Of a stretch of DNA of 64,000 nucleotides, positions 1 to 64,000 are shown one piece after another (within the stretch, counting starts at the first letter, position 1; every line of letters begins with the position of its first letter). The stretch spans positions 160,001-224,000 of the forward strand of contig CAWHVC010000002.1 in NCBI GenBank assembly GCA_963832745.1, in the 5' to 3' direction. The translations under genes were made by a program, and so were the position numbers. A model generated the notes under the pieces. That model did no database searches. It saw only the letters and a program-made list of their open reading frames with translations, and had not been told where the DNA came from. The stretch is from Candidatus Bathyarchaeota archaeon. Lineage in GTDB: Archaea > Thermoproteota > Bathyarchaeia > Bathyarchaeales > Bathycorpusculaceae.

Positions 1-1
1 G

Positions 2-448
2 CGTAGAAGCACAAAAAATCGTAAATGGCTAGACCTTAACGATAGTGCAAAAAAGATAGTTAAGAGTAAACCTAAGACCCTGCGAATTGAAACCATTAAG
101 CCCACTAAAAGCGTTCGTTCTAGCCAAAGCTTAAGGGCCCCCAAAGGCTTTAGCAAGCGCAAATTTGTCGATCCCAAACCGTTAATTGACATTTTCCAAG
201 AAAACAATTGGATAACAATCGTTGCAGAAATCGCAGGCTTTAATAAGGAATCCTTCAAAATAAATGTGAAAGACCAGAAAATTACGCTGTCAGCAAAATC
301 AAAAGAACGCAGATACTATAAAAGTTTAAATCTGCCGAAGGTAGTCATTCCCAGCGATATCCACACCACTTTCAAGAACGGCGTACTGGAAATAAAATTA
401 AAGAAAGCAGAAAATCCACAACAAACAATAAACAAAGAAGCGGATTAG
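2..448 (+). CDS. Hsp20/alpha-crystallin family small heat-shock protein (5' partial)
   Basis: Frame is open from base 2: ...KPLIDIFQENNWITIVAEIAG...RYYKSLNLP...FKNGVLEIKLKK, typical archaeal Hsp20 motifs. The ORF-track start at 266 is internal. Confidence 0.85.
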   Translation, partial: RRSTKNRKWLDLNDSAKKIVKSKPKTLRIETIKPTKSVRSSQSLRAPKGFSKRKFVDPKPLIDIFQENNWITIVAEIAGFNKESFKINVKDQKITLSAKSKERRYYKSLNLPKVVIPSDIHTTFKNGVLEIKLKKAENPQQTINKEAD

Positions 449-451
449 AAT

Positions 452-865
452 ATGCCTCATAAACTTAGAAAAATACGTAAAACAAGAGGTTCAAGAACAC
501 AAGGTTACGGAAGAATCGGCCAACACCGCGACAGCGGTAGTAAAGGCCACCGAAAAGTCGGACGCCACAAACACCTTTGGAGCTTAATTGTAACTTCTGA
601 ACCCAACTACTTCGGAAAACACGGCTTCACATCTCCACAAAGCCTAAACAAAAAAGAAAGCACACTAAACCTCCAAAAACTAGCCGATATAGCAGAAACC
701 AACACAGTCAACTTAACCACCATGGGCTACACCAAACTGTTAGGCACCGGAAAAATAACAAAACCCCTGACTGTAACAGTGCCAACCTGCTCCAAATCAG
801 CACAAGAAAAAATCGTCCAAGCAGGCGGAAAAGTAATCACTATCTCCCAAGAGAACGGAGAGTAA
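452..865 (+). CDS. rpl15: 50S ribosomal protein uL15
   Basis: RKTRGSRTQGYGRIGQHR N-terminus, KLLGTGKI motif, directly upstream of secY. Confidence 0.97.
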   Translation: MPHKLRKIRKTRGSRTQGYGRIGQHRDSGSKGHRKVGRHKHLWSLIVTSEPNYFGKHGFTSPQSLNKKESTLNLQKLADIAETNTVNLTTMGYTKLLGTGKITKPLTVTVPTCSKSAQEKIVQAGGKVITISQENGE

Positions 866-874
866 GGCTAACAT

Positions 875-2311
875 ATGGCCGGAAGATTCCTCAGCCTATT
901 CAAACCAATAGGTAGAGTTCTGCCTGAAATAAAAAAACCCGAACGCAAAGTCTCATTTAACGAAAAAATCTTCTGGACCGCGCTTGTTTTAATCATTTTC
1001 CTAGTCATGACTGAAGTCCCCCTCTACGGGGTCAGCACAAATGCACAAGACCAGTTCGGTCAGTTGAGAGTTATCTTTGCTTCCAACCGCGGCACCTTAA
1101 TGGAGCTAGGTATCGGCCCCATCGTGACGGCTGGTTTAATTCTCCAATTACTTGTTGGTTCATCAATCATCAAATGCGACATGTCAAATCCTGAAGATAG
1201 AGGTCTCTTTACTTCAGCAAGCAAAGTTTTCTCTATCGTATTAACTGCTGTTCAAGCAGGCGCATACATCCTCAGCGGCATGTACGGTACAATTACTGGA
1301 CCCATAATGATTGCTATATTCTTCCAGTTACTAGTTGCAGGCATAATTGTGATGCTTCTCGACGAATTAGTCCAAAAAGGATGGGGTCTAGGCAGCGGTA
1401 TAAGCCTATTCATCATGGCAGGCGTTGCCCAAAATATATTCTGGTCAATGTTTGCTCCATCAAACGGTCTATTCGTGGGTGCATTAGACAATTTACTCAA
1501 AGGTAGCATAACTACGTTCGACTGGATTGTAGGCACCTCCAGCGGATACTTCCCATCCTTCATCGGCTTCATCGCAACCATCGTCACATTCATAGTAATC
1601 ATCTACATGCAAGGCGTCCGTATCGAACTCCCAATGACTTACGCAGGATACAAAGGCTTCCGCAGCAGATACCCAATCAAACTACTCTACGTCAGCAACT
1701 TGCCAGTCATCTTCGCCAGCGCACTCTTCGCAAACGTGTTCTTCTTCACACAGCTACTCTGGACACAATTCGGAAGACCAGCACCAGGAACAAACTTGTT
1801 CTTCCAAATCTTCGGTGACTATAACCAAACACTAACAACCCTTTCAGATGGAACCACTCAACAAAACGTTGTAAACGTCGGCGGCTTAGCACATTTCATG
1901 TCTCCACCAAACGGACTCATCAACGTTGGTGTAGACCCATTGCGTGCAGTAGGTTACCTTGGCATATTGGTGGCTTTCTGTGCCATCTTCTCGCTAATTT
2001 GGCTTGAAGTCGGCGGATTAGGCCCCAACAAAGTCGCACAGCAACTCATGGACAGCGGCATGCAGATTCCAGGCTACAGGCGAAGCGGAAGACCGATTGA
2101 GCAAATACTAAAACGCTACATTCCAGTTGTAACAGTGCTCGGCGGTATAATAGTCGGTTTAATAGCTGGCTTAGCAGACTTCCTTGGCGTTTACGGTTCA
2201 GGCACCGGTATCCTGCTGTCAGTAGGTATCATCTATCAGTACTATGAACTGTTGATGCGTGAACGCGCTGCAGAAATGTTCCCAGCGTTCAGAAGAATAC
2301 TGGGTGAATAA
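875..2311 (+). CDS. secY: Protein translocase subunit SecY
   Basis: GTLMELGIGPIVTA, GWGLGSGISLFI, YPIKLLYVSNLPVI, GSGTGILL motifs; about 10 TM segments. Confidence 0.99.
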   Translation: MAGRFLSLFKPIGRVLPEIKKPERKVSFNEKIFWTALVLIIFLVMTEVPLYGVSTNAQDQFGQLRVIFASNRGTLMELGIGPIVTAGLILQLLVGSSIIKCDMSNPEDRGLFTSASKVFSIVLTAVQAGAYILSGMYGTITGPIMIAIFFQLLVAGIIVMLLDELVQKGWGLGSGISLFIMAGVAQNIFWSMFAPSNGLFVGALDNLLKGSITTFDWIVGTSSGYFPSFIGFIATIVTFIVIIYMQGVRIELPMTYAGYKGFRSRYPIKLLYVSNLPVIFASALFANVFFFTQLLWTQFGRPAPGTNLFFQIFGDYNQTLTTLSDGTTQQNVVNVGGLAHFMSPPNGLINVGVDPLRAVGYLGILVAFCAIFSLIWLEVGGLGPNKVAQQLMDSGMQIPGYRRSGRPIEQILKRYIPVVTVLGGIIVGLIAGLADFLGVYGSGTGILLSVGIIYQYYELLMRERAAEMFPAFRRILGE

Positions 2312-2324
2312 GCACCAAAAAATA

Positions 2325-2358
2325 GGGCTTGAAAAAGCCTCTCTTTATTTTTTCTTTA
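2325..2358 (+). terminator. Short hairpin plus T-rich tract after secY
   Basis: gggctt-gaaa-aagcct followed by ctctttattttttcttt. Confidence 0.45.
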
Positions 2359-2408
2359 ATCTAAAATTTTAAAAATTTTTGAAGACATTGTAATTGCTAA
2401 TTAGCAAG

Positions 2409-3668
2409 TTATTTTTTGTCTTGCCCGTATTCGCCTGATTTTATTTTGTCTACAAGCAAACCAACAAACTCTATTGGCCACACGTCATCGCATACGTCGC
2501 TTGTTAGAATGTTTCTCTTGTTAAAGAAAGATATCAAATCATTTTTCAAGAGCAGAATAAGCATGAATTTGTGACCATAAGTTTGTTTAAACAGGGAATA
2601 CTTTGAAGACTGCTTAAGATTCATTTCATAATGCGGCTCAAGAACAATTTTTCTGCCGTTAACTTCTTTGTCCAAAATAAAATCCGGCGTATACTTGTCA
2701 CCAGGCAACGGAAACGTGATAGTTTCATAACCATACGGAATATGCATCCGCATCAGCATCCGCGCAGTTTCTTTTTCCCAACCACTTTTATAACGACTTA
2801 ACTTCTGATAATGAACTTGCGGTTGACCAGTGACTTTCTGGATTTGATCAAAAAACTGCAACGCTTCTTTTAAGGTACTGCGATTAAGATTTTTGCGTTT
2901 GAGCCACCTGCCCAAAAGGAAAAACGGGTAATCCGCTTTTGCTGGGTCACGGGGGAAAATCCGTTTAGCATACTCAGTGATTTTTAGTTGTGCTTTTAAG
3001 GCAGCAGTTTCGTCTTTCCATAAATACGGTGCAGTGGAATTTATTAAGCCCAAGCTTATTGCAACGCTTGCGTTTTCCCTTGTTAAGGGTACCATTAAAT
3101 CTTCGGGTGAAAAGTGCTTAAAGATTTCAAGGTCCGGTTCGGGACGCACCATCCATCGCATGTACGTCCAAGCTTTGTCTTTATGGATGCCTCTCATCCT
3201 TTCAATGCTTCTAGTTAATTCTTCAACAAAATCTTTAGGTTTAGCAAATCTTAGCGAGTAACGGATTAAGTCTCTTTCAGCTTTGAATTTGACAAAAATG
3301 TTTACTGCGGCTAACGTTTCAGGAATAGCTTCTTTACGTGGACCAAGATAATTGTAAAAACTGTACTTTACGATTTCTTCGCCGAAAAGGTGCGGTTTAG
3401 TTATCTCAAAAAGCCGGGGAGCTCCAAATTTTTCGTGCAAGTTAATAAGCAGGTTTCTAGCGTTTTCTGAAAAACCTACCATCTGATCATCAAGTATGGA
3501 TGCGGAAAGCAGGAAATAGTGTGCTGCATTCTTTTTTTCTTCATAATCTTTTGAGTAAGGGTTAAACAGTAATCGTGGGTTCATTCTTCTGTCCCACTGT
3601 ATATCGGCGACGTTAGTGTTGGTTCTTACAAACTTTGCCAGTAATGAATGCAAGTCATCGGTCGCCAT
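2409..3668 (-). CDS. DUF2400/TIGR02757-like (HhH-GPD superfamily) domain fused to a C-terminal T7 endonuclease I-like PD-(D/E)xK domain
   Basis: YMRWMVRPEPDLEIF..FSPEDLMVPL...FPRDPAKADYPFFLLG matches the DUF2400 pattern; YKSGWEKE...IPYGYE...YTPDFIL...IVLEPH resembles T7 endonuclease I. Confidence 0.7.
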   Translation of the reverse strand: MATDDLHSLLAKFVRTNTNVADIQWDRRMNPRLLFNPYSKDYEEKKNAAHYFLLSASILDDQMVGFSENARNLLINLHEKFGAPRLFEITKPHLFGEEIVKYSFYNYLGPRKEAIPETLAAVNIFVKFKAERDLIRYSLRFAKPKDFVEELTRSIERMRGIHKDKAWTYMRWMVRPEPDLEIFKHFSPEDLMVPLTRENASVAISLGLINSTAPYLWKDETAALKAQLKITEYAKRIFPRDPAKADYPFFLLGRWLKRKNLNRSTLKEALQFFDQIQKVTGQPQVHYQKLSRYKSGWEKETARMLMRMHIPYGYETITFPLPGDKYTPDFILDKEVNGRKIVLEPHYEMNLKQSSKYSLFKQTYGHKFMLILLLKNDLISFFNKRNILTSDVCDDVWPIEFVGLLVDKIKSGEYGQDKK

Positions 3669-3893
3669 TCTAATATTTTGCCTCTCTATCTATTCTATAG
3701 TTAATCTTTTAATAATTACCTGTCAACTAATTCAATATTGCCTGACTAAAATGGCGTTTTCATACCAGACATCTTACCTTTTTACAGCATGCGATTTTCA
3801 AACGGAACAGACTCTATATGTTGAACGAAAAATCAGTAAAAACGGTTATAAACAAGGAAGAAGGATACGCATACACAATAAGTACTTAAGTGA

Positions 3894-4373
3894 ATGAGAA
3901 TGTCGGCGACAGAGTTATCTTGGATCGCAACTGCACCCGTTGCAACAGTAATTATCATGGCTATTGCGCTTGTAATTGCAATCGTTAACACATCAATCAA
4001 CAGAGCACTTATCAGCTACTTTGTTGGTTGGGATAAATATCGTACAATGCAAAAAGAAATGGCTGAATACCGCAAAGAAAGCATGGCTGCCGCTCGTTCG
4101 AACGACAAAAAGCAAATGGAAAAACTCAAGAAAAGGCAGTCACAAATTACCGCTATGCAGGCTCAAATGGCCAAACCCCAAATGGTGCAGCTAGGCATAT
4201 CTTTCATTTATATTGTGGTATGGTGGTTCGTCTTAATTCCCCTTTTCGGGAGTGCTCCAGTAGCTATTGTGCCTGGTTTTGGGCCAATCTCAGTGATTTA
4301 TTGGTATCCCATCACATCCTTCTTCCTTGGGTTACTAATGCAACGCCTCTTGGGCACAATGCCTTTGGAATAA
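3894..4373 (+). CDS. DUF106/EMC3-TMCO1 family membrane insertase (Oxa1 superfamily)
   Basis: TM, coiled coil, TM layout with WY motif; conserved position between secY and cmk. Confidence 0.88.
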   Translation: MRMSATELSWIATAPVATVIIMAIALVIAIVNTSINRALISYFVGWDKYRTMQKEMAEYRKESMAAARSNDKKQMEKLKKRQSQITAMQAQMAKPQMVQLGISFIYIVVWWFVLIPLFGSAPVAIVPGFGPISVIYWYPITSFFLGLLMQRLLGTMPLE

Positions 4374-4387
4374 GCTGAGGTAACGTC

Positions 4388-5002
4388 ATGTCCACAAATA
4401 ACAACCTCCAATGCGTTACTCGCAAACCTCTCATTCTTTGCATTTCTGGAATGGCTGGAACCGGTAAAAGCACACTCTCTAAAAAAATTGCGAAGAGATA
4501 TAACCTCAAATGTTACTCTGGCGGTGATGCTCTTAAGGAATTAGCCAAAGAGGCCGGTTACGAGATTACTGGTGACGGCTGGTGGGAAAGTCCCGATGGT
4601 TTAAGTTTCTTGGAGAAACGGGTCAAAAACTCACAGTTTGATAGGGAAGTGGACACCAAACTGCTTGGTTATGCAAAACTGGGTGATGTTCTGCTTGATA
4701 GTTGGACTATGCCTTGGCTGCTAAAGGACGGATTTAAAATCTGGTTAATGGCGTCTTTAGATAAGCGTGCGGCAAGAGTGGCTGAACGGGACAAAATGAC
4801 TGTTGAGCAAGCTTTCGCTGTTCTGAAGGAGAAGGAAGCTCAAACTAAAGCGATATACAAAAATCTTTATGGATTCAATTTAGGCGACGATTTTACCCCA
4901 TTTAATTTTATTCTGGATACTGATAACTTGAACGCTGATCAAGTTTTTGAAGTTCTTTGTAAAGTGATTGACAATATAGTTTGTGCTTGTCAATCAACAT
5001 AA
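4388..5002 (+). CDS. cmk: Cytidylate kinase, archaeal type
   Basis: ISGMAGTGKST P-loop, SGG, DREVD, RAARVAERD motifs; synteny. Confidence 0.92.
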   Translation: MSTNNNLQCVTRKPLILCISGMAGTGKSTLSKKIAKRYNLKCYSGGDALKELAKEAGYEITGDGWWESPDGLSFLEKRVKNSQFDREVDTKLLGYAKLGDVLLDSWTMPWLLKDGFKIWLMASLDKRAARVAERDKMTVEQAFAVLKEKEAQTKAIYKNLYGFNLGDDFTPFNFILDTDNLNADQVFEVLCKVIDNIVCACQST

Positions 5003-5115
5003 AACAAAAAAATCTGTAATCTGCTAATAAAAACCTTTTTAAAAATTTAAAAGTTCAGCACTTGCATTATCTTTTCACCTCAAGCTTCATACCTTAATGG
5101 GAGAAGGCAGGAACA

Positions 5116-5313
5116 ATGACGATTCATGAGGCATTAATCGCGATTTTAATAGCAATCGCTATTATACTATGCTTAATATTATCCTACAAGCTGATCAATA
5201 TCGAATCAACCCTGACAATACTGATCTTTAACCTATTTTTCATTTCACTAATTTTCCAGCTAAAAGGTACAGTTTTGTGGGCAACTTTGCCCAAATTTTT
5301 AAGGTTGGCATAG
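5116..5313 (+). CDS. Small hydrophobic membrane protein, possibly truncated
   Basis: 65 aa, two hydrophobic segments, purine-rich RBS-like sequence upstream. Confidence 0.45.
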   Translation: MTIHEALIAILIAIAIILCLILSYKLINIESTLTILIFNLFFISLIFQLKGTVLWATLPKFLRLA

Positions 5314-5528
5314 GCTCATACTTAGACGGAAGAAAACGTCTCCATTGATTGGCGACTCTTTTAATTTTTGCTTTCTTTTATAATATGCTAATTTGTACAA
5401 AAGCCCTTATTGACTTAGTAATTGGAAGCTGAGACGGCAAAATTGTCGCTGGGCGAAAACTGAGCATTCAGGGAAAGGAAAATTTTATATTTAAAACGTC
5501 AGATAGCAATCAGCCAAGGGAAAGGAAT

Positions 5529-5756
5529 ATGGAAACATTTTTTGTATTCCTTGGATTCACAATGATTATTGTACTTGTACTTTTTTTACCAGTATTAATT
5601 GAACTTAAGAAACCAAAAGATATTGCACCGCGGAAAATAGTTGATTTCAAAACGGTCCTGTTATTGCAGACTAAAAAAGAAGTGGCGCCCAATAATCAGC
5701 CTTTAAATGGCACTTTGGCTGCCGCGGTTGAATCTTTAACTAACTTGGAAGTTTAA
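5529..5756 (+). CDS. Small single-TM hypothetical protein
   Basis: N-terminal TM then LPVLIELKKPKD; AT-rich TATA-like box upstream. Confidence 0.55.
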   Translation: METFFVFLGFTMIIVLVLFLPVLIELKKPKDIAPRKIVDFKTVLLLQTKKEVAPNNQPLNGTLAAAVESLTNLEV

Positions 5757-6793
5757 CTCTTCTTTAGCAGCAGGGAAGCGTTTTTCCATTGTTCCATAGC
5801 TAATGAAATGTGGCCCGAAGGTGACCCATAAATTGAATAAAACACGTAACAAAGATACGTGCATTGAGTGCAAGTCCTGTACTGCTCACGTAAATCATTG
5901 AATTTTTCACTCTTCCAGTTTTTAGGCAAATCGAAAATTGAGCCTGCAAAAGTGTGATTGTGGCAACCCGCAACTCTGCCCAGATGGTCCACGACTAGAA
6001 AGCTTTGAAGCGCTTTGCAATTCCAAGTTCTTTTTTCTTCAGCGTAGAGGCTTCTTAACGTTTTTAGAAGTTTGTCTGTCATTAAGATTCTTTTGTTGGT
6101 TTTCTTCATTTCTTTTAAAGTGTCGCAGAGTTTAACCATGGCTTCTTTATCGGTTATTATGAATTCGTCATTAGGTTTGCCGATGCGGAACAGTTGGTCA
6201 GGATCATCTGTCATGTCGTATGAGTAAAGGCAATACCAAACAGGGATACCCTTGCTCGTGAAGTAATTAGTGATATCCACGATTTCGTAAAGATTCATTT
6301 GAGAAATCGTTGGAGTAACGCTAACTTTTATTCCCTCTTTCTGCAGGGTTTCAACTGTTTTCATGGCGTTTTTCCATGCACCAGGCACATTTTTTATGTA
6401 ATCCTGTTTTTTCTCATCAAGGCTATCAATAGATAAAGCGACAAAATCAACTTTTCTTAAGAGATCAATTTTTTTTGCCGCCATGCTACCGTTATCATAT
6501 ACTGTAGTTACAAACCGTTGGGTAGCATAATCAATAATTTCTCCAATGTCCTCTCTTAGCAGTGGATCGCCGCCGGACAGAACAAGCTCAACTATGCCCG
6601 CGTCTTTCAGAATGTCCATGCCTTTTTTAATTTCTTCAGTTGAGAGTTCGTTTTTGTCTTGTTCTTTCCATACATTGCAGCCTAAGCATTTGTAATTACA
6701 TTTTCTTGTAATAAGCCATTGTGCATGGTGTGGTTTGCCGTGAACAAGTGAACGTGCTGCTACGTTTGCTGCCTTTTTTACTCCCATAACCAA
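5753..6793 (-). CDS. Radical SAM protein with C-terminal SPASM/twitch-type Cys motif
   Basis: CNYKCLGC, SGGDPLLR, C-terminal C..GC..CTQCTYLC. Confidence 0.92.
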   Translation of the reverse strand: MVMGVKKAANVAARSLVHGKPHHAQWLITRKCNYKCLGCNVWKEQDKNELSTEEIKKGMDILKDAGIVELVLSGGDPLLREDIGEIIDYATQRFVTTVYDNGSMAAKKIDLLRKVDFVALSIDSLDEKKQDYIKNVPGAWKNAMKTVETLQKEGIKVSVTPTISQMNLYEIVDITNYFTSKGIPVWYCLYSYDMTDDPDQLFRIGKPNDEFIITDKEAMVKLCDTLKEMKKTNKRILMTDKLLKTLRSLYAEEKRTWNCKALQSFLVVDHLGRVAGCHNHTFAGSIFDLPKNWKSEKFNDLREQYRTCTQCTYLCYVFYSIYGSPSGHISLAMEQWKNASLLLKKS

Positions 6794-6978
6794 ATAGGGT
6801 CACTAGCCGCTTAAATTTGATATTAACACTTAATCAAATCTGGACTATAAAAACCATTATTAAAGTTCACCTGTTTGCTGTATCTGAATCTCTTCTTTAG
6901 GTGCTCCAACTAAGGCTTTATTCGGCTAAGCCTTATAGGCACAAATGTAAGTGTAAACTGAACGGAAGCTGGGTTCAA

Positions 6979-7710
6979 ATGGTGGATTCGATTGATGTTG
7001 TTCTGCTGACAAAGAACAGTGAGCGGGCGTTAGTCAAGTGTCTAGACTCACTTTACCAGAACGTTCCAGTCCACCAACTGATTGTAGTTGACGGGTACTC
7101 TACCGATGGCACTCTTTCAATAATAGAAACTTATAGCCAGAAACATTACAACGTAAAAGTAATTTTTGATAAAGGTACTCGCGCTTCAGCCCGACAAAAA
7201 GGAATCATGGCCGTGCAAACTGAATGGTTCATGTTCATAGACAGTGACGTCGTTTTATGCCGTGATTGGTTCCAAAAAACCATCAAAAACATTGACGCAG
7301 ATGTTGGGGCAGTTTGGGGGACTGAAGTCTGGTCTACCTTGAAAAACCCCAAAATGCTAAAACTATTCTTGGTTGTTACCCGCAAAATTTTCGAAGTACG
7401 CGGTGGCACACATGACACTTTAATTCGCTCTTCACTTGTTAAAGACATCCAAATACCCGCTGAGCTTCATGTTTTTGAAGATGCATACATAAAAGACCAT
7501 ATAACCCGTAAAGGCTACAAGGTAGTGGCTTGTTATGACCCTTTCTGTATTCATTTTAGACCTGATTCTGTTTGGACTTTAAAAGGCAGTTTAGGTTTAG
7601 TTGCTGAGGCACTACGGTTGGGTAGTCCCCATTTGATTTCGAAGCTGCTTTTGGCTTACGGCTTCTACACTGGCTACTCAGTTTATCAATTTTTTGCAAA
7701 CAACAAATAA
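6979..7710 (+). CDS. Glycosyltransferase family 2
   Basis: VVDGYSTDGT, FIDSD (DxD), FED motif; ATG at 6979 preferred over 6901. Confidence 0.9.
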   Translation: MVDSIDVVLLTKNSERALVKCLDSLYQNVPVHQLIVVDGYSTDGTLSIIETYSQKHYNVKVIFDKGTRASARQKGIMAVQTEWFMFIDSDVVLCRDWFQKTIKNIDADVGAVWGTEVWSTLKNPKMLKLFLVVTRKIFEVRGGTHDTLIRSSLVKDIQIPAELHVFEDAYIKDHITRKGYKVVACYDPFCIHFRPDSVWTLKGSLGLVAEALRLGSPHLISKLLLAYGFYTGYSVYQFFANNK

Positions 7711-7766
7711 AACAGTTGGGAAATAGCTTATTATTTTAATGCCCCTCTATATGCAAGCAATTCGGC

Positions 7767-8543
7767 GTGTTAAATTTGAGTAACTCTCTGGCGCAAATTG
7801 ATGTGGTGCTGCTTACCAAAAACAGCGAGTACCTTCTTGCAAAATGCTTGACCTCGATCTACCAAAACGTGCCAGTTCACAGGCTACTTGTGGTTGATGC
7901 TTACTCCACTGACCGAACTATTGAAATTCTAAAAAAATTCAACCAAAAACACCGCAACATAATAATCGTAAAAACCAATGGCACTCGTGCTCAAGCACGC
8001 GAAACAGGTATTAAACATGTCATCACCGACTTCTTCGCTTTCATAGATAGCGACGTTATACTGTGTAGGGATTGGTTCAAAAAAGCCTTCGCTGAAATGA
8101 AGGATGGTGTCGGTGCCGTGTGGGGTGTAAACATTGATGTAATCCCAAACGTTAAACAAAAATGGTTCTTGCTGTTGGAAAGCATGATTGCACGCCAAGG
8201 CTTCCGTTTACGAGGCGGAACACATGACACGCTTATCCGAAAAAGCGCTTTGGAGGGGTTACATATTCCTGAGGAACTTCATGCTTTTGAGGATGCTTAT
8301 CTTATTCGTTGGGTCGAAAAAAGAGGGTATAAAGCGCTTGTTGGCAGCAGCATCTATTGTTTGCATTATAAGCCGCCGACAAACTGGAGTCCCCAAAACG
8401 CCGTAGACCAAGCAATTGTCGAATTCAAATGTGGCATGCTTCACTCCCACCTTTATTCTTATGCCCTGTTCTATCCAGTGTTCATGTTTTACTGGTTTTT
8501 GCAAGTGCCGCTTAGCGGTTTTGGCGGTCAACTAAAAAAATAG
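7767..8543 (+). CDS. Glycosyltransferase family 2, tandem paralog
   Basis: VVDAYSTDRT, FIDSD, RGGTHDTLIR shared with the upstream GT2. Confidence 0.9.
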   Translation: MLNLSNSLAQIDVVLLTKNSEYLLAKCLTSIYQNVPVHRLLVVDAYSTDRTIEILKKFNQKHRNIIIVKTNGTRAQARETGIKHVITDFFAFIDSDVILCRDWFKKAFAEMKDGVGAVWGVNIDVIPNVKQKWFLLLESMIARQGFRLRGGTHDTLIRKSALEGLHIPEELHAFEDAYLIRWVEKRGYKALVGSSIYCLHYKPPTNWSPQNAVDQAIVEFKCGMLHSHLYSYALFYPVFMFYWFLQVPLSGFGGQLKK

Positions 8544-8575
8544 TTTGCCAGCAGTTAGACGCTTTAAAAAGTAAA

Positions 8576-8632
8576 CCAACCTATTAGAATCCAAATAGCA
8601 GTTCTATGCAGAAACCTATAGGGGGTAGAGTA
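8576..8632 (-). repeat. Dispersed ~55-bp intergenic repeat, copy 1
   Basis: Reverse complement tactctaccccctataggtttctgcatagaactgctatttggattctaataggttgg aligns with the copies at 14705, 15392 and 39130. Confidence 0.85.
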
Positions 8633-8707
8633 CTATTGATGAAGAAAGCAGCCAAAAGCATGTCAAAATCGGTGTTTCTTTTAAGAGAGGTATTGAGAAT
8701 TGCAGGT

Positions 8708-9715
8708 TTACCGTGATAAGGCAGTCCAAAGTTGGTCGGTTACGGGTCTTGGCAGCGTCTGAGGGACGCCCGTCCTTGTTTCAAGGACACGTTTTTCTGG
8801 GTTGCTGTTGAATTCGCCTATGACTGCCGCGTAGATGCCCTGCTCTTTTAAGGCTGAAATGATTTTTTGGGTTGAGTCTGCTTCAGCTGCAATCAGTAAT
8901 GCGCCTGAACTTATGAGTTGCAAAGGATCAATGTCAAAGTGCCGACAGATTTCGGCTGTTTCAGGTTCTACAACAATTTTTGCTTCAAAAATCCTTATAC
9001 CTAAGCCTGCTGCGTCTGCCATTTCGTGCGCTCCGTTAAGGATGCCGCCTTCCGTTGGGTCATGCATCGCGTGCACTCCGCCTGCTCGGTAAGCTGTTAA
9101 GGCGTCTTTGACTACGCTGATTTGATTGTAAAATTCCTTAGCGCTCGCCAGAAACTGCTGGCTAAACACTTTTAACAGCTTTGCTTCTCGGTCTGTGGCT
9201 AAAATAGCAGTGCCTTCAATCCCAGCGCTCTTGGTTAAAATGAGTTTGTCGCCTGCTTTTGCGCCCGCCGCGGTTACGTATTTGCCTTTTTCGGTTAAAC
9301 CCATAATGCAGCAAACCACGATTGGGTTGGTTAAGCCGGGAGTGGATTCACAGTGTCCACCCACAATTGCGATGCCCAACTCTTTGGCTGCCTCTCCCAT
9401 TTGAGTGCTTATGGTTTCAACTATTTTGCTGTCAGAACCTTCAGGCAACATAATGCATGAAAAAATGAATGACGGCTCTACACCGAAAGTTGCCACGTCA
9501 TTAGCGTTAACGTTTACGGCTTCTTGACCGATACGTTCTACTGCACCTGTAATAGGGTCCATGGAGACGATGGCTGATTTGCCGCCGATTTCAAGTACTG
9601 CTCCATCAACACCTGTCCTAGGGCCAAGGATGACTTCTTTGCGGTCTGCCCCCAAATTTTTGAAAACTATGCTTTGCAGGATGTCTATTGGTATTTTTCC
9701 GGGCGGTAGCTTCAT
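8708..9715 (-). CDS. AIR synthase-related (PurM/HypE/ThiL-like) protein
   Basis: GVDGAV, SMDPITG, NANDVAT, IVGGHCE, MHDPTEGGI, ISSGALL motifs. Confidence 0.88.
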   Translation of the reverse strand: MKLPPGKIPIDILQSIVFKNLGADRKEVILGPRTGVDGAVLEIGGKSAIVSMDPITGAVERIGQEAVNVNANDVATFGVEPSFIFSCIMLPEGSDSKIVETISTQMGEAAKELGIAIVGGHCESTPGLTNPIVVCCIMGLTEKGKYVTAAGAKAGDKLILTKSAGIEGTAILATDREAKLLKVFSQQFLASAKEFYNQISVVKDALTAYRAGGVHAMHDPTEGGILNGAHEMADAAGLGIRIFEAKIVVEPETAEICRHFDIDPLQLISSGALLIAAEADSTQKIISALKEQGIYAAVIGEFNSNPEKRVLETRTGVPQTLPRPVTDQLWTALSR

Positions 9716-9729
9716 GCTTGTATCATCTG

Positions 9730-10266
9730 TTAAATCATGCTTTTAAGTTGTGGGAAAACACGGAGTACCGCATACGATAAAGGTACTGCTATTATTACTC
9801 CGACGAACATTTGGAACAGGTTAAACGGGACTTCTGCTAAGGCTGCGCCGAATCCGTAGCCTAAAACGAATTGTTCATAGAGGAAATAGCCGGTAACCAT
9901 TTCTAATCCGCCTACTAGAACGGCGATTGTTGCGCAAATAGCGTCGTTTTTGATGTGTTTTTTGAGTTTTCTGCTTAGCCACCCGACTATTGCGCCTTCT
10001 GTTCCTTTGATTACTAATGTTCCTGGGGCGAAGTAGCCGTATCCAAGGTAAATGTCTGATAGCATTGCTCCTATGCCTCCCGAGAAGGCGCCTACTGTGG
10101 GTCCAAAGATTAATGCTGCTGTGTAGATGATTATTTCTCCGAAGTTGAAGTAGCCGCTTGTAGCTGGGATGGGGAAAGCGAAGATTATTGTTGCTACTGC
10201 GACAAGTGCTGCGAAGACGGCTGTTAATGCTGCTGTTAGTGCTGGGCTTTTGTGTTTTTGTTGCAT
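9730..10266 (-). CDS. ECF transporter S component
   Basis: FAALVAVAT..PIPATSGYFNFGE...GAMLSD...APGTLVIKG, multi-TM. Confidence 0.88.
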   Translation of the reverse strand: MQQKHKSPALTAALTAVFAALVAVATIIFAFPIPATSGYFNFGEIIIYTAALIFGPTVGAFSGGIGAMLSDIYLGYGYFAPGTLVIKGTEGAIVGWLSRKLKKHIKNDAICATIAVLVGGLEMVTGYFLYEQFVLGYGFGAALAEVPFNLFQMFVGVIIAVPLSYAVLRVFPQLKSMI

Positions 10267-10294
10267 GGTTTTTACCTTGGTGTAGGCTGTGACT

Positions 10295-10325
10295 TTAGTA
10301 GTATAGTTGTGGCTATACTATCTAA
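10295..10325. promoter_or_regulatory. Inverted repeat (candidate operator) upstream of the ECF S component
   Basis: ttag-TAGTATAG-ttgtgg-CTATACTA-tctaa, immediately downstream (minus strand) of a gaaaa..tttatta BRE/TATA-like element. Confidence 0.6.
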
Positions 10326-10354
10326 TAAATTTGTTTTCACGCGACCCTTCTATT

Positions 10355-11752
10355 TTACATCAAGAGTTGAATCTCATCAAACGCCGCCAAAACCTTCCTA
10401 CCCCGCTCCGTAATACGGAAAAACCGTTTCCCCGAATCCTCATAACTAACCACCAAACCCTTAGCCTCCAACTCATTAAGATGCTGATACACTGCACCCC
10501 GCGTCATAATCTGACCCAACTGCTTCCATAAATCATAACCATACGAATCCGCCTCACTAAGCACCTTGAGAATCTTCTGCTTCGTACTCACCCTAGGCCC
10601 TAAACCCGCGGCTTTCTGCTTTTTTGTCAACGTCTGCAATACATCTGTAGCTTTAAGGCCGCTGCCCGTGATGAGGCAAACCACTGTGTCTTGAGCGGAG
10701 ATGTTGGTGGTTCTAAGTTTTTGGAGTGCTGCTACTGTGGCAGAACTTGCAGGCTCCGCAAAAACACCCTCCAATTTTGCAACTAACAACTCTGACGCCA
10801 AAATCTCTGGGTCAGATACTGTCAAAGCCAACCCATTTGACTCTTTAATGGCCTTTATCGCCAAGTCACTTTGCAATGGGTCACCAACAAGAATTGCAAG
10901 AGCTCTTGTTGATGTGCTACAGGCTTTCGATGATGTCTCTTCGGTTAGTTTTTTGACTATTGGTGCGCAGCCTTCTGTTTGGACACCAACCATCCGCGGC
11001 AACTTGCCTGTTAATCCGAGCTGTTTGAGTTCTTTAAAGCCCTTCCAAAGCGAGTAAATAGTTCCGCCGCTTCCCATAGAAACAATAATCCAATCCGGAA
11101 CCCCCAACTGTTCAAAAACCTCGTAAGCGATTGTTTTTTGTGCTTCAATTGCGAGCGGGTTGATTTCTGCGGTGGCTTGATACCAACCTGTTTCCTTCGA
11201 TAGCGTAATGGCTTTTTGGATGGCTTCGTCGATTATGTCGCCTGATTCTTCAATAACTGCGTCGTAAGCAATCATCTGCGCCAACTTGCCTACATCAACC
11301 ATTTTGGGGACTAAAACATGGCATTGCAGCCCCGCTTTAGCTGTATACGCCGCAAGTGATGCGCCCATGTTTCCGTTAGTTCCGCAAATTACGGCTTCAA
11401 AGCCTTGATCAATCGCGTTTGAAGTCAAAAAAGCAGCTGCACGGTCACGATAACTGTTTGTGGGATTGCGTGTTTCATCTTTCAAGTAAAGTTCATTGAG
11501 TCCAATGGCTTTAGCAAGCCTTTCAGCTTTGTGCAGTGGAGTTACGCCTTCACCTAAACTGACAATGTGCCTGACAGGCGGAAGCATTGGTTGATACTTC
11601 CAGAATCCTTCAAGCCCCAGCAACTTAAACGCCGACGCCTCTGGCAAATCTGCTGTGTATTCCAGTGTGCCGCCGCATTTTTCGCAGTTACTCCGTAGTG
11701 GTCTAACGGGGTATTCTGTTTGACAGTTGGTGCATTTGAGTGTTGGTTTCAT
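10355..11752 (-). CDS. Threonine synthase-fold protein (PLP Lys replaced by Arg) fused to a C-terminal PadR/ArsR-like wHTH
   Basis: N-terminal Zn ribbon, SLGEGVTPL, NPTNSYRDR (canonical NPTGSFKDR), GVFAEPAS, ITGSGLK; C-terminal YGYDLWK..AVYQHLNELEAKGLV..ITERG. Confidence 0.85.
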   Translation of the reverse strand: MKPTLKCTNCQTEYPVRPLRSNCEKCGGTLEYTADLPEASAFKLLGLEGFWKYQPMLPPVRHIVSLGEGVTPLHKAERLAKAIGLNELYLKDETRNPTNSYRDRAAAFLTSNAIDQGFEAVICGTNGNMGASLAAYTAKAGLQCHVLVPKMVDVGKLAQMIAYDAVIEESGDIIDEAIQKAITLSKETGWYQATAEINPLAIEAQKTIAYEVFEQLGVPDWIIVSMGSGGTIYSLWKGFKELKQLGLTGKLPRMVGVQTEGCAPIVKKLTEETSSKACSTSTRALAILVGDPLQSDLAIKAIKESNGLALTVSDPEILASELLVAKLEGVFAEPASSATVAALQKLRTTNISAQDTVVCLITGSGLKATDVLQTLTKKQKAAGLGPRVSTKQKILKVLSEADSYGYDLWKQLGQIMTRGAVYQHLNELEAKGLVVSYEDSGKRFFRITERGRKVLAAFDEIQLLM

Positions 11753-11802
11753 CCTTTGCTATTTGCTTAAACGGGCTTTTTATGTTATGCCTTGAATCGG
11801 GT

Positions 11803-11826
11803 TGTAGTTGCGGTTTTGCAATCACA
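11803..11826 (+). promoter_or_regulatory. Palindromic regulon site upstream of catalase
   Basis: TGTAGTTG-cggttttg-CAATCACA, 4 bp, then tttaaaaa. Confidence 0.75.
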
Positions 11827-11894
11827 AATTTTTAAAAATATAGTTTGGTCTAAACAGCTTGAGTTTCTTTGGAATTTTTGAATAAAATTTTGAG

Positions 11895-14063
11895 TTGATT
11901 ATTTTGGAAAAAAATGAAAAGAAATCTCAATCAAAAACAATTGATAATCTTGAATCCTACAGAGTTGAATCCAAAAACCAGCAATTAACAACCAATACAG
12001 GCGTAAAAATTAATGACACCGATAACTCACTGCGAGCGGGTCCTCGTGGACCGACGCTTTTGGAAGATTTCCATTTTAGAGAAAAACTGACGCATTTCGA
12101 CCATGAACGCATACCTGAAAGAGTTGTCCACGCAAGAGGCTCAGGCGCGCATGGCTACTTCCAAGTTTACAAATCAATGAATAAATATACTAAAGCAAAG
12201 TTTCTGCAAGACCCCGAAACAAAAACGCCCGTTTTCGTTCGTTTTTCAACTGTTGCTGGTTCTCGAGGTTCAGCGGACACTGTGCGCGATGTCCGAGGTT
12301 TTGCCACACGATTCTATACTGAGGACGGAAATTATGACTTAGTTGGAAACAACATCCCCATCTTCTTTATACAAGATGCTATTAAATTTCCCGACTTAAT
12401 CCATGCTGTTAAGCCTGAACAGGATAACGAGATTCCTCAAGCAGCCACTGCGCATAACACTTTTTGGGATTTTGTGGCTAATAACCCTGAAATTGCTCAC
12501 ATGATTATGTGGGCTATGTCTGACCGGGCGCTTCCCCGAAGTTTTCGTATGATGGATGGTTTTGGAGTAAACACTTACCGCTTTGTTAACGAAGAGGGTA
12601 AATCGTGTTTTGTAAAGTTCCATTGGCGTGCAATGCTTGGTGCGCATTCGTTGGCATGGGATGAAGCCCAGAAAATTGCTGGTAAAGACCCTGACTTTAA
12701 TCGTCGTGATCTTTGGGAAGCTATTGAGATGGGTGATTTTCCTGAATACGAGTTTTCTGTGCAGATTATTGATGAGGCGGATGCGGAAAAGTTTGATTTT
12801 GATATTTTGGATGCTACAAAGATTTGGCCTGAAGAACTGGTGCCCTTGCAGCCTGTTGGTAAGATGGTTTTGAACCGTAATCCTGACAATTTTTTTGCGG
12901 AAACTGAGCAGGTGGCTTTTTGTCCTGCGAATGTTGTTCCGGGTATTGATGTTAGTGATGATCCGTTGTTGCAGGGTAGATTGTTTTCGTATTTTGATAC
13001 GCAGCTTACACGTTTGGGTGGGCCGAATTTTAATGAGATTCCTATTAACAAGCCGGTGGTGCCGGTTGTTAATAATCAACGTGATGGTTTTCATCAAATG
13101 AATATCAATAAGGGTTCAGTGGCGTATTACCCTAACTCTCTTAATGATAATTATCCTCGGGCTGGATTGGACTCCAAGGCGGGTTACGTGCATTACCCTG
13201 AAAGGGTGCAAGGGGATAAGGTGCGGGTTAGGAGCGAGACTTTTCAAGAGCATTTTGGTCAGGCGATTTTGTTCTGGAACAGCATGACGGAACCCGAAAA
13301 ATATCATATTATCAAGGCGTTTCATTTTGAAGTTGGAAAAGTTACTGATATGGTTACGCGCCAAAAAATTGTTGATATGTTTAACAATGTGGATAATGAA
13401 CTTGCTAAAGCTATCGCGTTAGGTGTGGGTGCTAATCCGCCAAAACCTGTTGAACGCCATATGCCTAAGGTTTTGGTGTCTAAGGCTTTGTCGCAGGATA
13501 ATCCGCAACGTCGCAGCGCTAAAACCCGTAAAGTAGCAATTTTTATGATGGACGGGTTTAATGATGAAGAGTTAATGTTGGTTAAGGATTCTTTAACGGC
13601 GGCGGGGGTTCATGTTACGGTGATTTCGCAGTACTTGAGTCCAATTAAAAGTTTAAACGGCAAACAATTTGTTCCTGACAGCAACTTTGTTGGCGCTGCA
13701 AGTTCAGTTCTTTTTGACGCAATTTATATTCCGGGTGGTGAGGCAAGCATTGACGCTTTGGCGCATCAAATGTTTGTGTTGGAGTTTCTAAATGAAGCTT
13801 ATAAGCATTGTAAGGCGATTGCGGCTTCAAGTGAAGGCATCGGGTTATTGCAGCAAACGGTTAGTGAGGCTAAACTTGCATTTTCAAATGCTGTGGTGTC
13901 GGATAAGGGTGTGGTTACTTGTATGGGTGCGCCGACTGAAGAGTTTACTGGGGCTTTTTTGGATGCGATTGCTAAGCATCGGCATTGGGTGCGGGAGAAA
14001 ACCGAGGATGTTCCGGTTGAGCTTCAGGCTGTGCTTGGTGAATGGTTAACTAAAGAGCAGTAA
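11895..14063 (+). CDS. katE: Large-subunit catalase HPII (clade 2) with C-terminal DJ-1/PfpI-like domain
   Basis: HFDHERIPERVVHARG, RFSTVAG, DLVGNN, LQGRLFSY heme-ligand motif; C-terminal RKVAI...FDAIYIPGG...AYKHCKAI. Confidence 0.97.
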   Translation: MIILEKNEKKSQSKTIDNLESYRVESKNQQLTTNTGVKINDTDNSLRAGPRGPTLLEDFHFREKLTHFDHERIPERVVHARGSGAHGYFQVYKSMNKYTKAKFLQDPETKTPVFVRFSTVAGSRGSADTVRDVRGFATRFYTEDGNYDLVGNNIPIFFIQDAIKFPDLIHAVKPEQDNEIPQAATAHNTFWDFVANNPEIAHMIMWAMSDRALPRSFRMMDGFGVNTYRFVNEEGKSCFVKFHWRAMLGAHSLAWDEAQKIAGKDPDFNRRDLWEAIEMGDFPEYEFSVQIIDEADAEKFDFDILDATKIWPEELVPLQPVGKMVLNRNPDNFFAETEQVAFCPANVVPGIDVSDDPLLQGRLFSYFDTQLTRLGGPNFNEIPINKPVVPVVNNQRDGFHQMNINKGSVAYYPNSLNDNYPRAGLDSKAGYVHYPERVQGDKVRVRSETFQEHFGQAILFWNSMTEPEKYHIIKAFHFEVGKVTDMVTRQKIVDMFNNVDNELAKAIALGVGANPPKPVERHMPKVLVSKALSQDNPQRRSAKTRKVAIFMMDGFNDEELMLVKDSLTAAGVHVTVISQYLSPIKSLNGKQFVPDSNFVGAASSVLFDAIYIPGGEASIDALAHQMFVLEFLNEAYKHCKAIAASSEGIGLLQQTVSEAKLAFSNAVVSDKGVVTCMGAPTEEFTGAFLDAIAKHRHWVREKTEDVPVELQAVLGEWLTKEQ

Positions 14064-14131
14064 TTTTTTTCTATTCTTTTTTGTAGGTTTTGCTGAAGAG
14101 GAAAATCTAAATGTGAGTTTCCGCAAACTAT

Positions 14132-14560
14132 TTGCAGTTGATGATTATGAGTATAAAAGAAGACCCAATTAAACTCCACAAAGACGCTAATGCTTTGATG
14201 GAAAACGGCAAATATGTTGAAGCACGTGAACTTTTCTCCAAAGTAGCTGAACTTTACTTTAAAGGGCAAAACTATTTCGGCGCTGCTGAAATGAACTACA
14301 AAGCCGGCGAATGTAGCGTAAACCTGAAAGAGTATCCCCAAGCCGTTGAATCCTTCAATAAAGCTGCAGATATCGCTTTAAACAAGGGTTTTGACCGTTA
14401 CGGGTTAAGCGCGTTGGAACAAGCCCGAGACAGCCAAAAAGCGGCAGGTAACAGCAAAGAAGCGGAAGAAATCGATGCCCGCATAAAAGAAATTAATGAC
14501 AAAATCAACAAGCAGAATGCTGTCGGCGACGAAGAATCGTCTTTTTCAGTGTTCTCTTAA
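14132..14560 (+). CDS. TPR-like helical repeat protein (alpha-SNAP-like pattern)
   Basis: EARELFSKVAELY...AAEMNYKAGEC...AVESFNKAADI repeats. Confidence 0.7.
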   Translation: MQLMIMSIKEDPIKLHKDANALMENGKYVEARELFSKVAELYFKGQNYFGAAEMNYKAGECSVNLKEYPQAVESFNKAADIALNKGFDRYGLSALEQARDSQKAAGNSKEAEEIDARIKEINDKINKQNAVGDEESSFSVFS

Positions 14561-14704
14561 ACGCAACTTTTTTCTTTTCTTTATTTTTAAAATTCTAATT
14601 TACTGGTTTTCAACATGTTACTGGCATGTTTTTCAACCAATACGACCTGCCCCCTTAGTGATTTTGGGCTGAATAAGGGTGGATAGAGTCTACCCGTCTG
14701 GTTT

Positions 14705-14771
14705 TACTCTACCCCTTTAGGTTTTTGCATTGATCTGCTATTTGGATCCTAATAGACTCCTAATAGGTTGG
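14705..14771 (+). repeat. Dispersed intergenic repeat, copy 2 (internal duplication of ctaatag)
   Basis: tactctacccctttaggtttttgcattgatctgctatttggatcctaatagactcctaataggttgg. Confidence 0.85.
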
Positions 14772-14970
14772 TGGCAACATAGAAATGCAAGACTGCAAGG
14801 AAAACAAAATGCATTCGGGTTCTAGCATGACCCATTCTGCAAGGCTACTGCATTTTTCGCGCTCCAACAGCCAAACCAGCAGCAAAGCATGCATTATAAA
14901 CAATTTTGGCGTTAAAAAATGCCGATTTAAAACGTGTGAAATAGTCAGAGAATTGCCAAATAATTGCTTG

Positions 14971-15216
14971 TTAAGCGGTTTTTTCTGTGCAGTATCCTTC
15001 TTCTTCCTCACTTGGCTGCAAGCTGCCCATGCTTCCGCTTGCCATCGAAATATTTGCGTCCAAATCTTGATGGCACGTTAACCAGTGATTATCATACTCT
15101 TGCCGAGAATCAAAAACCCGTCCACATACTGTGCACTCAAGCTTATCTCCAACAATTTTAGGCTCCCGCATACCAACTGTGCTGTCCACATCACGTGTAC
15201 CATAAGCTTTATCCAA
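14971..15216 (-). CDS. Small C2H2 zinc-finger protein
   Basis: LECTVCGRVFDSRQEYDNHWLTCH. Confidence 0.7.
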   Translation of the reverse strand: MDKAYGTRDVDSTVGMREPKIVGDKLECTVCGRVFDSRQEYDNHWLTCHQDLDANISMASGSMGSLQPSEEEEGYCTEKTA

Positions 15217-15391
15217 AAATAATCAACCAAAAAAGCTTAGGCAACGCCAACCCTTTAATTTTTGTGACTACAAAACGAGACCTATTTCTCAATCGGTGGT
15301 TTCGGACAATATTTTGACATTTACTCCACCAGATGCTGTTTCTATGTGGCTGCTCGTTTAAAACTGCTTTTCCCATAAGTTCCCCTTCACC

Positions 15392-15443
15392 CTACCCTCT
15401 ATAGGTTTTTGCATAGAACCTCTATTAGGTCCAAATAGGTTGG
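15392..15443 (+). repeat. Dispersed intergenic repeat, copy 3
   Basis: ctaccctctataggtttttgcatagaacctctattaggtccaaataggttgg. Confidence 0.85.
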
Positions 15444-15478
15444 CGTTGCTTACTCGGTTTTTAGTTTTACAAACTGTT

Positions 15479-15718
15479 CTATAACAGAACCGCATCTGCG
15501 GCAGTTAATATGCAAGCCGTACCTGTGGCTTTCAAAACCGCTGATTGGCGCATTTTTTGCTGAAAAACAAACCCGCATCGTCTACACCTGTAATTATCGC
15601 CCACTCGAGTTTTATGCCTCTGCAAACGGTCATAAACTAGTGCGCCTACCCCGACAAGAATCAATGGCCCCAAGAAAAAGAAAACGTCAAACAATGCAAC
15701 TAACACGTTACCGTCCAT
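15479..15718 (-). CDS. Small membrane-anchored protein with CxxC motif
   Basis: N-terminal TM then YRCRRCGFVF; ggtgga RBS-like sequence upstream. Confidence 0.55.
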   Translation of the reverse strand: MDGNVLVALFDVFFFLGPLILVGVGALVYDRLQRHKTRVGDNYRCRRCGFVFQQKMRQSAVLKATGTACILTAADAVLL

Positions 15719-15805
15719 TTTAATCCACCAAGTAACCGTTTAGATTTTTAATTTTAAGAATTAAGTCAAAAATCGAATAAAATTTCCGATGCACCACAAT
15801 CCTCC

Positions 15806-15931
15806 CTAGTAAACATCTCTAAACCGTTTCCCACAACAGCAACACTCATACTCAGTAATCCGAAAAGTAGTCGCCTCAAACGTACGCAACACTTTAGCCG
15901 CGTTATTGCCGCATGCAGGACAAATAACCAA
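15806..15931 (-). CDS. 41-aa zinc-ribbon microprotein (not in ORF track)
   Basis: TTG start after ggggag; MVICPACGNNAAKVLRTFEATTFRITEYECCCCGKRFRDVY. Confidence 0.7.
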   Translation of the reverse strand: MVICPACGNNAAKVLRTFEATTFRITEYECCCCGKRFRDVY

Positions 15932-15954
15932 CCACTCCCCCGCCTATAAAAAGT

Positions 15955-16134
15955 TCACTGGCTACTGTAAACTTCGATTTTGCGGATTTTACTGCACCAA
16001 GGAATTTGAGCTTCTTTCCGAATGTCTTTTTCTATTTGGTTGTTTGAGGTTTGGGTTGACTCGTAACCTAACTCTATCTCAATAACTGCTTTTTTGGGTA
16101 GCATGTTTTGGGTTTCGTGATTATTTTGTTTCAT
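15955..16134 (-). CDS. 59-aa small protein, paralog of 27237..27389 (not in ORF track)
   Basis: MKQNNHETQNMLPKKAVIEIELGYESTQTSNNQIEKDIRKEAQIPWCSKIRKIEVYSSQ. Confidence 0.72.
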   Translation of the reverse strand: MKQNNHETQNMLPKKAVIEIELGYESTQTSNNQIEKDIRKEAQIPWCSKIRKIEVYSSQ

Positions 16135-16214
16135 ATGGCATATATCTCCAATCCTAACTCGATATTTTATACTTATATATTTTTTCTATTTCTAAGTTAA
16201 AATTTAAAGCATTC

Positions 16215-16523
16215 ATGTTATCTGTGGGTTTAACTCATAATCAACCAAGGGTTTGCCATTTGAAAATCTCGCAAATAATCAAAGTCCCCACAGTACGAAT
16301 AATGCTATGTTTATACGAAAAAGGTGAATTAAGACACTCCCAATTATCCAAGCTAACAGCCAGCAGGGGAACCCTGAGCCTTAGCTTAAAAGAACTCGAA
16401 CAAGACGGCTTAATACAAAGAAAAATCCTAGACACAAAACCCATACAAAGCATCTACAGCCTAACCGAAAAAGGAAAAACAATCGCCCAACAACTAACCC
16501 AAATACAACAAAACATAAAATAA
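16215..16523 (+). CDS. HxlR/MarR-type winged-helix transcriptional regulator
   Basis: SRGTLSLSLKELEQDGLIQRK..PIQSIYSLTEKG; true start probably TTG at 16260. Confidence 0.85.
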   Translation: MLSVGLTHNQPRVCHLKISQIIKVPTVRIMLCLYEKGELRHSQLSKLTASRGTLSLSLKELEQDGLIQRKILDTKPIQSIYSLTEKGKTIAQQLTQIQQNIK

Positions 16524-16643
16524 ATTAAAATAACGTTTTTTGTCCCCTATGAAAAGCCATTTAATTGAGCGGTTAAGCTATTGCTGTTTTATCCATGTTT
16601 GTTAGGTCTTACATTTGAAGTAAACTTAATGTTGATTCGAAAA

Positions 16644-17741
16644 TCATGACTGAATCAAATCATTTTTAGAAATTGTTAATATTTTAGGTTGCCTTTTGCT
16701 CGGGGATGTTATAGTTAAATGGATTGTTACAATGTTTACTCGATGAGACTCAATTAATATTGAAGATGGTATTTGAAGGGTAAAATCGCCTTTACAAAAA
16801 ATAACATAAAATCCTTCTGAAACAGTTAATGTTTTGATGTATGTCAGGATTTGATTGAATCCCTTTATTACCCTGTTCTTTTGATTTTGCGTAATTACTT
16901 TAACTTCTATGGGGAACCATTCATCTTTTGATTGTATGAGAACATCGGGTATATTTTTCCCAAATATTGCTTCTGATATTGGTGTCACGTTATTGTCGTG
17001 AAGGAAAATGCAGAGTTTTCGTGTTAGTTCTTTTTCATTATCTCTAATTAGTGCCTCGGTTGCATTTTCAGTTAAGTTAACAATTTCGTTCGAGTTATAC
17101 CATTCACAGCGACGTTGAAATTTAACCAGTAGAGATAAGCCTAAATTTGTCTTATCGAATCGGTCAAGAATAAAGTTGTGAATTCTTTTTAGGTCAATTA
17201 GAGTTAGTTCGACATCGAAGTAATCTTTATCCCAATTGTAAAGCGATAATGAGAATTCCTTTAATGCGCTGCTGTTTTTGATGTATCTTTTCATTGCATT
17301 AACATCGTTTACGAAAACTGAGCCAGTGAAAATATTCTCATTTAGAGCGTCATGGCACTCTCTCTTATTTCCGTTAACTGCTTTGTAAATTCTAATTAGT
17401 CTCTCTAATGCACCCCAAGCAGCAGTCAACTTTGCTATTTGTATCGAATCCCAATACTCGTGGCATTTGGTGAATAATTCATCATCCTTTTTAGAACTGA
17501 AAAAAACTTGTTCGTATTCAACTTTAAAAATATCTGAGAGTTTTTTTGCAATGGTTGAATCTTTAATTTCCCAAAAAATTTTTTTCAGTATTAACTCAAG
17601 ATTCAGCCATGCTGGACCATTAGAAGCTACTCTGTTTCCACTGGCAAATCCGTCAAATTCGTCTAAAAGAGACTTTATTTCTCTTGAACTTATGGGATTT
17701 GGTAAAGCTGCTTTTATTTCTTGAGCTATTCCCTCACAAAG
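16644..17741 (-). pseudogene. AT-rich gene with C-terminal PD-(D/E)xK nuclease domain; 5' end disrupted
   Basis: IPDVLIQ..FPIEVK..KGFNQILTY motif; the frame is open to 17741 with no ATG/GTG/TTG above 17429 and in-frame stops at 17742 and 17763. Confidence 0.6.
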
Positions 17742-18219
17742 TCATGCGTTTGTCATAGCCTTTCAGTTAATATAATACTCCTCGGAATATGCATCTTTAA
17801 AGTACTTTCCCCCATAAATAACAGGTGTATTGGTGATATGTTGGTGCAGGTAAATTACCATCCAGCCCAATTACATAATTGTAATTCATAATGGTAAAGT
17901 CATGAATTCGGTATTTTGAAGAATTTCAAGATGCATAGACTTTCAATCTTTATTAATATAGGACTAGTTCTTGATGAGTATCATTATACACAATGGCAGA
18001 TGTTAGTTAGTAAGACGGACTTCAAATTCTGTAATTAGGCCAGACAAGCACATCATTTAGTCGGCAATTATTTCGGTGTTTAGTTTTGTTTGTTCTTTTT
18101 TGTTAGCCAAACTATTATGCAGGCTGCGGCTGCTACTCCTATGGCTACTGCATTGTTGTGGCGTAGTTTGTATGAAAAAAGCTAACAAGCAAAAAATGTA
18201 AAGAAAGCAGAAAAACTGC

Positions 18220-18897
18220 TTAGACTCGCAAGACTATTTTTTCTGTGTACTTGCCAAGTATGCCTGCGAACTCGTTTATGGTTTCAGGCGCGTATGGATG
18301 TACTGTCTGGAAATGTTTGTCCATAGTGTTTTCTGGTACGAATTGTTGTAGTGCGTGGGTTTTGGCGCCTTTTGTTAATTCGCCGATTTTGTCAGCGTCT
18401 TGCAGGGTTACGAGTTCAGGTACGATGGTGGTGCGGAATTCGTAGGGTACTTTGCCCATTTTGAGCATTTCCAAGCTTTTCATAAGGTTGCTGGTGTCTT
18501 CTGCGCCGAGTTCCTTGTATTTTTCTGGGCAAGTCTTAACATCCAACGCCACGTAATCCACGTAGCCGAGGCATTCCTCAAGCACTTCAGGGTAGAACCC
18601 GTTTGTGTCAAGTTTGACGTAGAAGCCGCGTTCTTTGAGTTTGGCAAGGAATTTAGGCAGTTCCCGGTGCATACAGGGTTCACCACCTGTGACTACTACG
18701 GCGTCAACATATTTTTTGCGACTCTCCAAAATCTCCAACGCGGCGGCTTCCTGTAGAAACGGCGGTTGCGGGTCTGTAGCGATTTTCCAGTTGTGACAAT
18801 ACGGACAGCGAAGGTTGCAGCCGGGGGTAAATAGCACGCTGGCTATCTTATCGGGGTAGTCAAGCAAACTTAATTTTTGTAATCCGCTAAACTTCAT
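18220..18897 (-). CDS. nrdG: Anaerobic ribonucleotide reductase activating enzyme (radical SAM)
   Basis: SLLDYP, GCNLRCPYCHN, TGGEP, KLDTNG; directly after nrdD. Confidence 0.93.
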   Translation of the reverse strand: MKFSGLQKLSLLDYPDKIASVLFTPGCNLRCPYCHNWKIATDPQPPFLQEAAALEILESRKKYVDAVVVTGGEPCMHRELPKFLAKLKERGFYVKLDTNGFYPEVLEECLGYVDYVALDVKTCPEKYKELGAEDTSNLMKSLEMLKMGKVPYEFRTTIVPELVTLQDADKIGELTKGAKTHALQQFVPENTMDKHFQTVHPYAPETINEFAGILGKYTEKIVLRV

Positions 18898-18912
18898 TTT
18901 CCATGTCTCACC

Positions 18913-21039
18913 TTAATGTACTAGGGGATTTGAAGCGATGACTGTTGAGCGGTCAAAGGTTTTGCGTATGGCGAATTCTGCTTGTTTTCCGTTGTTCCAT
19001 TGGTCAACTGGTCGTAGGTAACCGACTACGCGGCTGTATACTTCGCTGGTTGCGCCGCAGACTGGACAATTTTTGTGTTCTCCTGTAGTGTAGCCGTGAG
19101 TTGGACAGATGCTAAAGGTTGGCGTTAAAGTGAAGTATGGCAGTTTAGAGTTCAAAGACACCTTTTTAACCAGTTCAGCTGCCGACTTCCAAGAAGGCAA
19201 ACGTTCACCAAGAAATATGTGAAAGTTAGTGCCTCCAGTGTAAAGCGGTTGAAGCGTTTCTTGATGTTCGAGTGCTTCAAAGAGGTCACCTGCAAAGTCA
19301 ACTGGCAACTGTGAAGAGTTGGTGTAAACTGGTTCAGCATGCTCTTTCTTAATGTGTTTTTGGTTGGCAAATATGATGTCACGGTAACGTTTCTGGTCAA
19401 TGCGGGCTAACCGGTATGCTGTGCCTTCTGCTGGAGTAGCTTCCAAATTATAGATGTCGCCTGTTTCTTCTTGATACTCACTTATGCGTTTACGCATGAA
19501 CATGAGTGTTTTAACCGCAAATGCTTGCCCCTCTTTAGAAGCAATGTCTTGCCCAAGCAAGTTAAGAACCGCCTCGTTTACGCCTACAATGCCAATGGTT
19601 GAGAAGTGATTCTTCCAGTATTTACCAAACGCCTCCTTTACATGGCGCAGGTAACGTTTCGAGTATGGATATAACCCGTTGTCAGTGAAGCCTTCAAGCA
19701 CTTTACGTTTAATTTCCAAACTTGATTTAGCCACATCCATCAAGTTGCCTATCCTTTCAAAGAATTCATCTTCATCTCTGGACAAATAGCCAACTCTTGG
19801 AATGTTTAAGGTAACTACACCTATGCTGCCTGTTAATGGGTTAGCACCGAAGAATCCGCCTCCACGTTTACGCAGTTCACGGTTATCAATGCGTAACCTG
19901 CAGCACATGCTACGAACATCTTCAGGGTTCAAATCGCTGTTTATGAAGTTGCTAAAGTTAGGCACACCATATTTGGCTGTGACTTCAAATATTGCCTGTG
20001 AAACTGGTGAATCCCACTCGAAGTCTTTGGTGATGTTATAGGTTGGAATTGGGAAAGTGAACACTCGACCTTTTGAATCACCTTGAGCCATAACTTTAGC
20101 AAAGGCAAGATTGAACATCTCCATTTCTTTGGTCATATCACCGAAAGTGTCCTGAGTAACTTTGCCATTGTAAATTACTGGCTCATTCTTCATGAAGCTT
20201 GGAACAGTCAAGTCCAAAGTCAAGTTAGTGAATGGAGTTTGGAAACCGACACGTGTGGGCACGTTCATGTTGAAGAAGAATTCCTGAAGCGCCTGCTCAA
20301 CATCTTTGGTGGTTAAATGGTCATACCGGATAAACGGTGCAAGGTACGTATCAAAATTACTGAACGCTTGTGCACCTGCAGCTTCACCTTGCAATGTGTA
20401 GAAGAAGTTCACAACTTGACCAAGGGCTGTTCGAAAGTGTTTTGCTGGTTTGCTTTCAATTTTTCCTGCAACACCGCCAAAACCTGAAAGCAGTAGGTCG
20501 CTTACATCCCAACCGACACAGTACGGTCCAAGAACACCAAGGTCATGAATGTGAAGGTCGCCTGAAAAGTGGGATTCAGCGATTTTAGATGGGTAAATAC
20601 GGCTTATCCAATACTTTGCGATTACTGTGGATGAAAGATAATTGTTCAACCCTTGCAGTGAGTAGCTCATGTTGCTGTTTTCTTTAACTCGCCAATCTTC
20701 AACCTCAAGGTACTGGTCAACAAGGTCAGCACTGCTTAAGAGTGCGGCAAGTTCACGCATGTCATTATGCTGTTTACGGTACAAGATGTAGGCTTTAGCG
20801 GTTGAGGCGTGACCATTTTCGATTAACTGCTTTTCAACCCGGTCCTGGACTTCTTCAACGGTAGGAACACCGTCGTCGCCATATTGCTTGTTTAATGCAG
20901 CTACTACTTCATCACAGATGCGTTTAGCCTGCGCTTTATCTTTTCCGCCAACAGCCTTGGCAGCTTTCCAAATGGCTTGTGTAATACGATCTGGGTCAAA
21001 GGGTTCTAATTTACTATCACGTTTTAGTACAAACTTCAT
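18913..21039 (-). CDS. nrdD: Class III (anaerobic) ribonucleoside-triphosphate reductase with N-terminal ATP cone
   Basis: ATP cone (VLKRD..EPFD..VEEVQDRVE), HIHDL, SMCCRL, EATPAEG, C-terminal Zn site and YSRVVGYL glycyl-radical motif. Confidence 0.97.
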   Translation of the reverse strand: MKFVLKRDSKLEPFDPDRITQAIWKAAKAVGGKDKAQAKRICDEVVAALNKQYGDDGVPTVEEVQDRVEKQLIENGHASTAKAYILYRKQHNDMRELAALLSSADLVDQYLEVEDWRVKENSNMSYSLQGLNNYLSSTVIAKYWISRIYPSKIAESHFSGDLHIHDLGVLGPYCVGWDVSDLLLSGFGGVAGKIESKPAKHFRTALGQVVNFFYTLQGEAAGAQAFSNFDTYLAPFIRYDHLTTKDVEQALQEFFFNMNVPTRVGFQTPFTNLTLDLTVPSFMKNEPVIYNGKVTQDTFGDMTKEMEMFNLAFAKVMAQGDSKGRVFTFPIPTYNITKDFEWDSPVSQAIFEVTAKYGVPNFSNFINSDLNPEDVRSMCCRLRIDNRELRKRGGGFFGANPLTGSIGVVTLNIPRVGYLSRDEDEFFERIGNLMDVAKSSLEIKRKVLEGFTDNGLYPYSKRYLRHVKEAFGKYWKNHFSTIGIVGVNEAVLNLLGQDIASKEGQAFAVKTLMFMRKRISEYQEETGDIYNLEATPAEGTAYRLARIDQKRYRDIIFANQKHIKKEHAEPVYTNSSQLPVDFAGDLFEALEHQETLQPLYTGGTNFHIFLGERLPSWKSAAELVKKVSLNSKLPYFTLTPTFSICPTHGYTTGEHKNCPVCGATSEVYSRVVGYLRPVDQWNNGKQAEFAIRKTFDRSTVIASNPLVH

Positions 21040-21485
21040 TGTTTCTTCACTTCCATAAGTAATCGCCCGAAGTCTTCGGGTTCTTCAAACTTTTTGTAAA
21101 CAGAAGCAAACCGGATGTAGGCGATGCGGTCCACGTTTTTGAGGTATTTCATGATTAAATCGCCGATTTCTTGTGACGAAACTTCCTCAACGCCTTTCGC
21201 CATCAGGTCTTGCCGTACATGTCCTGCTAACTCATTGATTTGAGTCATTGTTACTGGCCGTTTTTCACACGCTTTTTGCATGCCGCGGATTATTTTGTTG
21301 ACGTCAAAACGTTCAAGTTTGCCGTCTTTTTTGCGTACCATCAACTCTATTGTTTCAACATACTCGTAGGTTGTGAATCGTTTGCCGCAGTTAATGCATT
21401 CTTTTCGTCGGCGTGTAGTGTTGTCTGGGGAATCGCGTGTTTCTAGGGTTTTGAAGTTTTCAGAGCCACAGTAAGGACATTTCAT
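21036..21485 (-). CDS. nrdR: Transcriptional repressor NrdR
   Basis: MKCPYCG..TRRRKECINCGKRFTTYE, ATP cone, DRIAYIRFASVY. Confidence 0.96.
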   Translation of the reverse strand: MKCPYCGSENFKTLETRDSPDNTTRRRKECINCGKRFTTYEYVETIELMVRKKDGKLERFDVNKIIRGMQKACEKRPVTMTQINELAGHVRQDLMAKGVEEVSSQEIGDLIMKYLKNVDRIAYIRFASVYKKFEEPEDFGRLLMEVKKQ

Positions 21486-21524
21486 AAATTTCACACAGGT
21501 ATAGTGCCGACAAGCTTACACGAT

Positions 21525-21540
21525 ACACTACAGTTAGCGC
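21525..21540. promoter_or_regulatory. Candidate NrdR box
   Basis: acaCTAcAgtTAGcgc versus bacterial consensus acaCwAtATaTwGtgt; a weaker second copy lies at about 21492-21507. Confidence 0.55.
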
Positions 21541-21714
21541 GTATTTAAGGTCTTTTCACATCAAACATGAAAATAAATCCATATTTAGAAAACAGGTTCC
21601 GTGAAAAATACACAAGTTCACAGAAAACAAAAAACCAAAAAAGGGCTTGTTTCAGCCAAAAAACCCTATATACCCAAAAAGGTTGAGCGCTTAAAATTTA
21701 GGGTAAAAACTACT

Positions 21715-21933
21715 TTAACTTTCCTTTACAGGTCTAACAATTAAATAGCCCTTATCGATTAGCCAGTGATGAAACTGATAAGTAGTGAATAAACAGCCTG
21801 AACCGCATTTCTTTCGAATTTTCTCGTATTCCTCGGAGCCTTCTTTTTGCTTATTTAACTTCACCTGCACGGGGCATTTAATGTCGTTGCAGTATTCTCG
21901 GCGTTTATACTCAACAAAACCTTCCAACGTCAT
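21715..21933 (-). CDS. Small Cys/His-rich hypothetical protein
   Basis: EYCNDIKCPVQ...CGSGCLFTTYQFHHWL. Confidence 0.75.
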   Translation of the reverse strand: MTLEGFVEYKRREYCNDIKCPVQVKLNKQKEGSEEYEKIRKKCGSGCLFTTYQFHHWLIDKGYLIVRPVKES

Positions 21934-22161
21934 ATTACATCGCTTGGGCTAATCATCAACTCGAAATATAAGGCTTATTTGATTTCATTTGCCTTTTGAT
22001 TAGCTTCTTTTTTGAACGTTTGCTAAGTGTATAGCTCCAAACCCTGAAGCAGTCTATATCAGTAATTTTTAGGAAAAACAAATTAGGGTAACCTTTTTGA
22101 TTTTAATTGTAAACAGTGCGGGTTTAGCAAAGGAGAACACTTTTGCAACGTTGAGGTTTGA

Positions 22162-23235
22162 ATGGAAATGAAAACCGCCAGTAAAATCGTCATCATTGTT
22201 GCATTAATCGGGTTATTTGTTGTTGTAGCGATAAACCTGCCTCTTGGATATTACACTACAGAAGCAAATGACGATACAGAAGAATCCAAAGAATTTACTG
22301 CAAACGAGAAAACAACCAAGTTTTTATCAAGTGTTGTCGAGCTTGACCTTACAAAATACAATTCGTCATCGCCTTCAGCTTTGTCAGGCTCACCAAATAG
22401 CTATCGATATCCACCCGAATTTTGCGGTGCCGTGAAAGAGGAATGTCGCTACTACAAGTATGAGACCGACGAAAGCAAGATTGACACAATGAGTATCTTC
22501 TACAACGAGCAACTGGTACTTTTCAAAATTGAAGCATCACGTGGCAACTATATTTACTCTGAGACACCAGTAACTGATCTTTTCAACCAAGCAAAAAACA
22601 TACTGCAACGATACCAAGCATACGCTGATGACGTGTACCCCACAGATACCTCTTATCTTGAGCCAATGCAAAATGTTCTAAACACCGCTAATGACTTATC
22701 ACCTACGAACGTTACTATTGGGAACATAAATTTTCAGGTCTCGAAAAACGGCGCCAAAACAATCATCCAATGGATATATACTGAAAACGACGTTTCTATG
22801 AATTGGAAAAGACTAGAATTAGTTTTCCGCAATAACGCTTTCGAGTCAATGATAGACAACTGGCCCATCTACAATGTCAGCGGCCCAAGCGTAATTAATT
22901 CTGAGGAAGCATATCAACTAGCGTTGGATACTGCTCAGAACTGCGAGTTTCGCATAATTAACCTGTACAGGAACGAGACGGTTAAGTTGCCTGACCTGTC
23001 AGATTCAGTTTACCAACTATACTTTACCATGGTACCTTACCGCAACGAAACCCTTCACAATCCAAGCAAATTATCCCGAGACCCCTTGACATTGTATCCG
23101 TATTGGCAGTTTGACTTCTATTTCAAAGAAGGCGAAATCGGGGGCTACTCTGGCATACAAGTTGGTATCTGGGGAGACACAAAAGAAATCGTGTACTGCA
23201 ACGGCTTTGGCTATCTTGGCACTCCAGGAACATAG
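22162..23235 (+). CDS. Secreted or membrane-anchored hypothetical protein
   Basis: N-terminal hydrophobic anchor; several NxS/T sequons. Confidence 0.75.
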   Translation: MEMKTASKIVIIVALIGLFVVVAINLPLGYYTTEANDDTEESKEFTANEKTTKFLSSVVELDLTKYNSSSPSALSGSPNSYRYPPEFCGAVKEECRYYKYETDESKIDTMSIFYNEQLVLFKIEASRGNYIYSETPVTDLFNQAKNILQRYQAYADDVYPTDTSYLEPMQNVLNTANDLSPTNVTIGNINFQVSKNGAKTIIQWIYTENDVSMNWKRLELVFRNNAFESMIDNWPIYNVSGPSVINSEEAYQLALDTAQNCEFRIINLYRNETVKLPDLSDSVYQLYFTMVPYRNETLHNPSKLSRDPLTLYPYWQFDFYFKEGEIGGYSGIQVGIWGDTKEIVYCNGFGYLGTPGT

Positions 23236-23252
23236 CAAATTTGATGTTACTC

Positions 23253-24098
23253 CTACTGCTTGGTTTTGCCCTGCCTTTTAGAGCGTTTACTTAGTATATA
23301 TGCGATTGTTGGTGCGCTTGCAATGAAAATGGTGATTCTTAGAATTTCAAACAGCCATGGAATGCTTTCAGTTTCATTTCCCCTCAAAATACCTGAGGTA
23401 AAATTATGAAGTTGATAAAAATTCAAAATTGAAAGCAATGAAATACCTATAGTGAACGCTATGGCATGGGTGATGCTGTCTTTGATGGTTTTTGCATAGT
23501 AATGCCTATCGTATAGGGTGAATAGGAAAACTCCCAACAGCATTATGGCAAGTGTAGCAAAAAAGAAGCCCATCAAATCTATAGTTGAGAAACTTTTGCT
23601 AAGCACTATGTTGGTGTACCATATACTTTGATTTAGTGAAAGATCCAAAAGCAGTGGTGCTGCCCATGTTAATCCAGCAATCAAAAGGAATAGCACACTT
23701 TTCTTAATCGATAACCCAATGAAGCGTTCAATTTCCTGATGAACAACCGTGCTAGTGTGTTCCCGTTCATGGTCAGCTTTTTGCAAAAGCGTGATTCCTG
23801 CTCTGCCGACTTCTGAAAGTTGGTATTTGCCGCGTTTTGATTGCTCAACCAGTGAGGAGAGTCCTTTTAAGTGGTAGCTCATTAAACCGGTGTCGGTGAT
23901 ACCAGTTTCTTGTTGAATGTCAGTAAATGAGGCTTCTACTTTGTTATCAATGAACAGCAGAATCTGGCGCCTTACGGGATGCTTTAAGGCTGTAAAGATT
24001 TCGTCATACCGGTTTTCTTCTGTCAAAGTTACACCTAACCCGTTTGAAGGGCGAGGAAGAGGCTTAAAGATTTTCGTGAATAAAAACTGGAAAGACAA
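23253..24098 (-). CDS. ArsR-type wHTH regulator fused to a multi-TM domain
   Basis: IFTALKHPVRRQIL..MSYHLKGL..YQLSEVG followed by 4 TM segments. Confidence 0.82.
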   Translation of the reverse strand: MSFQFLFTKIFKPLPRPSNGLGVTLTEENRYDEIFTALKHPVRRQILLFIDNKVEASFTDIQQETGITDTGLMSYHLKGLSSLVEQSKRGKYQLSEVGRAGITLLQKADHEREHTSTVVHQEIERFIGLSIKKSVLFLLIAGLTWAAPLLLDLSLNQSIWYTNIVLSKSFSTIDLMGFFFATLAIMLLGVFLFTLYDRHYYAKTIKDSITHAIAFTIGISLLSILNFYQLHNFTSGILRGNETESIPWLFEILRITIFIASAPTIAYILSKRSKRQGKTKQ

Positions 24099-24099
24099 A

Positions 24100-24123
24100 A
24101 AGTGCTGTCCTTATACAGTCACA
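24100..24123 (+). promoter_or_regulatory. Partial regulon site upstream of the PAS gene
   Basis: aagtGCTG-tccttata-CAGTCACA; right half perfect, left half partial, TATA weak. Confidence 0.45.
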
Positions 24124-24213
24124 TATTTAGAAAAATGAGTCCCGAAATATTTACTCATGGCAATTAGTTAACGGATTTCAAGTTAACAAAACAAGTCACC
24201 TGCAGGTGGAAAA

Positions 24214-24615
24214 TTGCAAGAAGAAACACCTAAACAAGAAGATTCTGGACAGCTTATCAGCGGTTTGTATAAACAGATGAGGAAAATTTTGGATTCTACA
24301 GGGCAACCAGTCTTCATCTATTTAGCTGATGATCAAAAAGTGTGTAATCAGCGGTTTGCTGACTTTTTAGGATATGCTTCGCCGCAGGATTGGTCTAAAA
24401 CTCCGGGTTTTCTTGAAACTTTTGTTGATGATGAAATAAGCCGAAACGCCTTTATGACTGCTTATTGGCGTGCAGTAAATGACATGGACGCCTCCTCTGT
24501 AGCGATAAATTGGCGAAAAAAGGATGGTACCAAAGTGCGGTCAACAATGGTTATTCTGCCAATGACTTATGAAGGGCACATTTTATCTGTTCACTTCATA
24601 ATCAGTACACAATAA
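24214..24615 (+). CDS. Stand-alone PAS-domain protein
   Basis: ILDSTGQPVFIY..CNQRFADFLGY..RKKDGTKV. Confidence 0.78.
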   Translation: MQEETPKQEDSGQLISGLYKQMRKILDSTGQPVFIYLADDQKVCNQRFADFLGYASPQDWSKTPGFLETFVDDEISRNAFMTAYWRAVNDMDASSVAINWRKKDGTKVRSTMVILPMTYEGHILSVHFIISTQ

Positions 24616-24712
24616 ATAATCGATTGAGCGCTTTATTTTCAAAAATAACGTTTCTTTTATGCGAGAACTAGTACAATTGCTTACAAATACTGTTAAAAAC
24701 CAGAAATACTAA

Positions 24713-25426
24713 ATGAAGTATGGTGGGCTGTTCCTGTTGAAGTTCAAACAAGCAACAATTGCTTTAGTACTGATTCTGATTCTTGGCGGCTGCTTTGCGG
24801 CATCGTTGTATCAACAAAAAACCTTTAAATCAACACTCTCACTTCACGGAAGTAATCTAGAAATTTCAAGTTTCAGTAGCCTGCAATTCATAACAATAGA
24901 TAAAACGACTCTCATTGCTTTACCAACAGGCTTTGACGTTTATACTCCTGCGATACAACAGCCTTCGCCGACCAATTCAACCCGTATGCAGATTTATGAG
25001 TACATAAACGCAAACCCCGGCGTGCAGTTTCGGGCTGTCTGTGCAGGCTTAACTATACCTGTAGGTTTAGCACAGTACCACTTAGGCATACTTGTTAAGT
25101 CTGGACTTGTATCTTTTGTTCGTGACGGTAAATACAAGCGGTTCTTTGTATCAAAAAAGTTTTCCAAAAAACAGATTGCTGCAATAGCTTTGCTACGGCA
25201 CAAAACAGCTAAACGAATCTTTGAAGTCCTGCTTAACAAGAAGCAATTGTCTCACGGCAAACTCGCTGATGAACTTTGCATTTCGTCACAAGCCTTAACA
25301 TGGCAGATGAAGTCTCTGAAAAGCACAAAGTTCGTACTGCAAGTTAATGATGGCTTAAAGACCGTTTATTCCATCGACACGTCCTCACAAATGCTGCTGG
25401 AAACATCTTTAGCCATAATAAACTAA
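24713..25426 (+). CDS. Membrane-anchored double winged-helix regulator (archaeal COG3398-like)
   Basis: N-terminal TM; RMQIYEYINANPGVQF..AQYHLGIL, second HTH SSQALTWQMKSL. Confidence 0.8.
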   Translation: MKYGGLFLLKFKQATIALVLILILGGCFAASLYQQKTFKSTLSLHGSNLEISSFSSLQFITIDKTTLIALPTGFDVYTPAIQQPSPTNSTRMQIYEYINANPGVQFRAVCAGLTIPVGLAQYHLGILVKSGLVSFVRDGKYKRFFVSKKFSKKQIAAIALLRHKTAKRIFEVLLNKKQLSHGKLADELCISSQALTWQMKSLKSTKFVLQVNDGLKTVYSIDTSSQMLLETSLAIIN

Positions 25427-25471
25427 CCTTTTTTGAGTCTACTTTTTTAATTCCAAGCCGTAAATTATTGT

Positions 25472-26113
25472 ATGCGTAAGGTGTATCTTTTAGGCGGAGA
25501 AAGCATCAAAAAACGTGATGGTGAAGCGGTTAACGAGCAAGCTTTTAGTGAAGCCGGAGGTTCGCCTGATGTTTTGGTGTTTTCGTGGGCAAGGGCAAGT
25601 TTTGACCGTCTTTATCAACGGCAAAAACTGGTCTACAATTACTTACGGTACTTAGGCGCTAGCAACGTAACTATCGTTGACTATTCAACCCCTTTTGAGG
25701 AGCTTAAGGAAAAAATTGGTCAAACTGACCTTATTTACTTGACTGGTGGTAGCCCAAGCATTTTGGTTGAACGATTCAGAAACGTGGGTGTTGATGCTTT
25801 GCTGGAAGGTTTTGAGGGCGTGGTTGTTGGACGAAGTGCTGGTGCGTTGGCTCTATGCAAAAAGTGTCTTGTAACTATAAGATCTACTAAACAGGTTAAA
25901 ATGGTCGATGGCTTAGGCTTGATTGACGTAACCATGAAGGCGCATTACACCAGCAAAAAAGATAAGCAGCTAAAAGCGCTTTCCATGGGCGGACGAATTT
26001 TTGCTGTTCCACTAGGGTCAGCACTAGTTTATGATAAGGGGTCTTTATCTAGTATTAATCCCGTGTATTTATTTGAAAATGGCGAACGCCAAAAAATGAG
26101 TTGTTTACCTTAA
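25472..26113 (+). CDS. Peptidase S51 (dipeptidase E/cyanophycinase-like)
   Basis: DLIYLTGG, GRSAGA nucleophile motif, GLGL, AHY. Confidence 0.82.
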   Translation: MRKVYLLGGESIKKRDGEAVNEQAFSEAGGSPDVLVFSWARASFDRLYQRQKLVYNYLRYLGASNVTIVDYSTPFEELKEKIGQTDLIYLTGGSPSILVERFRNVGVDALLEGFEGVVVGRSAGALALCKKCLVTIRSTKQVKMVDGLGLIDVTMKAHYTSKKDKQLKALSMGGRIFAVPLGSALVYDKGSLSSINPVYLFENGERQKMSCLP

Positions 26114-26127
26114 ATTAGCGGCAAGGT

Positions 26128-26964
26128 CTAACTGAAGTATCTTTTAACATAAAGATGCGCTTTAACAATGTACGGCGTCAAAGCAACTGTAAGCATTGTT
26201 CCCAATGTAGCAAGCACAATAATGTCGCCAAAAACCCAGCCAAAGAAAACCGTTGAAAACGCTTCAACTGGAACACTGCCAAACAAGACTAAGGCGCCAA
26301 CACCAAACAATCCCGACATAATGCTTGCAACAAAAACGCCAATCGCCAGCCAAGTAAACCATGACTTGTGCTTCTCAAAAATGGCTTGAACAACAAGAAG
26401 GCCAATTGCCACCATGAATGTTCCGATAAATAGTGCTCGAACAGAATTCGTTAATGCCCAGGCTGAAACAATCAGGTTAATTATGAGCAACGCGTTTATG
26501 CTGTACGTAATTTTTGGACGGTTTAATTTTATGGATGGTTTGCTTTTTAGTGACCTGAAAACAAGCAGGGGAATAAAGCCTTCAAAAAAGTCAGCTAAAG
26601 CCCAAACAAGCACAAAATCCAGTGAATAACCCACAAACAGGCCCATGAAAACGCAACTCAGGTACCCTGCAAGGCAGCCCCAAATCCCAAACCACAATGC
26701 TAATGGAACGTAAATGGCTGCAGCGATGTAAAGGCCTGAAACGCCTGAAACGGGTCCGCCTTCTGTTGGGGCTTGAATAACAGCCCATATGGCTAAAATG
26801 GTGCAGATTACAGTTGCAATGGCGAAGACTGCTGGTTGTTTCCAGGTTACGCCTTTTTTGTTGAGGGTTTGCTCGGTTGTCTGCATGAAACGGGATTGGT
26901 CTTTTTTGCATATAAACCTTGGCTGCCGTTTGTTTCTTAAAGTATCTGTGGACAAAAGGGTCAT
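26128..26964 (-). CDS. Multi-pass membrane protein (ECF S-component/MASE1-like)
   Basis: About 8 TM segments; VSGLYIAAA..LWFGIWGC..GWVFGD. Confidence 0.7.
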   Translation of the reverse strand: MTLLSTDTLRNKRQPRFICKKDQSRFMQTTEQTLNKKGVTWKQPAVFAIATVICTILAIWAVIQAPTEGGPVSGVSGLYIAAAIYVPLALWFGIWGCLAGYLSCVFMGLFVGYSLDFVLVWALADFFEGFIPLLVFRSLKSKPSIKLNRPKITYSINALLIINLIVSAWALTNSVRALFIGTFMVAIGLLVVQAIFEKHKSWFTWLAIGVFVASIMSGLFGVGALVLFGSVPVEAFSTVFFGWVFGDIIVLATLGTMLTVALTPYIVKAHLYVKRYFS

Positions 26965-27236
26965 TTGTTCAAAAAACTCGTTTTAACCTTGATAGTTTTA
27001 TGTTTCGCTATAAGTTAATCTGGGCGATTTTGAAACTGATTTTCCATTTTTAACATAAATGACTAAAAAATGTTGTTTCAATCATAAGCCAGTTTAATTT
27101 GATGTGTATAATTGCATCGTTTGTTTACCTGGTTAATGGTATTTCCTTATAAATGAACTGTTGCGCATGTAATCACAAGTATTATGAAATTATATAACTT
27201 AGTCCACCTTTAATGTATTTTTTATAGGGGAATGCA

Positions 27237-27389
27237 ATGGCGAAAACGGCTGTAATAGAAATAACCTTGGTTAAGGAATCTGCCGATATTTTGAATGTGA
27301 ATCTCGAAAAAGAACTTTATGAGTATCTTGACAAGAGCCCCTTAAGGCTTCCTTGGCAAGATGAAGTTAAAAAAATCGAAATAAAATAA
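27237..27389 (+). CDS. 50-aa small protein, paralog of 15955..16134 (not in ORF track)
   Basis: MAKTAVIEITLVKESADILNVNLEKELYEYLDKSPLRLPWQDEVKKIEIK; aggggaa RBS and ttatataa TATA upstream. Confidence 0.75.
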   Translation: MAKTAVIEITLVKESADILNVNLEKELYEYLDKSPLRLPWQDEVKKIEIK

Positions 27390-27431
27390 TTTTTTCAAAA
27401 ACTTTCCTTTTTCCAAAGTAATCGTTTAACT

Positions 27432-27776
27432 TTATAACGGTTTTAGTATGTTCGCCAAGAAACCTTCAATTTGATGGTTATCTTTTAGAATTATGTCGAT
27501 TGTTGCATTGCCTTTCTCTGTAAGTTTATATGTTCTTCTTCTTTCCTCGCCGGAACCTTCTATGAGTTGTTTGCGTTCTAGCGCATAAAGCAAAGAGTAA
27601 ACTGTCCCAGCGCTGATAAGCATATTAAAGCGTTTGTTAATAAAAGCGATAAAATCATAGCCGCTTAATGATTCAGTCTTCAATTTTGCCATAACGACGA
27701 TGTCTAAAAAGCCTTTGATCACTCGTTCGTTCAATTCGTCCAGAATTTTAGATTCAGAAATATTGTTTGCTGACAT
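27432..27776 (-). CDS. PadR-family transcriptional regulator
   Basis: FLDIVVM..LSGYDFI..SAGTVYSLLYALERK..YKLTEKG. Confidence 0.88.
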   Translation of the reverse strand: MSANNISESKILDELNERVIKGFLDIVVMAKLKTESLSGYDFIAFINKRFNMLISAGTVYSLLYALERKQLIEGSGEERRRTYKLTEKGNATIDIILKDNHQIEGFLANILKPL

Positions 27777-28066
27777 AAAATTTGCTCCATTGTCCCTTTC
27801 TTTGTATTCATAGTTTGAACGCGAATAGTATTCTGGATAGCACTGTCTGCGCCTTTGATTTAAAGATTACTTGCTGATGGGATTATTGTGAAAGTCGAAA
27901 TATTGTCCTAAATGTTAAGAAACAATAAGTTATATTTCAAATAACATAAAAACATAAAAGCTAAAAGCAAAAAAATGCTCAAATTCTGAACTTTAAAACC
28001 AAAATATTTCTGAATTCTATTCAACAAAAAACGACGACAAATAGTTTTATGCCAAGTTAAAAGTAA

Positions 28067-28392
28067 AGTAGCGATGGACCGCTGCAGTTTGACGCCCAGA
28101 CTCCGCTTGAAACTTCCGAACCCTACACTCATACCCGTGCCCCCTTGAGCGCATAACGTCCAAACTTAGGTTGCTCTCTCCCGAGCCTAGCCGGGTTCGC
28201 CTGGTAGACAATGAAACAGCTCCCCTACGGAAGCTACCCATTGACCGCCAGCCCCAAAGGACGGATAATCAACGTTTCGGAAAGGGAAACTCAAGCGGCC
28301 TTTGACGCCTCATCCGCAGATGTCAGCCCGTCATGTAGAGGATTTACGGAGATAATGGACCCCTGACCCACCGCCTAAGATCCATCGCCACT
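28067..28392 (-). ncRNA. ffs: Archaeal signal recognition particle RNA (7S)
   Basis: Ends pair (ggcgatggatc / ggtccatcgct); helix 6 agcttcc-GTAG-gggagct; helix 8 gaacccggctaggctc-GGGA-gagagcaacc; about 326 nt. Confidence 0.9.
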
Positions 28393-28586
28393 ATATCATT
28401 TTTGGTCTATAGTATAAAAGTTTGGTTGGTTCCTTGCTCGATTTCTTATGGCTGGTTTTGTGCAATGTTTTTGGCTGCCTTTTGGATATATTTAGTGTGT
28501 GTTTGTGTGTGCATTTGGTTACAACAAATGTTTTTATGAGCTTTTAGTTTTCGTTAATGTGTACGCTTTTTTAGGAATGATATAAT

Positions 28587-31500
28587 ATGCAAACATGCGA
28601 TATTTTGAAGTTAAATAGGATAAAAGGGAAAAATGTGAAAATAAAAAGCGCTTACACGATATTACTTTTAGGTCTTCTGCTACTTGCAACCGTTACAATC
28701 GCAACCAATAATGTCTCAGCTGCAGGTCCAACAACCGTGCTTCTCGGAACAGCTGCTAATTTCTCAGTTTTAGCTGGCTCTGGAATCACTAACACCGGTC
28801 CAACCACAATTTATGGAGATGTTGGCACTTTTCCGACGCCTTCACAGACGGGATTTGGTAGCGTAACTATAATTGGAACCAACCATGTAGACGATGCTGT
28901 CACACAACAAGCCAAAATCGACCTTGTAACCGCTTACAATGATGCTGCTGGAAGAACACCAGTTACTACTGTAGCCACTGAACTCGGTGGAACTACCCTC
29001 GTACCTGGAGTCTACAATTCCGCATCAGGCACTTTTCAAATAACTGGAACAGTGACGCTTGATGGACAAGGTGACCCTAATGCGGTTTTCATTTTCCAGA
29101 TGGCAAGTACACTTGTCACTGCATCATCTAGTGTTGTACTTCTTATAAACGGTACTCACTCTTGCAACGTTTTTTGGCAAGTTGGAAGCTCAGCAACTAT
29201 TGGCACTTCTTCTTCTTTTGTAGGAACAATTTTGGCTTTAACCTCAATCACATTGACTACAGGCGCTACAGTAGATGGCAGAGTATTGGCACGCAATGGC
29301 GCAGTCACAATGGACACTAACACCATTGGCCAAACGGTACATCTTGAAGGCATAACTTTAACCCCTGCGAACGCCACAAACCCTGTTGGTACTAACCACA
29401 CTATCACTGCAACTGTAGCAGGGACAGGCGATCCAGTTCCTAATCGTAACGTCAACTTTACAGTTGTTTCAGGTCCCAACGCAGGATTAACAGGCTCAGC
29501 CATAACTGACAGCAACGGACATGCATCATTTACTTATACGAGCAACTCTCCTGGCACAGATACAATTCAGGCAAGCTTCGAAAACAGTCAAGGCGTGACA
29601 GTTATTTCAAGTCCAGTAACAAAAACTTGGACTCCGCTACCTGGCCCAGCCATAATTGTATCTAAGCAGGTTTCGAGCGATAATGCTACTTGGCTTGACG
29701 CAGATTTGCCACCTGGACTAATAGTCACAGTTGGTTCAAACGTGTATTACCGATTTAACGTGACAAACATTGGCAATGTTCCATTAACTAACGTCAATTT
29801 GACAGACAACACCTACACTTTGAGTGGCGCTTCTGTTCCAACTTTGGCTCCCGGCGAATCTTTTGTCTACTATTATGGTCCTGTTCTTGCTCAGTTAGGT
29901 CTGCATACAAACACTGCAACAGCTTCAGGGCAATCTGATAGTACAGTTATTAGCGATACTGACAACGCAAACTACAATGGCACACCAGAATCTATTCCTT
30001 CAATAAATGTGGTTAAACAGATTTCTGGTGATAACGCTACATGGGTTGACGCAGATTTGCCTCCTGGAATCTCAGTTGTTATTGGCGCAAATGTGTACTA
30101 TAGGTTCAATGTTACAAACACTGGCAATGTTGCATTATCTAATATTACTTTGACTGATAATACGTATGATTTAAGCAGTGCAGTGGTTCCGCCAACTTTG
30201 GCTCCTGGTGCTTCCTTTGTCTACTACTTTGGCCCAATTTCGGCACTATCAGGTCAACACACAAACATTGCAACTGCCACTGGCGAATTTAATAATGTAG
30301 TGGTCAGTGATACTAACAATGCAAACTATAACGGTGTTCCAGTAACAATTGTTTCAATAAATGTGGTTAAACAGATTTCTGGCGACAACAAGACTTGGCT
30401 TGACGCAGATGCTCCACCCGGACTCATTGTCACTATTGGTTCAAACGTTTACTACAAGTTCAATATCACAAACACAGGCAACGTTACATTAACTAATATT
30501 ACTTTGACAGATAACACCTATTGTTTGAAAGGTCTTCACTTACCTTCAAGCTTAGCTCCTGGAGAATCATTTGTCTACTATTTGGGACCAATTACTGCTC
30601 AGTCAGGACAACACACAAACATTGCTACTGCAACAGGTATCTACAATAATGTAACCTACACCGATACAGACAACGCAAACTACAACGGAACCAAGGCCGT
30701 CAAACCTTCAATATGCATAGTCAAATATGTCTCAGTTGATTGCGGCAAAAAATGGTGTGACGCTAACTGTGCGCCAGGTCCAATAATTCAAGCTGGCAAG
30801 AGCGTGTATTTCAAGTTTGAAGTCAAAAACACGGGTAATGTTGCTCTAACTAACATAAGCCTTGCAGACATGCCGTTCATAAACTTCTCAAATGCCAATA
30901 TTCCAACCACCCTTCAACCAGGAAAATCGTTTAAAGTCATCATTGGACCAATATGCGCTGGTTTACTACAAAATTGCGATAAAGCAACAGTAACTGGAAC
31001 CTATGCTAACGTAACATATTCTGACTGTGATGTTGCCAACTATTATGGTTCACTTTGCACCTACACTGCATGCTCATACGCTGGAACTGGCACAGCAGGC
31101 AAACTGCTGAATTGCTATTATAAGACTGCTTTCTGCTCAGGATTGCAAGTCGGCTACTACTATAGTGACTCAGGTTACGGCTATAAGTGGACAAGCGACA
31201 AAGTAAGCAGTTTAAAGGCGTTCCTTAAATGCACTGGGACTAGCGGAATAATAAAATGTGATAAGCTTAACCCTGTAAACACTAAATATGGTGGTGGCAG
31301 CTTAGCTGTTCAAGTAGCAACTTTAACAATAAACATAGCTTACGTAGACTTATCTATAAAATGTATACCAAATGGACTTGGAGATTTACACTACTGCAAA
31401 GCTGGCGATTCACTTAACGGCAAAACAGTATCCGAAATATTAGTTATTGGAAACGGCGTTTTAGGTGGTCAACCATTACCCCAAGGTTACACATACACTT

Positions 31501-31589
31501 CATTAAACAGTTTAATTCAGCATCTGAACGAAGCCTTTGGCAATGGACAACCAACATCGTGGGCAAGAACATACCTAAAAGTAAGCTAA
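28587..31589 (+). CDS. Secreted DUF3494 ice-binding-like protein with an Ig-like domain, four ~118-aa repeats and a Cys-rich C-terminal domain
   Basis: Signal peptide; LGTAANFSVLAGSGITNTGPT..LVPGVY..LDGQGDPNAVFIFQ..NVFWQVGSSAT..GRVLARNGAVTMDTN; repeats with YRFNVTNTGNV. Confidence 0.9.
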   Translation: MQTCDILKLNRIKGKNVKIKSAYTILLLGLLLLATVTIATNNVSAAGPTTVLLGTAANFSVLAGSGITNTGPTTIYGDVGTFPTPSQTGFGSVTIIGTNHVDDAVTQQAKIDLVTAYNDAAGRTPVTTVATELGGTTLVPGVYNSASGTFQITGTVTLDGQGDPNAVFIFQMASTLVTASSSVVLLINGTHSCNVFWQVGSSATIGTSSSFVGTILALTSITLTTGATVDGRVLARNGAVTMDTNTIGQTVHLEGITLTPANATNPVGTNHTITATVAGTGDPVPNRNVNFTVVSGPNAGLTGSAITDSNGHASFTYTSNSPGTDTIQASFENSQGVTVISSPVTKTWTPLPGPAIIVSKQVSSDNATWLDADLPPGLIVTVGSNVYYRFNVTNIGNVPLTNVNLTDNTYTLSGASVPTLAPGESFVYYYGPVLAQLGLHTNTATASGQSDSTVISDTDNANYNGTPESIPSINVVKQISGDNATWVDADLPPGISVVIGANVYYRFNVTNTGNVALSNITLTDNTYDLSSAVVPPTLAPGASFVYYFGPISALSGQHTNIATATGEFNNVVVSDTNNANYNGVPVTIVSINVVKQISGDNKTWLDADAPPGLIVTIGSNVYYKFNITNTGNVTLTNITLTDNTYCLKGLHLPSSLAPGESFVYYLGPITAQSGQHTNIATATGIYNNVTYTDTDNANYNGTKAVKPSICIVKYVSVDCGKKWCDANCAPGPIIQAGKSVYFKFEVKNTGNVALTNISLADMPFINFSNANIPTTLQPGKSFKVIIGPICAGLLQNCDKATVTGTYANVTYSDCDVANYYGSLCTYTACSYAGTGTAGKLLNCYYKTAFCSGLQVGYYYSDSGYGYKWTSDKVSSLKAFLKCTGTSGIIKCDKLNPVNTKYGGGSLAVQVATLTINIAYVDLSIKCIPNGLGDLHYCKAGDSLNGKTVSEILVIGNGVLGGQPLPQGYTYTSLNSLIQHLNEAFGNGQPTSWARTYLKVS
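29649..31050 (+). repeat. Four tandem intragenic domain repeats, period 351-354 bp
   Basis: Units start at 29649, 30000, 30354 and 30708; units 2 and 3 both begin tcaataaatgtggttaaacagatttctgg. Confidence 0.9.
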
Positions 31590-31697
31590 ACATGCCCTAT
31601 CTCTATCCACCCTTTTTCTTTTTTTAATTTTTCTAAAAACTTTCTATTATTTTTTAAAAAAGAGATTGCCCTCGTGTCTTAGAGGGTTAAAAGTGCC

Positions 31698-32516
31698 TTA
31701 TTTTATGTTTTTAGCAGTTGCCGCTTTCAAATTGCTTGCGGTCATTTTCAATTCTTCAAGCATCAAGTTCTCCTTGCGCTGATTTTTAGTAATTATGTTT
31801 ATGAATGCGCTGCCTACGATTGCTCCGTCTGCGCCTGCTTTTATGACCCGCTGGACATGCTCAGGTTTGGATATGCCAAAACCGACAGCTAACGGAATTT
31901 TTCCTGCCGTGAAGGGTTGAACACGCTGTATCAGTTGTAGTGTTGAGTCTTCTATTGAGGATTTTGCGCCTGTAACGCCGAAACGTGAAACCAAATACAG
32001 AAAGCCTGAGGATGCCGCCACGATTTTCGGTAAACGCTCGTTTGATGTTGACGGTGCTGCAAGAAATATAGTGTTTAAGCCTTTTGTGTCTGCGGTTGTT
32101 TTGAAGTCGGCTGCTTCTTCAACTGGCAAGTCGGGCACGATGAAACCGTCCACTTTGTGCTCTTTAGCTGCGCCCAAGAACTTGTCAAGGCCAATACGGA
32201 ACACTGGGTTGTAGTACGTCATGATGACTATTGGCACGTCATGTTCTGCTTTGATTTGTTTGGCGATTTCCAGCACTTTCATTGGTGTGGTACCGGCGTT
32301 TAGTGCGCGTAGGCTTGCTGCTTGAATTGTTGGACCGTCAGCAATCGGGTCGGAGAACGGCAACCCTAACTCAAGGATATCTACGCCGCCTCTGATTAGT
32401 GCCTCCGCAATCTTGGGCGTCGCGTCAGGCGTTGGGTCTCCAGCCATAATGTAGCCAATCAGGCAGCCGTACCCGTTTTTGTTATTGTTTTGAAAAACTT
32501 GGTTTATGCTGTTCAT
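31698..32516 (-). CDS. trpA: Tryptophan synthase alpha chain
   Basis: [29 protein letters not shown]. Confidence 0.97.
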
Positions 32517-33709
32517 ATTTTCGCACCTATGTAATCAGCTATTGTTTCCACATCCTTGTCACCGCGTCCCGAGAGGGTGACAATGATGGATTGGTTTTTG
32601 CTCATTTTTGGGGCAATCTTGATTGCATGCGCAAGGGCATGGGATGATTCAAGCGCGGGTAAGATGCCTTCGGTTTTGCAGAGCAACAGAAAAGCGTCTA
32701 CGGCTTCTTTGTCTGTGGCTGAAGCGTATTCGGCGCGTTTCATGGTTTTTAGGAAGGAATGTTCAGGGCCAACTCCCGGGTAATCAAGGCCCGCGGAGAT
32801 GCTTGTTGTGTTACGGATTTGCCCATTATCGTCCTGCAGGATGTATGTATGCATGCCATGGAAGACTCCTTCGTAGCCTGCCGCGAGAGTGGCTGCGTGT
32901 TTGCCCGTTTCTACGCCTTCACCAGCTGCTTCAACCCCGACGAGTTTGACTTCTAAGTCGTCTTCAAATGGGTAGAATGTGCCCATAGCATTGCTTCCGC
33001 CGCCAACACAAGCAACCAACGCGTCTGGCAGTTTGCCCTCTTTTTCATGGAACTGCTTTTTGATTTCTTTTCCGATTACACTTTGGAAGTCCCGAACCAT
33101 CATCGGGTAAGGATGAGGACCCATAGTGGTGCCGATAAGGTAGTAGGTTGACTCCACGTTTGTTGCCCAATCACGAAAAGCCTCGTTAATTGAGTCCTTA
33201 AGCGTTTTAGAACCAGCCTCAACAGGGTGCACTTGGGCATCTAAGAGTTTCATGCGAAAAACGTTGAGTCTTTGACGTTCGCAGTCTTCTGTTCCCATGT
33301 AGATTTCAGCTTTCAAACCCAAAGCGGCACATGCGATGGCGGTGGCTACTCCGTGTTGACCTGCTCCAGTTTCAGCGATAACGCGGGTTTTACCCATGCG
33401 TTTAGCAAGCAGTGCCTGTCCAAGGGTGTTGTTGATTTTGTGTGCTCCGCCGTGTGCGAGGTCTTCTCGTTTTAGGTAAATTTTTGCTCCGCTCAGTTTG
33501 CGTGTTAAGTTTTCCGCGAGGTAGAGCGGTGTTGGTCTGCCCACGAAGTCGGCGAGGTAATAGTCGAGTTGTTTTTGGAATTCTGGATCCTTTTTAGCTT
33601 GGTCATAGGCGGCTTCCAGTTCGTTAACTGCTTCCATCAAAATTTCTGGAACGTATCTGCCGCCGAATTTTCCAAACTTCCCATCTACTGGGTAATTGCT
33701 TATTTTCAT
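32513..33709 (-). CDS. trpB: Tryptophan synthase beta chain (TrpB1)
   Basis: [37 protein letters not shown]. Confidence 0.98.
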
Positions 33710-34482
33710 GCGTTTACAAACTCCCTAACTTTTTCTTCCACATTTTCTGTTAACATTATACTTGAGCCGATAAGAAACGCGGAAGCGCCTGCCTCACTAA
33801 GAAACCGTAGGTCTTCTGGCGTGCTGATTCCGCTTTCACTTACGACAACTAAATCTTCAAAACTGTTATTTTTGAGAATTTTTTTCGTTGTGTTTAAGTC
33901 TATTTTTAGGTCTGCGAGGTTTCGGTTGTTTATGCCAATTATGTCAGCGTTGGTTTTTTTGGCTGCTCGGAATTCTTCTTCTGTGTGCACTTCAAGCAGA
34001 ACCTCCAAACCTTTAGTGTGCACAAGTGTTATCATGTTATCAAGGTCTAATTGGGCGTAGCCGCGGTCGTAAAGTGCTTTAATCAGCAGTACTGCGTCTG
34101 CTCCAATGTAGTTTGCAGCATTGATTTGCACATGACTTAAGATTATGTCTTTCATTAAAATTGGAAGCTTTACTGCCCTACGAACATCTGCAAGTGTGTC
34201 TGTTGAACCTTTGAAGTGTTTTGGTTCTGTTAAGACTGATATTGCTGTTGCTCCACCTTTCTCCATGGATTTAGCGATTTCTGTTGGGTCCATGTTTTCT
34301 CGTATAACTCCAAGGGTTGGTGAAGCTGGCTTAATTTCGGTTATTATTGGGTTTCTGTTGCATTCAAGGATTGCTTTTTTGAGGCTTAAGTGCTGGCTTG
34401 GTGTAGGCTTAAACAGGTCATAATATCCACTGTCAATGGTTACTTGCGCGTCAAAGCCTAAAGTATCAAAGAAGTCACTCAC
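33706..34482 (-). CDS. trpC: Indole-3-glycerol phosphate synthase
   Basis: [30 protein letters not shown]. Confidence 0.96.
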
Positions 34483-35530
34483 TTTTTTCTATCTCCTCAA
34501 GAGTCTGTAAGCTACCACCAGAAACGCTGATTAACTCTTTTAGTTTACCGTAAGCTGCACCGGTTACGATGGATTTTTTGGCGATTTTCATAGCCTCTTT
34601 GAAATCGTCTGCTTTGCCACCCACAATAATCCCCGCTGCACTATTCACTAAAACCATCTCTGCTTTGGGGTCACTTAGGTTTTTGCCTGAAAGTATACTG
34701 TAAATGGTTCGGGCGCTCTCTTCAGAACTGGAAACTTTTAAGTCGGCAGCTTCTGCTTGCCTTACCCCAAAAAACTCTGGACCAACCTCAAGTTCGTGAA
34801 CTATGCCCTGTTTTAAATGTGCAATCTTTGTTTTGCCCAACGTTGAGATTTCATCTAACCCATCTAAGCCATGAACCACCATTGCTTCTTCACAGCCCAA
34901 CTTGTTTAGCGTGTTAGCTAAGGGTACCGTAAGTTTGGGGTCATAAACTCCAAGCAGCTGTCCTTTGGCGCTTGCCGGGTTCGTTAATGGTCCCAGAATG
35001 TTGAAGACGGTGCGTATGCCAATTTCTTTGCGTGGCTGGGCTGCAAACTTCATGGCTGGATGAAACGCCTGCGCAAACATGAAGCCGACCCCTATTTTTT
35101 CAATTGCCATTTGGACTGCTTCGGGTGTCATGGTAAGGTTTAGTCCCAGCTTTTCCAGCACGTCAGCGCTGCCACTTTTGCTGGTAACTGCACGATTTCC
35201 ATGCTTGGCAACTGGAATTCCTGCACCTGCAATAACAAATGCTGCTGCAGTGCTTACGTTAAATGTTTTGATTTTATCTCCACCTGTCCCGCAAGTGTCA
35301 ACAAGCCTGCTTCTCACGTTGGGTTTGATTTGTCTGCATTGGCTCCTCATTACGCTGGCAAAAGCGATGAGTTCTTCCACTGATTCGCCTTTGATTCGTA
35401 ATGCCGTTAAGAAAGCACCTGTTTGGGCACTCGTGGCTTGTCCCGTCATGACTTCTTGCATGACTTGTGATGCTTCTTCAAGAGAGAGGTCTTTGCCCTC
35501 GATTAGTTTTTGAATGAACTCGCGTATCAT
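34475..35530 (-). CDS. trpD: Anthranilate phosphoribosyltransferase
   Basis: DTCGTGGD, FNVST, AKHGNR, RTVFNILGPLTNP. Confidence 0.97.
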   Translation of the reverse strand: MIREFIQKLIEGKDLSLEEASQVMQEVMTGQATSAQTGAFLTALRIKGESVEELIAFASVMRSQCRQIKPNVRSRLVDTCGTGGDKIKTFNVSTAAAFVIAGAGIPVAKHGNRAVTSKSGSADVLEKLGLNLTMTPEAVQMAIEKIGVGFMFAQAFHPAMKFAAQPRKEIGIRTVFNILGPLTNPASAKGQLLGVYDPKLTVPLANTLNKLGCEEAMVVHGLDGLDEISTLGKTKIAHLKQGIVHELEVGPEFFGVRQAEAADLKVSSSEESARTIYSILSGKNLSDPKAEMVLVNSAAGIIVGGKADDFKEAMKIAKKSIVTGAAYGKLKELISVSGGSLQTLEEIEKSE

Positions 35531-36114
35531 AGGTTTTTGCCTTCAATGAAGTTGCGTATGATTGTTTTGCCGTCTTGGCATAGAATTGATTCTGGGTGGA
35601 ATTGGACGCCGTAAATGGGGTATTTGACGTGGCGTATGCCCATGATTTCGCCGTCATCGGCTGCTTCAGCTGTGATTTTGAGGCAATCTGGGATTGAATC
35701 GCGTTCACCTGCAAGGGAATGGTAGCGTGTGGCTGAGAAGGGGTTGCGTACGCCTGTGAAGAGTGCTTTGCCGTCGTGGTTGATTATGCAGGTTTTGCCA
35801 TGCATGAGCTTTTTGGCGTGAACCACTTTTCCTCCATAGGTGTGAATTATTCCCTGATGCCCAAGGCAAACGCCGAGCGTGGGGATGTTGTGGCTCATGG
35901 TTTGCAAGATGGCTTTACAGACGCCAAAGAATTTTTCGTCTTCAGGATTGCCTGGTCCTGGTGAGATTACGATGCGGTCAGGCTTCAGTTTGGTGAGTTC
36001 TTGTAGGTTGGTTTGGTCATTACGGAAAACCACTGTTTCCGCTCCAAGTTCGCCAATGTATTGTACGAGGTTGTAGACGAATGAATCGTAATTATCAATA
36101 ACAAGAACCTTCAC
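35527..36114 (-). CDS. trpG: Anthranilate synthase component II (glutamine amidotransferase)
   Basis: IDNYDSF, ISPGPG, GVCLGHQ, GVQFHPES. Confidence 0.97.
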   Translation of the reverse strand: MKVLVIDNYDSFVYNLVQYIGELGAETVVFRNDQTNLQELTKLKPDRIVISPGPGNPEDEKFFGVCKAILQTMSHNIPTLGVCLGHQGIIHTYGGKVVHAKKLMHGKTCIINHDGKALFTGVRNPFSATRYHSLAGERDSIPDCLKITAEAADDGEIMGIRHVKYPIYGVQFHPESILCQDGKTIIRNFIEGKNL

Positions 36115-36115
36115 G

Positions 36116-37519
36116 TTAGGTGCCTCCTACGTTTTCGAGCGCTTTCATTAGGGCTTTGGCTTTGTTTTCAGTTTCAAACCACTCGCGTTCAGGAACAGAA
36201 TCCGCAACAATTCCTGCCCCTGCTTGAATGTAGGCTTGTTTCCTTGTCAGCGAACAGTGTACGGATTGTTATGGCGAAGTCTGCATTGCCATTGTACGAG
36301 AAGTAGCCTACTGCGCCAGCATAAGGTCCGCGTTGTGAAGGTTCTAACTCGTCAATGATTTCCATTGCGCGAACCTTTGGTGCTCCCGAAACTGTGCCTG
36401 CTGGGAAGACCGAGCGTAAAGCGTCAAAACTTTCAAGTTCATCCCGAAGTTCGCCGACTACTTGGGAAACAATATGCTGTACGTGACTGTACTGGTGAAC
36501 TTTCATGAATTCGGGTACACGTACGCTTCCGTACTTGGAGATTCTTCCAACGTCGTTGCGTGCAAGGTCAACAAGCATGACGTGTTCGGCACGTTCTTTG
36601 GGGTCAGAGAGTAGTTCGTGAGCTAAGCGGCTGTTTTCTGTTTCATCTGTCGCAATTTGGGTGGTTCCCGCAATAGGAAAGGTTTCTACCATGCGGTTGT
36701 CAACGCGAACAAGCATTTCGGGGCTTGAGCCAACAATTTGCCGTTCGCCAGCCTTGTAGTAGTACATGTAAGGGGACGGGTTAATGCGCCTTAGAGCCTG
36801 ATAGAACGGAATCAGGTTACCTTCGGTTTGGAACTGATAACGTTTAGAGAGGACAACTTGGAAAATGTCGCCTGCCGTTACATAGTCTTTGGCTTTCTCC
36901 ACCGCTTTCTCGAAATGGTCTTTTGAAAAGTTTACCTGCGGCTCAGAAACCGTTAACTCGCTATTGTCGGCGGGTTTTTGGAGTAGCTTCTCAACTTCCG
37001 CCTGCCGGTTCTCTTCTTGATAATAGTAAAGCGCCAACTGTTGGGTGTGGTCGAAGATGAAGCCGTCATCGTAAATGCCCATTTCAACCTCTGGAAATTC
37101 CAAGTCACCCTTTGGTTGGGGCAGTTTTTCCCAGTACCTCACAGCATCGTATGAAATGTAGCCTACTGCTCCCCCAACAAGCCGGAACTCGCGGTTGTGG
37201 ACTGCTTTGGGTTTTAGGATTTCTTGGATCAGGTTTAGCGGGTCGTTGGTTTTTTCTGTGGTTTTTTCGCCTGTTTGTTCGTTGCTGATTGTGGTTTGAC
37301 CATTTTTGGCTTGAAATGTCATTGTTGGCTCAAAGCCGATGAATGAGTATTGGGCTAGCTTTTTTGGTCCTTCGATGGATTCTAGGAAGTATGCGTTTTT
37401 GTAGTGGCTTTGGAGTTTTGAAAAGATTTCGAAGGGTTGTTGGGTGTAGGAGGCTTTCTTGTAAGTTATTGGGTGTGCTTGTTTAGTTGTTTGTGTTGTT
37501 TTGGGCGTTTGTGCGCCAA
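36116..37519 (-). pseudogene. trpE: Anthranilate synthase component I, frameshifted near both ends (real lesions or sequence errors)
   Basis: AYFLESIEG..YSFIG lies in frame upstream of 37322 but the RBS-linked TTG (37517-37519) is out of frame; the C-terminal [19 protein letters not shown] (stop at 36116) is shifted by one base near 36240. Confidence 0.88.
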
Positions 37520-37613
37520 AGGCAATTCCTCATTTTGTAGTGCTCCTATCAGTTCAGAAGCATACAGCAATGTTTTATTTAAGGCTTGTTTGTACATTAA
37601 TGTACGTTTGCAG

Positions 37614-37937
37614 TTAATAGCGATTTAACATGCTGTTCATCCAATCAAAATACTCCTTAGAACTATCAACAATAGGAACAGCAACCACTTCAGGCACCTC
37701 ATAACTATGCAAAGCTCTAACACGCTCCTCCAAATCCCTAAACAAGTCAGCCCGGGACTTCATAATCATCACATACTCTTCCTGGTAATCGATTTTTCCA
37801 TTCCAATGGAAATGCGAAGCCACGGGGCCAATAATGTTAGCGCAAGCAATCAAACGTTCATTTAATAGGGTTTTAGCGATTTTCTCTGCTTCCATCTTGT
37901 TTGATGTTGTAACGTAAACCATGACAAAGCCGTTCAT
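37614..37937 (-). CDS. cutA: Divalent-cation tolerance protein CutA
   Basis: ERLIACANI, HSYEVPEVVAVP. Confidence 0.93.
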   Translation of the reverse strand: MNGFVMVYVTTSNKMEAEKIAKTLLNERLIACANIIGPVASHFHWNGKIDYQEEYVMIMKSRADLFRDLEERVRALHSYEVPEVVAVPIVDSSKEYFDWMNSMLNRY

Positions 37938-38055
37938 GTCTTGAAAACCTCACGTTATCCATATTTTTGTTTTCGGGGCATTAAACTGTTTTGTTTCTGT
38001 GTAAAACAGATTTAAGCTTCCCTGAATACATAGTTAGCATAGAAGGGATTTTGTC

Positions 38056-38556
38056 GTGAAAGAGGAACAGTTAAACATTTTAAAATTAATGAGCCAAGTC
38101 ACAAACCGCATGGACTTAACCATGTTTGCCCAAAAAGTCAACCTTGACCCTCAAGAAGCCATGGCAAATGTGCAAGAACTTGCGCATAAAGGTTTAGTGC
38201 GCAAAACTGGCAGCGGTTACGGCGTAACTGAGAAAGGCAAAGCGGCAATCAAAGCCTTCACGCCAGTGCCAGAAGACAAAAGTTTCCACTTCTATACCGG
38301 AATCGGTTATCCAACAGTTTACATTGCACAAAGCCTCTCCGACTTTTATGGTATTGCACGGCAAATTGGCGAAGACAGCCTTGAATTTCATTTATCACGT
38401 GGCGACTTTTCTAAATGGGTGGATGATGTTCTTGTTGACTGTGAATTGGCTGAAAAAATCGAAGACATAAAAAAAGCTAATCCAAAATGTGATGCAATTA
38501 GGAAAGAGCTCCTAAAAGCAATTGACCAAAAATATAGCCTCAAAGACTTACTTTAA
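38056..38556 (+). CDS. wHTH plus DUF5752-like domain protein
   Basis: N-terminal HTH (YGVTEKG); FHFYTGIG..SLEFHLSRGDFSKW. Confidence 0.75.
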   Translation: MKEEQLNILKLMSQVTNRMDLTMFAQKVNLDPQEAMANVQELAHKGLVRKTGSGYGVTEKGKAAIKAFTPVPEDKSFHFYTGIGYPTVYIAQSLSDFYGIARQIGEDSLEFHLSRGDFSKWVDDVLVDCELAEKIEDIKKANPKCDAIRKELLKAIDQKYSLKDLL

Positions 38557-39024
38557 TTTGAGTTCTTCTTCCAGCTTCTTGCGCCACTCTGGGACTCGTA
38601 TCTCTGTTTTGCTGTCCCATAAATCGTAGGGTTTAATATCTAACACTGGGCTGCCATCATAAGCATCCAAACCCCGTACTGTCAGAGTGGGGCCTTCAAT
38701 TTTAAGCAACTCAACAACTGTTAAGCCAATCTGGTTTGGCCGTAGACTAGTGCGGGTTGCATATACCCCTACAAGCGGTAAATCAGACATGCCTCTTGGA
38801 TGAACCTTAAATGGCAAACTCTCTCTGTTCACTTCGTTGAGGTAAAAAAGCACCATTACATGTGAAAACTCTGCCAACCCATCCAATGCTTCTGCGAGGT
38901 TTTCTCGGAGTTCAATTGTTGAGATTGCTTTACGTTTGTGTACTTCTTCTTTTTCTGCGTTGGTTTTAACAAAACCTATTGGTTGTAATACAATTGGTTG
39001 ATTGAAATCCATAGTATTCAACAA
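38548..39024 (-). CDS. tsaA: tRNA (N6-threonylcarbamoyladenosine(37)-N6)-methyltransferase TrmO/TsaA family
   Basis: PIGFV, GVYATRTSLRPNQIGL, GLDAYDGSPVLDIKPY. Confidence 0.9.
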   Translation of the reverse strand: MLNTMDFNQPIVLQPIGFVKTNAEKEEVHKRKAISTIELRENLAEALDGLAEFSHVMVLFYLNEVNRESLPFKVHPRGMSDLPLVGVYATRTSLRPNQIGLTVVELLKIEGPTLTVRGLDAYDGSPVLDIKPYDLWDSKTEIRVPEWRKKLEEELKLK

Positions 39025-39129
39025 CCCCTAAGTTGTGGTTAACCTATAAAGCAGTTTCCCAAAACAGCAGTTTCACCATATTTTGAGTTGATTTTCAGTC
39101 ACAAGCGTCTAACCCCTCTTGGTTTCTAT

Positions 39130-39181
39130 CTACCCTCTATAGGTTTCTGCATAGAACCTCTAATAGCATCCTAATAGGCTG
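39130..39181 (+). repeat. Dispersed intergenic repeat, copy 4
   Basis: ctaccctctataggtttctgcatagaacctctaatagcatcctaataggctg. Confidence 0.85.
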
Positions 39182-39223
39182 ATCAAGCTGGTCCTCTTTA
39201 CAAGAGTTTCGACTACAAGGGTC

Positions 39224-39364
39224 TTAATGCATGGCAACCGGTGCTTTTAGCACGTTTTCTATGTATTGTGCGTCCTCTTTGCTCCCATCATTTAGAGGTG
39301 TTAATGTTATTTCTTCTGCTGATTTAACCCCAAAACCCATGTCTAAAGCCGATTTCAGCTGATC
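39224..39364 (-). pseudogene. Displaced duplicate of the 3' end of the DUF362 gene (41679..41819)
   Basis: DQLKSALDMGFGVKSAEEITLTPLNDGSKEDAQYIENVLKAPVAMH versus DQLKRAAELGFGVKSAEEITLTPLNSESQEDAQRIENVLKAPIAIH; 37 bp identical core. Confidence 0.9.
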
Positions 39365-39591
39365 CCAGCAAAAACACCGCATCCTTTCCGAATTTGCCCT
39401 GAGCCCCGTATTTGACTTGCGCAATGGGTTTCTGTGTCTTTTAAAATGTAATTGACTCTTAAAGAAGCTTTTTTGACTATTTCGGCAACATATCAGTTGT
39501 CCTATAATTTAGTACATGCGTACTAAACTATAGAGTTAAGTAAAATTTTTGAACATATTTTTTCAGGGTGAGAGAGTTTATCGCATCAAAA

Positions 39592-39880
39592 ATGTCGGGG
39601 GATATTTGTCAAGGGCTGGGAACGCAAACAATTTGAGGAGAGTATTGTAAAAAAATATTTAGATATAATCGTTCTCAAAGCGTTAATTAAAGAGCCACTA
39701 AGTGGTTATGCGATTATTTTGAGAATTCGCAAGGATTTCGGCGTTAAATTAAGCGCTGGAACGGTTTATTCACTTTTATGTTCTTTAAAGAGAAAAGGTC
39801 TCATAGAAGCAATTGAAGGCAAAATAACCTGTTATGAACTAACTGTTAAGGGTGTGCGAAAACTGGAGATATTGAGTTAG
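39592..39880 (+). pseudogene. PadR-family regulator, frameshifted in a G5 run after the ATG
   Basis: ERKQFEESIVKKYLDIIVLKAL..LSGYAII..SAGTVYSLL..YELTVKG; paralog of 27432..27776. Confidence 0.8.
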
Positions 39881-39951
39881 ATGAGGGGTAATTTTATTGC
39901 TTTTAATAATTCAATTTTGAAAATAAGGCTAAATGCATGAATATGATGTGA

Positions 39952-40218
39952 GTGCGATTGGATATGAAAAAAATGAATTTAAACGGAAATAGTGCGATAA
40001 AACATAGTTTTTCTCAAAGAACTAAAATGAATCCTCTTAAAGTAGTGCTAATTTTTGCTTTTGTATATGGGATTGGTTTCGTGTTTATTTTTTTACTTTA
40101 CTTTTTATCGCAGAATAATACAGTTCCATATAATTACTTTACATATCTTTCTTATATTATAATCTTAATCTCAGCCATCATATCTGTTGTTTGGGCTCAG
40201 AAATCAGCTAAAAAATAA
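39952..40218 (+). CDS. Small two-TM membrane protein
   Basis: Two hydrophobic segments, very AT-rich. Confidence 0.55.
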   Translation: MRLDMKKMNLNGNSAIKHSFSQRTKMNPLKVVLIFAFVYGIGFVFIFLLYFLSQNNTVPYNYFTYLSYIIILISAIISVVWAQKSAKK

Positions 40219-40518
40219 AGTTGTATATTTGATTTTTCTTTTTATTTCTACGCACTACCTTCTATCTCACATGATTAAGTCAAGATAGCAGTTTTTTCAA
40301 AGATAATTTAACAATACCCCAAAATCTGTAATGCGCAATTATGGTTCTAAATTTTTTGATTCAAACAATGTTTCAGTACTCGGAATTCGAACACTCCTTT
40401 AAAAAAGAAATTACATCGTTTTTTAGAATAAGCCAAGCTTGAATAGTTTGGATGCGTTTCACCGCCTAGCCTTAATTGAAGGGCCGAAAAGAGCATCTAA
40501 AAAAGGAGGATAAAAAAA

Positions 40519-41555
40519 TTGAATAATATAAGAAAAATTGTTATAATAGCACTCTCAGTGTTGCTAGTAACTTCATTTGTTCAAGTACCACTTGCGTTTG
40601 CACAGCTTAACAGTCGTCCAGAAGCTGTCATTCTCAGTCTAAGTGATGATGCCGCTACCGACTATACAATTGAAAAAATTAAATAGTTCATCCCTTCACC
40701 TAACGAGATTTCTAAATGGAAATAAGAGGTCCTTAAAAATTGCCGATTCATCAATTTCTTGGGCAGACCTTGAGGTAATGATTAACGATTCACCAAGTCA
40801 AGTACATCTTATTGCCACATGTTATTCCGGTGTGGTTAAAGTTGAGGGCAAATTCGTATTTGGCTTTGAACGACAAGTAGATGTAGATGAAGCCGCAATG
40901 TGGGTCACTGGTCATTATTACGGGCTAACTAATCAGTACGATAAGATTCTTGAAGATGTTGCAATATTTTACAACCGTACTTAATGAAAAAGCCATTAAT
41001 CCAGAAAGTCATATGAGAGCAGTTTTAGATTATCAAACGCAGTACACACTTGGCTGGTGGTGGGGTGTATGTCCCGGCACTTATCAGTACCCAATACGGT
41101 ATACTCAACCGGACGTATATATCCGCTATCCTTGGGTCACTCCAGAGGGGACCGCAGGTGCATTCTCCGAAGATGGCTTTGGCGTTTTTCACATTAGCAA
41201 ATCAACTGTCGATCAAGGCAATCTGGGCTTAATAATTTCTACTGGCGCTGGGTCAGCTGGCGGCGGAATTGCGGTGCTTCTTGCAGGAGCAGGCGGAATT
41301 TTATCTCTTGCAGTTGCAGGAATCGTTGCAGTTACTGGTGGAATTGAGAGTTGGATAGTCACAACATACGTAGCGGATTCAGCAGGTGCCGCATGGAAGT
41401 ACTTCAATAACTTAGGTGGGTCTGATAACTTCAATATTTGGGTAGATTGGAAACTCGGAGCGTTACCTTGGATGAACGGCGGATTCTTCTATGGTATTCC
41501 ATATTGCTACTGTTTATGGTACGGTGACAATTACTTAGGTATTGACGGAATATAA
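40519..41555 (+). pseudogene. Secreted precursor split into three frames: signal peptide, middle domain, Gly-zipper/aromatic C-terminal domain
   Basis: aggagg RBS plus TTG at 40519 (MNNIRKIVIIALSVLLVTSFVQVPLAFA), stop at 40686; continues in ORFs 40643..40984 and 40950..41555. Confidence 0.7.
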
Positions 41556-41678
41556 TTCAATCAACAAAAATCTATTTTTTTGCATTTTTGTTGCTGCATT
41601 TTATGTTAACAATTTTTCTTACATTCAAATATTTTATGGGCACGCCTTTATCTTTTCTATACAGAGTAAAGCCAGTTA

Positions 41679-42599
41679 TTAATGAATTGCAATTGGTGCT
41701 TTAAGCACATTTTCTATACGTTGCGCATCCTCTTGGCTCTCAGAATTCAATGGCGTCAATGTTATTTCTTCTGCTGATTTAACCCCAAAACCCAACTCCG
41801 CCGCACGTTTAAGTTGGTCCTGCTCAAACACTGGGTCGTCCCCAACTTTGCCTCTTGCACCATACAGTTTTAGGATTGCAACTCCCACGGCGTCGATAGC
41901 AACTCGGTCGCGGCTTGCAAGCAGCAAATTCGGTTCAACTACGGTTCCGCTTTCTGGTCCCTTAGTTGTGAACGCTTTGATGCCATCCATGATGACAAAA
42001 TCCAGGTTGTAGAGGTTGTTTATTTCTGCAATCATTTGCCTCTGAAACGGCGACCCATGCAGTTCCCACATGTAATCATAAATGCCGCCTGGAACACGTT
42101 TAGCCACCAGACCCACAGAGTTTTTCATGGACAGAGTAAAGTGTCCGCCGAAACGGTGGGTCTTCAAACAGCAAGTCTGCACAATCTTGTCTGCGTCATG
42201 GAACATTTTTGCCATATAGAAACCGCGTAGCCAATGGGTTCCTTCATGTTCATACTTTATCCAGTCATCTTTGCCGAGTTCATCAAGAACCACTGCGTTG
42301 AATCCAAGTTGGTTGGCTAAGTTAAACACGCCCATTTCTTCGAGTACTTCCCGCGTGTTCCCCATACCGCTCCGTTCCCCTAAATCAATCTCGCTGGCGT
42401 TGGCTGCTTTGAGCCCTTCAACTATTGCTCTAAGTGTATCCAAATGTGTCGAGGCAGGGAACGGGTCAGCACTGTTAAAATTCGCTTTAACCGCAACACG
42501 ACTGCCGCTGTAGTCCTGTAGTCCCATTTTTTCCAGCAAAGCAGGCACTCCGCTTGCTCGGTCGCTAGTTTTTAAAATGAAAACTTCTGCGTTAGCCAC
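41679..42599 (-). CDS. DUF362 family protein
   Basis: VAVKANFNS, LKTHRFGGHFTLSMKN, IMDG, SRDRVAIDA. Confidence 0.85.
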   Translation of the reverse strand: MANAEVFILKTSDRASGVPALLEKMGLQDYSGSRVAVKANFNSADPFPASTHLDTLRAIVEGLKAANASEIDLGERSGMGNTREVLEEMGVFNLANQLGFNAVVLDELGKDDWIKYEHEGTHWLRGFYMAKMFHDADKIVQTCCLKTHRFGGHFTLSMKNSVGLVAKRVPGGIYDYMWELHGSPFQRQMIAEINNLYNLDFVIMDGIKAFTTKGPESGTVVEPNLLLASRDRVAIDAVGVAILKLYGARGKVGDDPVFEQDQLKRAAELGFGVKSAEEITLTPLNSESQEDAQRIENVLKAPIAIH

Positions 42600-42728
42600 A
42601 AAAATCCTGCTCCACTAAAGTCATGGGTGATGCGAGGGTTATTAGTTTGTCGTGCATCAAAGGTGAAACAACAAAACCGCAAGCTCTATATTATTCAATG
42701 GAACATTTTAGAAAACGAGTTAAGGTGT

Positions 42729-42806
42729 GGGCCCGTGGCTCAGTCAGGCTAGAGCGGTGGACTCTTAATCCATAGGTCGCGGGTTCAATTCCCGTCGGGC
42801 CCGCCA
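42729..42806 (+). tRNA. tRNA-Lys(CTT), intronless, CCA encoded
   Basis: gggcccg acceptor stem, gtgga-ctCTTaa-tccat anticodon arm, ggttcaattcc T arm, ends gcca. Confidence 0.96.
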
Positions 42807-42976
42807 AATTTCACTTATTTCTTTAACTTTTTATCGGTTCATTTTGCATATAAAGCGCGTCTTCTTATAAGTAGCGGTGGCCCTGTATTATTAAAGGGAT
42901 TTTTGACGAAGGCTATTTTGTTTCTTAACAATTTATCACCTTCATTATTATCTTCAATTATAAGTGGAGCGATAAA

Positions 42977-43348
42977 ATGAGCAATAAAAATGGAGAATTT
43001 TCTACAAAAGAAGAAATATTTGAAACTCAAGAAGAAAGTGAAGACGATGATGAAGTGACCTTTAGGTTGTTTGTCAATGGCGAAATTGTCTCTTGGGCTA
43101 AGACGCTACTTTACAGTTACTTGAAAGAGATTCATACGGCAGCATTGGAAAAGCGGAAAGGCTATGGTGGAAAACTGTTGTCCCACATAGAAAAAACTGC
43201 AGTTGAGTGTGGTGCTACTGCACTGAACGCGTGTTTTGCTGTATCTTATAGTGGTGAAGCAGTGGGGTTCTTTAGAAGTAGGGGGTATTGGCTTAAACCA
43301 ATTGACGATGAGGAACCAAGATTTTTAGAGGTTACAAAGAAACTTTAG
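42977..43348 (+). CDS. GNAT-family acetyltransferase
   Basis: KRKGYGGKLL acetyl-CoA motif; AVGFFRSRGY. Confidence 0.78.
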   Translation: MSNKNGEFSTKEEIFETQEESEDDDEVTFRLFVNGEIVSWAKTLLYSYLKEIHTAALEKRKGYGGKLLSHIEKTAVECGATALNACFAVSYSGEAVGFFRSRGYWLKPIDDEEPRFLEVTKKL

Positions 43349-43569
43349 AATGTTTGCTCTGAAACATTAAACACATAAGTTCATAAACACATATGCTTAT
43401 AAGTGTGTATGTACATATTAAGTTATGTTGATAAGTCAATAAGTGAATTGAAGGTAATAAAATTATGACAAAAACAAGAACAAAATTCGGTATTTGGCAA
43501 TTCATTTATTGGAAATATGCTTGACACGTTGAAATCGTGAATAAAAATAAAAAAAACGAGTGATTGAAT

Positions 43570-43704
43570 GTGGGTCGAATTAGCGTAGATCTTCCAGACG
43601 AGATAGAAAAACAGCTCCGATTGAAAACTGTTGAAAGATTCGGCGGGAAAAAAGGCGACCTGTCCCGTGCAGTCGAAGAAGCAATAAAAAAGTGGTTACT
43701 CTAG
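43570..43704 (+). CDS. Ribbon-helix-helix (CopG-like) protein, 44 aa (not in ORF track)
   Basis: MGRISVDLPDEIEKQLRLKTVERFGGKKGDLSRAVEEAIKKWLL. Confidence 0.85.
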   Translation: MGRISVDLPDEIEKQLRLKTVERFGGKKGDLSRAVEEAIKKWLL

Positions 43705-43907
43705 AAAGAGTAACCCATCGTAACCTCATAATAACTATATTTTATCCTTTCGTAGAAAGGTATTAGGGAAAAGCCAGCTAGCCCTCGACACTTGAAGGCG
43801 TAGATCGCGTGAAGGGCTACTAGCTGAGGTCCTCCCGTTCCTAGAATGTGACGCTAATAAGAGCAAATAATCAAGTTAACATGAATTAGGTTTTTGAGGT
43901 GAAAGAA

Positions 43908-44069
43908 ATGGTTGATAAAAATAGAAATTTAGAGATTGTTTTTCTGGATAGAGAGAGCAAGTATTACTACTCTTTAGTTGAAGTTGAAAGCGCAGAGTTA
44001 GCAAAAGGTCTAAAAGAAATCTCCACAGAAATTGCGACAAGACTCCAGTTGCAGAAAGACCAAAGATAG
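43908..44069 (+). CDS. 53-aa hypothetical protein (not in ORF track)
   Basis: gaggtga RBS; MVDKNRNLEIVFLDRESKYYYSLVEVESAELAKGLKEISTEIATRLQLQKDQR. Confidence 0.55.
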   Translation: MVDKNRNLEIVFLDRESKYYYSLVEVESAELAKGLKEISTEIATRLQLQKDQR

Positions 44070-44224
44070 CTTAGTTTTCTAAGAGGAACAGTAATGAACA
44101 CCGCGAAGCCAGTGATGAAGGTCAAAGAAAAATAAACTTTTCTCCCTGCAGATTTAATTTAGAAGAGAATCAGAAACGATCCAACATTGGACAAGTTTCA
44201 ACGGTCTACCCTCTAAAAATTAAT

Positions 44225-45181
44225 TCAAACATTTACTCTAAAAGCCCAATTCAAGTAAGTTCGAAAATCTCTTGAAAGCACCAAAGAAGGCTCAACGTAA
44301 CAATGAAGGCTACATTTTTGGCAATCCTGTGTGACCTTCCAGTTAATTCCGGCTATTGCCGTTTTAATGCTAGTTTCCAAAACGGAGACGCTTGTTGCAT
44401 ATTCATTTCGTACATAACAGGGAAGAACCAGCTTTCCATCCGGACCAACATTAATCATGGCCCAAGGTTTGCATGTCCACTTCTTCTCTCTCGTCATGAC
44501 TTTAAAGTAACTCATAGAATTCACAAGAGGGTACCCCTTCTTTTTCATTGTAACAAGCTTTCCAGCTATTTCCCTGATTTCTTTTGCTGTAGGCGCAGAC
44601 GCTTTGGCATTACAATAATCATGCGCTATAGCTACGGATATTCGGGCGTTTACTTCCTTTGCAAGCTTCACCATTCCTTCAATTTCGTCAAGGTTTTCAG
44701 ACATTATAGTAGTGTTAATTGTAACTGGAACCTTTTGTGCGGCTGCCGTTATACCTCTTAACGCTTTTTTAAAGCATCCATTAACTCCGCGGATTGTGTC
44801 ATGAGTTTTTTCTAAACCGTCCAACGAAACATACACGACGCCATTGATGTAAGGTGATATTTCATCAATTCTAGACTCAAGAAGGGTACCGTTAGTTATG
44901 ATGCTTGTGTGTAATGGCAGTGAACGTGAAAAAGAAAGGATTTCACTCAAATCTTTTCTTAGAAGTGGTTCTCCGCCTTCGAACGCTATTCCGCAGGCGC
45001 CTGAATTATAAATTTGCCTTAGGATTGCTTTTTCCTGTTCAAGGCTCGAATCTTGGACGGGTCTTTTCCAGAATGGGCACATTTTGCATCGTAGGTTACA
45101 GTTATACGTTAACTTGTGGCCGCAAAACAAGGGGACTTTGATGTCAAATAAGTTAGAGATCAAACCGCGATAGATTCTCAT
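44225..45181 (-). CDS. Archaeal radical SAM protein, PTO1314-family-like
   Basis: GHKLTYNCNLRCKMCPFW, FEGGEPLLR, WTCKPW..LPCY..CQKCSLHCYVEPS. Confidence 0.85.
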   Translation of the reverse strand: MRIYRGLISNLFDIKVPLFCGHKLTYNCNLRCKMCPFWKRPVQDSSLEQEKAILRQIYNSGACGIAFEGGEPLLRKDLSEILSFSRSLPLHTSIITNGTLLESRIDEISPYINGVVYVSLDGLEKTHDTIRGVNGCFKKALRGITAAAQKVPVTINTTIMSENLDEIEGMVKLAKEVNARISVAIAHDYCNAKASAPTAKEIREIAGKLVTMKKKGYPLVNSMSYFKVMTREKKWTCKPWAMINVGPDGKLVLPCYVRNEYATSVSVLETSIKTAIAGINWKVTQDCQKCSLHCYVEPSLVLSRDFRTYLNWAFRVNV

Positions 45182-45408
45182 CCCTAGCCAAAACGTTTCT
45201 ACGTATTGACGGACGTTTTTCTGATGCAGAATAGTTGAAACGGTTTACCCTCCAAAATTATTTAAATATAAACTATCAGGTTCACGTAAGCAAACATAAT
45301 TACTTTTTGTTTCCTAACCCCTTTGTTATGTTAGCCATGAAGAGTTAATGGATAAAACTTCTAACTTAAAACAAAGAGGTTTGGTGAATACTCTATTGCC
45401 TTCACGTT

Positions 45409-45705
45409 TTATCTGTCCTCGCTGTAATCTCTATCCTCGTGGGCTTCTTCTTCGGATGTTTCTTCTGCCTCTTCTTCGCGTGCTCTCTCTCTGGCACCTG
45501 CAGCTCTTGCTTTATCTTCCGTTTCGCCTTTTGGAGGAAAAGCATCGTCAAGCCATGCTTTAAACTGTTTTTTGCCCTCAGAATTGGAGAATGCCCACTC
45601 GCACAATTCAATTATAACTTTATTAAGATTAACTTGATGATCGTCTGCTAATTGTTTGAGAAACTGTTCCCACTTTGTAGGGATAGATATTGTTGAATTA
45701 GTCAT
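45409..45705 (-). CDS. Small protein with RHH-like N-terminus and acidic tail
   Basis: TISIPTKWEQFLKQLA..NLNKVIIEL; ggtggtga RBS upstream. Confidence 0.65.
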   Translation of the reverse strand: MTNSTISIPTKWEQFLKQLADDHQVNLNKVIIELCEWAFSNSEGKKQFKAWLDDAFPPKGETEDKARAAGARERAREEEAEETSEEEAHEDRDYSEDR

Positions 45706-45838
45706 TTCTTATTTTCACCACCATTTGCAAGTTGGAATAATTATTTCAACAATTTTGTTGCTTTATACTTTTGCATTACGTTGCTTGACCAACCTGTTTT
45801 TCTCTAATTTTGACTAAAATTAACAAAAAAGAGTTGGT

Positions 45839-45997
45839 TTATTTCCACAACTTTTTGCCAGTAAACAGCCAAATGACCACTAAGACTAATGCAATCACAA
45901 GCAGTATATGTATCAATGTGCCTATGCCTGGCAAAGCAAAGAATCCAACCAGCCAAAGTATCACAACAATTACCGCTATTGTTAATAATGTGTTCAT
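45839..45997 (-). CDS. lmo0937/DUF5670-like small membrane protein (not in ORF track)
   Basis: MNTLLTIAVIVVILWLVGFFALPGIGTLIHILLVIALVLVVIWLFTGKKLWK. Confidence 0.85.
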   Translation of the reverse strand: MNTLLTIAVIVVILWLVGFFALPGIGTLIHILLVIALVLVVIWLFTGKKLWK

Positions 45998-46011
45998 GGA
46001 AAATTCTCCAA

Positions 46012-46302
46012 CTAAGCCTCAACTACTGGCCTTAGGTACATGTGCAGTTGATCTTTTGATACTTTTAAGTGTAGACCCTTGTCCGTCCAGCGTGCAACCC
46101 CTTTTTCTAGGGCTGAAATGGCCAACATGTTTCGTACTCCGCCTTTTTTTACGCCAAGTACTGATTCGGCTATGCTCTTTTCTAATTCAATTTCGAGGTG
46201 AGTAATCTTCCACTCTTCAGGATCAATTTCTATTTCTTTTACTTTGCCGATTTTCTCGTCTAACGCAAAAACATCTTTATCCATAAATTCTTTACTTTTC
46301 AT
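46012..46302 (-). CDS. PRC-barrel domain protein
   Basis: EFMDKDVF..KIGKVKEIEIDPEEWKITHLEI. Confidence 0.85.
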   Translation of the reverse strand: MKSKEFMDKDVFALDEKIGKVKEIEIDPEEWKITHLEIELEKSIAESVLGVKKGGVRNMLAISALEKGVARWTDKGLHLKVSKDQLHMYLRPVVEA

Positions 46303-46374
46303 ACTACTTGTTCTTCCCGGTAATACCAATGATTTGAGATACAATACACATAGCCATTGGCAGAGTTAAGCGCT

Positions 46375-46398
46375 TGTTACTGTGATCCCACACCGACA
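46375..46398 (-). promoter_or_regulatory. Palindromic regulon site (PRC-barrel/lmo0937 genes)
   Basis: + strand TGTTACTG-tgatccca-CACCGACA; cttaac TATA-like element 4 bp downstream on the minus strand. Confidence 0.75.
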
Positions 46399-46697
46399 GA
46401 CTGATCTTTGGTCCATAGAAAGAATTTAAAACTTTAAAACAAATAGAAAAATGGAATTTAGGTTAGTCTTCACTTTTTTCCAATCAAGCTTAACAACTTT
46501 TTCTTAGAGGTTGGTTTTCTTATAAAACGTTTCAAGCTACATTCAAAATATTGCCAAATGGCGTTTTAATTCGTGAGAAAACTGCTTGTAATCGCTCGGA
46601 AGGCTTGTCCGCTACGTCGTCTCGCCTAATGTCATGTTCCCAAAAGTGTACGACAGTGCCAGTTCTTGACTAAATAAAAAAAGAAAGAATGTTATGT

Positions 46698-47697
46698 TTA
46701 GGTTGTTACCACTGTGGTTTGATCAATTATCTTTGCCAGTGGAGCATTCGTTTTCACTGATGCTATGCCATTTTCGGCTGACTGTTTGGATAGGTAAGAT
46801 TGGCTTACAGCAATTATCTGTCCAGTAGCTGCTTTCAAATGGAAACGATATCTATCAGGTGCATTGAATTGAATTTCGAAAACTGGAGCTTGAACAATTT
46901 CAACGTGGTGAACGGGTATAGTTCCGCCGGTCGTGTAATCAGCCGTTTTAGCTATTGGTGCATTCTTTTTTATTGACGCAATACCTTTTAGAGCATTTTC
47001 TCTTGTCCCGTACGAGTGGCTTACAGCAATTATCTGTCCGTTAGCTGCTTTTAAATGGAAACGGAATCTGCCTGCAATATCACATAAAACCTCAAAAACG
47101 CCTGTCACTTTCGCCACTACAGGAATCGGTTCAGTTATCACTTCAGTGGGTGGCAATGGTTCCTCAACTGGTAGTAATTGGTTCTGGGATTTTATCAGTT
47201 GCGTGACCCTTCTTTGTATGAGCATTCATTTCTTCCATAGTCATGAAGCCCAATCCGCATATAGGGCATGTAAGTTCCATATTTGGCATAAGTACTCCAT
47301 TCAAAACGTGTATTATTCCGTTGTCTGTTACAATGTCTGTGTTTATCATATGTGCGTCATTGATTAACGGGTTATAATGGGAAGTCCACCAGTGGGCGGC
47401 ATCAATTTTAACGTCTTGCCCTTGAAAAGTTTTCATAGTCTTCATTTGACCTATTTCGTCAACCGTAAACTTTCCCATGACAATATGGTACATCAAAATA
47501 GCCTTGAGTTTTGGAACATTTTTCAATAATCCATCAAGTGTGCCTGCGGTAAGCTTTGCAAAAGCATCATCATTTGGGGCAAAAATTGTAAACGGTCCTT
47601 TGCGTTTCAACGTTTCAACTAATCCTGCCGCTTGTACGGCTGCAACAAATTTTGTGAAACCGCCAGCTTCGACGGCAATATCAAATATATCTGCCAT
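46698..47697 (-). pseudogene. Fasciclin (FAS1) - C2H2 zinc finger - Pro-rich linker - tandem YegP/DUF1508 fusion, split by a 1-bp shift near 47178
   Basis: GPFTIFAPNDDAF and NGIIHVLNGVLMP; CPICGLGF..AHTKKGH; two copies of GRFRFHLKAANGQIIAVS..Y..GIASIK; removing one A restores EPLLPVEEPLPP. Confidence 0.8.
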
Positions 47698-47771
47698 TTA
47701 TTTTCAAATCCTATAAAAATTTTCTTCTATCTACTTAGAGTATACTACAGTGATCTAAGGATAAATAACCG

Positions 47772-47795
47772 TGTGACTGGGGAGCCACAGATACA
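47772..47795 (-). promoter_or_regulatory. Palindromic regulon site (fasciclin-YegP gene)
   Basis: TGTGACTG-gggagcca-CAGATACA; tatttat 4 bp downstream on the minus strand. Confidence 0.78.
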
Positions 47796-47871
47796 GCATG
47801 CAAAATAGCTGTGAATAGCTACGCTAATGCTAATTGACTTGAAAACTGCAGGAACAATTTGATTCGCAGGG

Positions 47872-48657
47872 TTAGCTTTCAGCTTTTTCCCAGTCAGATT
47901 CAAAACTTGTTCTTAACACGCCAATAAGGTTGCTATTGTTTGTCCACAAAGAAGGGCTTTCACCTAATCCGCATTCTTTAGAGGTAGTAATCAACGCTTC
48001 TTTATCATCAGACATTATAAAATGATTCAACGCTTCACTATGAAACCTGATATGAACCGAATCGATACCAACGACTTTTTTCACTTTTTCCTTTAACAAG
48101 TCGTCTGGGCTTTCTCCTTCAAAAAGGAGCCGAACCTGAGTACCTTCAGTTATTGCCAGTTTATATTCATCTGAAAACTGAGCCAAAATTGGCATAATTC
48201 TTTCTTTATCTGAGATCAACGCAACTTCTCGTCTAGAGTTACTAATCAGCCCCGCAGTCTTTGCCAAAATTGCCTTCTTTTCCGCTATCAAAATGTAAAT
48301 GCTTTCTTCTCCAAGAGGCGATTGCTTCCAATCTTTGAGGGATAGCTTCTGAACCATGCTCCTCATGCCCATCAACCGTTCTTCGGCCTTGTTTTTTTCT
48401 TCTGCCACTAGTAACGCTAAGGAATCTGAAATAAGGGTTGCTCTGACCTCAGTTGGTTTGCCCAGTAACCTTTCAACTAAGCCCATTTTTTCGAGTGCAG
48501 GCAGTAGTCTATAGACATCTTCCCTGCGCACTTTTGAAAATTTCGATACCTGTCTAACAGTAGTTTTTTCCAGTTTAAGTATCGCTAAGTAAACCTTTGC
48601 CTGATTAAGAGTCAAGCCCAAACCAAGTAAAAGCTCAGTGTTTTCATCGTTAGACAT
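47872..48657 (-). CDS. TrmB-family transcriptional regulator
   Basis: LGLTLNQAKVYLAI..REDVYRLL..LEKMGLV HTH; C-terminal FIMSDDKEALI..SFESDW effector domain. Confidence 0.9.
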   Translation of the reverse strand: MSNDENTELLLGLGLTLNQAKVYLAILKLEKTTVRQVSKFSKVRREDVYRLLPALEKMGLVERLLGKPTEVRATLISDSLALLVAEEKNKAEERLMGMRSMVQKLSLKDWKQSPLGEESIYILIAEKKAILAKTAGLISNSRREVALISDKERIMPILAQFSDEYKLAITEGTQVRLLFEGESPDDLLKEKVKKVVGIDSVHIRFHSEALNHFIMSDDKEALITTSKECGLGESPSLWTNNSNLIGVLRTSFESDWEKAES

Positions 48658-48854
48658 GCTATAACTGCCATTAATTTTGTGTAGAATATTATTTTTAAAG
48701 TTTTAGGTTGTTTACGTAAAATATGCACCTTTTTCCTGTTTTATAACCGTTGTTTAACTAATTTTTTAAAAGTTTGTGTTTTGCTGAAAAAGCGCAACCG
48801 TCTGTTACGCCTTTTTTGAATTTTAAAAAAGAGGCTCGATGGCATTTTTACGGT

Positions 48855-49592
48855 TTAAAAAGTTGTTTCCAGCAGTATTCTTTTCAGGATAGTGGCTCCG
48901 TGGCTTATCTTCAATTTTTTCTCGCCTAATCTTATTCTGTAAGAAATTGGTATTTCCCGAATCGTGAATCCACGTCGCTCTATCAGATGGTTCAACTCGA
49001 CTTCAATATCAAAGCCTTTAGATTTCACAAGCCATCCCTGCAAGGCAGCTGAGCGTATCACCCGCAATCCAGTTAAGGGGTCCTGAAGTGGTACACCGTT
49101 AAGCAGGTTATGCGCAAAAGCTAATAGCATGTTTCCAATGCGGAAAACTCCATGCAGTGCTTCTTTGTCAACATACCCGTTAAGTCTGTTGCCGCAAACC
49201 ATGCCAACAAGCGGTTTTTCTTCAAGTATTCTTATCATTGCCGGAACGTATTCAGCGGGGTACGTGTAGTCTGCGTCAGTAAGAATGAAATACTCCACGT
49301 TCATGTCGGCAAACTCAAGAGCTTTAGCTAAAGCATCGCCCTTGCCAATGCCATCTTGGCAAACAACTTTTGCACCTATATTCTTAGCTATCTCAACTGT
49401 TCTATCACTACTTCTGCCGTCAACCACGAGCACCGAAATATCCCCCAAGGTGTCTTTCATCTCAGCTATAGTACGCTCGATTCCAGGCGCTTCATTTAAT
49501 GCTGCAATAATAACCTGCGCTGAATAGCGGGTTTTCATCTCTTGAACTAAAATCGTCAAATCCTTCATCCAACCTTTCTTGCTTTTGTTCAC
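48855..49592 (-). CDS. GT2 glycosyltransferase (polyprenol-phosphate glycosyltransferase-like)
   Basis: IIAALNEA, VVDGRSSDRT, GKGDA, TDADYTY, GFDIEVE, RLGEKKL. Confidence 0.9.
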   Translation of the reverse strand: MNKSKKGWMKDLTILVQEMKTRYSAQVIIAALNEAPGIERTIAEMKDTLGDISVLVVDGRSSDRTVEIAKNIGAKVVCQDGIGKGDALAKALEFADMNVEYFILTDADYTYPAEYVPAMIRILEEKPLVGMVCGNRLNGYVDKEALHGVFRIGNMLLAFAHNLLNGVPLQDPLTGLRVIRSAALQGWLVKSKGFDIEVELNHLIERRGFTIREIPISYRIRLGEKKLKISHGATILKRILLETTF

Positions 49593-49673
49593 TCGTAAAT
49601 ACTGTTACGTGTTGATAGTTTTAGAATCAAAATAGTGCATGAATGCCATCTTTCCTTTGTCAGCATCAAGAGG

Positions 49674-49991
49674 CTAAGTACCGTTATGTTCAATGATTTT
49701 TCTAAGTGAAAGTTGGCTTAGCAGTTGGCTGATATTGCTATAAGTAATTACGTTCCTCTTAGCGTTTCTTGCTTTCTTTTGGTGTTCAGTAGCATGAGCT
49801 TTGATGGCGCGATTCATGGCCTGTAAATCTGGCAACAGCAGTATTTCAGCTCCGCACTCACAGCGAATGAGTGGCAAACGGTTCTTCAGACCTTTATCAG
49901 CATTAGCTTGTTTGCCTTCAAATCCCTTCTCAATCATTACTGCTTCAGTTGCCGATAGTTTCTGAAGTTTCTCATTAATAGTTGGACACAT
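49674..49991 (-). CDS. Hypothetical protein with CxC..HxxxH putative zinc site
   Basis: LIRCECGAEILLLPDLQAMNRAIKAHATEH. Confidence 0.7.
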   Translation of the reverse strand: MCPTINEKLQKLSATEAVMIEKGFEGKQANADKGLKNRLPLIRCECGAEILLLPDLQAMNRAIKAHATEHQKKARNAKRNVITYSNISQLLSQLSLRKIIEHNGT

Positions 49992-50056
49992 ATGAATTCT
50001 AAAAGCTCCTTTCCTTCCTAACCGATAATTATATTCAAGTTATCCTTTTATTGTCC

Positions 50057-50079
50057 TGTCTGTGGGGTGCCCCATCTAC
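50057..50079 (-). promoter_or_regulatory. Regulon site variant (7-bp spacer)
   Basis: TGTCTGTG-gggtgcc-CATCTACA; aataaaag 4 bp downstream on the minus strand. Confidence 0.55.
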
Positions 50080-50269
50080 AACGTTAAAATGTCTTCATAG
50101 GTACTTAATACTAAAACTGCACGTAGGTTTGCATACGAAAGTCCGTAATAAGGTGGATGTTGGGCTTAAGAAGAATCACATACAAACACCAAAAGTCTAA
50201 AAAAGTATTTCCAACAAAAACAAAGGTTATAGCCGGATGCAGTAATCTTTTTTGACTACTGAGGCGTTG

Positions 50270-51697
50270 TTAAGACTTTTTAGAAGCTTTTTTGGCCGTG
50301 AAATCTTTTTTATTCTTAATTGTTTTATCTTTGAAGACTTTTTTATCAATATCTTTTTGTTGTTTGAAATCGCACTTGTCGCTTTCAGTTTTCTCTCTAA
50401 ATTCTTTTTTGTCACTGCCTTTTTGTTCTTTATAGTCGCTTTCGTTATTATCGCGCAGTTTCTCAAAAGCCTTCCTTTGACCGTCGATTTTTTCTTCAAA
50501 ATCTTTTCGGTTATTATCTCTTTTTTCTTTGTAGTCGTTTTCGTTATCGTTAGTTAGTTTCTCGAAGTCCTTTTTGTCACTATAAGTTTTTTCTTCAAAA
50601 TCTTTTTGATTACTGTTAGTTTGTTCTTTGAATACTTTTTTATCTCGTTTATTTTTCTCTTTAAATCCTTTATCCAATAGTTTTTCAGCAACGGTCCCTA
50701 ATCCGTACAATTCAAAAAAGATGAATGATAAAACGAACACAAACCAAAAACTTGCAAAACCCCATAGTAAGCTTGAAGCCTGTGCCATCGAGATATTTAT
50801 TCCAAGAACTTGGTAAAGGCCACTGGAAACTATTTGTGAGAAGCCTGAAAGGGCTATGCCTTGATTGCTTATAGTGTTAACTATGGTATTTGTGATTATA
50901 ATTTTGTCAAACACTATAAACGTTCCAAGTGAAATGAAAACAAAGTACAAAGCTACAATACTGCAAATCCATGCCATGGTTTGAAAAATTATGGGTTTTA
51001 TCATGCTTTTTGGTTTTTTCTTTATAATCATTATTACATCATGAAAATTAGCTATTTGAGCTGCAATCTTTTGTTCAAATTCATCATTAGGCTTTTTATG
51101 TTTTATTTTTGCTATTATTTTAACAAGAAATTGAAGAAGCTTTCTAGTTACTGAAATATTTGTGCTTAAATAGACTATTAAAATGAGTGGCAGTGCAAAG
51201 ACCCCCATTGTTATTCCAATAGCGACTAATACGAAAGTGTTAATTGAATAATTCAATATTAACAGAATCATTCCTACGATCAAGGACAAAAGAGTGACTA
51301 AAAGTTCAAGGATATCTTTGACTATTATTGAAGCCGCTACTTTAACTACATCAACACCTTCATCTCCGCCCAAAAGATAAGTCATGAAGATATCTCCCGA
51401 CCAACCCCCAACTATAAGGCAATCAAGAAAAGCGCCAACCCAACCTAGATAGAAAACTCTTTTAAACGTAGTTTTTACTGAAACATTATCAAGAGTAGCT
51501 TTCCAAGCTAATGAATTGAATACTGCTTCACCTATCACAAGCAAAAAAACCAGGGCGTAAACTGGAGTACTTACACCGCTAATTATTATTGCAACTTTTG
51601 TAAGATCTGTGAAGAAAAAAAGATAGCTAACAAAAATTATAAAACCTACTACAGCCAGTAGGCTTACCCACTTCTTAATTTCTGGTCTATTTGACAA
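50270..51697 (-). CDS. Lysylphosphatidylglycerol-synthase TM / UPF0104 flippase-like protein with a charged 11-mer repeat tail
   Basis: About 8 TM segments with UPF0104-like spacing; C-terminal KDF/DY repeats every 11 aa. Confidence 0.75.
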   Translation of the reverse strand: MSNRPEIKKWVSLLAVVGFIIFVSYLFFFTDLTKVAIIISGVSTPVYALVFLLVIGEAVFNSLAWKATLDNVSVKTTFKRVFYLGWVGAFLDCLIVGGWSGDIFMTYLLGGDEGVDVVKVAASIIVKDILELLVTLLSLIVGMILLILNYSINTFVLVAIGITMGVFALPLILIVYLSTNISVTRKLLQFLVKIIAKIKHKKPNDEFEQKIAAQIANFHDVIMIIKKKPKSMIKPIIFQTMAWICSIVALYFVFISLGTFIVFDKIIITNTIVNTISNQGIALSGFSQIVSSGLYQVLGINISMAQASSLLWGFASFWFVFVLSFIFFELYGLGTVAEKLLDKGFKEKNKRDKKVFKEQTNSNQKDFEEKTYSDKKDFEKLTNDNENDYKEKRDNNRKDFEEKIDGQRKAFEKLRDNNESDYKEQKGSDKKEFREKTESDKCDFKQQKDIDKKVFKDKTIKNKKDFTAKKASKKS

Positions 51698-51836
51698 TTT
51701 TTACTCATTACTCTGTTGTCTGCCTAGCATTTCACGCATTTCAGTACCTGTTCAGTGTTAATTGTGAAGTGGAGGGGTCGAATCCTTAGCTCATGTGGTG
51801 CTATCTTGCGTTATTACTGACAAACTTCTTTTGTTG

Positions 51837-52037
51837 TTATGCTTTCTTTGGTTTTATGCTAAGTTTAACATTGAGCTCAATGGTGTATTCTTGGTCCGTG
51901 TTTCCAACAGCGAAGTTCCAGTTCTTAACTTCTACGTCCATGTCCTTAAAATGATTCATGAATGAATCCTTATATTCACTAACGGTCTGGCCCATTTTCT
52001 GCAACCGCTCAGTTACATCTATATTTTTTTCAGTCAT
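51837..52037 (-). CDS. Small hypothetical protein
   Basis: 66 aa, gaggcg RBS, regulon site upstream. Confidence 0.75.
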   Translation of the reverse strand: MTEKNIDVTERLQKMGQTVSEYKDSFMNHFKDMDVEVKNWNFAVGNTDQEYTIELNVKLSIKPKKA

Positions 52038-52101
52038 TTAACTACGCCTCTAAAATTTCAATTCAATACAACCGTTAACCTGCACATTGCTCTTAAGACT
52101 A

Positions 52102-52125
52102 TGTCGCTGGGAACTAACACCTACA
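52102..52125 (-). promoter_or_regulatory. Palindromic regulon site
   Basis: TGTCGCTG-ggaactaa-CACCTACA; cttaag 4 bp downstream on the minus strand. Confidence 0.78.
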
Positions 52126-52382
52126 AGCATATTGCAACTTCCCAGTTAAGCATCTTTGCGAAAGAGGTTTTAGGCAACCTTTTTTATCGGATGGGAAGGC
52201 TCAAGACTGACTTAAAGAGTCTCATTTCTTGTCAGGTTACTTCTTTTCTTTTCGAGCATTTGTCGGTATATGATAACATTCAAAAGTGCTCACCTCTGTT
52301 AATGACCTTTCACATGGTGTTCAAGTTTTGAGCATATTTAGAAGAGATATAGCTTTTTAGCGGTGAATGGATGTGGCAGTGC

Positions 52383-52406
52383 TGTAGCTGTTAGTTACCA
52401 GTCACA
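52383..52406 (+). promoter_or_regulatory. Palindromic regulon site (closest to consensus)
   Basis: TGTAGCTG-ttagttac-CAGTCACA-cact-ttaaaa. Confidence 0.8.
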
Positions 52407-52453
52407 CACTTTAAAATTGTAAAAACACCTCTTTGAGGGCAGGAAAAAATTAG

Positions 52454-52813
52454 ATGTCGGTAAAGTTTTCACTAAGTGAAATAATCACTGCAATCCTAAA
52501 TGAAATCAAAGCGGCACTCAAAGAATACGCCAATCAAGCGAAAGTCACCTTCAAAAAACGCCTCAAAAAACTCTTAATAATAAGCATATTCGGCACTGTC
52601 TTGATGGCACTGGGAATCTCGCTCGCTGGGTCAGCAGCTCTTTTCATCCTCATCGGCTCACTAAGATACCTAGAAACCTCTATGCCCGCGTGGGAAGCAT
52701 GGCTCATCATGGGAACCACCTCCGCCCTTGCCGCCGCAGCACTATTCGTAGTGCTCTTTCTAATAATAAGAAAACAATTATCCTCCCCCAAAGTGCCACC
52801 TGAACAAAAATAA
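52454..52813 (+). CDS. Two-TM membrane protein, YqjE/holin-family-III-like (DUF1469-like)
   Basis: Amphipathic N-terminus, then TM - MPAWEAWLIMG - TM. Confidence 0.7.
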   Translation: MSVKFSLSEIITAILNEIKAALKEYANQAKVTFKKRLKKLLIISIFGTVLMALGISLAGSAALFILIGSLRYLETSMPAWEAWLIMGTTSALAAAALFVVLFLIIRKQLSSPKVPPEQK

Positions 52814-53026
52814 GGCTCCTCTCTTTTTTATTTCTTGGTGATGGAAAAAAACTAATTGAATTCACGCCTAATGTCTATGAAAAGCGAAAACAGCACCTAT
52901 GAGAGTAAAGGAACTATTAATTCAGATTGATATAAGAATACTGATGAAGTCCAGATTAAAATCTTGGAGCTGTAGGTCCACATTCACAAAGTTATTTATC
53001 TAAAATTAAGCATTAGATGGAATGGC

Positions 53027-53123
53027 TTTGGCGGATCAGCGTTAAACAAGGCGTGAATGGATTTCAACCCCTATTCAATTTCTCTATTGTTCTCGTCTTG
53101 ATAACGTAGGTGGATCCGCCAAA
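53027..53123. ncRNA. Candidate structured non-coding element (nested stem-loop)
   Basis: tttggcggatc/gatccgccaaa outer stem; cgtt..caaggcg/cgtcttg..aacg middle stem; tgaatgg/ctattca inner stem. Confidence 0.45.
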
Positions 53124-53366
53124 AAATTTTTTAGACTTTACACTCTCAGAATACCAAAAACTTCATATAATAAACAAATTTTTTCGTAATTTTTTTTTCT
53201 AAAAATTTTGTTCATCCAATCGTTTAATGTTTGATTCGCTTGTTCTTCAATCAACATATTTACAAAACGCTTTGAACAAAAAAGTAAGCTACGTCTTAAC
53301 TATCCTCCAAATTGATTGACCCATGCCTTATCAATTCGTAAACAGGAAAAAAAGATGGTTACGTTT

Positions 53367-53735
53367 CTATTTCGACAGCAATCCACCTATGAATCCACCG
53401 ATCGTTGATGCAAGCGCTCCAAAGATAGCAAGAATAATAGCTACTATTCCAACTGCAAATCCAGCCAAACCACCGAAAAGACCACCTAAGATGCCTCCAG
53501 AGACTCCTCCAACAATTGCAAGACCGACAACTGCGAATATTGTGATTATGATGCCGCCAAATATGCCGGCAAGGAAACCTGCTAATGCACCTGTTAACAT
53601 TCCTCCGCGAGATATAATGCCCGCTACAACTCCACCTATGAATCCGCCTATCAAGTGTCCAATGCCGGGAAACAGCCAACCAAGAACCAATGTAATAACG
53701 AAACCTACCAAAGCTCCAAGCCACAAACTACTCAT
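53367..53735 (-). CDS. DUF5518-like glycine-zipper membrane protein
   Basis: PGIGHLIGGFIGGVVAG..GALAGFLAGIFGG..IGGFIGG. Confidence 0.8.
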   Translation of the reverse strand: MSSLWLGALVGFVITLVLGWLFPGIGHLIGGFIGGVVAGIISRGGMLTGALAGFLAGIFGGIIITIFAVVGLAIVGGVSGGILGGLFGGLAGFAVGIVAIILAIFGALASTIGGFIGGLLSK

Positions 53736-53840
53736 AAAATCACCACCATTTTTATCTAAATAGACAATTTTGTACATTCAACAACCTTACAACTCGGCAA
53801 TCAATAGAGCCGTATGTGAAAATTCACATATACGCTTTTT

Positions 53841-53966
53841 TTATTCTTCTTTCTTGAACCCTTTCTTTATGCCTTTCCCAAAATCATTCACAGCTTTAGC
53901 ACCTTTTTTGATACTATTGCCAATTGATTCTCCAATTTTTTCTGCTTTTTCGTTATGTTCCGTCGT
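53841..53966 (-). CDS. 41-aa amphipathic LEA/CsbD-like peptide with ACG in place of ATG (not in ORF track)
   Basis: gagggt RBS then ACG-TEHNEKAEKIGESIGNSIKKGAKAVNDFGKGIKKGFKKEE-stop; regulon site upstream. Confidence 0.6.
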   Translation of the reverse strand, partial: TTEHNEKAEKIGESIGNSIKKGAKAVNDFGKGIKKGFKKEE

Positions 53967-54013
53967 TTACATTACCCTCTCTTTCAATAGTCGCTATTTG
54001 CAACTTAAGCATG

Positions 54014-54037
54014 TGTGACTGTAAGTACCCATCGACA
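54014..54037 (-). promoter_or_regulatory. Palindromic regulon site
   Basis: TGTGACTG-taagtacc-CATCGACA; cttaag 4 bp downstream on the minus strand. Confidence 0.78.
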
Positions 54038-54109
54038 GCTTGAATGTTGTACCTGTGCTAATCTGAACTTAGTTATTGTTAACTACTCCCTGACCATGAG
54101 AATGCCAAT

Positions 54110-54436
54110 TTAGGAGAATATGAAGCCAAGGATTAAGCCTACGATGAATCCTATGCCTAACGGTAGTATGCCTATGAGAAGTGTTCCGTATTGGATTACA
54201 ATGGGACCGTATGTGTTTGACAGGTTTTGCAACGCGCTAAGACTCAGCCCAAAAAATCCGAAGTAGCAAACAACTACGAGTATAACTGCAGCGATGATCG
54301 CGATCTTTAGTGTCTTGTGGACGAGATAGCCTACGACTAATCCGAGAATGAATGGAATAATCATTACTAAAATTGGTGGCAAACCGCCTATGCTTCCAGA
54401 AGTAATAAAACCAATTAAATCATTTATAGCGCTCAA
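54110..54436 (-). CDS. FUN14-like membrane protein, copy 1
   Basis: PFILGLVVGYLVHKTLKIAII..GFIVGLILGF; close paralog at 56867. Confidence 0.72.
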   Translation of the reverse strand: MSAINDLIGFITSGSIGGLPPILVMIIPFILGLVVGYLVHKTLKIAIIAAVILVVVCYFGFFGLSLSALQNLSNTYGPIVIQYGTLLIGILPLGIGFIVGLILGFIFS

Positions 54437-54487
54437 ACTCTACAACTCACAATTAAGCCCTAACGGTGCAAATAACTATTAAACCTG

Positions 54488-54511
54488 TGTAGCTGTAGTC
54501 CCCCAGCAACA
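54488..54511 (-). promoter_or_regulatory. Palindromic regulon site
   Basis: TGTAGCTG-tagtcccc-CAGCAACA; tttaata 4 bp downstream on the minus strand. Confidence 0.8.
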
Positions 54512-54552
54512 GAGGGGTGTGCTGTTGAAAATTCATGTTCCAGCAGGCATAT

Positions 54553-54801
54553 TTATTTGATTACTTGTGCGTTTGCTGCTTTGTCGGTTATTCTTGTGAT
54601 TTTTACTTTTACATGTTCTCCAAGTTTTGCGTCGGCAACATAAATTACAAAGCCTTGATTTTTAGCTATGCCCTCCCCTTTTGGGCTCAATTCCGAAATT
54701 TCTACTTCTAATGCTTCACCTAACTTGACTGGGCAACGCTCAAAACCCTTGCCGTGACCCCGTCTTCCCTCGTAACTGCCACCTTGCCTTGATTTACTCA
54801 T
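54553..54801 (-). CDS. Single TRAM-domain protein (archaeal RNA chaperone type)
   Basis: PVKLGEALEVEISELSPKGEGIAKNQGFVIYVADAKLGEHVKVKITRI. Confidence 0.9.
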   Translation of the reverse strand: MSKSRQGGSYEGRRGHGKGFERCPVKLGEALEVEISELSPKGEGIAKNQGFVIYVADAKLGEHVKVKITRITDKAANAQVIK

Positions 54802-54953
54802 AATTATACCACCAAGCTGTTTTATTACTCCTTACTCCCTATTATAGACAATAAACGCACCTTACAGTTTAAAAACTCCAGTAATCTCATCGTTTTTAAT
54901 CTACAGGTTTCGTTTCTCGTTGAGTTCGCCAACTTAATTTTAGCATTAGTAAA

Positions 54954-55592
54954 CTAGCATGTTTTTTGTAAATCATCTACCATATTTTTGGCGATAAACT
55001 CGTCAATTTTGTCAGACAAGAGCAAATCCAAGTTTTCCTTTATCCTCTTAATGCTCCAATTCCACCATTTTAATTTCAAAAGCTTCTCAATAGTCTCGGG
55101 TTCATAACGCTTTTTTATTTCTCTAGCTGGAATTCCAGCTACCACACTGTACGGTGCAACATTTTTAGTTACGACGGCTCCCGCGCCAATTATTGCCCCG
55201 TCCCCTATGCAGACACCTGACAGAATAAGCGCATTCATTCCAATCCAAACATCATTGCCGATCACTACGTCGCCTTTAGTGACTTTTTTTGGTCGTTCAT
55301 ATTCTGGAAAAATTTCACTAAAAGGATACGTTGTTATCCAATCGCTTGTGTGTTCTCCGCCTAAGAGAATATTGACGCCTGAGGATATCGAGCAGAAACT
55401 GCCAATTTTCAATTTTCCACCCGTAGGAAAACTCCAAATTAGAGGCCACGCTGACGCGTAAGTGAATCTGCCGACAGAGTATTTTTTTGTGAATTCCGGG
55501 TTGCCGGTTAAGAAATGTTCTGCAAGGGTCCATGGTCTTGGAAAAAACATTTCTTTTAGGGACAAGATTCTTTTGCTGGGATTATTTATCAT
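54954..55592 (-). CDS. CatB/Vat-family hexapeptide-repeat O-acetyltransferase
   Basis: KIGSFCSIS, ITTYPF, KGDVVIGNDVWIG, LKWWNWS. Confidence 0.88.
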   Translation of the reverse strand: MINNPSKRILSLKEMFFPRPWTLAEHFLTGNPEFTKKYSVGRFTYASAWPLIWSFPTGGKLKIGSFCSISSGVNILLGGEHTSDWITTYPFSEIFPEYERPKKVTKGDVVIGNDVWIGMNALILSGVCIGDGAIIGAGAVVTKNVAPYSVVAGIPAREIKKRYEPETIEKLLKLKWWNWSIKRIKENLDLLLSDKIDEFIAKNMVDDLQKTC

Positions 55593-55868
55593 AAAAAATC
55601 AGCGCCATTGCAGGCTTTCTATTCCTGTTTTTGAGTTAAATCGTGGCTTGACTTAAGATTTATGGGGGCTAAGGGTGCTCCAGTCGGCAACTAGTGAGAC
55701 TAAAATTCCCTTAAGCATAACAAGAGATGTTTTTTATGGCAAAGGATGGCTCTGGCTGTAAATGGTTGTAAAGTTACCTTCTTTGCTGGGCTCATGACAT
55801 TTTTAAAATCAAAAGAAAAATGAGCAGGCGTCAACTAGACACCTAAGTAACAAACTGCCTCTTTGTTT

Positions 55869-56798
55869 TTACAGTCTACGTTTTGGTGGTAACTGACTTT
55901 TTGGTGCCTCATCAGTTGTGACTTCACTGTTTAGTCGCTGTTTTAACCGTATCACAAGCACTTCACGGTCATTTGGTTTAAGCTGTTGCCAAGTAGCACG
56001 GTTTTCTCTGAATTCTTCGCCGGTGATTTTGTGTTGTCTTTGCAGCTCAGCAAGAAGCTTCACGAATCCCTGCATGTCAAGCTGCTCATCAGTTACTTGA
56101 TTTACCAGTTTTCTTTCTCCACCTGTGCCGGTTTGGGCTGGTTCGCTGTCTGGTGGCGGGTAAGTAGCGTAAAGGAAACGTGCAAAGTACAGGTTATCCC
56201 AACCGCGTGTGACGGGTAAACTGTTTTTGGCTTTTAGAAGTTCGGCGGTGTAGTGTTCATATTCTTGTCCAAGTGAGAAATACTTTGTTTGCCCGCTTGA
56301 AGTGTCAACTGTGTGGTTAGCAAAGTGCCGTAAGTGTTGAACGCTAAAAACTGGTAGCACCATTTTGTTTTCATAGTTGAAGCAGTAAATGATTTCCATG
56401 GCAAGCGCTTTGTCTTGATCAATACCGCCGATTCTTTCCCATTTAGCATCTATTTTCTGCGCTAAGGGCTTTCGGTCATCAACTGCTGTGCGTAGCAAAA
56501 GTTTGAAGTCGTTGATTTGCAGTCGGGCATTGCGGTAAACGTTAGAGTTGCCAAGCGTAGGGTAACCTAACAGCTTGAAAATGCCTTCTAAGTCCTGGAA
56601 GAATTCGCCGACACTGTCTGGATTTAACCTAAACAGTTTGTCAGGGTTTAACCATTCTATCTCGCGTAGGTTTTCTGCGAAAGGATATTTTTGCCTAAAC
56701 TCTTTTAGAGCAACAAGTGCTTTATCGGCTTCACGTTTGGTTAAGCCTGCTCTGTCGAAAGCGTTTGCTTTTTCTTGCATTTGATTACTTCGAAGCAT
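55869..56798 (-). CDS. Hypothetical protein resembling the N-terminal domain of some McrB/NucS-type fusions
   Basis: EFRQKYPF..IIYCF..VLPVFS..HLRHF pattern; no nuclease or GTPase motif visible. Confidence 0.55.
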   Translation of the reverse strand: MLRSNQMQEKANAFDRAGLTKREADKALVALKEFRQKYPFAENLREIEWLNPDKLFRLNPDSVGEFFQDLEGIFKLLGYPTLGNSNVYRNARLQINDFKLLLRTAVDDRKPLAQKIDAKWERIGGIDQDKALAMEIIYCFNYENKMVLPVFSVQHLRHFANHTVDTSSGQTKYFSLGQEYEHYTAELLKAKNSLPVTRGWDNLYFARFLYATYPPPDSEPAQTGTGGERKLVNQVTDEQLDMQGFVKLLAELQRQHKITGEEFRENRATWQQLKPNDREVLVIRLKQRLNSEVTTDEAPKSQLPPKRRL

Positions 56799-56866
56799 TA
56801 TGTACCCTTACCAAGTATGCTTAAGTGAGGCTAAATACGTTTGCGGTGTATTACGGCGTGTTGGGT

Positions 56867-57193
56867 TTAGGAGAATATAAATCCAAGGATTAAGCCCACT
56901 ACGAATCCAACGCCTATTGGTAATATGCCTATCAGTAATGTTCCATATTGAATTGCCATTGGACCGTATGTTTCTGCGACGCTTTTCAAAGAGTCAAGGC
57001 TTAAACCGAAAAAGCCCAAGTAACTAACTACGACTAGTATAACTGCAGCGATGATGGCGATTTTTAAAACTTTATGCACGAGATAACCCACGATTATTCC
57101 TAAGATGAATGGGATAATCATTACTACTAGTGGCGGTAAACCTGCAATGCTTCCTGAAGTAATAAAGTTGAATACTTGTTCTATCGCGCTCAT
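56867..57193 (-). CDS. FUN14-like membrane protein, copy 2
   Basis: Same length (108 aa) and highly similar to 54110..54436. Confidence 0.72.
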   Translation of the reverse strand: MSAIEQVFNFITSGSIAGLPPLVVMIIPFILGIIVGYLVHKVLKIAIIAAVILVVVSYLGFFGLSLDSLKSVAETYGPMAIQYGTLLIGILPIGVGFVVGLILGFIFS

Positions 57194-57319
57194 TTTTTGT
57201 TTGCTCCAAGTAAGCCCTAAATGTAAAAATGTCTATTAAACCTGTTAGCTGTTTTTTCCAAAATCTATTTATCCGTATCAATACAAGCGTGAACAGGTAA
57301 ACAGAAAATAGACAGGGGG

Positions 57320-58501
57320 ATGGGGGAAATACAACCAGAACAGGAACATTTAACTCCAGAAACGGCACAAACCGCTTTTCAAGTATCACAATCCAACTGC
57401 ACGTTGGAAATATCTCAAAGACGATGGTTCTACATGGCTCTGGATTCATCAGGCAAAACCTGCAAGCAGGAAGCTGAATCGCCAACTCAATTTTTAGACA
57501 TTATCAACCAGTCAATGGTGGTTTGGGTCGACTACACATCAGATGACCCCGTTAAAGACCTGCCAGTTTTAGCTGCCAAACTGGGATTTAGTGAATTATT
57601 TATTTCAAGCGTAAGCGGCGGAAACGCGTTAAATTATCAAGACTTCGATTCTGAAATGTTTATGAATCTTCCATCAATCCAAATTCGAGGTCACGACGTA
57701 CAAGCTTACCCCTTGCTGTTTTTAATTAAAAAAGGCATGGTTTTTACCATTCACATGCGTCTTGTGGATAAACGTTTCATTAGGCTTAGACGTTACTCTG
57801 ACGTTATCATGCGAAGAGTGCCCGTCGAGTTTGAACCTGAAGAAAAACTTACTCTTCTTCTTTCACGTATAATTGATGCAAATAACGACAGCAACTTTAG
57901 GCATTTGCGTGCCATAGAGGAATTCGGCGACGACCTAAACAAGGACCTTATGGAACAAGACACAGACAGAACCCTTTTAGCTCCAAAAATTTACGATATG
58001 AAGCATGCACTTATCGTTTACATGAATGCTCTTTGGGAAAGCGCGGATGTACTTCATGCAATCCGTTACGGCGACGCTGAACTGCTTACTGACAACGAGC
58101 ACGTCCTAAACAAGGTCAGCTTCCTTGCGGATGAAGTCAAAAGCCAGCTTGGGCTGTCTGAGCACATGTCTGAAGTTTTAGCGTCAGGTATTGAAGCTAC
58201 CCAATCCATCTATAACAACCAGTTAACTATCGCCAATAATCAGTTAACCATTTCAAACAATCAGCTTACTAAGATGAACAACCGTTTCGCGTTGCTTGCG
58301 GCTTACCTTGCAATTGTAGGTACAGCGCTTTTGATTCCAAATACTATCGCTACTATGCTGGGTAACAGTGTCTGGGTTTATGGCCCCGGCGATTTAGGGT
58401 CTTACCTTGTTTTAATACTCAGTGCTACTTTAGCAGGCTCTATTGTCATGTGGCTTTGGATAAAAAAGCAGGACTTGCTGCCAAAAGACAAAGAACATTA
58501 A
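57320..58501 (+). CDS. CorA-family divalent cation transporter
   Basis: VVWVD, long helical stalk, two C-terminal TMs; GMN-equivalent reads LGNS. Confidence 0.8.
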   Translation: MGEIQPEQEHLTPETAQTAFQVSQSNCTLEISQRRWFYMALDSSGKTCKQEAESPTQFLDIINQSMVVWVDYTSDDPVKDLPVLAAKLGFSELFISSVSGGNALNYQDFDSEMFMNLPSIQIRGHDVQAYPLLFLIKKGMVFTIHMRLVDKRFIRLRRYSDVIMRRVPVEFEPEEKLTLLLSRIIDANNDSNFRHLRAIEEFGDDLNKDLMEQDTDRTLLAPKIYDMKHALIVYMNALWESADVLHAIRYGDAELLTDNEHVLNKVSFLADEVKSQLGLSEHMSEVLASGIEATQSIYNNQLTIANNQLTISNNQLTKMNNRFALLAAYLAIVGTALLIPNTIATMLGNSVWVYGPGDLGSYLVLILSATLAGSIVMWLWIKKQDLLPKDKEH

Positions 58502-58515
58502 ACGCACTCTTTTTT

Positions 58516-58671
58516 TTAAAAGTCATAACGTGAAAGGTCAAGTTGTGAACCACATTCAGGGGTCACAAAATAAAACACGTAACCACACTTGCCACATCGG
58601 CGTTCCTGATTTTTTATTCTTTCAATCGCATTGGAACCGCATTTTGGGCATTTCACTTCAACGTTTGACAT
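58516..58671 (-). CDS. 51-aa zinc-ribbon protein (not in ORF track)
   Basis: MSNVEVKCPKCGSNAIERIKNQERRCGKCGYVFYFVTPECGSQLDLSRYDF; ggag RBS. Confidence 0.78.
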   Translation of the reverse strand: MSNVEVKCPKCGSNAIERIKNQERRCGKCGYVFYFVTPECGSQLDLSRYDF

Positions 58672-58731
58672 TTTGCTCCACTTTCTCAATAATAACTAAC
58701 GGTTTCAATATTAAAGAGCGTTACCATTACC

Positions 58732-58755
58732 TGTTATTTCACGCTATCAATCACA
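58732..58755 (+). promoter_or_regulatory. Palindromic regulon site upstream of alcohol dehydrogenase
   Basis: TGTTATTT-cacgctat-CAATCACA-taat-gttaaatt. Confidence 0.65.
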
Positions 58756-58818
58756 TAATGTTAAATTGATGACGCGGTTGATTTTTAAAGAAATAACCAA
58801 TAAACTCGCGGTGAACAA

Positions 58819-59823
58819 ATGAAAGCCCAAGTATGCACCAGAATTGACAAAATCGAAAACCATCCTCTAGTTTACATGAATGTTGCTGACCCAAAACCTG
58901 CATCACATCAGCTTCTGATTAAAGTCAAAGCATGCGGAGTATGCTACAGCAACCTACACATGATAGAAGGCGAACTGCAAAAGTTCGGCGTACCTAGCCG
59001 TTTACCAATTATTCCCGGACACGAAGTCACCGGTATAGTCGAGAAAGCTGGTAGTGCCACTTTTGGTTTTCATAAAGGTGACCATGTAGGCGTCCAAGTT
59101 CTTTGGAGAGCTGATGGAACCTGCGAATTCTGCCTAAACGGAAAAGAAAACCTGTGCACTAACAAGCAAACAACAGGAGAAACCGTGGACGGCGGATATG
59201 CAGAATACATGACCATACCAAGCACGTTTGCTTACCATTTGCCTGACTGCCTAGGTTTTGAAGAGAGCGCTTCCCTGTTTTGCCCCGGTGTTACAGGTTA
59301 TCATGCGGTAAAACGGGCTGGTCTCCAGTTAGGTCAAAAAGCTGCAATTATCGGAATCGGAGGCGTTGGACACATGACTTTGCAGTTTGCTAAGCTGGCT
59401 GGTGCCCACACTGTAGCCGTAGACACAACAGAAGATAAGCTAAAACTGGCAGAACATATTGGCGCCGATGAAGCGTTAACTGCCGACAAAGTTGACGCGT
59501 ATATTGGAAAATCTGGCAAGTTTGACGTAGTTTTTGTTCATGCACCATCCCAGAAAGCTGTTGACCAAGCAATGCGGATTGTTAAGAGGGGCGGCACAGT
59601 TCTTATGGGCGTGTTTGGTAATACTGCGATTAATTTTCCTGATGAAAACTCGGTTGTCGGCAGCGTTATTGGAACAAGACATGATATGATTGAAACCTTA
59701 AAGCTTGCTTCTGAGGGTAAAATAAAAGTTGATTGGACCGCTTACCCTCTCAGCGAAGCCGAAGACGTGCTAATTAAGTTAAAGCAGGGCAAGATTGTTG
59801 GACGGGCAATTTTAGTGCCTTAA
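58819..59823 (+). CDS. Zinc-dependent alcohol dehydrogenase (MDR family)
   Basis: CGVCYSNLH, PGHEVTG, DGTCEFCLNGKENLC, GIGGVG. Confidence 0.93.
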   Translation: MKAQVCTRIDKIENHPLVYMNVADPKPASHQLLIKVKACGVCYSNLHMIEGELQKFGVPSRLPIIPGHEVTGIVEKAGSATFGFHKGDHVGVQVLWRADGTCEFCLNGKENLCTNKQTTGETVDGGYAEYMTIPSTFAYHLPDCLGFEESASLFCPGVTGYHAVKRAGLQLGQKAAIIGIGGVGHMTLQFAKLAGAHTVAVDTTEDKLKLAEHIGADEALTADKVDAYIGKSGKFDVVFVHAPSQKAVDQAMRIVKRGGTVLMGVFGNTAINFPDENSVVGSVIGTRHDMIETLKLASEGKIKVDWTAYPLSEAEDVLIKLKQGKIVGRAILVP

Positions 59824-60012
59824 CCATTTTTCATTTTTAATTTTGTTTCTGCAGTTCGTTTTATTACTCAAAATGGTTTTGTCACGTTTTTTTCGTGTTT
59901 TCCGAAAGGTAAATAGCTTGAGTATAACCAGATATTTCATGAACGCAAACTTTCTCTCACTAAGGCGTTTCTACGCGCCGAAGTCTCAGATGGCAACTTC
60001 AAGGGGAAAAAA

Positions 60013-62811
60013 ATGGCAACAACATCTAAACAAAAAATTACAACCTTCCTGATCATTTCAATTCTTGTAGCTTCAAGTTTCGCTTTACTAATAACCATAC
60101 AAAACCCTGCAAACGCGGCAGCTTCCAGTGACCTGCTCCAGTATGAGTGGCCGCAGTTTAACGGTGACTCCTCATTTACACGGTTCGCAGACGGTCCCGC
60201 GCCAACAACATCCGAAGTCACTTGGGACGCTAACGTCACTAACTTAAGCAGTTATCTTGCAGCCTTTAATGGCATGGTTTTTGCCTGTACAAACAGTTCA
60301 GTGATAGCTTTAAACCGTGACACAGGCGCAACCATTTGGAGTACAGAAATTCCGATGAATGGCAGCTGGCCAGTAGCATACAAACTTGACGACACCCGCA
60401 TGTTAGTGGAGGGTACTTGTCTTGAAACTGCAACAGGCCACATTCTTTGGACGAGCGGCAACTTCACTGCAGACACCGGAAACTTCAACTCTAACGTGTA
60501 CGTTCCCGAAGAAAAAATGTTTTACATAAAAGTGGACGCGTTTGTTGAAGCATGGAACTTCTCTGACCTTTCAAAGCCACCCACCTTAGCTTGGACAACT
60601 TATGTTCCAGGCGGAGGTAGAGTTGGTTCAGGCATAACATATGGTGATGGCAAAGTTTTTCCCGGCTCATTCCAAGACCAGCAAATAGCTATTGACGCTA
60701 AAACAGGCAAAGTTCTGTGGACTACTTTCACAAAAACTGCGATGATTTTCTTTGGCTCCTACGCTGATGGTAAATTCGTCAGGGGCGGCAGCGACGACAA
60801 CACAATGTACTGTTTTGATGCAGACACTGGAAAGATCCTGTGGACTTACACTGCTGACACTTCAGGCTATTTCTGTTCTGGCACCGCAATCGGTTACGGC
60901 ATGGTTTATTCACCTAACAAGGATGGTTACATTTACGCTATCAACTTAGATAACGGCAAACTTGCATGGCGGTATAAAGGTCCAGGAACAATGCTGTTTC
61001 CAGGCATGCCAACAGTTGCTGATGGTAAAGTTTATGTTACTTCAGGACAAAACGCCCAGTACGGTGATGAGTCTGGGTCTTCACAGTTTGCTTGTTTAGA
61101 TGCTTTCACTGGAAAAGCTATTTGGACATTGCCGATTGAAGCTTATGCTCCAAGAGAATCCGTTGCAATCGCATACGGTTACCTGTACCTTATTCCAGGT
61201 GAAGTCACTAAAGCAGTTGATTCAACTTCAGGAAACGAATATGCCGTGCAAGGTCACGTAATGGCTATTGCTTCAAAAAGCTCCGCGCCTGAAACTGGTT
61301 CATGGAGCATGTTCCGTCATGACGCAGACCGTTCCTCAATTGGTGAAGGTGGACCAGCAAACTTAAGCTTAGTCTGGAAGTTTACCACAGGCGGAGCAGT
61401 AATGTCTTCACCCACCGTCGTTAACGGAGTTGTGTATTTTGGCTCTCAAGACCATAACGTTTACGCGGTTAACGCTTGGAGTGGTAACCTAATTTGGAAA
61501 TTCACAACCAATAACACGATTGAATCTTCAATGGCGGTTGTCGACAATAAAGTTGTAACCGGTGCAGAAGACGGTTACGTTTACTGTCTTGATGCTTATA
61601 GTGGTAAAATGCAGTGGAAGACGTTTGTTAACTCAGATTTGCCTGTGACTTACGGTTCAGCAGTTATGATTCGCTCTTCTCCTGCAGTAATTGATGACAC
61701 AGTATACATTGGCTCTTTAGACGGCAACATTTACGCACTTAACTTCACTGACGGCGCAGTTATTTGGAAATACCAGACAGGCGGTTGGATAAAATCTTCA
61801 CCAACAGTTTCTGACGGCGCAGTTTACGTTACTTCAGAAACACCTGACACCGGCACAATATACAAACTTAATGCAGTCGACGGCAGCTTAATTTGGAAAC
61901 AAAGCATCCCCTATGAAGTTCAATTCACCGGCGGCAACGACATGATAGGCACCCCCACAGTCGCTGACGGCAAAGTCTTCACTTCAGCAAACCTGCGAAC
62001 CTACTACTGCTTAAACGCTCAAAACGGAGCAGTAATCTGGAACTTTACAAACCCGGAAGCCAACGAATTCATCGTATCCTCCCCAATCTACCTTAACGGG
62101 CAAGTATTCATAGTTGACAAATTTGATATAACCAGCCTAAACGCAACCACAGGCCAAAAAATCTGGAACACATTCACAGGCGACGAATACTACGTTTCAC
62201 CATCGTATGCTGACGGAAAAATCTACTTAGTTACAAGCGAACGCAACATATTCATTTTTGACGCAGTAACAGGCGAAAAACTAGACCGATACATTCTGCC
62301 TTCTGCAAGCTGGTCCTCACCAACACCTTACGGCGGCATGCTATACATTGGAAGCAAAGACTGGAACCTTTACTGTCTTGGCGAATACAATACACAAACA
62401 ATGACTATCACGTTGCAAGCCGATAAGTCGCAACTAAAAACAGACGAGACAATTACTTTTTCAGGACAGCTTTCGCCAGTTAGACCAAGCGTTAATCTTG
62501 ACCTTGTTTTAACTAAACCTGACGGGTCAACACAAACAATTACAATCACCACCGAACCTGACGGGTCATACAGTTACGTTTACGCTCCAAATATTGATGG
62601 CACATACAGTGTCACTGCAACCTACCAGTCACAGCCGCCCGTTTCAAGTTCACCGTTAACTTTCACGTTGAATCAAGCAACTTCCGTTTCGCCTTCACCA
62701 ACAGCATCCGCCGTGGCCACGATACCTGACTACATTTACGCTATCGTGTTTGTGCTTGTGATTCTCCTCATTGTGGCAGTAGCGCTTCTCGTTTTAAGAA
62801 GACGTCACTAA
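60013..62811 (+). CDS. Membrane-anchored surface protein with two PQQ-like beta-propellers and an Ig-like domain
   Basis: Signal peptide, many (D/N)A.TG...W repeats, SSP motifs, C-terminal TM followed by RRRH. Confidence 0.9.
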   Translation: MATTSKQKITTFLIISILVASSFALLITIQNPANAAASSDLLQYEWPQFNGDSSFTRFADGPAPTTSEVTWDANVTNLSSYLAAFNGMVFACTNSSVIALNRDTGATIWSTEIPMNGSWPVAYKLDDTRMLVEGTCLETATGHILWTSGNFTADTGNFNSNVYVPEEKMFYIKVDAFVEAWNFSDLSKPPTLAWTTYVPGGGRVGSGITYGDGKVFPGSFQDQQIAIDAKTGKVLWTTFTKTAMIFFGSYADGKFVRGGSDDNTMYCFDADTGKILWTYTADTSGYFCSGTAIGYGMVYSPNKDGYIYAINLDNGKLAWRYKGPGTMLFPGMPTVADGKVYVTSGQNAQYGDESGSSQFACLDAFTGKAIWTLPIEAYAPRESVAIAYGYLYLIPGEVTKAVDSTSGNEYAVQGHVMAIASKSSAPETGSWSMFRHDADRSSIGEGGPANLSLVWKFTTGGAVMSSPTVVNGVVYFGSQDHNVYAVNAWSGNLIWKFTTNNTIESSMAVVDNKVVTGAEDGYVYCLDAYSGKMQWKTFVNSDLPVTYGSAVMIRSSPAVIDDTVYIGSLDGNIYALNFTDGAVIWKYQTGGWIKSSPTVSDGAVYVTSETPDTGTIYKLNAVDGSLIWKQSIPYEVQFTGGNDMIGTPTVADGKVFTSANLRTYYCLNAQNGAVIWNFTNPEANEFIVSSPIYLNGQVFIVDKFDITSLNATTGQKIWNTFTGDEYYVSPSYADGKIYLVTSERNIFIFDAVTGEKLDRYILPSASWSSPTPYGGMLYIGSKDWNLYCLGEYNTQTMTITLQADKSQLKTDETITFSGQLSPVRPSVNLDLVLTKPDGSTQTITITTEPDGSYSYVYAPNIDGTYSVTATYQSQPPVSSSPLTFTLNQATSVSPSPTASAVATIPDYIYAIVFVLVILLIVAVALLVLRRRH

Positions 62812-62832
62812 ACAACATATTTTTTCTTTTTT

Positions 62833-64000
62833 TTATTCCTCATTTATAGGAAAATCTAAGGTAAACGTGGTTCCTTTGCCCAGTTCACTTTCAAAACCTA
62901 TTTTGCCACCCATTTTTTCAACCAACCGTTTAACAACTGCCAAACCAAACCCTTGACCCTTCGATTTTGTGGTCATTAAAGGCTGAAAAATTTTAGGTTT
63001 AATCTCGTCAGGTATGCCAATTCCAGTGTCTTGAATGCTTATACAAACGCTGTCTTTCTTTTTAAAGACACGTATGGTTAATTTTCCTCCGTTAGGCATC
63101 GCTTGAATCGCATTAGTTGCCAGGTTAACTAGTACACGTTTGAGAAATGTTACGTCTAATCTTAACATTGGCAAGTCTTTGCTGCATAAAGCGTAAGCTT
63201 CAACGTCCTGAGGCAAAGGAACAGTTGAAAGAAGTCTTGGGATTGTTACGCATAAATCAACGTCTGAAAGTTCAGGTTGTAATGGGCGGGAATAATCCTG
63301 CAGATCAGAAATTATCTTGTTAATGTAATCAATCTGCTCTTGGATTGAACGGAGGCTTTCTTGGACGTTGTCTTTGCACGGGCTGTCTGGTGAAGTATCT
63401 ATTTCTTGTTTCATCAAAAATAAGTCCCCTGCAATAGCTTGCAGCGGATTACGGATATCATGTCCAATCATGCCTGCGGTTTGCCCAATAGCAGCTAAAC
63501 GTTCCGCAGCCTTAAGCTGTTTAGTTCTTTCTTCAACAAGCAACTCCAGATTCTTGGCGTAATCCGCCAGCTTCTTCTCATCTTGTTTACGTTCAGTGAT
63601 ATCTTGCTCAACGCCATCAACTATTGTTGGTTTATTGTCTGCATCAACTTCTTTTACCATTCTTTCTGAATGTATAGTGCGCACGGAGCCATCTTGACGG
63701 ATAATACGGTAATCAAAACTTGCCTTTGTATCCGCGGTTCCTTCAAACAGTAGTTCCCTTGACTTCCTGTTGATGTTTTCGCGGTCTTCAGGATGAATTT
63801 TTGAAATATAGTCGTTAACGCTGGGGCCAAACTGTTGCGGTTTTAAGCCAAAAATGTGAAAAAGCTCTTCAGACCAGATTGCTTTATCTTCTTTACCATT
63901 ATATTCCCAGTTCCCTAAATGTGCAATACGTTGAGCCCAGTTTAGCCTTTTTTCGCTTTCTCTTAAATCCTCTTGAATTTTTAATCGTTCGGTTACATCA
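62833..64000 (-). CDS. PAS-domain sensor histidine kinase (5' partial)
   Basis: GHDIRNPLQAI H-box, NLATNAIQAM, DTGIGI, KSKGQGFGL; PAS motifs (IHPEDRE, FDYRIIRQDGS) continue in frame to the window end. Confidence 0.93.
   Translation of the reverse strand, partial: DVTERLKIQEDLRESEKRLNWAQRIAHLGNWEYNGKEDKAIWSEELFHIFGLKPQQFGPSVNDYISKIHPEDRENINRKSRELLFEGTADTKASFDYRIIRQDGSVRTIHSERMVKEVDADNKPTIVDGVEQDITERKQDEKKLADYAKNLELLVEERTKQLKAAERLAAIGQTAGMIGHDIRNPLQAIAGDLFLMKQEIDTSPDSPCKDNVQESLRSIQEQIDYINKIISDLQDYSRPLQPELSDVDLCVTIPRLLSTVPLPQDVEAYALCSKDLPMLRLDVTFLKRVLVNLATNAIQAMPNGGKLTIRVFKKKDSVCISIQDTGIGIPDEIKPKIFQPLMTTKSKGQGFGLAVVKRLVEKMGGKIGFESELGKGTTFTLDFPINEE

Follow-up and report, generated by a model that had tools for sequence, protein, structure and literature searches.

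The question raised by this locus is what a single archaeal protein may do with a glycosylase-like domain at one end and a nuclease resembling T7 endonuclease I at the other. The gene is found on the minus strand at positions 2409..3668 of the window (the whole stretch of DNA analyzed here, 64,000 nucleotides from a Candidatus Bathyarchaeota archaeon), where the ORF list and translation give an ATG start and 419 amino acids followed by a stop codon. An earlier note, which gave no strand, had read the product as a DUF2400-type domain fused to a T7 endonuclease I-like nuclease, and all motifs it quoted were found in the translation: RWMVR (171–175), PDLEIF (178–183), VPLT (193–196) and FPRDPAKADYPFF (238–250) in the N-terminal domain, and KSGWE (294–298), YGYE (312–315), YTPDF (326–330) and LEPH (343–346) in the C-terminal domain. 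The same note had envisaged that profile searches might support neither domain; both survived profile as well as fold tests. The gene is single copy, being the sole match in the organism's own genome, and a large protein collection contained 576 homologues, with PF09674 found in all 120 among the matches listed.

The N-terminal domain (residues 1–285; 2814..3668, minus strand) is a divergent DUF2400 domain for which AlphaFold, VIA-align and Foldseek together indicate an all-helical HhH-GPD fold, and it is the proposed sensor of the protein. The Pfam DUF2400 profile matched at E 3.2e-11 with 44.1 bits, the cut-off being 25, in agreement with the earlier assignment, and the match covered profile positions 145–223 of 225 only. 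This stretch, residues 168–253 (2910..3167, minus strand), holds the motifs RWMVR, PDLEIF, VPLT and FPRDPAKADYPFF. TIGR02757 reached 44.3 bits, far under its equivalog cut-off of 139.2, and the Pfam search of the protein reported no HhH-GPD match. The structure check that had been proposed along with the assignment gave an AlphaFold model (pLDDT 87.8, pTM 0.84) and recovered the HhH-GPD glycosylase families. The best fold in VIA-align was Qng1/DUF2419 (7u07; Z 15.2, 237 aligned residues, rmsd 3.9), with further matches to Thermotoga Ogg (3n0u, Z 14.9), a second Qng1 structure (7ugk, Z 14.6) and EndoIII (2abk, Z 12.5); altogether 22 chains had a Z of at least 8, nearly all of them glycosylases. 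Foldseek returned the same families with a probability of 1.00, and 3n0u and 3fhf were among the fold matches. As modeled, residues 3–287 are thus an HhH-GPD glycosylase fold, two-lobed and helical with a helix-hairpin-helix, which now puts DUF2400 into the HhH-GPD glycosylase superfamily beside Qng1. In full-text searches of the literature, DUF2400 turned up once, as an incidental mention in an unrelated paper, and neither TIGR02757 nor PF09674 was found.

Relative to DUF2400 and TIGR02757, the protein scores above the Pfam cut-off and has the RWMVR..PD and DP..DYP motifs in common, but the profile is matched in its last third only, a nuclease is fused, the loop ahead of the HhH lysine is three residues shorter, an insertion of about seven residues precedes the FP.DP motif, and the Asp of the PLD motif is replaced by Thr. 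Qng1, a queuosine-5'-monophosphate glycosylase (7u07, 7ugk), is the best structural match at a sequence identity of just 8–10%. The spacing from the lysine to the Asp position is 31 residues here (Lys165 to Thr196) and 32 in Qng1 (K199 to D231, as numbered in PMC9881137), and Qng1 keeps both D231 and K199, unlike the present protein with its Thr196. By the account given in PMC9881137, the substrate of Qng1 is a free nucleotide and insertions close off the DNA cleft. The two-lobe HhH fold is likewise held in common with Ogg2, AGOG, EndoIII and MutY (Z 11–15), in which, however, the catalytic Asp is kept.

Residue counts were compared between 131 two-domain (fused) relatives and 31 stand-alone proteins. 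The observation that the usual PLD here reads PLT held throughout the fused form, in which position 196 (Thr196 codon, 3081..3083, minus strand) is Thr in 127 proteins, Ser in three, Asn in one and Asp in none, whereas canonical and stand-alone DUF2400 proteins read P[LV]D, with Asp in 26/31 of the stand-alone ones. At the lysine position of the HhH motif (Lys165 codon, 3174..3176, minus strand), the fused proteins have K in 92 cases, including the present one, but also E (18), R (10), N (5), Q (4) and H (2), as compared to K (25), R (5) and H (1) in the stand-alone proteins; the HhH lysine is relaxed solely in the fused form. Around the pocket, R171, W172, R175, D179, P194, D241, P242 and D246 are invariant in fused and stand-alone forms. 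The fused, Asp-less proteins have a single origin, forming one clade in a quick tree (SH-aLRT 95), and in this clade loss of the catalytic Asp goes together with fusion to a strictly conserved nuclease. Comparisons of the DUF2400 profile with EndoIII by hhalign and hmmsearch were non-significant and served only to align the Asp motif in register: the local alignments of vPLD.NV to the EndoIII motif V(A/P)VDTHV had E-values of 0.03 and 0.23, neither of them significant. From the fold similarity, these two weak local alignments and the spacing to the HhH lysine, we infer that Thr196 occupies the position of the HhH-GPD catalytic Asp.

The C-terminal domain (residues 286–419; 2412..2813, minus strand) was assigned by profile searches against PDB sequences, PHROG and BFVD matches and fold comparison. 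A family profile of 18 members, searched against PDB sequences, matched the T7 endonuclease I chains 1m0d (E 1.5e-7), 2pfj (1.6e-7), 3cae (6.5e-7) and 1fzr (7.3e-7), which bears out the likeness originally noticed from the sequence; the single sequence gave no match in a PDB search and reached 15.7 bits with Pfam Phage_endo_I (PF05367), under the threshold of 29.1. Furthermore, matches were obtained to PHROG 945 'endonuclease' (E 7.6e-7) and phrog_9019 'Holliday junction resolvase' (E 2.2e-5), the domain matched PD-(D/E)xK folds at Z 6–7.8, and phage endonuclease I models were among its matches in BFVD. Judged by these profile matches, residues 286–419 are a true T7 endonuclease I homologue.

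Residues E20, P54-D55, E65 and K67 are reported in PMC11833611 to be needed for catalysis by T7 endonuclease I. Glu20 is conserved here as Glu298 (2775..2777; invariant in 18/18 and 131/131 proteins), Pro54-Asp55, the 'PD' of the nuclease motif, as Pro328-Asp329 (2682..2687), and Glu65 as the first residue of Glu344-Pro345-His346 (2631..2639), which aligns with Glu65-Thr66-Lys67, all on the minus strand. The catalytic Lys67 is thereby replaced by His346, as the earlier reading of ExK as EPH had it. Glu35 aligns with Gly313, while the invariant Glu315 (2724..2726, minus strand) matches Glu37 by the printed chain numbering, in the same strand and two residues on. E298, E315, P328-D329, E344 and H346 are invariant in 131/131 fused proteins that share 30–94% identity, and stand-alone relatives also carry E-P-H. 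The invariant Lys-to-His change amounts to a natural experiment on PD-(D/E)xK catalysis. The substitution of His for Lys67 could weaken or abolish cleavage, which would speak against the reading favored below. A further difference from T7 endonuclease I is that the nuclease domain follows a fused domain of 285 amino acids. T7 endonuclease I is a domain-swapped homodimer with composite active sites, and the lowest pLDDT of the monomer model (60–68) falls at residues 281–320, which correspond to its swapped segment; this is no more than suggestive of such a dimer.

The explanation we consider best, while giving it somewhat less than an even chance, is that the glycosylase domain, itself disabled, serves as a sensor of a non-canonical base and guides an active nuclease, probably a dimer, to that base, as an archaeal analogue of the END nucleases. 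The HhH-GPD (DUF2400-type) module would have lost its catalytic Asp (Thr196) and would no longer need the HhH lysine; because the one is gone and the other dispensable, base removal is presumably lost, and the module may still bind, and probably flip out, a non-canonical nucleotide. The C-terminal PD-(D/E)xK nuclease, in which the acidic metal site is apparently complete and His346 stands where Lys is usual, would then cut the DNA near the site found by the sensor, probably as a dimer by analogy with T7 endonuclease I. The most likely role would be modification-dependent restriction of foreign DNA. A non-catalytic lesion or modified-base reader coupled to a nuclease had been suggested at the outset, and loss of the Asp fixed throughout the fused clade, together with invariant nuclease residues, is the residue pattern that such a protein would be expected to have.

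The serious rival to restriction is a role in host DNA repair, which we regard as rather unlikely. Here, a mismatch, an abasic site or a purine damaged by oxidation or alkylation in the cell's own DNA would be found by the Asp-less HhH-GPD domain, and the nuclease would incise beside the lesion, providing an alternative excision route with a logic comparable to archaeal EndoMS/NucS, endonuclease V or endonuclease Q. The closest folds are those of repair glycosylases, and stand-alone DUF2400 genes that have the Asp occur fused to, or next to, DUF6884/YaaA-like genes, a UvrD helicase and a Cas4-like nuclease carrying an OB fold, DUF6884 having been linked to lesion binding (PMC11701544). The distribution of the gene bears on both roles. 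In the window's own genus, 12/12 genomes keep it at a fixed locus among the housekeeping genes secY, EMC3-like and cmk, an inheritance that fits a domesticated repair gene equally well and in that respect counts against restriction. Across the 201 genomes and 82 genera surveyed in the class, however, its occurrence is patchy, with any match in 29/201 genomes, a full-length gene in 20/201 and 9/82 genera represented, and gene pieces with stop codons, i.e. decayed copies, in four genomes. Sister genera have an empty site at which secY is directly followed by the EMC3-like gene and cmk. The gene is accordingly an accessory one, inserted into an otherwise conserved cluster, which argues against repair; the edges of the insertion site in the window, identified from the ORF list and synteny and lying outside the system itself, are secY (875..2311, plus strand) and the gene for an EMC3/TMCO1-like membrane protein (3894..4373, plus strand; Pfam PF01956, E 1.6e-12). 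Flanking direct repeats were not found at the gene, and its composition showed no clear shift. No relatives were found when viral contigs were scanned with patterns of the N-terminal domain, and a tblastn search of phage genomes with the nuclease domain gave one weak match, to a Pelagibacter phage endodeoxyribonuclease (E 3e-3). Longer fusions were sought among proteins of 735–2095 aa and none was found, a search that carries little weight, and fusions with classical modified-base readers were not seen.

The gene neighborhood was surveyed, as recommended in the earlier note. As the 162 neighboring ORFs at 38 metagenome loci fall into 122 clusters, there is no conserved partner gene, and specifically no conserved repair partner was found. 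A 121-aa HExxH protein located 48 nt downstream (47/80 genome loci) and the adjoining JAB protein (48/80) were considered as partners and rejected, since the pair also stays together on another contig of the window's genome, without the target gene, and its adjacency therefore looks like plain synteny. When compared to the PADLOC 2.0 defence models, the protein itself matched 0 families at E<=1, an absence that speaks for repair rather than restriction. In favor of restriction, strong defence-family matches were found beside some divergent members (BrxL 6e-111, BrxHI 2e-104, PbeA 8.7e-60, MkoA 6e-49 and PDC-S02 7.8e-37), and PADLOC-matching neighbors at E<=1e-30 amounted to 9/160 as compared to 0/93 in controls (Fisher two-sided p 0.028), which is only suggestive because generic helicases or a cysteine desulfurase account for several of the strong matches, the loci are mutually related and the controls were drawn from a different lineage. 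At E<=1e-10 there was no difference (11/122 versus 8/93). Matches near the gene to pVip and VakA were set aside as generic: in the window, pVip models are hit by as many as three distinct radical-SAM genes, and for VakA the kinase is the cytidylate kinase of the cluster. A final consideration against repair is that double-strand cuts of the dimeric T7 endonuclease I type would be hazardous at lesions in the cell's own DNA. Restriction by a base-sensing nuclease is preferred, tentatively, over repair.

The direct homology to a junction-resolving enzyme and the match to a PHROG resolvase family could alternatively mean that the protein is a nuclease of branched DNA or Holliday junctions, with the HhH-GPD-like domain a mere appendage for non-specific DNA binding or protein docking. 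HhH motifs do bind DNA without sequence preference, as described in PMC9881137, which would suit such an appendage. This appears improbable: the genome has its own Hjc, as well as canonical HhH-GPD enzymes, so that the protein is neither its sole resolvase nor its sole glycosylase, the invariance of the pocket region in fused and stand-alone forms exceeds the needs of a generic DNA clamp, and the loss of the Asp is specifically coupled to the fusion.

That the N-terminal domain is still an enzyme, either an Asp-independent glycosylase or one using Thr/Ser196, with the nuclease processing the abasic product, is likewise improbable. Position 196 is non-random, with Thr or Ser in 130/131 fused proteins, and the surrounding motifs are invariant. 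TAG (1lmz), an enzyme that is not known to carry the Asp and that acts on labile cationic bases, is among the fold matches (Z 6.5). Against this, the Asp is one of only two residues invariant across the HhH glycosylases and Qng1 in the comparison of PMC9881137, and the HhH lysine has become E, N, Q or H in 29/131 fused proteins, a relaxation which argues for a chemistry that was lost rather than changed. Least credible of all, and to our minds highly improbable, is a nuclease that is dead through the change at the Lys67 position, leaving a DNA-binding factor or regulator only: the T7 endonuclease I crystallised with a junction is indeed a K67A mutant, and the 2pfj chain has Ala there, but four acidic residues and the His are kept in all fused proteins down to 30% identity, E-P-H is kept in the stand-alone relatives too, a dead site would not be expected to be conserved so strictly, and PMC3424549 lists other enzymes of PD-(D/E)xK fold, Vsr among them, as variants in the active site.

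The preferred reading, a base sensor joined to a nuclease, has counterparts among known restriction systems. Type IV modification-dependent restriction enzymes have a reader-nuclease architecture, with SRA, EVE, PUA or YTH domains as readers. They resemble the present protein in being single-gene, modular combinations of sensor and nuclease with a patchy distribution, but their reader folds (partly named in section 9 of PMC12191111) are unlike the one found here, and no PADLOC model matches the protein. More similar are the bacterial END nucleases, for which experiments described in PMC12191111 (bioRxiv 2025.03.31.646159) showed an inactive EndoIII/Ogg-like sensor combined with a PLD or NucS-like PD-DExK nuclease, and restriction of phages with hypermodified DNA. 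END-PaCF1 and END-Mag, as presented there, share with the Bathyarchaeia protein a catalytically inactive sensor of HhH-glycosylase fold fused to a nuclease; END-Mag has an archaeal-Ogg-like sensor and a PD-DExK nuclease, and its reported HHpred matches, to the Ogg enzymes of Sulfolobus, Methanocaldococcus and Thermotoga, coincide in part with the fold matches obtained here, 3n0u and 3fhf. Going by the END description, the parts differ, the present protein having a DUF2400 sensor and a T7 endonuclease I-like rather than a PLD or NucS-like nuclease. In addition, its sensor is N-terminal and its host archaeal. The name DUF2400 is absent from the main text of PMC12191111, and the END-Mag accession MDV2503288 does not occur among the listed members of ten family clusters.

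As the nearest solved relative of the pocket is the 7-deazaguanine nucleotide glycosylase Qng1, one might go further and propose, as a decidedly unlikely but specific version, that the DUF2400 pocket reads, in the DNA of archaeal viruses or plasmids, a hypermodified purine (e.g. a 7-deazaguanine derivative) and directs a His-dependent, dimeric nuclease of the T7 endonuclease I type to make a double-strand break. If true, archaea would have their first END-type restriction enzyme, and DUF2400 a first assigned function. The broader sensor-nuclease reading, if correct, would provide a handle on how the viruses of Bathyarchaeia and marine Nitrososphaerales, of which almost nothing is known, modify their DNA, could lead to a new detection reagent for modified or damaged bases, and would mean that archaea arrived at the principle of the END nucleases on their own, using other parts.

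The target gene (window 2409-3668, minus strand) encodes a protein of 419 aa according to the ORF listing and translation, and all motifs quoted in the earlier note were found in the translation where it had placed them. The gene is present as a single copy in its own genome, which also encodes Hjc and several canonical HhH-GPD proteins. It is flanked by secY (window 875-2311, plus strand) and, on the other side, by an EMC3/TMCO1-like membrane protein gene (window 3894-4373, plus strand), next to which lies a cytidylate-kinase-like gene (cmk); the closest loci come from Bathy-6/'Bathycorpusculum' genomes. In two sister genera (loci L175 and L176), the order is L15-secY-EMC3-like-cmk, with only a short spacer in place of window 2312-3893. 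As secY there directly precedes the EMC3-like gene and cmk, the 1.26-kb target gene, which is read from the other strand, is an insertion into the conserved ribosomal/secY cluster that took place in the lineage leading to the window's genus. Flanking repeats were searched for around the insertion and none were found. Inside the region coding for the nuclease domain, a 22-nt inverted repeat (91% complementary, arms 224 nt apart; window 2427-2448 and 2673-2694) is probably due to chance.

The gene is carried by each of the 12 further genomes of the genus and by 3/3 of a second genus, and a full-length copy was found in 0/13 genomes from nine other genera of the family, one of which had a match to the N-terminal domain only. 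Among 201 genomes surveyed from the class, 29 gave some match and 20 encoded a full-length two-domain gene. Gene pieces bearing in-frame stop codons, i.e. decayed copies, were located in four other Bathyarchaeia genomes (G056:C7:10785-11867, G116:C19:27475-27906, G110:C13:2121-2396 and G069:C38:145287-145481); the first of these genomes also holds an intact copy.

The N-terminal domain had been assigned to the DUF2400 type, which was borne out by Pfam, the AlphaFold model and Foldseek. Pfam DUF2400 matched residues 168-253 with 44.1 bits (cut-off 25), covering the last third of the profile only, and the TIGR02757 score was far below the equivalog cut-off. The model, computed from an alignment of 18 diverse full-length relatives, was confident (pLDDT 87.8, pTM 0.84), and residues 3-287 matched the HhH-GPD superfamily. 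The best structural match was the Qng1/DUF2419 queuosine-monophosphate glycosylase 7u07 (Z 15.2, 237 residues, rmsd 3.9), followed by Thermotoga Ogg (3n0u, Z 14.9), human Qng1 (7ugk, Z 14.6), EndoIII (2abk, Z 12.5) and, with Z below EndoIII, MutY, AGOG, OGG1 and AlkA; Foldseek gave an identical ranking. DUF2400 is therefore a glycosylase-fold family. In the full texts searched, DUF2400 appeared once, incidentally, and TIGR02757 and PF09674 not at all.

In alignments, the motif RKK.WM..RWMVR..PDL...(I/V)P(L/V)D.(N/H)V is common to DUF2400 proteins of the canonical bacterial and the stand-alone archaeal kind. A study on Qng1 describes two catalytic residues of the HhH region, Asp D231 and Lys K199, as the sole residues invariant between Qng1 and HhH DNA glycosylases (PMC9881137); the Lys is separated from the Asp by 31 residues in DUF2400 and by 32 in Qng1. 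Profile comparison with EndoIII aligned a single segment, vPLD.NV with V(A/P)VDTHV, in identical register against the genome's own EndoIII (E 0.03) and PDB 9nzc (E 0.23), neither being significant. A set of 269 family proteins was aligned to the family profile, and residues were counted in all of them but 92 unclassed fragments. In line with the observation that PLD reads PLT, Asp is absent at position 196 in 131/131 two-domain proteins (T 127, S 3, N 1, D 0) and present in 26/31 with the N-terminal domain only (D 26, T 4, S 1). The Lys position 165 is more variable in the former (K 92, E 18, R 10, N 5, Q 4, H 2) than in the latter (K 25, R 5, H 1). As approximately 120 of the 131 are closely related (61-94% identity), these losses are not independent events, and the Asp-less proteins form a single clade in a quick ML tree (SH-aLRT 95). 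R171, W172, R175, D179, P194, D241, P242 and D246 are invariant in fused and stand-alone forms alike, and judged from these alignments the fused N-terminal domain has seemingly lost its chemistry while retaining its binding surface. Five N-terminal-only proteins lack the Asp, four being short and probably truncated. The fifth, P0126 (330 aa), carries an Asp-less (PLT) domain followed by a C-terminal HicB-like/UPF0150 domain in the nuclease's place, and is sister to all nuclease-fused members in the quick tree.

The proposed T7 endonuclease I-like nuclease was likewise recovered, the 18-sequence family profile matching T7 endonuclease I in the PDB (E 1.5e-7) and PHROG endonuclease and resolvase families matching residues 286-376 (7.6e-7 and 2.2e-5). 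In the alignment, Glu298, Pro328-Asp329, Glu344 and His346 correspond to Glu20, Pro54-Asp55, Glu65 and Lys67, the residues required for catalysis according to mutagenesis summarised in PMC11833611; the invariant Glu315 corresponds to Glu37, and the Glu35 position is Gly313. The ExK motif thus reads EPH as noted earlier, with His opposite Lys67 in 131/131 fused proteins, and E-P-H also occurs in stand-alone nuclease relatives. Residues 298/315/329/344/346 are E-E-D-E-H in all 131 two-domain proteins and in 8 of 15 nuclease-only proteins, the other 7 being variants. Searches with the model matched residues 294-417 to the PD-(D/E)xK nucleases Bax1, PspGI, Can2 and Vsr (Z 6-7.8) and to phage endonuclease I models in BFVD (24-25% identity). 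T7 endonuclease I is described as a domain-swapped dimer in PMC3424549. The top viral fold match, the unnamed BFVD entry A0A7U3MW78 (382 aa; 17% identity over 336 aligned columns, E 1.4e-5), covers both domains of the target's model and may be a viral protein of like two-domain build. Three nuclease-domain relatives (P0228, P0236 and P0248; 256-307 aa) have E-A-H or E-V-Q replacing E-P-H, a lysine-rich N-terminus and several C-terminal, zinc-ribbon-like CxxC pairs, and gave no Pfam match.

The neighbourhood survey suggested in the earlier note covered 80 genome and 38 metagenome loci and returned no conserved partner, which makes the target a one-gene unit. The EMC3-like/cmk side was common to 13 of the genome loci, 9 of which also shared secY. 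At other genome loci, a small HExxH protein (approximately 120 aa, no Pfam match) lies downstream in 47 of the 80, and a JAB protein adjoins the HExxH protein in 48, e.g. as convergent HExxH and Prok-JAB genes beside the target (L029:7296-7661, plus strand; L056:7651-8073, minus strand). In the window's own genome this pair is kept together without the target (L081:1492-1842, plus strand, and 1852-2415, minus strand), and the zincin-like and JAB deubiquitinase-like proteins may form their own unit. In the metagenome loci, which hold more divergent members, 162 neighbouring ORFs fell into 122 clusters, the largest present in 4 loci. Within the window, the adjoining ORFs 6901-7710 and 7767-8543 (both plus strand) are similar, share VVLLTKNSE and LCRDWF motifs and, from sequence, look like tandem paralogues.

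No PADLOC model matched the target, and among neighbours in its own clade PADLOC matches were generic only. For three radical-SAM genes in the window (5753-6793, 18220-18897 and 44228-45181, all minus strand), pVip (viperin) models matched with E values between 1e-13 and 1e-22, and the first gene in addition weakly matched SPASM; the pVip matches seem to reflect general similarity among radical-SAM proteins, not true viperins. Strong defence-family matches were found in 11/38 metagenome loci: PbeA (two loci), PDC-S02 (two), MkoA/DpdJ-like, BrxHI-like, mad2-like (three) and PDC-M37B. Two genomes with divergent members account for PDC-S02 directly upstream and for BrxL accompanied by an HmaC-like ATPase. 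At E<=1e-10, neighbours matched defence models at the control rate (11/122 cluster representatives vs 8/93, the latter from two sets, 6/46 and 2/47). At E<=1e-30, the excess (9/160 neighbours vs 0/93 controls, two-sided p 0.028) is suggestive only, since it comes from related loci, includes some generic helicases among its matches and was measured against controls of another lineage.

Stand-alone, Asp-bearing DUF2400 domains are fused or adjacent to DUF6884/YaaA-like proteins (fusions P0149 and P0151; adjacent genes at L092:2632-4077 and L093:5292-6817), to a Cas4-like nuclease that carries an OB fold, and to the helicase UvrD. At locus L092, the latter two and a PDDEXK_1 protein all lie near the Asp-bearing gene, a neighbourhood that may represent a multi-gene DNA-surveillance module. 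Together with the link of DUF6884 to lesion binding (PMC11701544), these associations suggest a part in the repair or surveillance of DNA for the DUF2400 family at large; for the target itself, a role in host repair is less likely than defence, though a serious alternative. The earlier reading, a non-catalytic reader coupled to a nuclease, is supported within the computation by the Asp loss and the nuclease residues (131/131). The architecture is very likely an inactivated glycosylase module joined to a conserved nuclease site, and the predicted mechanism is probably that of a sensor-directed nuclease; the full statement, including a predicted role in defence, is tentative.

Compared by description, the target follows a logic like that of the END nucleases, i.e. 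an inactivated glycosylase-fold sensor joined to a nuclease. As described in a 2025 preprint, an inactivated EndoIII/Ogg-like domain serves there as a sensor of hypermodified bases fused to a PLD nuclease, the partner in END-Mag being a NucS-like PD-DExK nuclease, and END-Mag restricted modified-guanine phages (PMC12191111). Whereas the END sensor is EndoIII/Ogg-like, that of the target is DUF2400/Qng1-like and N-terminal, its nuclease is T7 endonuclease I-like with His for Lys instead of PLD or NucS-like PD-DExK, and its hosts are archaeal, comprising Bathyarchaeia and, by source names, Nitrososphaerales.

Follow-up and report, generated by a model that had tools for sequence, protein, structure and literature searches.

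A 465-amino acid (aa) protein encoded in a 64,000-nt stretch of the genome of Candidatus Bathyarchaeota archaeon (GCA_963832745.1 CAWHVC010000002.1:160001-224000; hereafter, the window) is probably not the threonine synthase (ThrC) that it resembles, but a transcription factor with a ThrC-fold sensor. Judging from its sequence and its surroundings, we favor, with some reservation, the interpretation that this regulator is a PLP/B6-sensing repressor of B6 uptake and an archaeal analogue of the bacterial regulator PdxR. The original prediction for this DNA, a pseudoenzyme sensor (possibly of a B6 vitamer or a phospho-amino acid) that would control a module for vitamin uptake, phosphorylation, and salvage, is supported by our analysis. 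In the proposed mechanism, the ThrC-fold sensor, with its cofactor and substrate pocket retained, would bind PLP, a related B6 form, or a PLP adduct reversibly, and the regulator would dock as a dimer, through its PadR wHTH, on a 22-bp palindrome just downstream of a TATA-like box (Table 1). The genes for an ECF transporter S component and a PurM-like protein would be repressed when B6 is sufficient and released when PLP falls. The S component would import a B6 vitamer, sharing an EcfAA'T module encoded elsewhere in the genome, and the PurM-fold, ATP-using enzyme may phosphorylate the imported vitamer. We infer both the ligand, PLP or another B6 form, and the direction of control, repression.

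Table 1. Positions of the genes, domains, and sites described in the text, counted from the first nucleotide of the window
Feature	Position	Strand	Basis
PurM/AIRS-superfamily protein, 335 aa, HypE-like paralogue	8708..9715	-	AIRS_N + AIRS_C (Pfam)
ECF transporter S component, PdxU/PdxU2(HmpT) family (COG4720/PF07155), 178 aa, short form	9730..10266	-	PF07155, 124 bits
Candidate operator, perfect 22-bp palindrome TAGTATAG-CCACAA-CTATACTA, 32 nt upstream of the S-component ATG	10299..10320	.	
TTTATTA, possible TATA box, 3 nt upstream of the palindrome	10323..10329	-	read from sequence
Regulator gene: ThrC-fold pseudoenzyme (residues 1–373), flexible linker, and PadR-type wHTH	10355..11752	-	ORF, 465 aa
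PadR-family wHTH (residues 394–456)	10385..10573	-	PF03551, E 7.9e-12, 45.4 bits, cut-off 27
Predicted disordered linker at the junction of the sensor and DNA-binding domains (residues 374–387)	10592..10633	-	pLDDT <50
NPTNSYRDR motif; Arg102 codon CGT (11447–11449) in the place of the Schiff-base lysine	11441..11467	-	sequence + alignment
N-terminal four-cysteine zinc-ribbon-like motif (C7, C10, C23, C26)	11675..11734	-	CxxC...CxxC pattern

The AlphaFold2 model of the regulator (mean pLDDT 90.1) confidently predicts a ThrC fold and a wHTH with a disordered linker between them. The Pfam PALP domain covers residues 64–363 (249 bits), and residues 386–464 are modelled as three helices and a beta-hairpin wing, with a pLDDT of about 90 for the wHTH; the complete C-terminal wHTH originally described is also recovered by the Pfam profile. 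When the model was searched with Foldseek, threonine synthases topped the matches (TM 0.82–0.88, target length), with 33–40% identity over the Foldseek alignments. The four N-terminal cysteines, a putative zinc ribbon, are kept at 85–95% in the canonical ThrC and wHTH-fused groups alike, and the canonical ThrC of the host genome carries the same motif.

The regulator shares with canonical ThrC (TIGR00260; 2zsj, 2d1f, 6cgq/6nmx, 1v7c) the fold, the Cys4 motif, and nearly all conserved positions, but differs from it in the replaced lysine, the added wHTH, the absence of a thrB/hom context, and its placement in a separate clade. The motif DNA, read from 11467 to 11441 of the window, is aat ccc aca aac agt tat cgt gac cgt, which encodes NPTNSYRDR, and phmmer alignments to 2zsj, 2d1f, and 6cgq pair Arg102 with the K of NPTGSFKDR. 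Arg occupies the lysine site in 119/120 close homologues (72–100% identity), the 120th being unmatched by the motif expression used for the residue call. Because the Arg is shared so widely, it is neither an error nor a chance event, in agreement with the earlier argument that the CGT codon does not reflect a single sequencing error. In fold-type II PLP enzymes, the Schiff-base lysine doubles as the catalytic base; with Lys replaced by Arg, the regulator would be unable to form an internal Schiff base or catalyze the reaction.

Among more diverse representatives, the site was occupied by a residue other than Lys in 71 of the 73 that bear a wHTH, and by Lys in 61 of the 66 motif-bearing representatives without one. 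Across the wHTH-bearing family, the residue found was R, L, I, V, M, T, F, S, Y, N, or A, and a few members keep Lys. As to the suggested check, whether a K-to-R change always accompanies the wHTH, the loss of Lys tracks the wHTH, but Arg is not general. We also compared 56 positions that are conserved at ≥85% in 58 canonical ThrCs with those in 71 fused proteins. Only the lysine site was fully lost, with L the commonest residue there (27%); positions 125, 252, 282, and 284 were partly relaxed, positions 1, 113, and 220 had the same residue at a frequency just below the 70% line, and the remaining positions were retained, in line with the description of the other ThrC fold motifs as intact. 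Individual residue roles were assigned for the lysine only, and a literature search on the roles of ThrC active-site residues returned nothing usable. Because the ThrC-conserved positions beyond the PLP site are likewise retained, what the sensor actually binds could be an adduct of PLP with an amino acid or a metabolite of the threonine pathway.

In an unrooted tree, all 94 wHTH proteins lay on one side of a single split (support 0.93–0.98), together with only two proteins without a detected wHTH; midpoint rooting was uninformative, and the unrooted split was used. The regulator belongs to one monophyletic archaeal family with a single origin. The NCBIfam equivalog model NF004170 (PRK05638, “threonine synthase”) aligns over nearly its entire length to the regulator (residues 5–458 against profile positions 2–441 of 442), with 398.7 bits, slightly short of the curated cut-off of 421. 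Arg takes the place of the Lys in all 29 full-length NF004170 matches that were inspected in other genomes; the model therefore describes this family of regulators and seems to be misnamed. Public records also label homologues of the regulator “threonine synthase.” The misannotation is therefore systematic, extending over public records and the NCBIfam model, and genomes can seem to own two thrC genes; it also masks the B6 auxotrophy of Bathyarchaeia and Asgard archaea that are uncultured. Our literature search found no paper on a ThrC-wHTH regulator or on an archaeal B6 regulator.

The architecture resembles that of the bacterial MocR/PdxR factors, wHTH proteins that sense their ligand through a PLP-enzyme fold. 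B6 genes are under the control of PdxR, whose gene is usually found divergent to pdxS-pdxT, an arrangement that the regulator shares in five genomes. However, MocR proteins are bacterial and combine an N-terminal GntR wHTH with a fold-type I aminotransferase-like domain, whereas the regulator is archaeal, combines a fold-type II ThrC domain with a C-terminal PadR wHTH, and usually lacks the lysine, which the fold-type I domain of MocR keeps. The regulator is an analogue of MocR/PdxR and not a member of that group. It would represent a second, independent invention of a transcription factor derived from a PLP enzyme, one that differs from MocR/PdxR in its fold, its DNA-binding domain, and the domain of life in which it occurs. 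MocR-type factors are described as binding PLP and controlling PLP, GABA, and taurine genes (PMC5320631). Another parallel is the thiamine regulator of archaea, ThiR, in which an inactive ThiN enzyme domain is joined to an HTH: there too, a local repressor senses its ligand through a catalytically dead domain from a vitamin pathway, although the enzyme fold and the vitamin are different.

The site at 10295–10325 to which the original prediction drew attention contains a perfect palindrome that is conserved in relatives. It is the sole match at ≤2 mismatches within the window, and a scan of the 3.02-Mb genome returned the S-component site as the one perfect copy, none at one mismatch, and four at two mismatches in unrelated contexts. 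Because this genome-wide scan gave no second operator site, the regulon is probably local rather than global. With ≤2 mismatches allowed, 20 of the 27 Arg-type loci had the palindrome upstream of their S-component gene, compared with 7 of 1040 control windows, and a sister palindrome, TATATARG-N6-CYTATATA, was found in 33/50 non-Arg loci. The adjoining TTTATTA may be the promoter element. The regulator's own upstream region (11753–11894) contained no copy of the palindrome, and autoregulation is therefore unsupported for the Arg type.

The profile match in Table 1 agrees with the earlier recognition of an ECF S component downstream on the same strand. HmpT (4hzu_S) was its only PDB match at E <0.001 (E 1e-19, 74 bits). 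When the HmpT pocket residues given in passages of PMC4860826 were compared, four of six were identical in the S component of the window (E41, Y120, N140, and Q143 corresponding to E44, Y127, N149, and Q152), and two differed (H84 to K87 and Q87 to E90); the window protein differs from HmpT/PdxU2 in these two residues and in its archaeal origin. The same passages report that HmpT, first taken for an HMP transporter, binds pyridoxamine, an assignment based on mass spectrometry and simulation, and PdxU and PdxU2/HmpT are listed as PF07155 B6 transporters in parts of PMC9997740. The S component is thus a predicted importer of a B6 vitamer. It is present as a single copy in the host genome, which also encodes an EcfT+EcfA+EcfA' module (C4:31631-34082; a CbiQ/EcfT-family gene and two adjoining ABC ATPase genes). 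In Desulfurococcales-type loci, the EcfAA'T module directly follows the S-component gene. Most relatives of the S component are longer, through either an inserted segment of about 70 aa or an extended N terminus, both of which are missing from the short form in the window. The regulator might be a genuine regulator of the S-component operon whose ligand and substrate are neither B6 nor threonine intermediates but some other micronutrient, given that PF07155/COG4720 S components vary in substrate (riboflavin and B6, for example; Pfam name and parts of PMC9997740), that the identity to HmpT is modest, and that the PurM-like protein falls below all curated cut-offs. We consider this unlikely, because several separate observations suggest B6, namely the PLP fold, the position of HmpT as the closest relative with a solved structure, the linkages to pdxST, and the missing genes for PLP synthesis.

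The proposed link between the regulator and B6 uptake is also consistent with the gene neighborhood across archaea, for which conservation had been named as a check. The S component adjoins the regulator in 31 of the 58 regulator loci of Thermoproteota and in 25/34 named archaeal loci, including those of Asgard archaea, Nitrososphaerota, and Desulfurococcales, compared with 0/40 loci without a detected wHTH. Five genomes have the regulator gene divergent to pdxS-pdxT, and the short spacer between the two (about 60 nt, measured in one of the genomes) contains the palindrome; these five represent one genus and one evolutionary event, and two further loci add to them. In one of the two, an orthologue of the PurM-like gene is in an operon with pdxS-pdxT, and in the other, the S-component and PurM-like genes occur as a pair at a distance of 3 kb from pdxST. 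PdxS was present in 10/66 regulator-bearing genomes and in 81/135 others (a tally of verified loci), counts that span related genomes and are not independent.

A sensor of the threonine pathway, which would detect O-phosphohomoserine or threonine (with or without PLP), regulate threonine metabolism, and accompany the import of a related compound, is distinctly improbable. Its ThrC ancestry and the retention of nearly all ThrC-conserved positions, including those beyond the PLP site, are compatible with such a role, and canonical thrC is divergent to, adjoins, or lies near the regulator in eight Bathyarchaeia loci. However, the partner conserved across phyla is the ECF S component and not thrC, the pdxS-pdxT links are left unexplained, and the thrC adjacency, seen in one order, may be a remnant of gene duplication. 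The separate intact thrC that the original prediction had proposed to look for was found in the host genome: it encodes a 416-aa protein with NPTGSFKDR and lies between thrB-like and hom-like ORFs (thrB-thrC-hom). This thrC is on a different contig (C3) from the regulator, and the sole perfect operator precedes the S-component gene.

Regarding a B6-sensing repressor, the gene content of the host genome is also informative. Profile searches of this genome (99% complete) returned no match to PdxS, PdxT, PdxJ, or PF08543 (PdxK/PdxY/ThiD2, ribokinase-like Phos_pyr_kin domain), the last in a search whose control matched 14/14 known genomes; the host is without a known PLP synthase or a known B6 kinase. 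A literature search on archaeal pyridoxal kinase yielded nothing usable. The suggestion of B6 is strengthened independently by the relationship of the S component to HmpT/PdxU2, by the pdxS-pdxT adjacency, and by the fact that the host genome has no known gene for PLP synthesis or for a B6 kinase.

The AIR-synthase-like enzyme noticed earlier on the same strand was confirmed by its Pfam domains, and its gene begins 14 nt past the S-component stop. It shares both AIRS domains with HypE, ThiL, SelD, and PurM, but falls below every curated NCBIfam cut-off (hypE, 126.1 bits against 251.6; thiL, 91.3 against 184.2; selD, 79.6 against 125; purM, 35.4 against 236). Its best family and PDB matches are both HypE (126 bits; 2z1e, E 1.4e-24). 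The C-terminal cysteine of HypE is essential, and the PurM-like protein, ending in ...LWTALSR, has none. True ThiL, HypE, SelD, and PurM are encoded separately in the genome, ThiL scoring 254 bits against its cut-off of 184. The PurM-like protein is a candidate for the missing B6 kinase, which is the weaker part of our interpretation; because its fold is unrelated to PF08543, any such role would be a non-orthologous replacement. To our knowledge, the PurM superfamily has no member that is known to be an alcohol kinase. The gene adjoins the regulator in only a subset of loci, and orthologues elsewhere adjoin the S-component gene or pdxS-pdxT. The family is widespread, including in PdxS-positive genomes: a profile search matched 145/201 genomes at E 1e-40, an upper bound and not an orthologue count, as the profile also catches ThiL-like paralogues adjoining ThiDN.

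The locus could instead serve thiamine/HMP salvage, with the S component importing hydroxymethylpyrimidine and the PurM-like protein acting as a ThiL-like enzyme or a ThiD replacement. ThiL belongs to the PurM superfamily, HmpT was annotated at first as an HMP transporter, two loci have a gene with a ThiN domain just ahead of the PurM-like orthologue, and the host genome lacks ThiD. This is nevertheless very unlikely: ThiC, ThiN, and ThiE had no match in the host genome, and imported HMP would therefore be unusable; a true ThiL is encoded elsewhere; and the pyridoxamine binding of HmpT and the pdxS-pdxT linkages favor B6. Least probable of all, and barely credible, is a still-active or bifunctional enzyme that performs a PLP reaction without the lysine or via free PLP-substrate aldimines, with the wHTH adding autoregulation: purifying selection on the pocket is strong, Lys persists in some of the relatives with a wHTH, and the regulator scores 206.8 bits on TIGR00260 (threonine synthase), above the 167.1 cut-off, but the catalytic base is gone, the variety of residues at its site ill fits a single catalytic role, and a canonical thrC is present.

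We put forward more tentatively the wider idea of a pan-archaeal B6 regulon composed of a lysine-less, ThrC-derived PLP sensor with a PadR wHTH, an archaeal PdxU2-like ECF importer of B6, and a PurM-fold alternative B6 kinase. If this somewhat speculative idea were correct, the regulator might be without precedent both as a transcription factor with a fold-type II PLP domain and as a proposed B6 regulator in archaea, and the PurM-fold kinase could conceivably serve organisms without PdxS/T/J and PdxK/ThiD. Archaeal vitamin B6 regulation and salvage are essentially unstudied; a recent survey of the PLP pathway states, in passages, that regulators and transporters were set aside and that alternative B6 kinases are still to be found (PMC9997740). 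At this locus, candidates for a regulator, a transporter, and a kinase can all be tested directly, together with a defined 22-bp DNA site, and a reversible, non-covalent PLP sensor could serve as a biosensor scaffold. The PurM-like gene was kept in three same-genus species from which the regulator was absent, suggesting that the regulator system is dispensable or replaceable.

ORF calling showed that three genes are arranged head to tail on the minus strand of the window: those for a threonine synthase (ThrC)-fold protein with a C-terminal winged helix-turn-helix (wHTH), hereafter the regulator, an ECF S component, and a PurM-like protein. In Pfam, residues 64–363 of the regulator matched a full PLP-enzyme (PALP) domain (249 bits) and residues 394–456 a PadR-type winged helix (45.4 bits versus a cut-off of 27), while its top NCBIfam matches were threonine synthase models (NF004170, 398.7 bits, residues 5–458; TIGR00260, 206.8 bits). 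According to the original prediction, the Schiff-base lysine motif NPTGSFKDR reads NPTNSYRDR in this protein, with a CGT arginine codon; every detail was borne out by the DNA (aat ccc aca aac agt tat cgt gac cgt) and by alignments, in which Arg102 aligned with the K of NPTGSFKDR in three solved threonine synthases.

Features of the window discussed in the text
Feature	Positions	Strand	Basis
Regulator, 465 aa	10355-11752	-	ORF
ECF S component, 178 aa	9730-10266	-	ORF, PF07155
PurM-like protein, 335 aa	8708-9715	-	ORF, both AIRS domains
NPTNSYRDR motif of the regulator	11467-11441	-	DNA, alignments
Arg102 codon, CGT	11449-11447	-	DNA, alignments
TATA-like TTTATTA	10329-10323		
Palindrome (candidate operator)	10299-10320		
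Large-subunit catalase-like ORF, 722 aa	11895-14063	+	Translation, judged by eye
Radical SAM/SPASM gene	5753-6793	-	
Family-2 glycosyltransferase	6901-7710	+	
Family-2 glycosyltransferase	7767-8543	+	

The organism was assigned to Bathyarchaeia from the source names of close homologs. A separate intact thrC, as the pseudoenzyme proposal anticipated, was found in the window genome (3.02 Mb, 99% complete). This second ThrC match, a 416-aa protein (362.8 bits), carries the NPTGSFKDR, VGNAGN, and TGHGLKD motifs, and its gene is flanked by homoserine-kinase-like and homoserine-dehydrogenase-like ORFs, both recognized by eye. The 465-aa regulator is not the organism's threonine synthase.

Among 120 close homologs of the regulator (72–100% identity), all with PadR and PALP domains, 119 had Arg at the lysine site, and the remaining one gave no match to the motif expression used. 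Arg was also present in 29 of 29 readable full-length NF004170 matches from 201 sampled genomes of the phylum, where 30 loci were kept and one (L013) gave no motif match. The best 150 matches from 1.84 billion representatives, searched exhaustively with HMMER, were analyzed; among these, 71 of the 73 representatives with a detected wHTH and a recognizable motif had a residue other than Lys at the site (L 19, R 16, I 14, V 6, T 5, M 4, F 3, and S, Y, N, and A 1 each; K 2), whereas the motif-bearing matches without a wHTH had K in 61 cases, R in four, and V in one. Three of these four Arg cases were fragments, and one was a partial alignment only. Absence of the lysine thus goes with the wHTH in this family, with a few exceptions, but Arg is not its constant replacement.

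When 71 fused and 58 canonical proteins were compared at the 56 query positions with at least 85% conservation in canonical ThrC, the lysine site was the only one fully lost, with L as the commonest residue in the fused proteins (27%). Positions 125, 252, 282, and 284 were partly relaxed, positions 1, 113, and 220 kept the same residue marginally below the 70% line, and all other ThrC-conserved positions were retained, including the Cys4 motif, NPT.SF.DR, GN, the glycine-rich loop, and the TG.G.K motif. Judged from the alignments, this pattern is the signature expected of a binding pocket under selection in which catalysis has been given up, and the window protein is very probably a catalytically dead ThrC derivative.

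In a FastTree phylogenetic tree of 168 ThrC domains (residues 45–372), a single split placed all 94 wHTH-bearing proteins together (support 0.93, and 0.98 at the clade node), and the only proteins without a detected wHTH on the same side were a partial one and P0213. This topology indicates that the wHTH-bearing ThrC family had one origin. Within the group, 59 proteins formed a “hydrophobic” clade (L, I, V, M, T, F) and 37 formed an “Arg” clade, which includes the window protein and two nested Lys-bearing subclades. In named records, the family occurred in Bathyarchaeia, Desulfurococcales, Nitrososphaerota, Methanomethylicota, Thermococcus, and the Asgard lineages Promethearchaeota, Hermodarchaeota, Thorarchaeota, and Jordarchaeia. 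Some wHTH-bearing members kept the lysine (NPTNSFKDR; loci L129, L130, L134–L136, and L139, and proteins P0122 and P0124); they nest within the Arg clade and include Asgard loci (Promethearchaeota, Hermodarchaeota) with the regulator gene convergent to the S-component gene. In genus g24 (e.g., genomes G079, G171, G031, and G087), many wHTH-tail matches were flagged as containing one in-frame TAA or TAG.

The AlphaFold2 model of the regulator, built from a 45-sequence alignment (mean pLDDT 90.1), predicted a ThrC-like body (residues 1–373), a disordered linker (374–387, pLDDT <50), and a C-terminal three-helix wHTH with a beta wing (386–464). The best PDB matches to the model in Foldseek were the threonine synthases 2d1f, 6nmx, 2zsj, 6cgq, and 1v7c, with TM values of 0.82–0.88 on target length.

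The gene neighborhood on which the original prediction drew was conserved in both sets of loci. In stretches of 15–17 kb around regulator genes of the sampled genomes (60 stretches, crude ORF calls clustered; regulator present in 58 rows, window included), 31 of 58 loci had a member of the S-component family adjoining the regulator or nearby; its gene either immediately follows the regulator on the same strand or lies upstream in divergent orientation. Of 78 named loci, 34 had a wHTH-bearing regulator, and an S component lay within four genes of it in 25; the corresponding count was 0 of 40 for the named loci without a detected wHTH, namely 38 canonical thrC and two Arg-type genes (Arg at the lysine site) cut by contig ends. 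In Desulfurococcales-like loci, the S-component gene is followed by a duplicated ABC ATPase and a 226–248-aa protein that matched no Pfam family and is presumably EcfT; the regulator of this group thus heads a complete ECF transporter operon. The S component is single-copy in the window genome, which has an EcfT-EcfA-EcfA' module at C4:31631-34082. The window S component is a short form; in most relatives, ~70 aa are inserted between predicted helices four and five, and in one subgroup the N terminus is extended by ~130 aa.

The site named in the original prediction for a DNA-binding assay (10295–10325), between the regulator stop codon and the S-component start, proved to contain a conserved palindrome, TAGTATAG-CCACAA-CTATACTA. 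It was the only match in the window at ≤2 mismatches (expected 0.23), and the genome contains no other perfect copy; no genome copy was found at one mismatch, and the four at two mismatches were all in unrelated places. Of 52 regulator/S-component pairs surveyed, 27 were Arg-type, and 20 of these had the palindrome at ≤2 mismatches (10 perfect, seven with one mismatch, and three with two) in the 200 nt preceding the S-component gene, versus 7 of 1,040 windows drawn at random from these loci. A variant, TCTTAAAG-N6-CTTTAATA, was present in Desulfurococcales-like loci, and other clades had a sister palindrome, TATATARG-N6-CYTATATA, which in 33 of 50 loci was located at the regulator start or in the divergent spacer; it also occurred in 33 of 1,000 random windows, a frequency close to that expected from overlap with the true site. 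In L134, a Lys-type Asgard locus, a perfect copy of the sister palindrome precedes the S-component gene by 46 nt, and the copy in L135 has one mismatch. Archaeal repressors usually block the promoter from a position just past the TATA-like element, and the window palindrome is preceded by TTTATTA, which suggests a repressor-type, promoter-blocking position. We consider it likely that the window protein acts locally, as a transcription factor controlling the S-component operon. Its proposed use of an enzyme fold turned sensor is a design principle shared with the known MocR/PdxR. No palindrome copy was found in the 142-nt spacer between the regulator and the divergent catalase-like ORF, itself notable in a Bathyarchaeon.

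Our literature search found no paper on a ThrC-wHTH regulator or on any archaeal B6 regulator, and public records name close homologs “threonine synthase”. NF004170 is an equivalog (PRK05638, “threonine synthase”, 442 positions) whose model spans the wHTH. Because all its readable full-length matches have Arg at the lysine site, NF004170 and these public names appear to mislabel a regulator family. The practical interest of the system is high.

Regarding the cargo, the window S component matched PF07155 (124 bits), and its only PDB relative at E <0.001 was 4HZU chain S (E 1e−19), the pyridoxamine-binding S component HmpT (PdxU2). HmpT was reported to hold pyridoxamine as judged by mass spectrometry and simulation (PMC4860826), and a review of PLP pathways counts PdxU and PdxU2/HmpT (COG4720, PF07155) among only three characterized prokaryotic B6 transporters (PMC9997740). 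An ungapped alignment mapped the six conserved HmpT pocket residues, E41, H84, Q87, Y120, N140, and Q143, onto E44, K87, E90, Y127, N149, and Q152, respectively, of the window protein. Moreover, five genomes of a single genus have the regulator in divergent orientation to pdxS-pdxT (products matching SOR_SNZ at 337 bits and SNO at 185 bits); the shared spacer is short (~60 nt in L064), and all five loci carry the sister palindrome. In L104, from another family, the PurM-like ortholog lies upstream of pdxS-pdxT on the same strand, and in L105 a distance of 3 kb separates the S-component/PurM-like pair from pdxS-pdxT. PdxS was detected in 91–92 of the 201 sampled genomes, in 10 of 66 with a verified regulator versus 81 of 135 others, a trend rather than a test because relatives are not independent. 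The window genome had no match to the PdxS, PdxT, PdxJ, or PdxK/ThiD kinase families, for which control genomes matched as expected. HMP salvage, as another purpose for the module, is opposed by the lack of ThiC, ThiN, and ThiE matches in this genome. Elsewhere, a 239–313-aa ThiN-domain protein (domain at residues 141–304, after 140 unassigned N-terminal residues) is encoded directly upstream of the PurM-like ortholog (L096:7446-9503, L097:3587-5398), with the S component and regulator adjoining; this gene points away from B6, and the B6 reading leaves it unexplained. On balance, we somewhat favor vitamin B6 as the signal and cargo of the system.

The PurM-like protein scored below every curated cut-off, was closest to HypE, and had no C-terminal cysteine; true ThiL (254 bits), HypE (350 bits), SelD, and PurM are encoded separately in the window genome, along with one further paralog. 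PurM-like orthologs adjoined the regulator and S component in 8 of 58 sampled and 9 of 34 named loci. The ortholog follows the S-component gene in L112 and L113, where the fused regulator is absent, and a small stand-alone PadR-like gene in L106–L108, possibly a split form of the same regulatory scheme. Alternative B6 kinases are still to be found, according to PMC9997740, and a PurM-like kinase of B6 vitamers would make up for the missing PdxK; from gene linkage alone, this function is conceivable but rather doubtful. The stand-alone PadR-like proteins (140–192 aa; L106:5870-7344, L107:5912-7482, L108:6433-7844), encoded directly before the PurM-like ortholog in one family of the phylum, are related to the regulator's tail. 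Three other species in the genus of the window genome (G077, G169, and G190) have a high-scoring PurM-like ortholog and no fused regulator. A second PurM-like paralog of the window genome (C5:258139-259140, L109:7139-8140; 333 aa, 32% identical to the window's) fell below all ThiL, HypE, and SelD cut-offs, and a 119-aa PadR-like ORF lies ~3 kb away. Downstream of the PurM-like gene in the window, the radical SAM/SPASM gene and the tandem glycosyltransferase genes form a stretch (5753–8543) whose synteny is kept in two related genomes (L046 and L049).

Follow-up and report, generated by a model that had tools for sequence, protein, structure and literature searches.

We examined a 24-bp palindromic dyad, TGTNRYTG-N8-CARYNACA (consensus TGTGACTG-N8-CAGTCACA), placed directly 5′ of the core promoter at about 60-80 promoters of a Bathy-6 Bathyarchaeion, an uncultured archaeon of soil or gut, and propose, with a probability of roughly 0.55, that a dimeric regulator binds it and, probably as an activator, controls a stress or dormancy regulon. 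The dyad, its promoter architecture and many of the site-gene pairs are conserved in the genus and in about nine more genera of the family. In the proposed mechanism, a single homodimeric, sequence-specific DNA-binding protein would occupy the dyad, and the bound dimer would most likely aid the loading of TBP/TFB onto the adjoining promoter, thereby acting as an activator that turns on all these promoters together. The regulon would then comprise small genes of stress type, conserved as a set and controlled by one putative DNA-binding protein.

The motif is strongly enriched at every scale. In the window (the whole 64,000-nucleotide stretch analyzed, G000:C2:160001-224000, within a 3.0-Mb genome) there are 4 exact matches against 0.01 expected, a number reached in 0 of 100 shuffles, and 10 sites with up to two mismatches against 3.04 expected (top shuffle 7). 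All eight 24-bp dyads listed by a first-pass annotation are present, at 11803, 46375, 47772, 52102, 52383, 54014, 54488 and 58732, and we found two beyond these, at 52965 (2 mismatches) and 62610 (exact). Two weaker sites that it had proposed did not hold up: the “23-bp variant” at 50057, in which the TGT/TG/CA/ACA blocks alone are preserved, reaches 3.3 bits, and the partial site at 24100, at 9.5 bits, is within the noise, there being 242 real versus 220 shuffled sites of at least 10 bits. The genome as a whole contains 30 exact and 36 one-mismatch dyads, and a weight-matrix scan at a threshold of 16 bits recovers 81 dyads versus 9 in a third-order Markov shuffle. The enrichment over shuffled and coding DNA that had been predicted is borne out by the 67 intergenic dyads of at least 16 bits (mean 0.45, maximum 2 in 20 dinucleotide shuffles) and by the fact that 42 of the 43 dyads of at least 20 bits are intergenic, although rough gene calls assign approximately 84% of the genome to coding sequence; coding DNA holds 13 of the 82 dyads of at least 16 bits, with 9 expected genome-wide. 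Because a rough in-house caller supplied both the genes and their start codons, gene-to-dyad distances are approximate.

The internal structure of the dyad is likewise constrained. Its symmetric weight matrix totals 17.5 bits, the half-sites being two-fold symmetric at a fixed spacing, and the 8-bp spacer is strict (81 sites of at least 16 bits with N8, 8 with N7 and 11 with N9). Complementary pairs at the variable half-site positions are observed 24, 34 and 25 times versus 30.1, 34.4 and 31.0 expected; this want of co-variation indicates two independent half-sites rather than a hairpin. Thus, the expectation of a dimeric regulator agrees with an element that is enriched, promoter-linked and two-fold symmetric. 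Two familiar operator classes were rejected as its identity. The CRP/FNR consensus, TGTGA-N6-TCACA, has a 6-bp spacer, whereas in the dyad 14 bp separate the TGTGA and TCACA ends, and conservation extends to the inner TG/CA blocks. The PadR-type consensus is ATGT-N8-ACAT, whereas the dyad has an RYTG-N8-CARY core with extra conserved TGT/ACA blocks 5 bp outside it. PadR genes were located in the genome.

The dyad keeps a single register relative to the promoter. At 50 of 69 intergenic sites a TTWA core begins 5-7 nt past one or both ends of the dyad, as against 7.8 ± 2.7 (maximum 15) at random intergenic positions, so that the fixed TATA spacing predicted by the first-pass annotation extends genome-wide. 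The dyad is followed by “WA”, two variable bases and a yTTAAr TATA-like box, with 4-5 nt between dyad end and box; at three sites boxes flank the dyad on both sides, and no dyad was seen to overlie the box or the start of the transcript. The “WA” is in register with the “AA” that ordinary promoters of this genome carry 2-3 nt ahead of their TATA-like box, and the overall register agrees with that of 111 strong ordinary promoters in the genome, laid out as AA-n-G-yTTAAAA. Hence, the dyad does adjoin the promoter, as had been proposed, but instead of simply replacing the BRE it abuts a minimal BRE-like element. In archaea the TATA centre usually precedes the transcript start by about 26 nt; if this geometry holds, the dyad would span approximately -62 to -39. 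The distance from box to ATG peaks at 40-45 nt in dyad promoters and ordinary strong promoters alike. The one unusual feature that bears on the earlier characterization of these promoters as weak is the sixth box base, which is G (CTTAAG) in about 30% of dyad promoters versus 2% of general promoters, in which CTTAAG has no positional peak; the yTTAAr box otherwise resembles the general yTTAAAA.

The sites in the window illustrate this architecture. The exact dyad at 11803..11826 (21.7 bits) has a TATA-like tttttaaaaa at 11829-11838 on its plus side and lies 68 nt before the gene for a large-subunit catalase with Catalase and Catalase_C/DJ-1 domains (11895..14063, +). The dyad at 46375..46398 (15.7 bits, 1 mismatch), with the box CTTAAC at 46365-46370 on the minus strand, precedes minus-strand genes for a PRC-barrel protein (46012-46344) and then a DUF5670 protein (45839-45997), and that at 47772..47795 (16.7 bits), with the box TTATTTAT at 47761-47768 on the minus strand, precedes minus-strand genes for a fasciclin-domain protein (47164-47697) and a DUF1508/YegP protein (46698-47225, longest-ORF coordinates); the PRC-barrel and fasciclin orthologs in the related genome G013 are likewise dyad-linked. 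So is the G013 ortholog (74% identity) of the 66-aa protein without a Pfam family encoded at 51837..52037 (-), the target of the dyad at 52102..52125 (14.2 bits; box CTTAAG at 52092-52097). The exact dyad at 52383..52406 (22.2 bits; box CTTTAAAA at 52409-52416) precedes the gene for a 119-aa membrane protein (52454..52813, +), whose presumed YqjE-like identity is sustained by a match to PF07332 (YqjE/Holin-X type, E 3.8e-5), albeit with a score below the curated cut-off. For the dyad at 54014..54037 (16.0 bits; box CTTAAG at 54004-54009) the likely target is a DUF5518 membrane protein gene 236 nt away (53367..53777, -); the “LEA-like peptide” previously placed here was not found, as no minus-strand ORF of at least 20 aa lies between this dyad and the DUF5518 gene. 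The exact dyad at 54488..54511 (20.3 bits), with the box TTTAAT at 54478-54483 on the minus strand, precedes the gene for a 108-aa membrane protein without a significant Pfam family (54110..54436, -), whose designation as FUN14-like rests on an E-value of 0.37 only; its paralog is encoded at 56867-57193, and the ortholog of that paralog is the dyad-linked one in G013. The dyad at 58732..58755 (15.4 bits, 1 mismatch; box GTTAAAT at 58760-58766) precedes a zinc-type alcohol dehydrogenase gene (58819..59823, +). Pfam backs the identities of the catalase with its DJ-1 C-terminus, the PRC barrel, DUF5670, fasciclin, DUF1508/YegP, DUF5518 and zinc alcohol dehydrogenase. As for the two additional dyads, the weak one at 52965..52988 (12.1 bits) has TTATTTAT 3 nt past its end and no clear target gene was found nearby, and the one at 62610..62633 (19.6 bits) is probably a chance or non-promoter copy, lying within a gene for a 932-aa PQQ/beta-propeller protein without a TATA-like box.

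Genome-wide, the targets are mainly small hydrophilic or membrane proteins of the stress, dormancy and homeostasis kinds, along with regulators, transporters and a few enzymes. As the first-pass annotation had anticipated, the regulon has a stress flavor: its members include two KGG repeat proteins, Hsp20, catalase, dodecin, PRC, two DUF5670 and two PF07332-like (YqjE-like) proteins, YegP, PEBP, UPF0047 and CBS proteins. Further targets are a stand-alone RAM domain, a stand-alone DUF5752 domain, a TFS paralog and transporters; many members belong to no family at all and some are ordinary enzymes and transporters. The predicted conservation in related genomes is also seen, 15 of the 18 other genomes of the genus having 8-30 exact dyads (control pattern 0-1). 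In 12 genomes of 11 sister families there are 0-1 copies, and within the family at least 5 copies occur in 22 of 151 genomes, spread over 10 genera. Among 43 dyads examined in three relatives (G013, G007 and G017), 32 lie beside an ORF that has a homolog here, and in 25 of these 32 cases the homolog, too, is linked to a dyad in this genome; the background rate of such linkage is 101 of 3178 genes. The catalase gene katE, put forward as a target, does have a dyad directly 5′ of it, but in this genome only, and hence is not a conserved member.

Several known systems resemble this one in part. Like the dyad, the sites of Ptr2 (Methanocaldococcus jannaschii) and TFB-RF1/PF1088 (Pyrococcus furiosus), the EarA boxes and the Sulfolobus ara-box are described in PMC5512572 as lying directly 5′ of the BRE/TATA, with TBP or TFB recruitment as the proposed mechanism. 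These systems serve one or a few promoters, whereas the dyad serves about 60-80 in one strict register and its motif is unrelated. TrmB and TrmBL1 have palindromic box motifs. Their regulons, as presented in PMC4706686 and PMC4158304, share with the dyad a palindromic operator, a global archaeal reach and a position-dependent effect relative to the TATA box. The TrmB/TrmBL1 targets are sugar genes, in contrast to the stress-type genes linked to the dyad. In gene content the closest parallels are bacterial: sigma-B of Bacillus and RpoS of E. coli govern general stress regulons, and these overlap the dyad regulon in KGG/GsiB-YciG type repeats, catalase, YqjE-like and YegP-like proteins, Hsp20 and small hydrophilic or membrane proteins. 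The mechanism, however, cannot be that of a sigma factor; here the dyad beside the TATA box stands in for a promoter-specificity subunit.

The dimer might instead be a repressor that blocks TFB/TBP at the BRE/TATA until stress frees the promoters, much as in HrcA-CIRCE or archaeal repressors sitting on the promoter, and we accord this an appreciable but distinctly lower probability. Many bacterial stress regulons are run by repressors, and the negative autoregulation that would follow for dyad-linked Sso10a-like DNA-binding genes is a common design. Moreover, the gap of just 4-5 nt to the box puts the dyad in overlap with the zone contacted by TFB, so that a bound protein could also hinder TFB, and many dyad promoters have near-consensus boxes, their quality being not clearly worse than that of general promoters (mean best box score 4.3 versus 5.0, over search spans of unequal length). 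A few dyads lie 11-16 nt from the gene start, as at the UDG gene, an arrangement kept in three genomes that fits poorly with activation of that gene. Simple occlusion, however, needs no strict single-register spacing, and dyads were not seen at alternative positions over the box or transcript start. The position just upstream of the TATA box, which the first-pass annotation had likened to that of archaeal activators, agrees with the account in PMC5512572, in which the typical activator site is upstream of the BRE, and repressors bind on the promoter or downstream of it. The interpretation put forward by the first-pass annotation is partly supported, the binding of a dimer, activation by it and stress as the signal being inferred.

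Two other readings dispense with a classical regulator. In the first, a TFB or TBP paralog, acting as an alternative general factor, would recognize the dyad as an extension of the core promoter, which would account for the dyad's fixed register to the TATA-like box, for the TFS paralog within the regulon and for the lack of a classical regulator fitting all genomes; yet TFB reads the BRE as a monomer, whereas the dyad has perfect two-fold symmetry, its half-sites are independent of each other and its 8-bp spacer is strict, and three dyads have boxes on both sides, which makes this very improbable. A non-regulatory structural or mobile repeat (hairpin, terminator or transposon ends), suggested by the inverted-repeat form and by a more uniform spacer in the genome G053, is already contradicted by the arms and flanks and merits hardly any credence: compensatory variation between the arms is absent, the flanks, also in G053 and G048, are unrelated except for the TATA-like box, and the dyads lie upstream rather than downstream of genes and are kept before orthologous ones.

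Returning to a dimeric activator, our analysis points to two imperfect leads for the protein, and no candidate fits all the genomes compared. The first, TF-A (166 aa; 38056..38553, +), combines an N-terminal winged helix with a C-terminal DUF5752/OrfY-like domain, and no dyad lies near its own gene. It and the stand-alone regulon member match PF19027 (DUF5752) with 36.3 and 36.5 bits (cut-off 23), and a profile match (E 3.9e-7) connects the family to OrfY, a Thermoproteus tenax protein whose structure (PDB 4CSO) was deposited under the name “transcription factor”. OrfY is a tandem of two DUF5752-type domains with no recognized winged helix, in contrast to TF-A; it is linked to the trehalose operon, and a search of the accessible literature found no paper on it. 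The second lead is the small dyad-linked wHTH genes of the HTH_45 family (PF14947, E 5.6e-19), homologous to Sulfolobus Sso10a (1R7J; profile E 1e-14) and Sso10a2, with which the protein model shares a winged helix (residues 35-88) and a C-terminal helix (90-109). Sso10a is described in PMC4941522 as a dimer in which an antiparallel coiled coil carries a winged helix at each end, a shape that could span half-sites 16 bp apart; in the same account, Sso10a proteins act as chromatin proteins for which no specific site is known. The Sso10a-like genes are of two sequence types, with differing recognition helices, in genomes sharing one dyad motif, and may therefore be mere targets.

On a more speculative note, which we hold to be rather doubtful, Bathy-6 Bathyarchaeia might run a general stress or dormancy programme through one dyad-reading master activator at the BRE/TATA, a functional counterpart of bacterial sigma-B/RpoS. 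The winged-helix dimer would be Sso10a-like or of the wHTH-DUF5752 type, feedback would come from the stand-alone sensor domains (DUF5752, RAM) encoded in the regulon, and the TFS paralog would carry the programme to RNA polymerase itself.

A TrmB-like gene neighboring a dyad (47875-48657) was also considered as the regulator and rejected, as it does not track the motif: close orthologs occur in 3 of the 18 genus genomes, and G017 retains the dyad yet has only 2 distant TrmB-like matches.

We found four exact copies of the dyad TGTNRYTG-N8-CARYNACA in the window against 0.01 expected, and ten copies against 3.0 expected when up to two mismatches are allowed. All eight of the 24-bp sites listed in the first-pass annotation are among these ten; the other two are a weak site at 52965 and an exact match at 62610, which falls inside a coding frame of 932 aa and lacks a TATA-like box. 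Two further entries of that list did not survive scoring: the “23-bp variant” at 50057 has the four invariant blocks only (3.3 bits), and the partial site at 24100 (9.5 bits) is at the noise level for the weight matrix. The whole genome (3.02 Mb in 5 contigs) contains 30 exact and 36 one-mismatch dyads, from which we derived a symmetric weight matrix with the consensus TGTGACTG-N8-CAGTCACA. At 16 bits or more, this matrix retrieves 81 sites genome-wide versus 9 in a third-order Markov shuffle, and intergenic DNA alone holds 67 sites versus 0.45 in dinucleotide shuffles; at 20 bits or more, 42 of the 43 sites are intergenic. The spacer is strict (81 sites with N8, 8 with N7 and 11 with N9). No co-variation links the variable positions of one arm to those of the other; selection thus acts on the sequences of two half-sites, as expected of a dimeric protein, rather than on a hairpin. 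A dimeric regulator behind the dyad is supported. A literature search over main texts, mostly of freely accessible journals, met neither an earlier description of this motif nor any published transcription-factor motif of the Bathyarchaeia.

Towards the nearest gene start, the dyad is flanked by W-A-N-N-y-T-T-A-A-r. A TTWA core begins 5–7 nt past it on at least one side at 50 of the 69 intergenic sites, against 7.8 ± 2.7 at random intergenic positions; hence, the fixed dyad–TATA spacing proposed from the window holds genome-wide. Three sites have boxes on both sides. The ordinary strong promoters of the same genome (111 boxes) read AA-n-G-y-T-T-A-A-A-A, with the box most often 40–45 nt from the start codon, and the “WA” following the dyad occupies the same position as their “AA”. 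Hence, the dyad abuts a minimal BRE-like element and a TATA-like box and replaces neither, contrary to the earlier suggestion that it stands in place of the BRE. The distance from dyad to start codon peaks at 40–50 nt, a value that is approximate because the gene calls come from our own codon-usage caller with longest-ORF starts. Using the usual archaeal TATA-to-transcript-start distance, we estimate that the dyad spans about −62 to −39.

According to passages of PMC5512572, archaeal activators typically sit directly upstream of the BRE/TATA box, and repressors on the promoter or downstream of it. We infer from this placement that the dyad mediates activation: recruitment of TBP/TFB by a bound protein would be in keeping with spacing in a single register, with the three sites that have boxes on both sides and with the unusual CTTAAG boxes. 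A dyad-bound repressor is nonetheless a live alternative, for which the closeness of the dyad to the box speaks. A 23.4-bit dyad also precedes the start of a uracil-DNA-glycosylase (UDG) family gene (source-genome contig C4, 229929–230476; locus L047), 11–16 nt ahead of the longest-ORF start there and in the related genomes G007 and G017. Its TATA-like box points away from the gene, and no gene is called for 385 nt in that direction; this dyad may serve an unannotated transcript on the other side or act in repression of the UDG gene.

The window encodes an archaeal SRP RNA, and SecY is 73–91% identical to its counterparts in Candidatus Bathyarchaeia (Bathy6 isolates) and Candidatus Bathycorpusculum. 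The motif is conserved in 15 of the 18 other genomes of the genus, which carry 8–30 exact dyads each (0–1 for a reversed control pattern); G011 (58% complete) has one, and exact dyads are absent from G006 (96% complete) and G018 (88% complete). In the wider family sample, at least five dyads occur in 22 of 151 genomes, mostly larger ones, representing 10 of 70 genera. Sister families (12 genomes from 11 families) have 0–1 dyads per genome, and the few that occur are coding and lack a box. Site–gene pairs are likewise retained: among 43 dyads examined in loci of G013, G007 and G017, 32 lie next to an ORF that has a source-genome homolog, and for 25 of these 32 the homolog is dyad-linked there too, compared with 101 of 3178 genes as background. 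Furthermore, the dense dyad island of the window (46–59 kb, nine sites) has a syntenic counterpart with six sites in G013. Overall, the original observation holds and extends to a genus- and family-level regulon. In loci L293–L307 of the genomes G053 and G048 (genera g35 and g30), the dyad spacer is more constrained, with T at position 9, A at position 16 and often TG..CA.

Pfam matches of the regulon genes point to several functional themes. The stress-type members comprise two KGG stress-repeat proteins, Hsp20, catalase, dodecin, a PRC barrel, two DUF5670 proteins, two PF07332-like membrane proteins, two fasciclin proteins with YegP, PEBP, UPF0047, DUF4342, DUF5518 and a CBS protein. Regulatory or sensor-type members include three stand-alone RAM (AsnC-type) domains (full-length Lrp/AsnC genes are also present in the genome), a stand-alone DUF5752 domain, an Sso10a-like winged-helix protein, small C2H2 zinc fingers and a TFS-type paralog. 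The remainder are transporters (MFS, P-type ATPase, CorA, Na/Ca and Na/H exchangers), a few enzymes (Zn-ADH, ADP-forming acyl-CoA synthetase, a PPDK-like enzyme, a DEAD-box helicase and a sulfatase) and many short hydrophilic or membrane proteins without a family. Stress-type content of the regulon is thus supported, and we infer that the dyad-linked genes are induced by stress. Catalase, which had been listed among the targets (katE), is dyad-linked in the source genome only: no dyad accompanies the catalases of G013, G015, G017 and G018, and the nearest one in G003 lies 790 nt off. The first interpretation is therefore supported in part: its dimeric regulator and stress-type content stand, simple replacement of the BRE falls away, and katE lies outside the core. 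The catalase gene of the window is divergent from a gene for a PLP-dependent enzyme of the PALP family with a fused C-terminal PadR winged helix (10358–11752, − strand), with the dyad in between.

The TFS/TFIIS-type paralog (C5:517256–517841; locus L039:3001–3583), which combines Zn_ribbon_TFIIS and RPB9 ribbons, lies downstream of a 25.1-bit dyad that is among the best and recurs with identical sequence in G008; it would be a stress-controlled paralog of an RNA-polymerase cleavage factor. Two other dyads, at C1:8011 and C5:89822, have near-identical flanks: the former is followed by a 46-aa C2H2 zinc-finger ORF missed by the gene caller, and the latter copy is frame-shifted.

Sequence comparisons yield two tentative leads for the dyad-binding protein, namely TF-A, a wHTH–DUF5752 protein of 166 aa (window 38056–38553, + strand), and the Sso10a-like HTH_45 proteins. 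The model of TF-A is confident (pLDDT 93); its N-terminal winged helix superposes on MarR/PadR-type domains over the winged-helix part only, Foldseek found nothing similar to the model at a threshold of E 0.001, and its C-terminal domain is related to Thermoproteus tenax OrfY. A search of main texts, largely from open journals, turned up nothing relevant on OrfY or DUF5752. Full-length orthologs of TF-A are present in 16 of 18 genus genomes and absent from the two motif-less ones; by hand tally over the family sample, they occur in 18 of 22 motif-rich genomes versus 16 of 129 motif-poor ones, and within genera g1, g22 and g26 the motif and the TF-A gene are absent together. Against TF-A, its recognition helix varies among orthologs, and it is missing from G053 (20 sites), G048 (6) and G161 (5), whose sites are true dyad promoters and which have only its paralog TF-B; G053 and G048 may harbor a variant of the dyad system. 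G149 retains an N-terminal fragment of TF-A.

At 17 loci, no dyad was found within 300 nt upstream of the TF-A gene. The stand-alone DUF5752 gene has an upstream dyad in 12 of 15 in-genus loci and in none of five loci of other families, nor is there one in G053 or G048; genera g14, g81 and g25 have TF-A and lack both the motif and the stand-alone gene. Conservation in the regulon of a stand-alone copy of the TF-A C-terminal domain hints at feedback through this domain. DUF5752/OrfY-like domains also occur fused to a GH57 glycoside hydrolase, to a flavodoxin-like N-terminus or to winged helices (two paralogs), and alone (C3:594370–595917, L260; G013 C38, L239:3701–4504; window 38056–38553), and the domain seems to be a portable module for sensing or dimerisation.

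The Sso10a-like HTH_45 genes lie immediately downstream of a dyad, and such a dyad-linked copy is present in 20 of the 23 motif-bearing genomes examined, G053 and G161 among them; it was not found among five paralog loci of G016 or seven loci of G048, and G009 (56% complete) gave no match. The encoded proteins are clear homologs of Sulfolobus Sso10a, whose dimer, as described in parts of PMC4941522, carries one winged helix at each end of a coiled coil, a shape that would suit half-sites 16 bp apart. However, genomes sharing one motif contain two sequence types that differ in the recognition helix, and these genes may be mere conserved targets of the dyad system.

Other candidates were rejected. 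TF-B (C3:850339–850893) is universal and persists, with its helix conserved, in motif-less genomes, where sites do not exceed the control even at up to one mismatch and the rare matches are coding. The C2H2 zinc-finger target at C2:30508 recurs in one other genome only (E 1.5e-26), and the TrmB-like gene beside site 47772 has orthologs of at least 74% identity in G002, G003 and G013 only. This TrmB-like family (~260 aa; window 47875–48657) has about 20 copies in the source genome, 10–19 in several relatives and only 0–2 in G006, G017 and G018.

Archaea lack sigma factors and, to our knowledge, little is understood of how a broad stress response is coordinated in them; the Bathyarchaeia are abundant and essentially uncultured. 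Our analysis supplies a precise conserved cis-element in strict promoter register at about 60–80 promoters, as well as two candidate proteins for the regulator and a conserved core of uncharacterized small proteins. The regulator question thereby becomes testable culture-free, via recombinant proteins and metatranscriptomes, and a likely condition (stress or dormancy) can be assigned to dozens of function-unknown genes.

Elsewhere, the window encodes a cluster of an anaerobic ribonucleotide reductase NrdD, a radical-SAM activase and an NrdR-like protein featuring a Zn ribbon and an ATP cone (18223–21494, − strand), and a predicted surface protein of 1000 aa (28587–31586, + strand) that displays an ice-binding-like domain and repeated Ig-like/DUF7507 domains.
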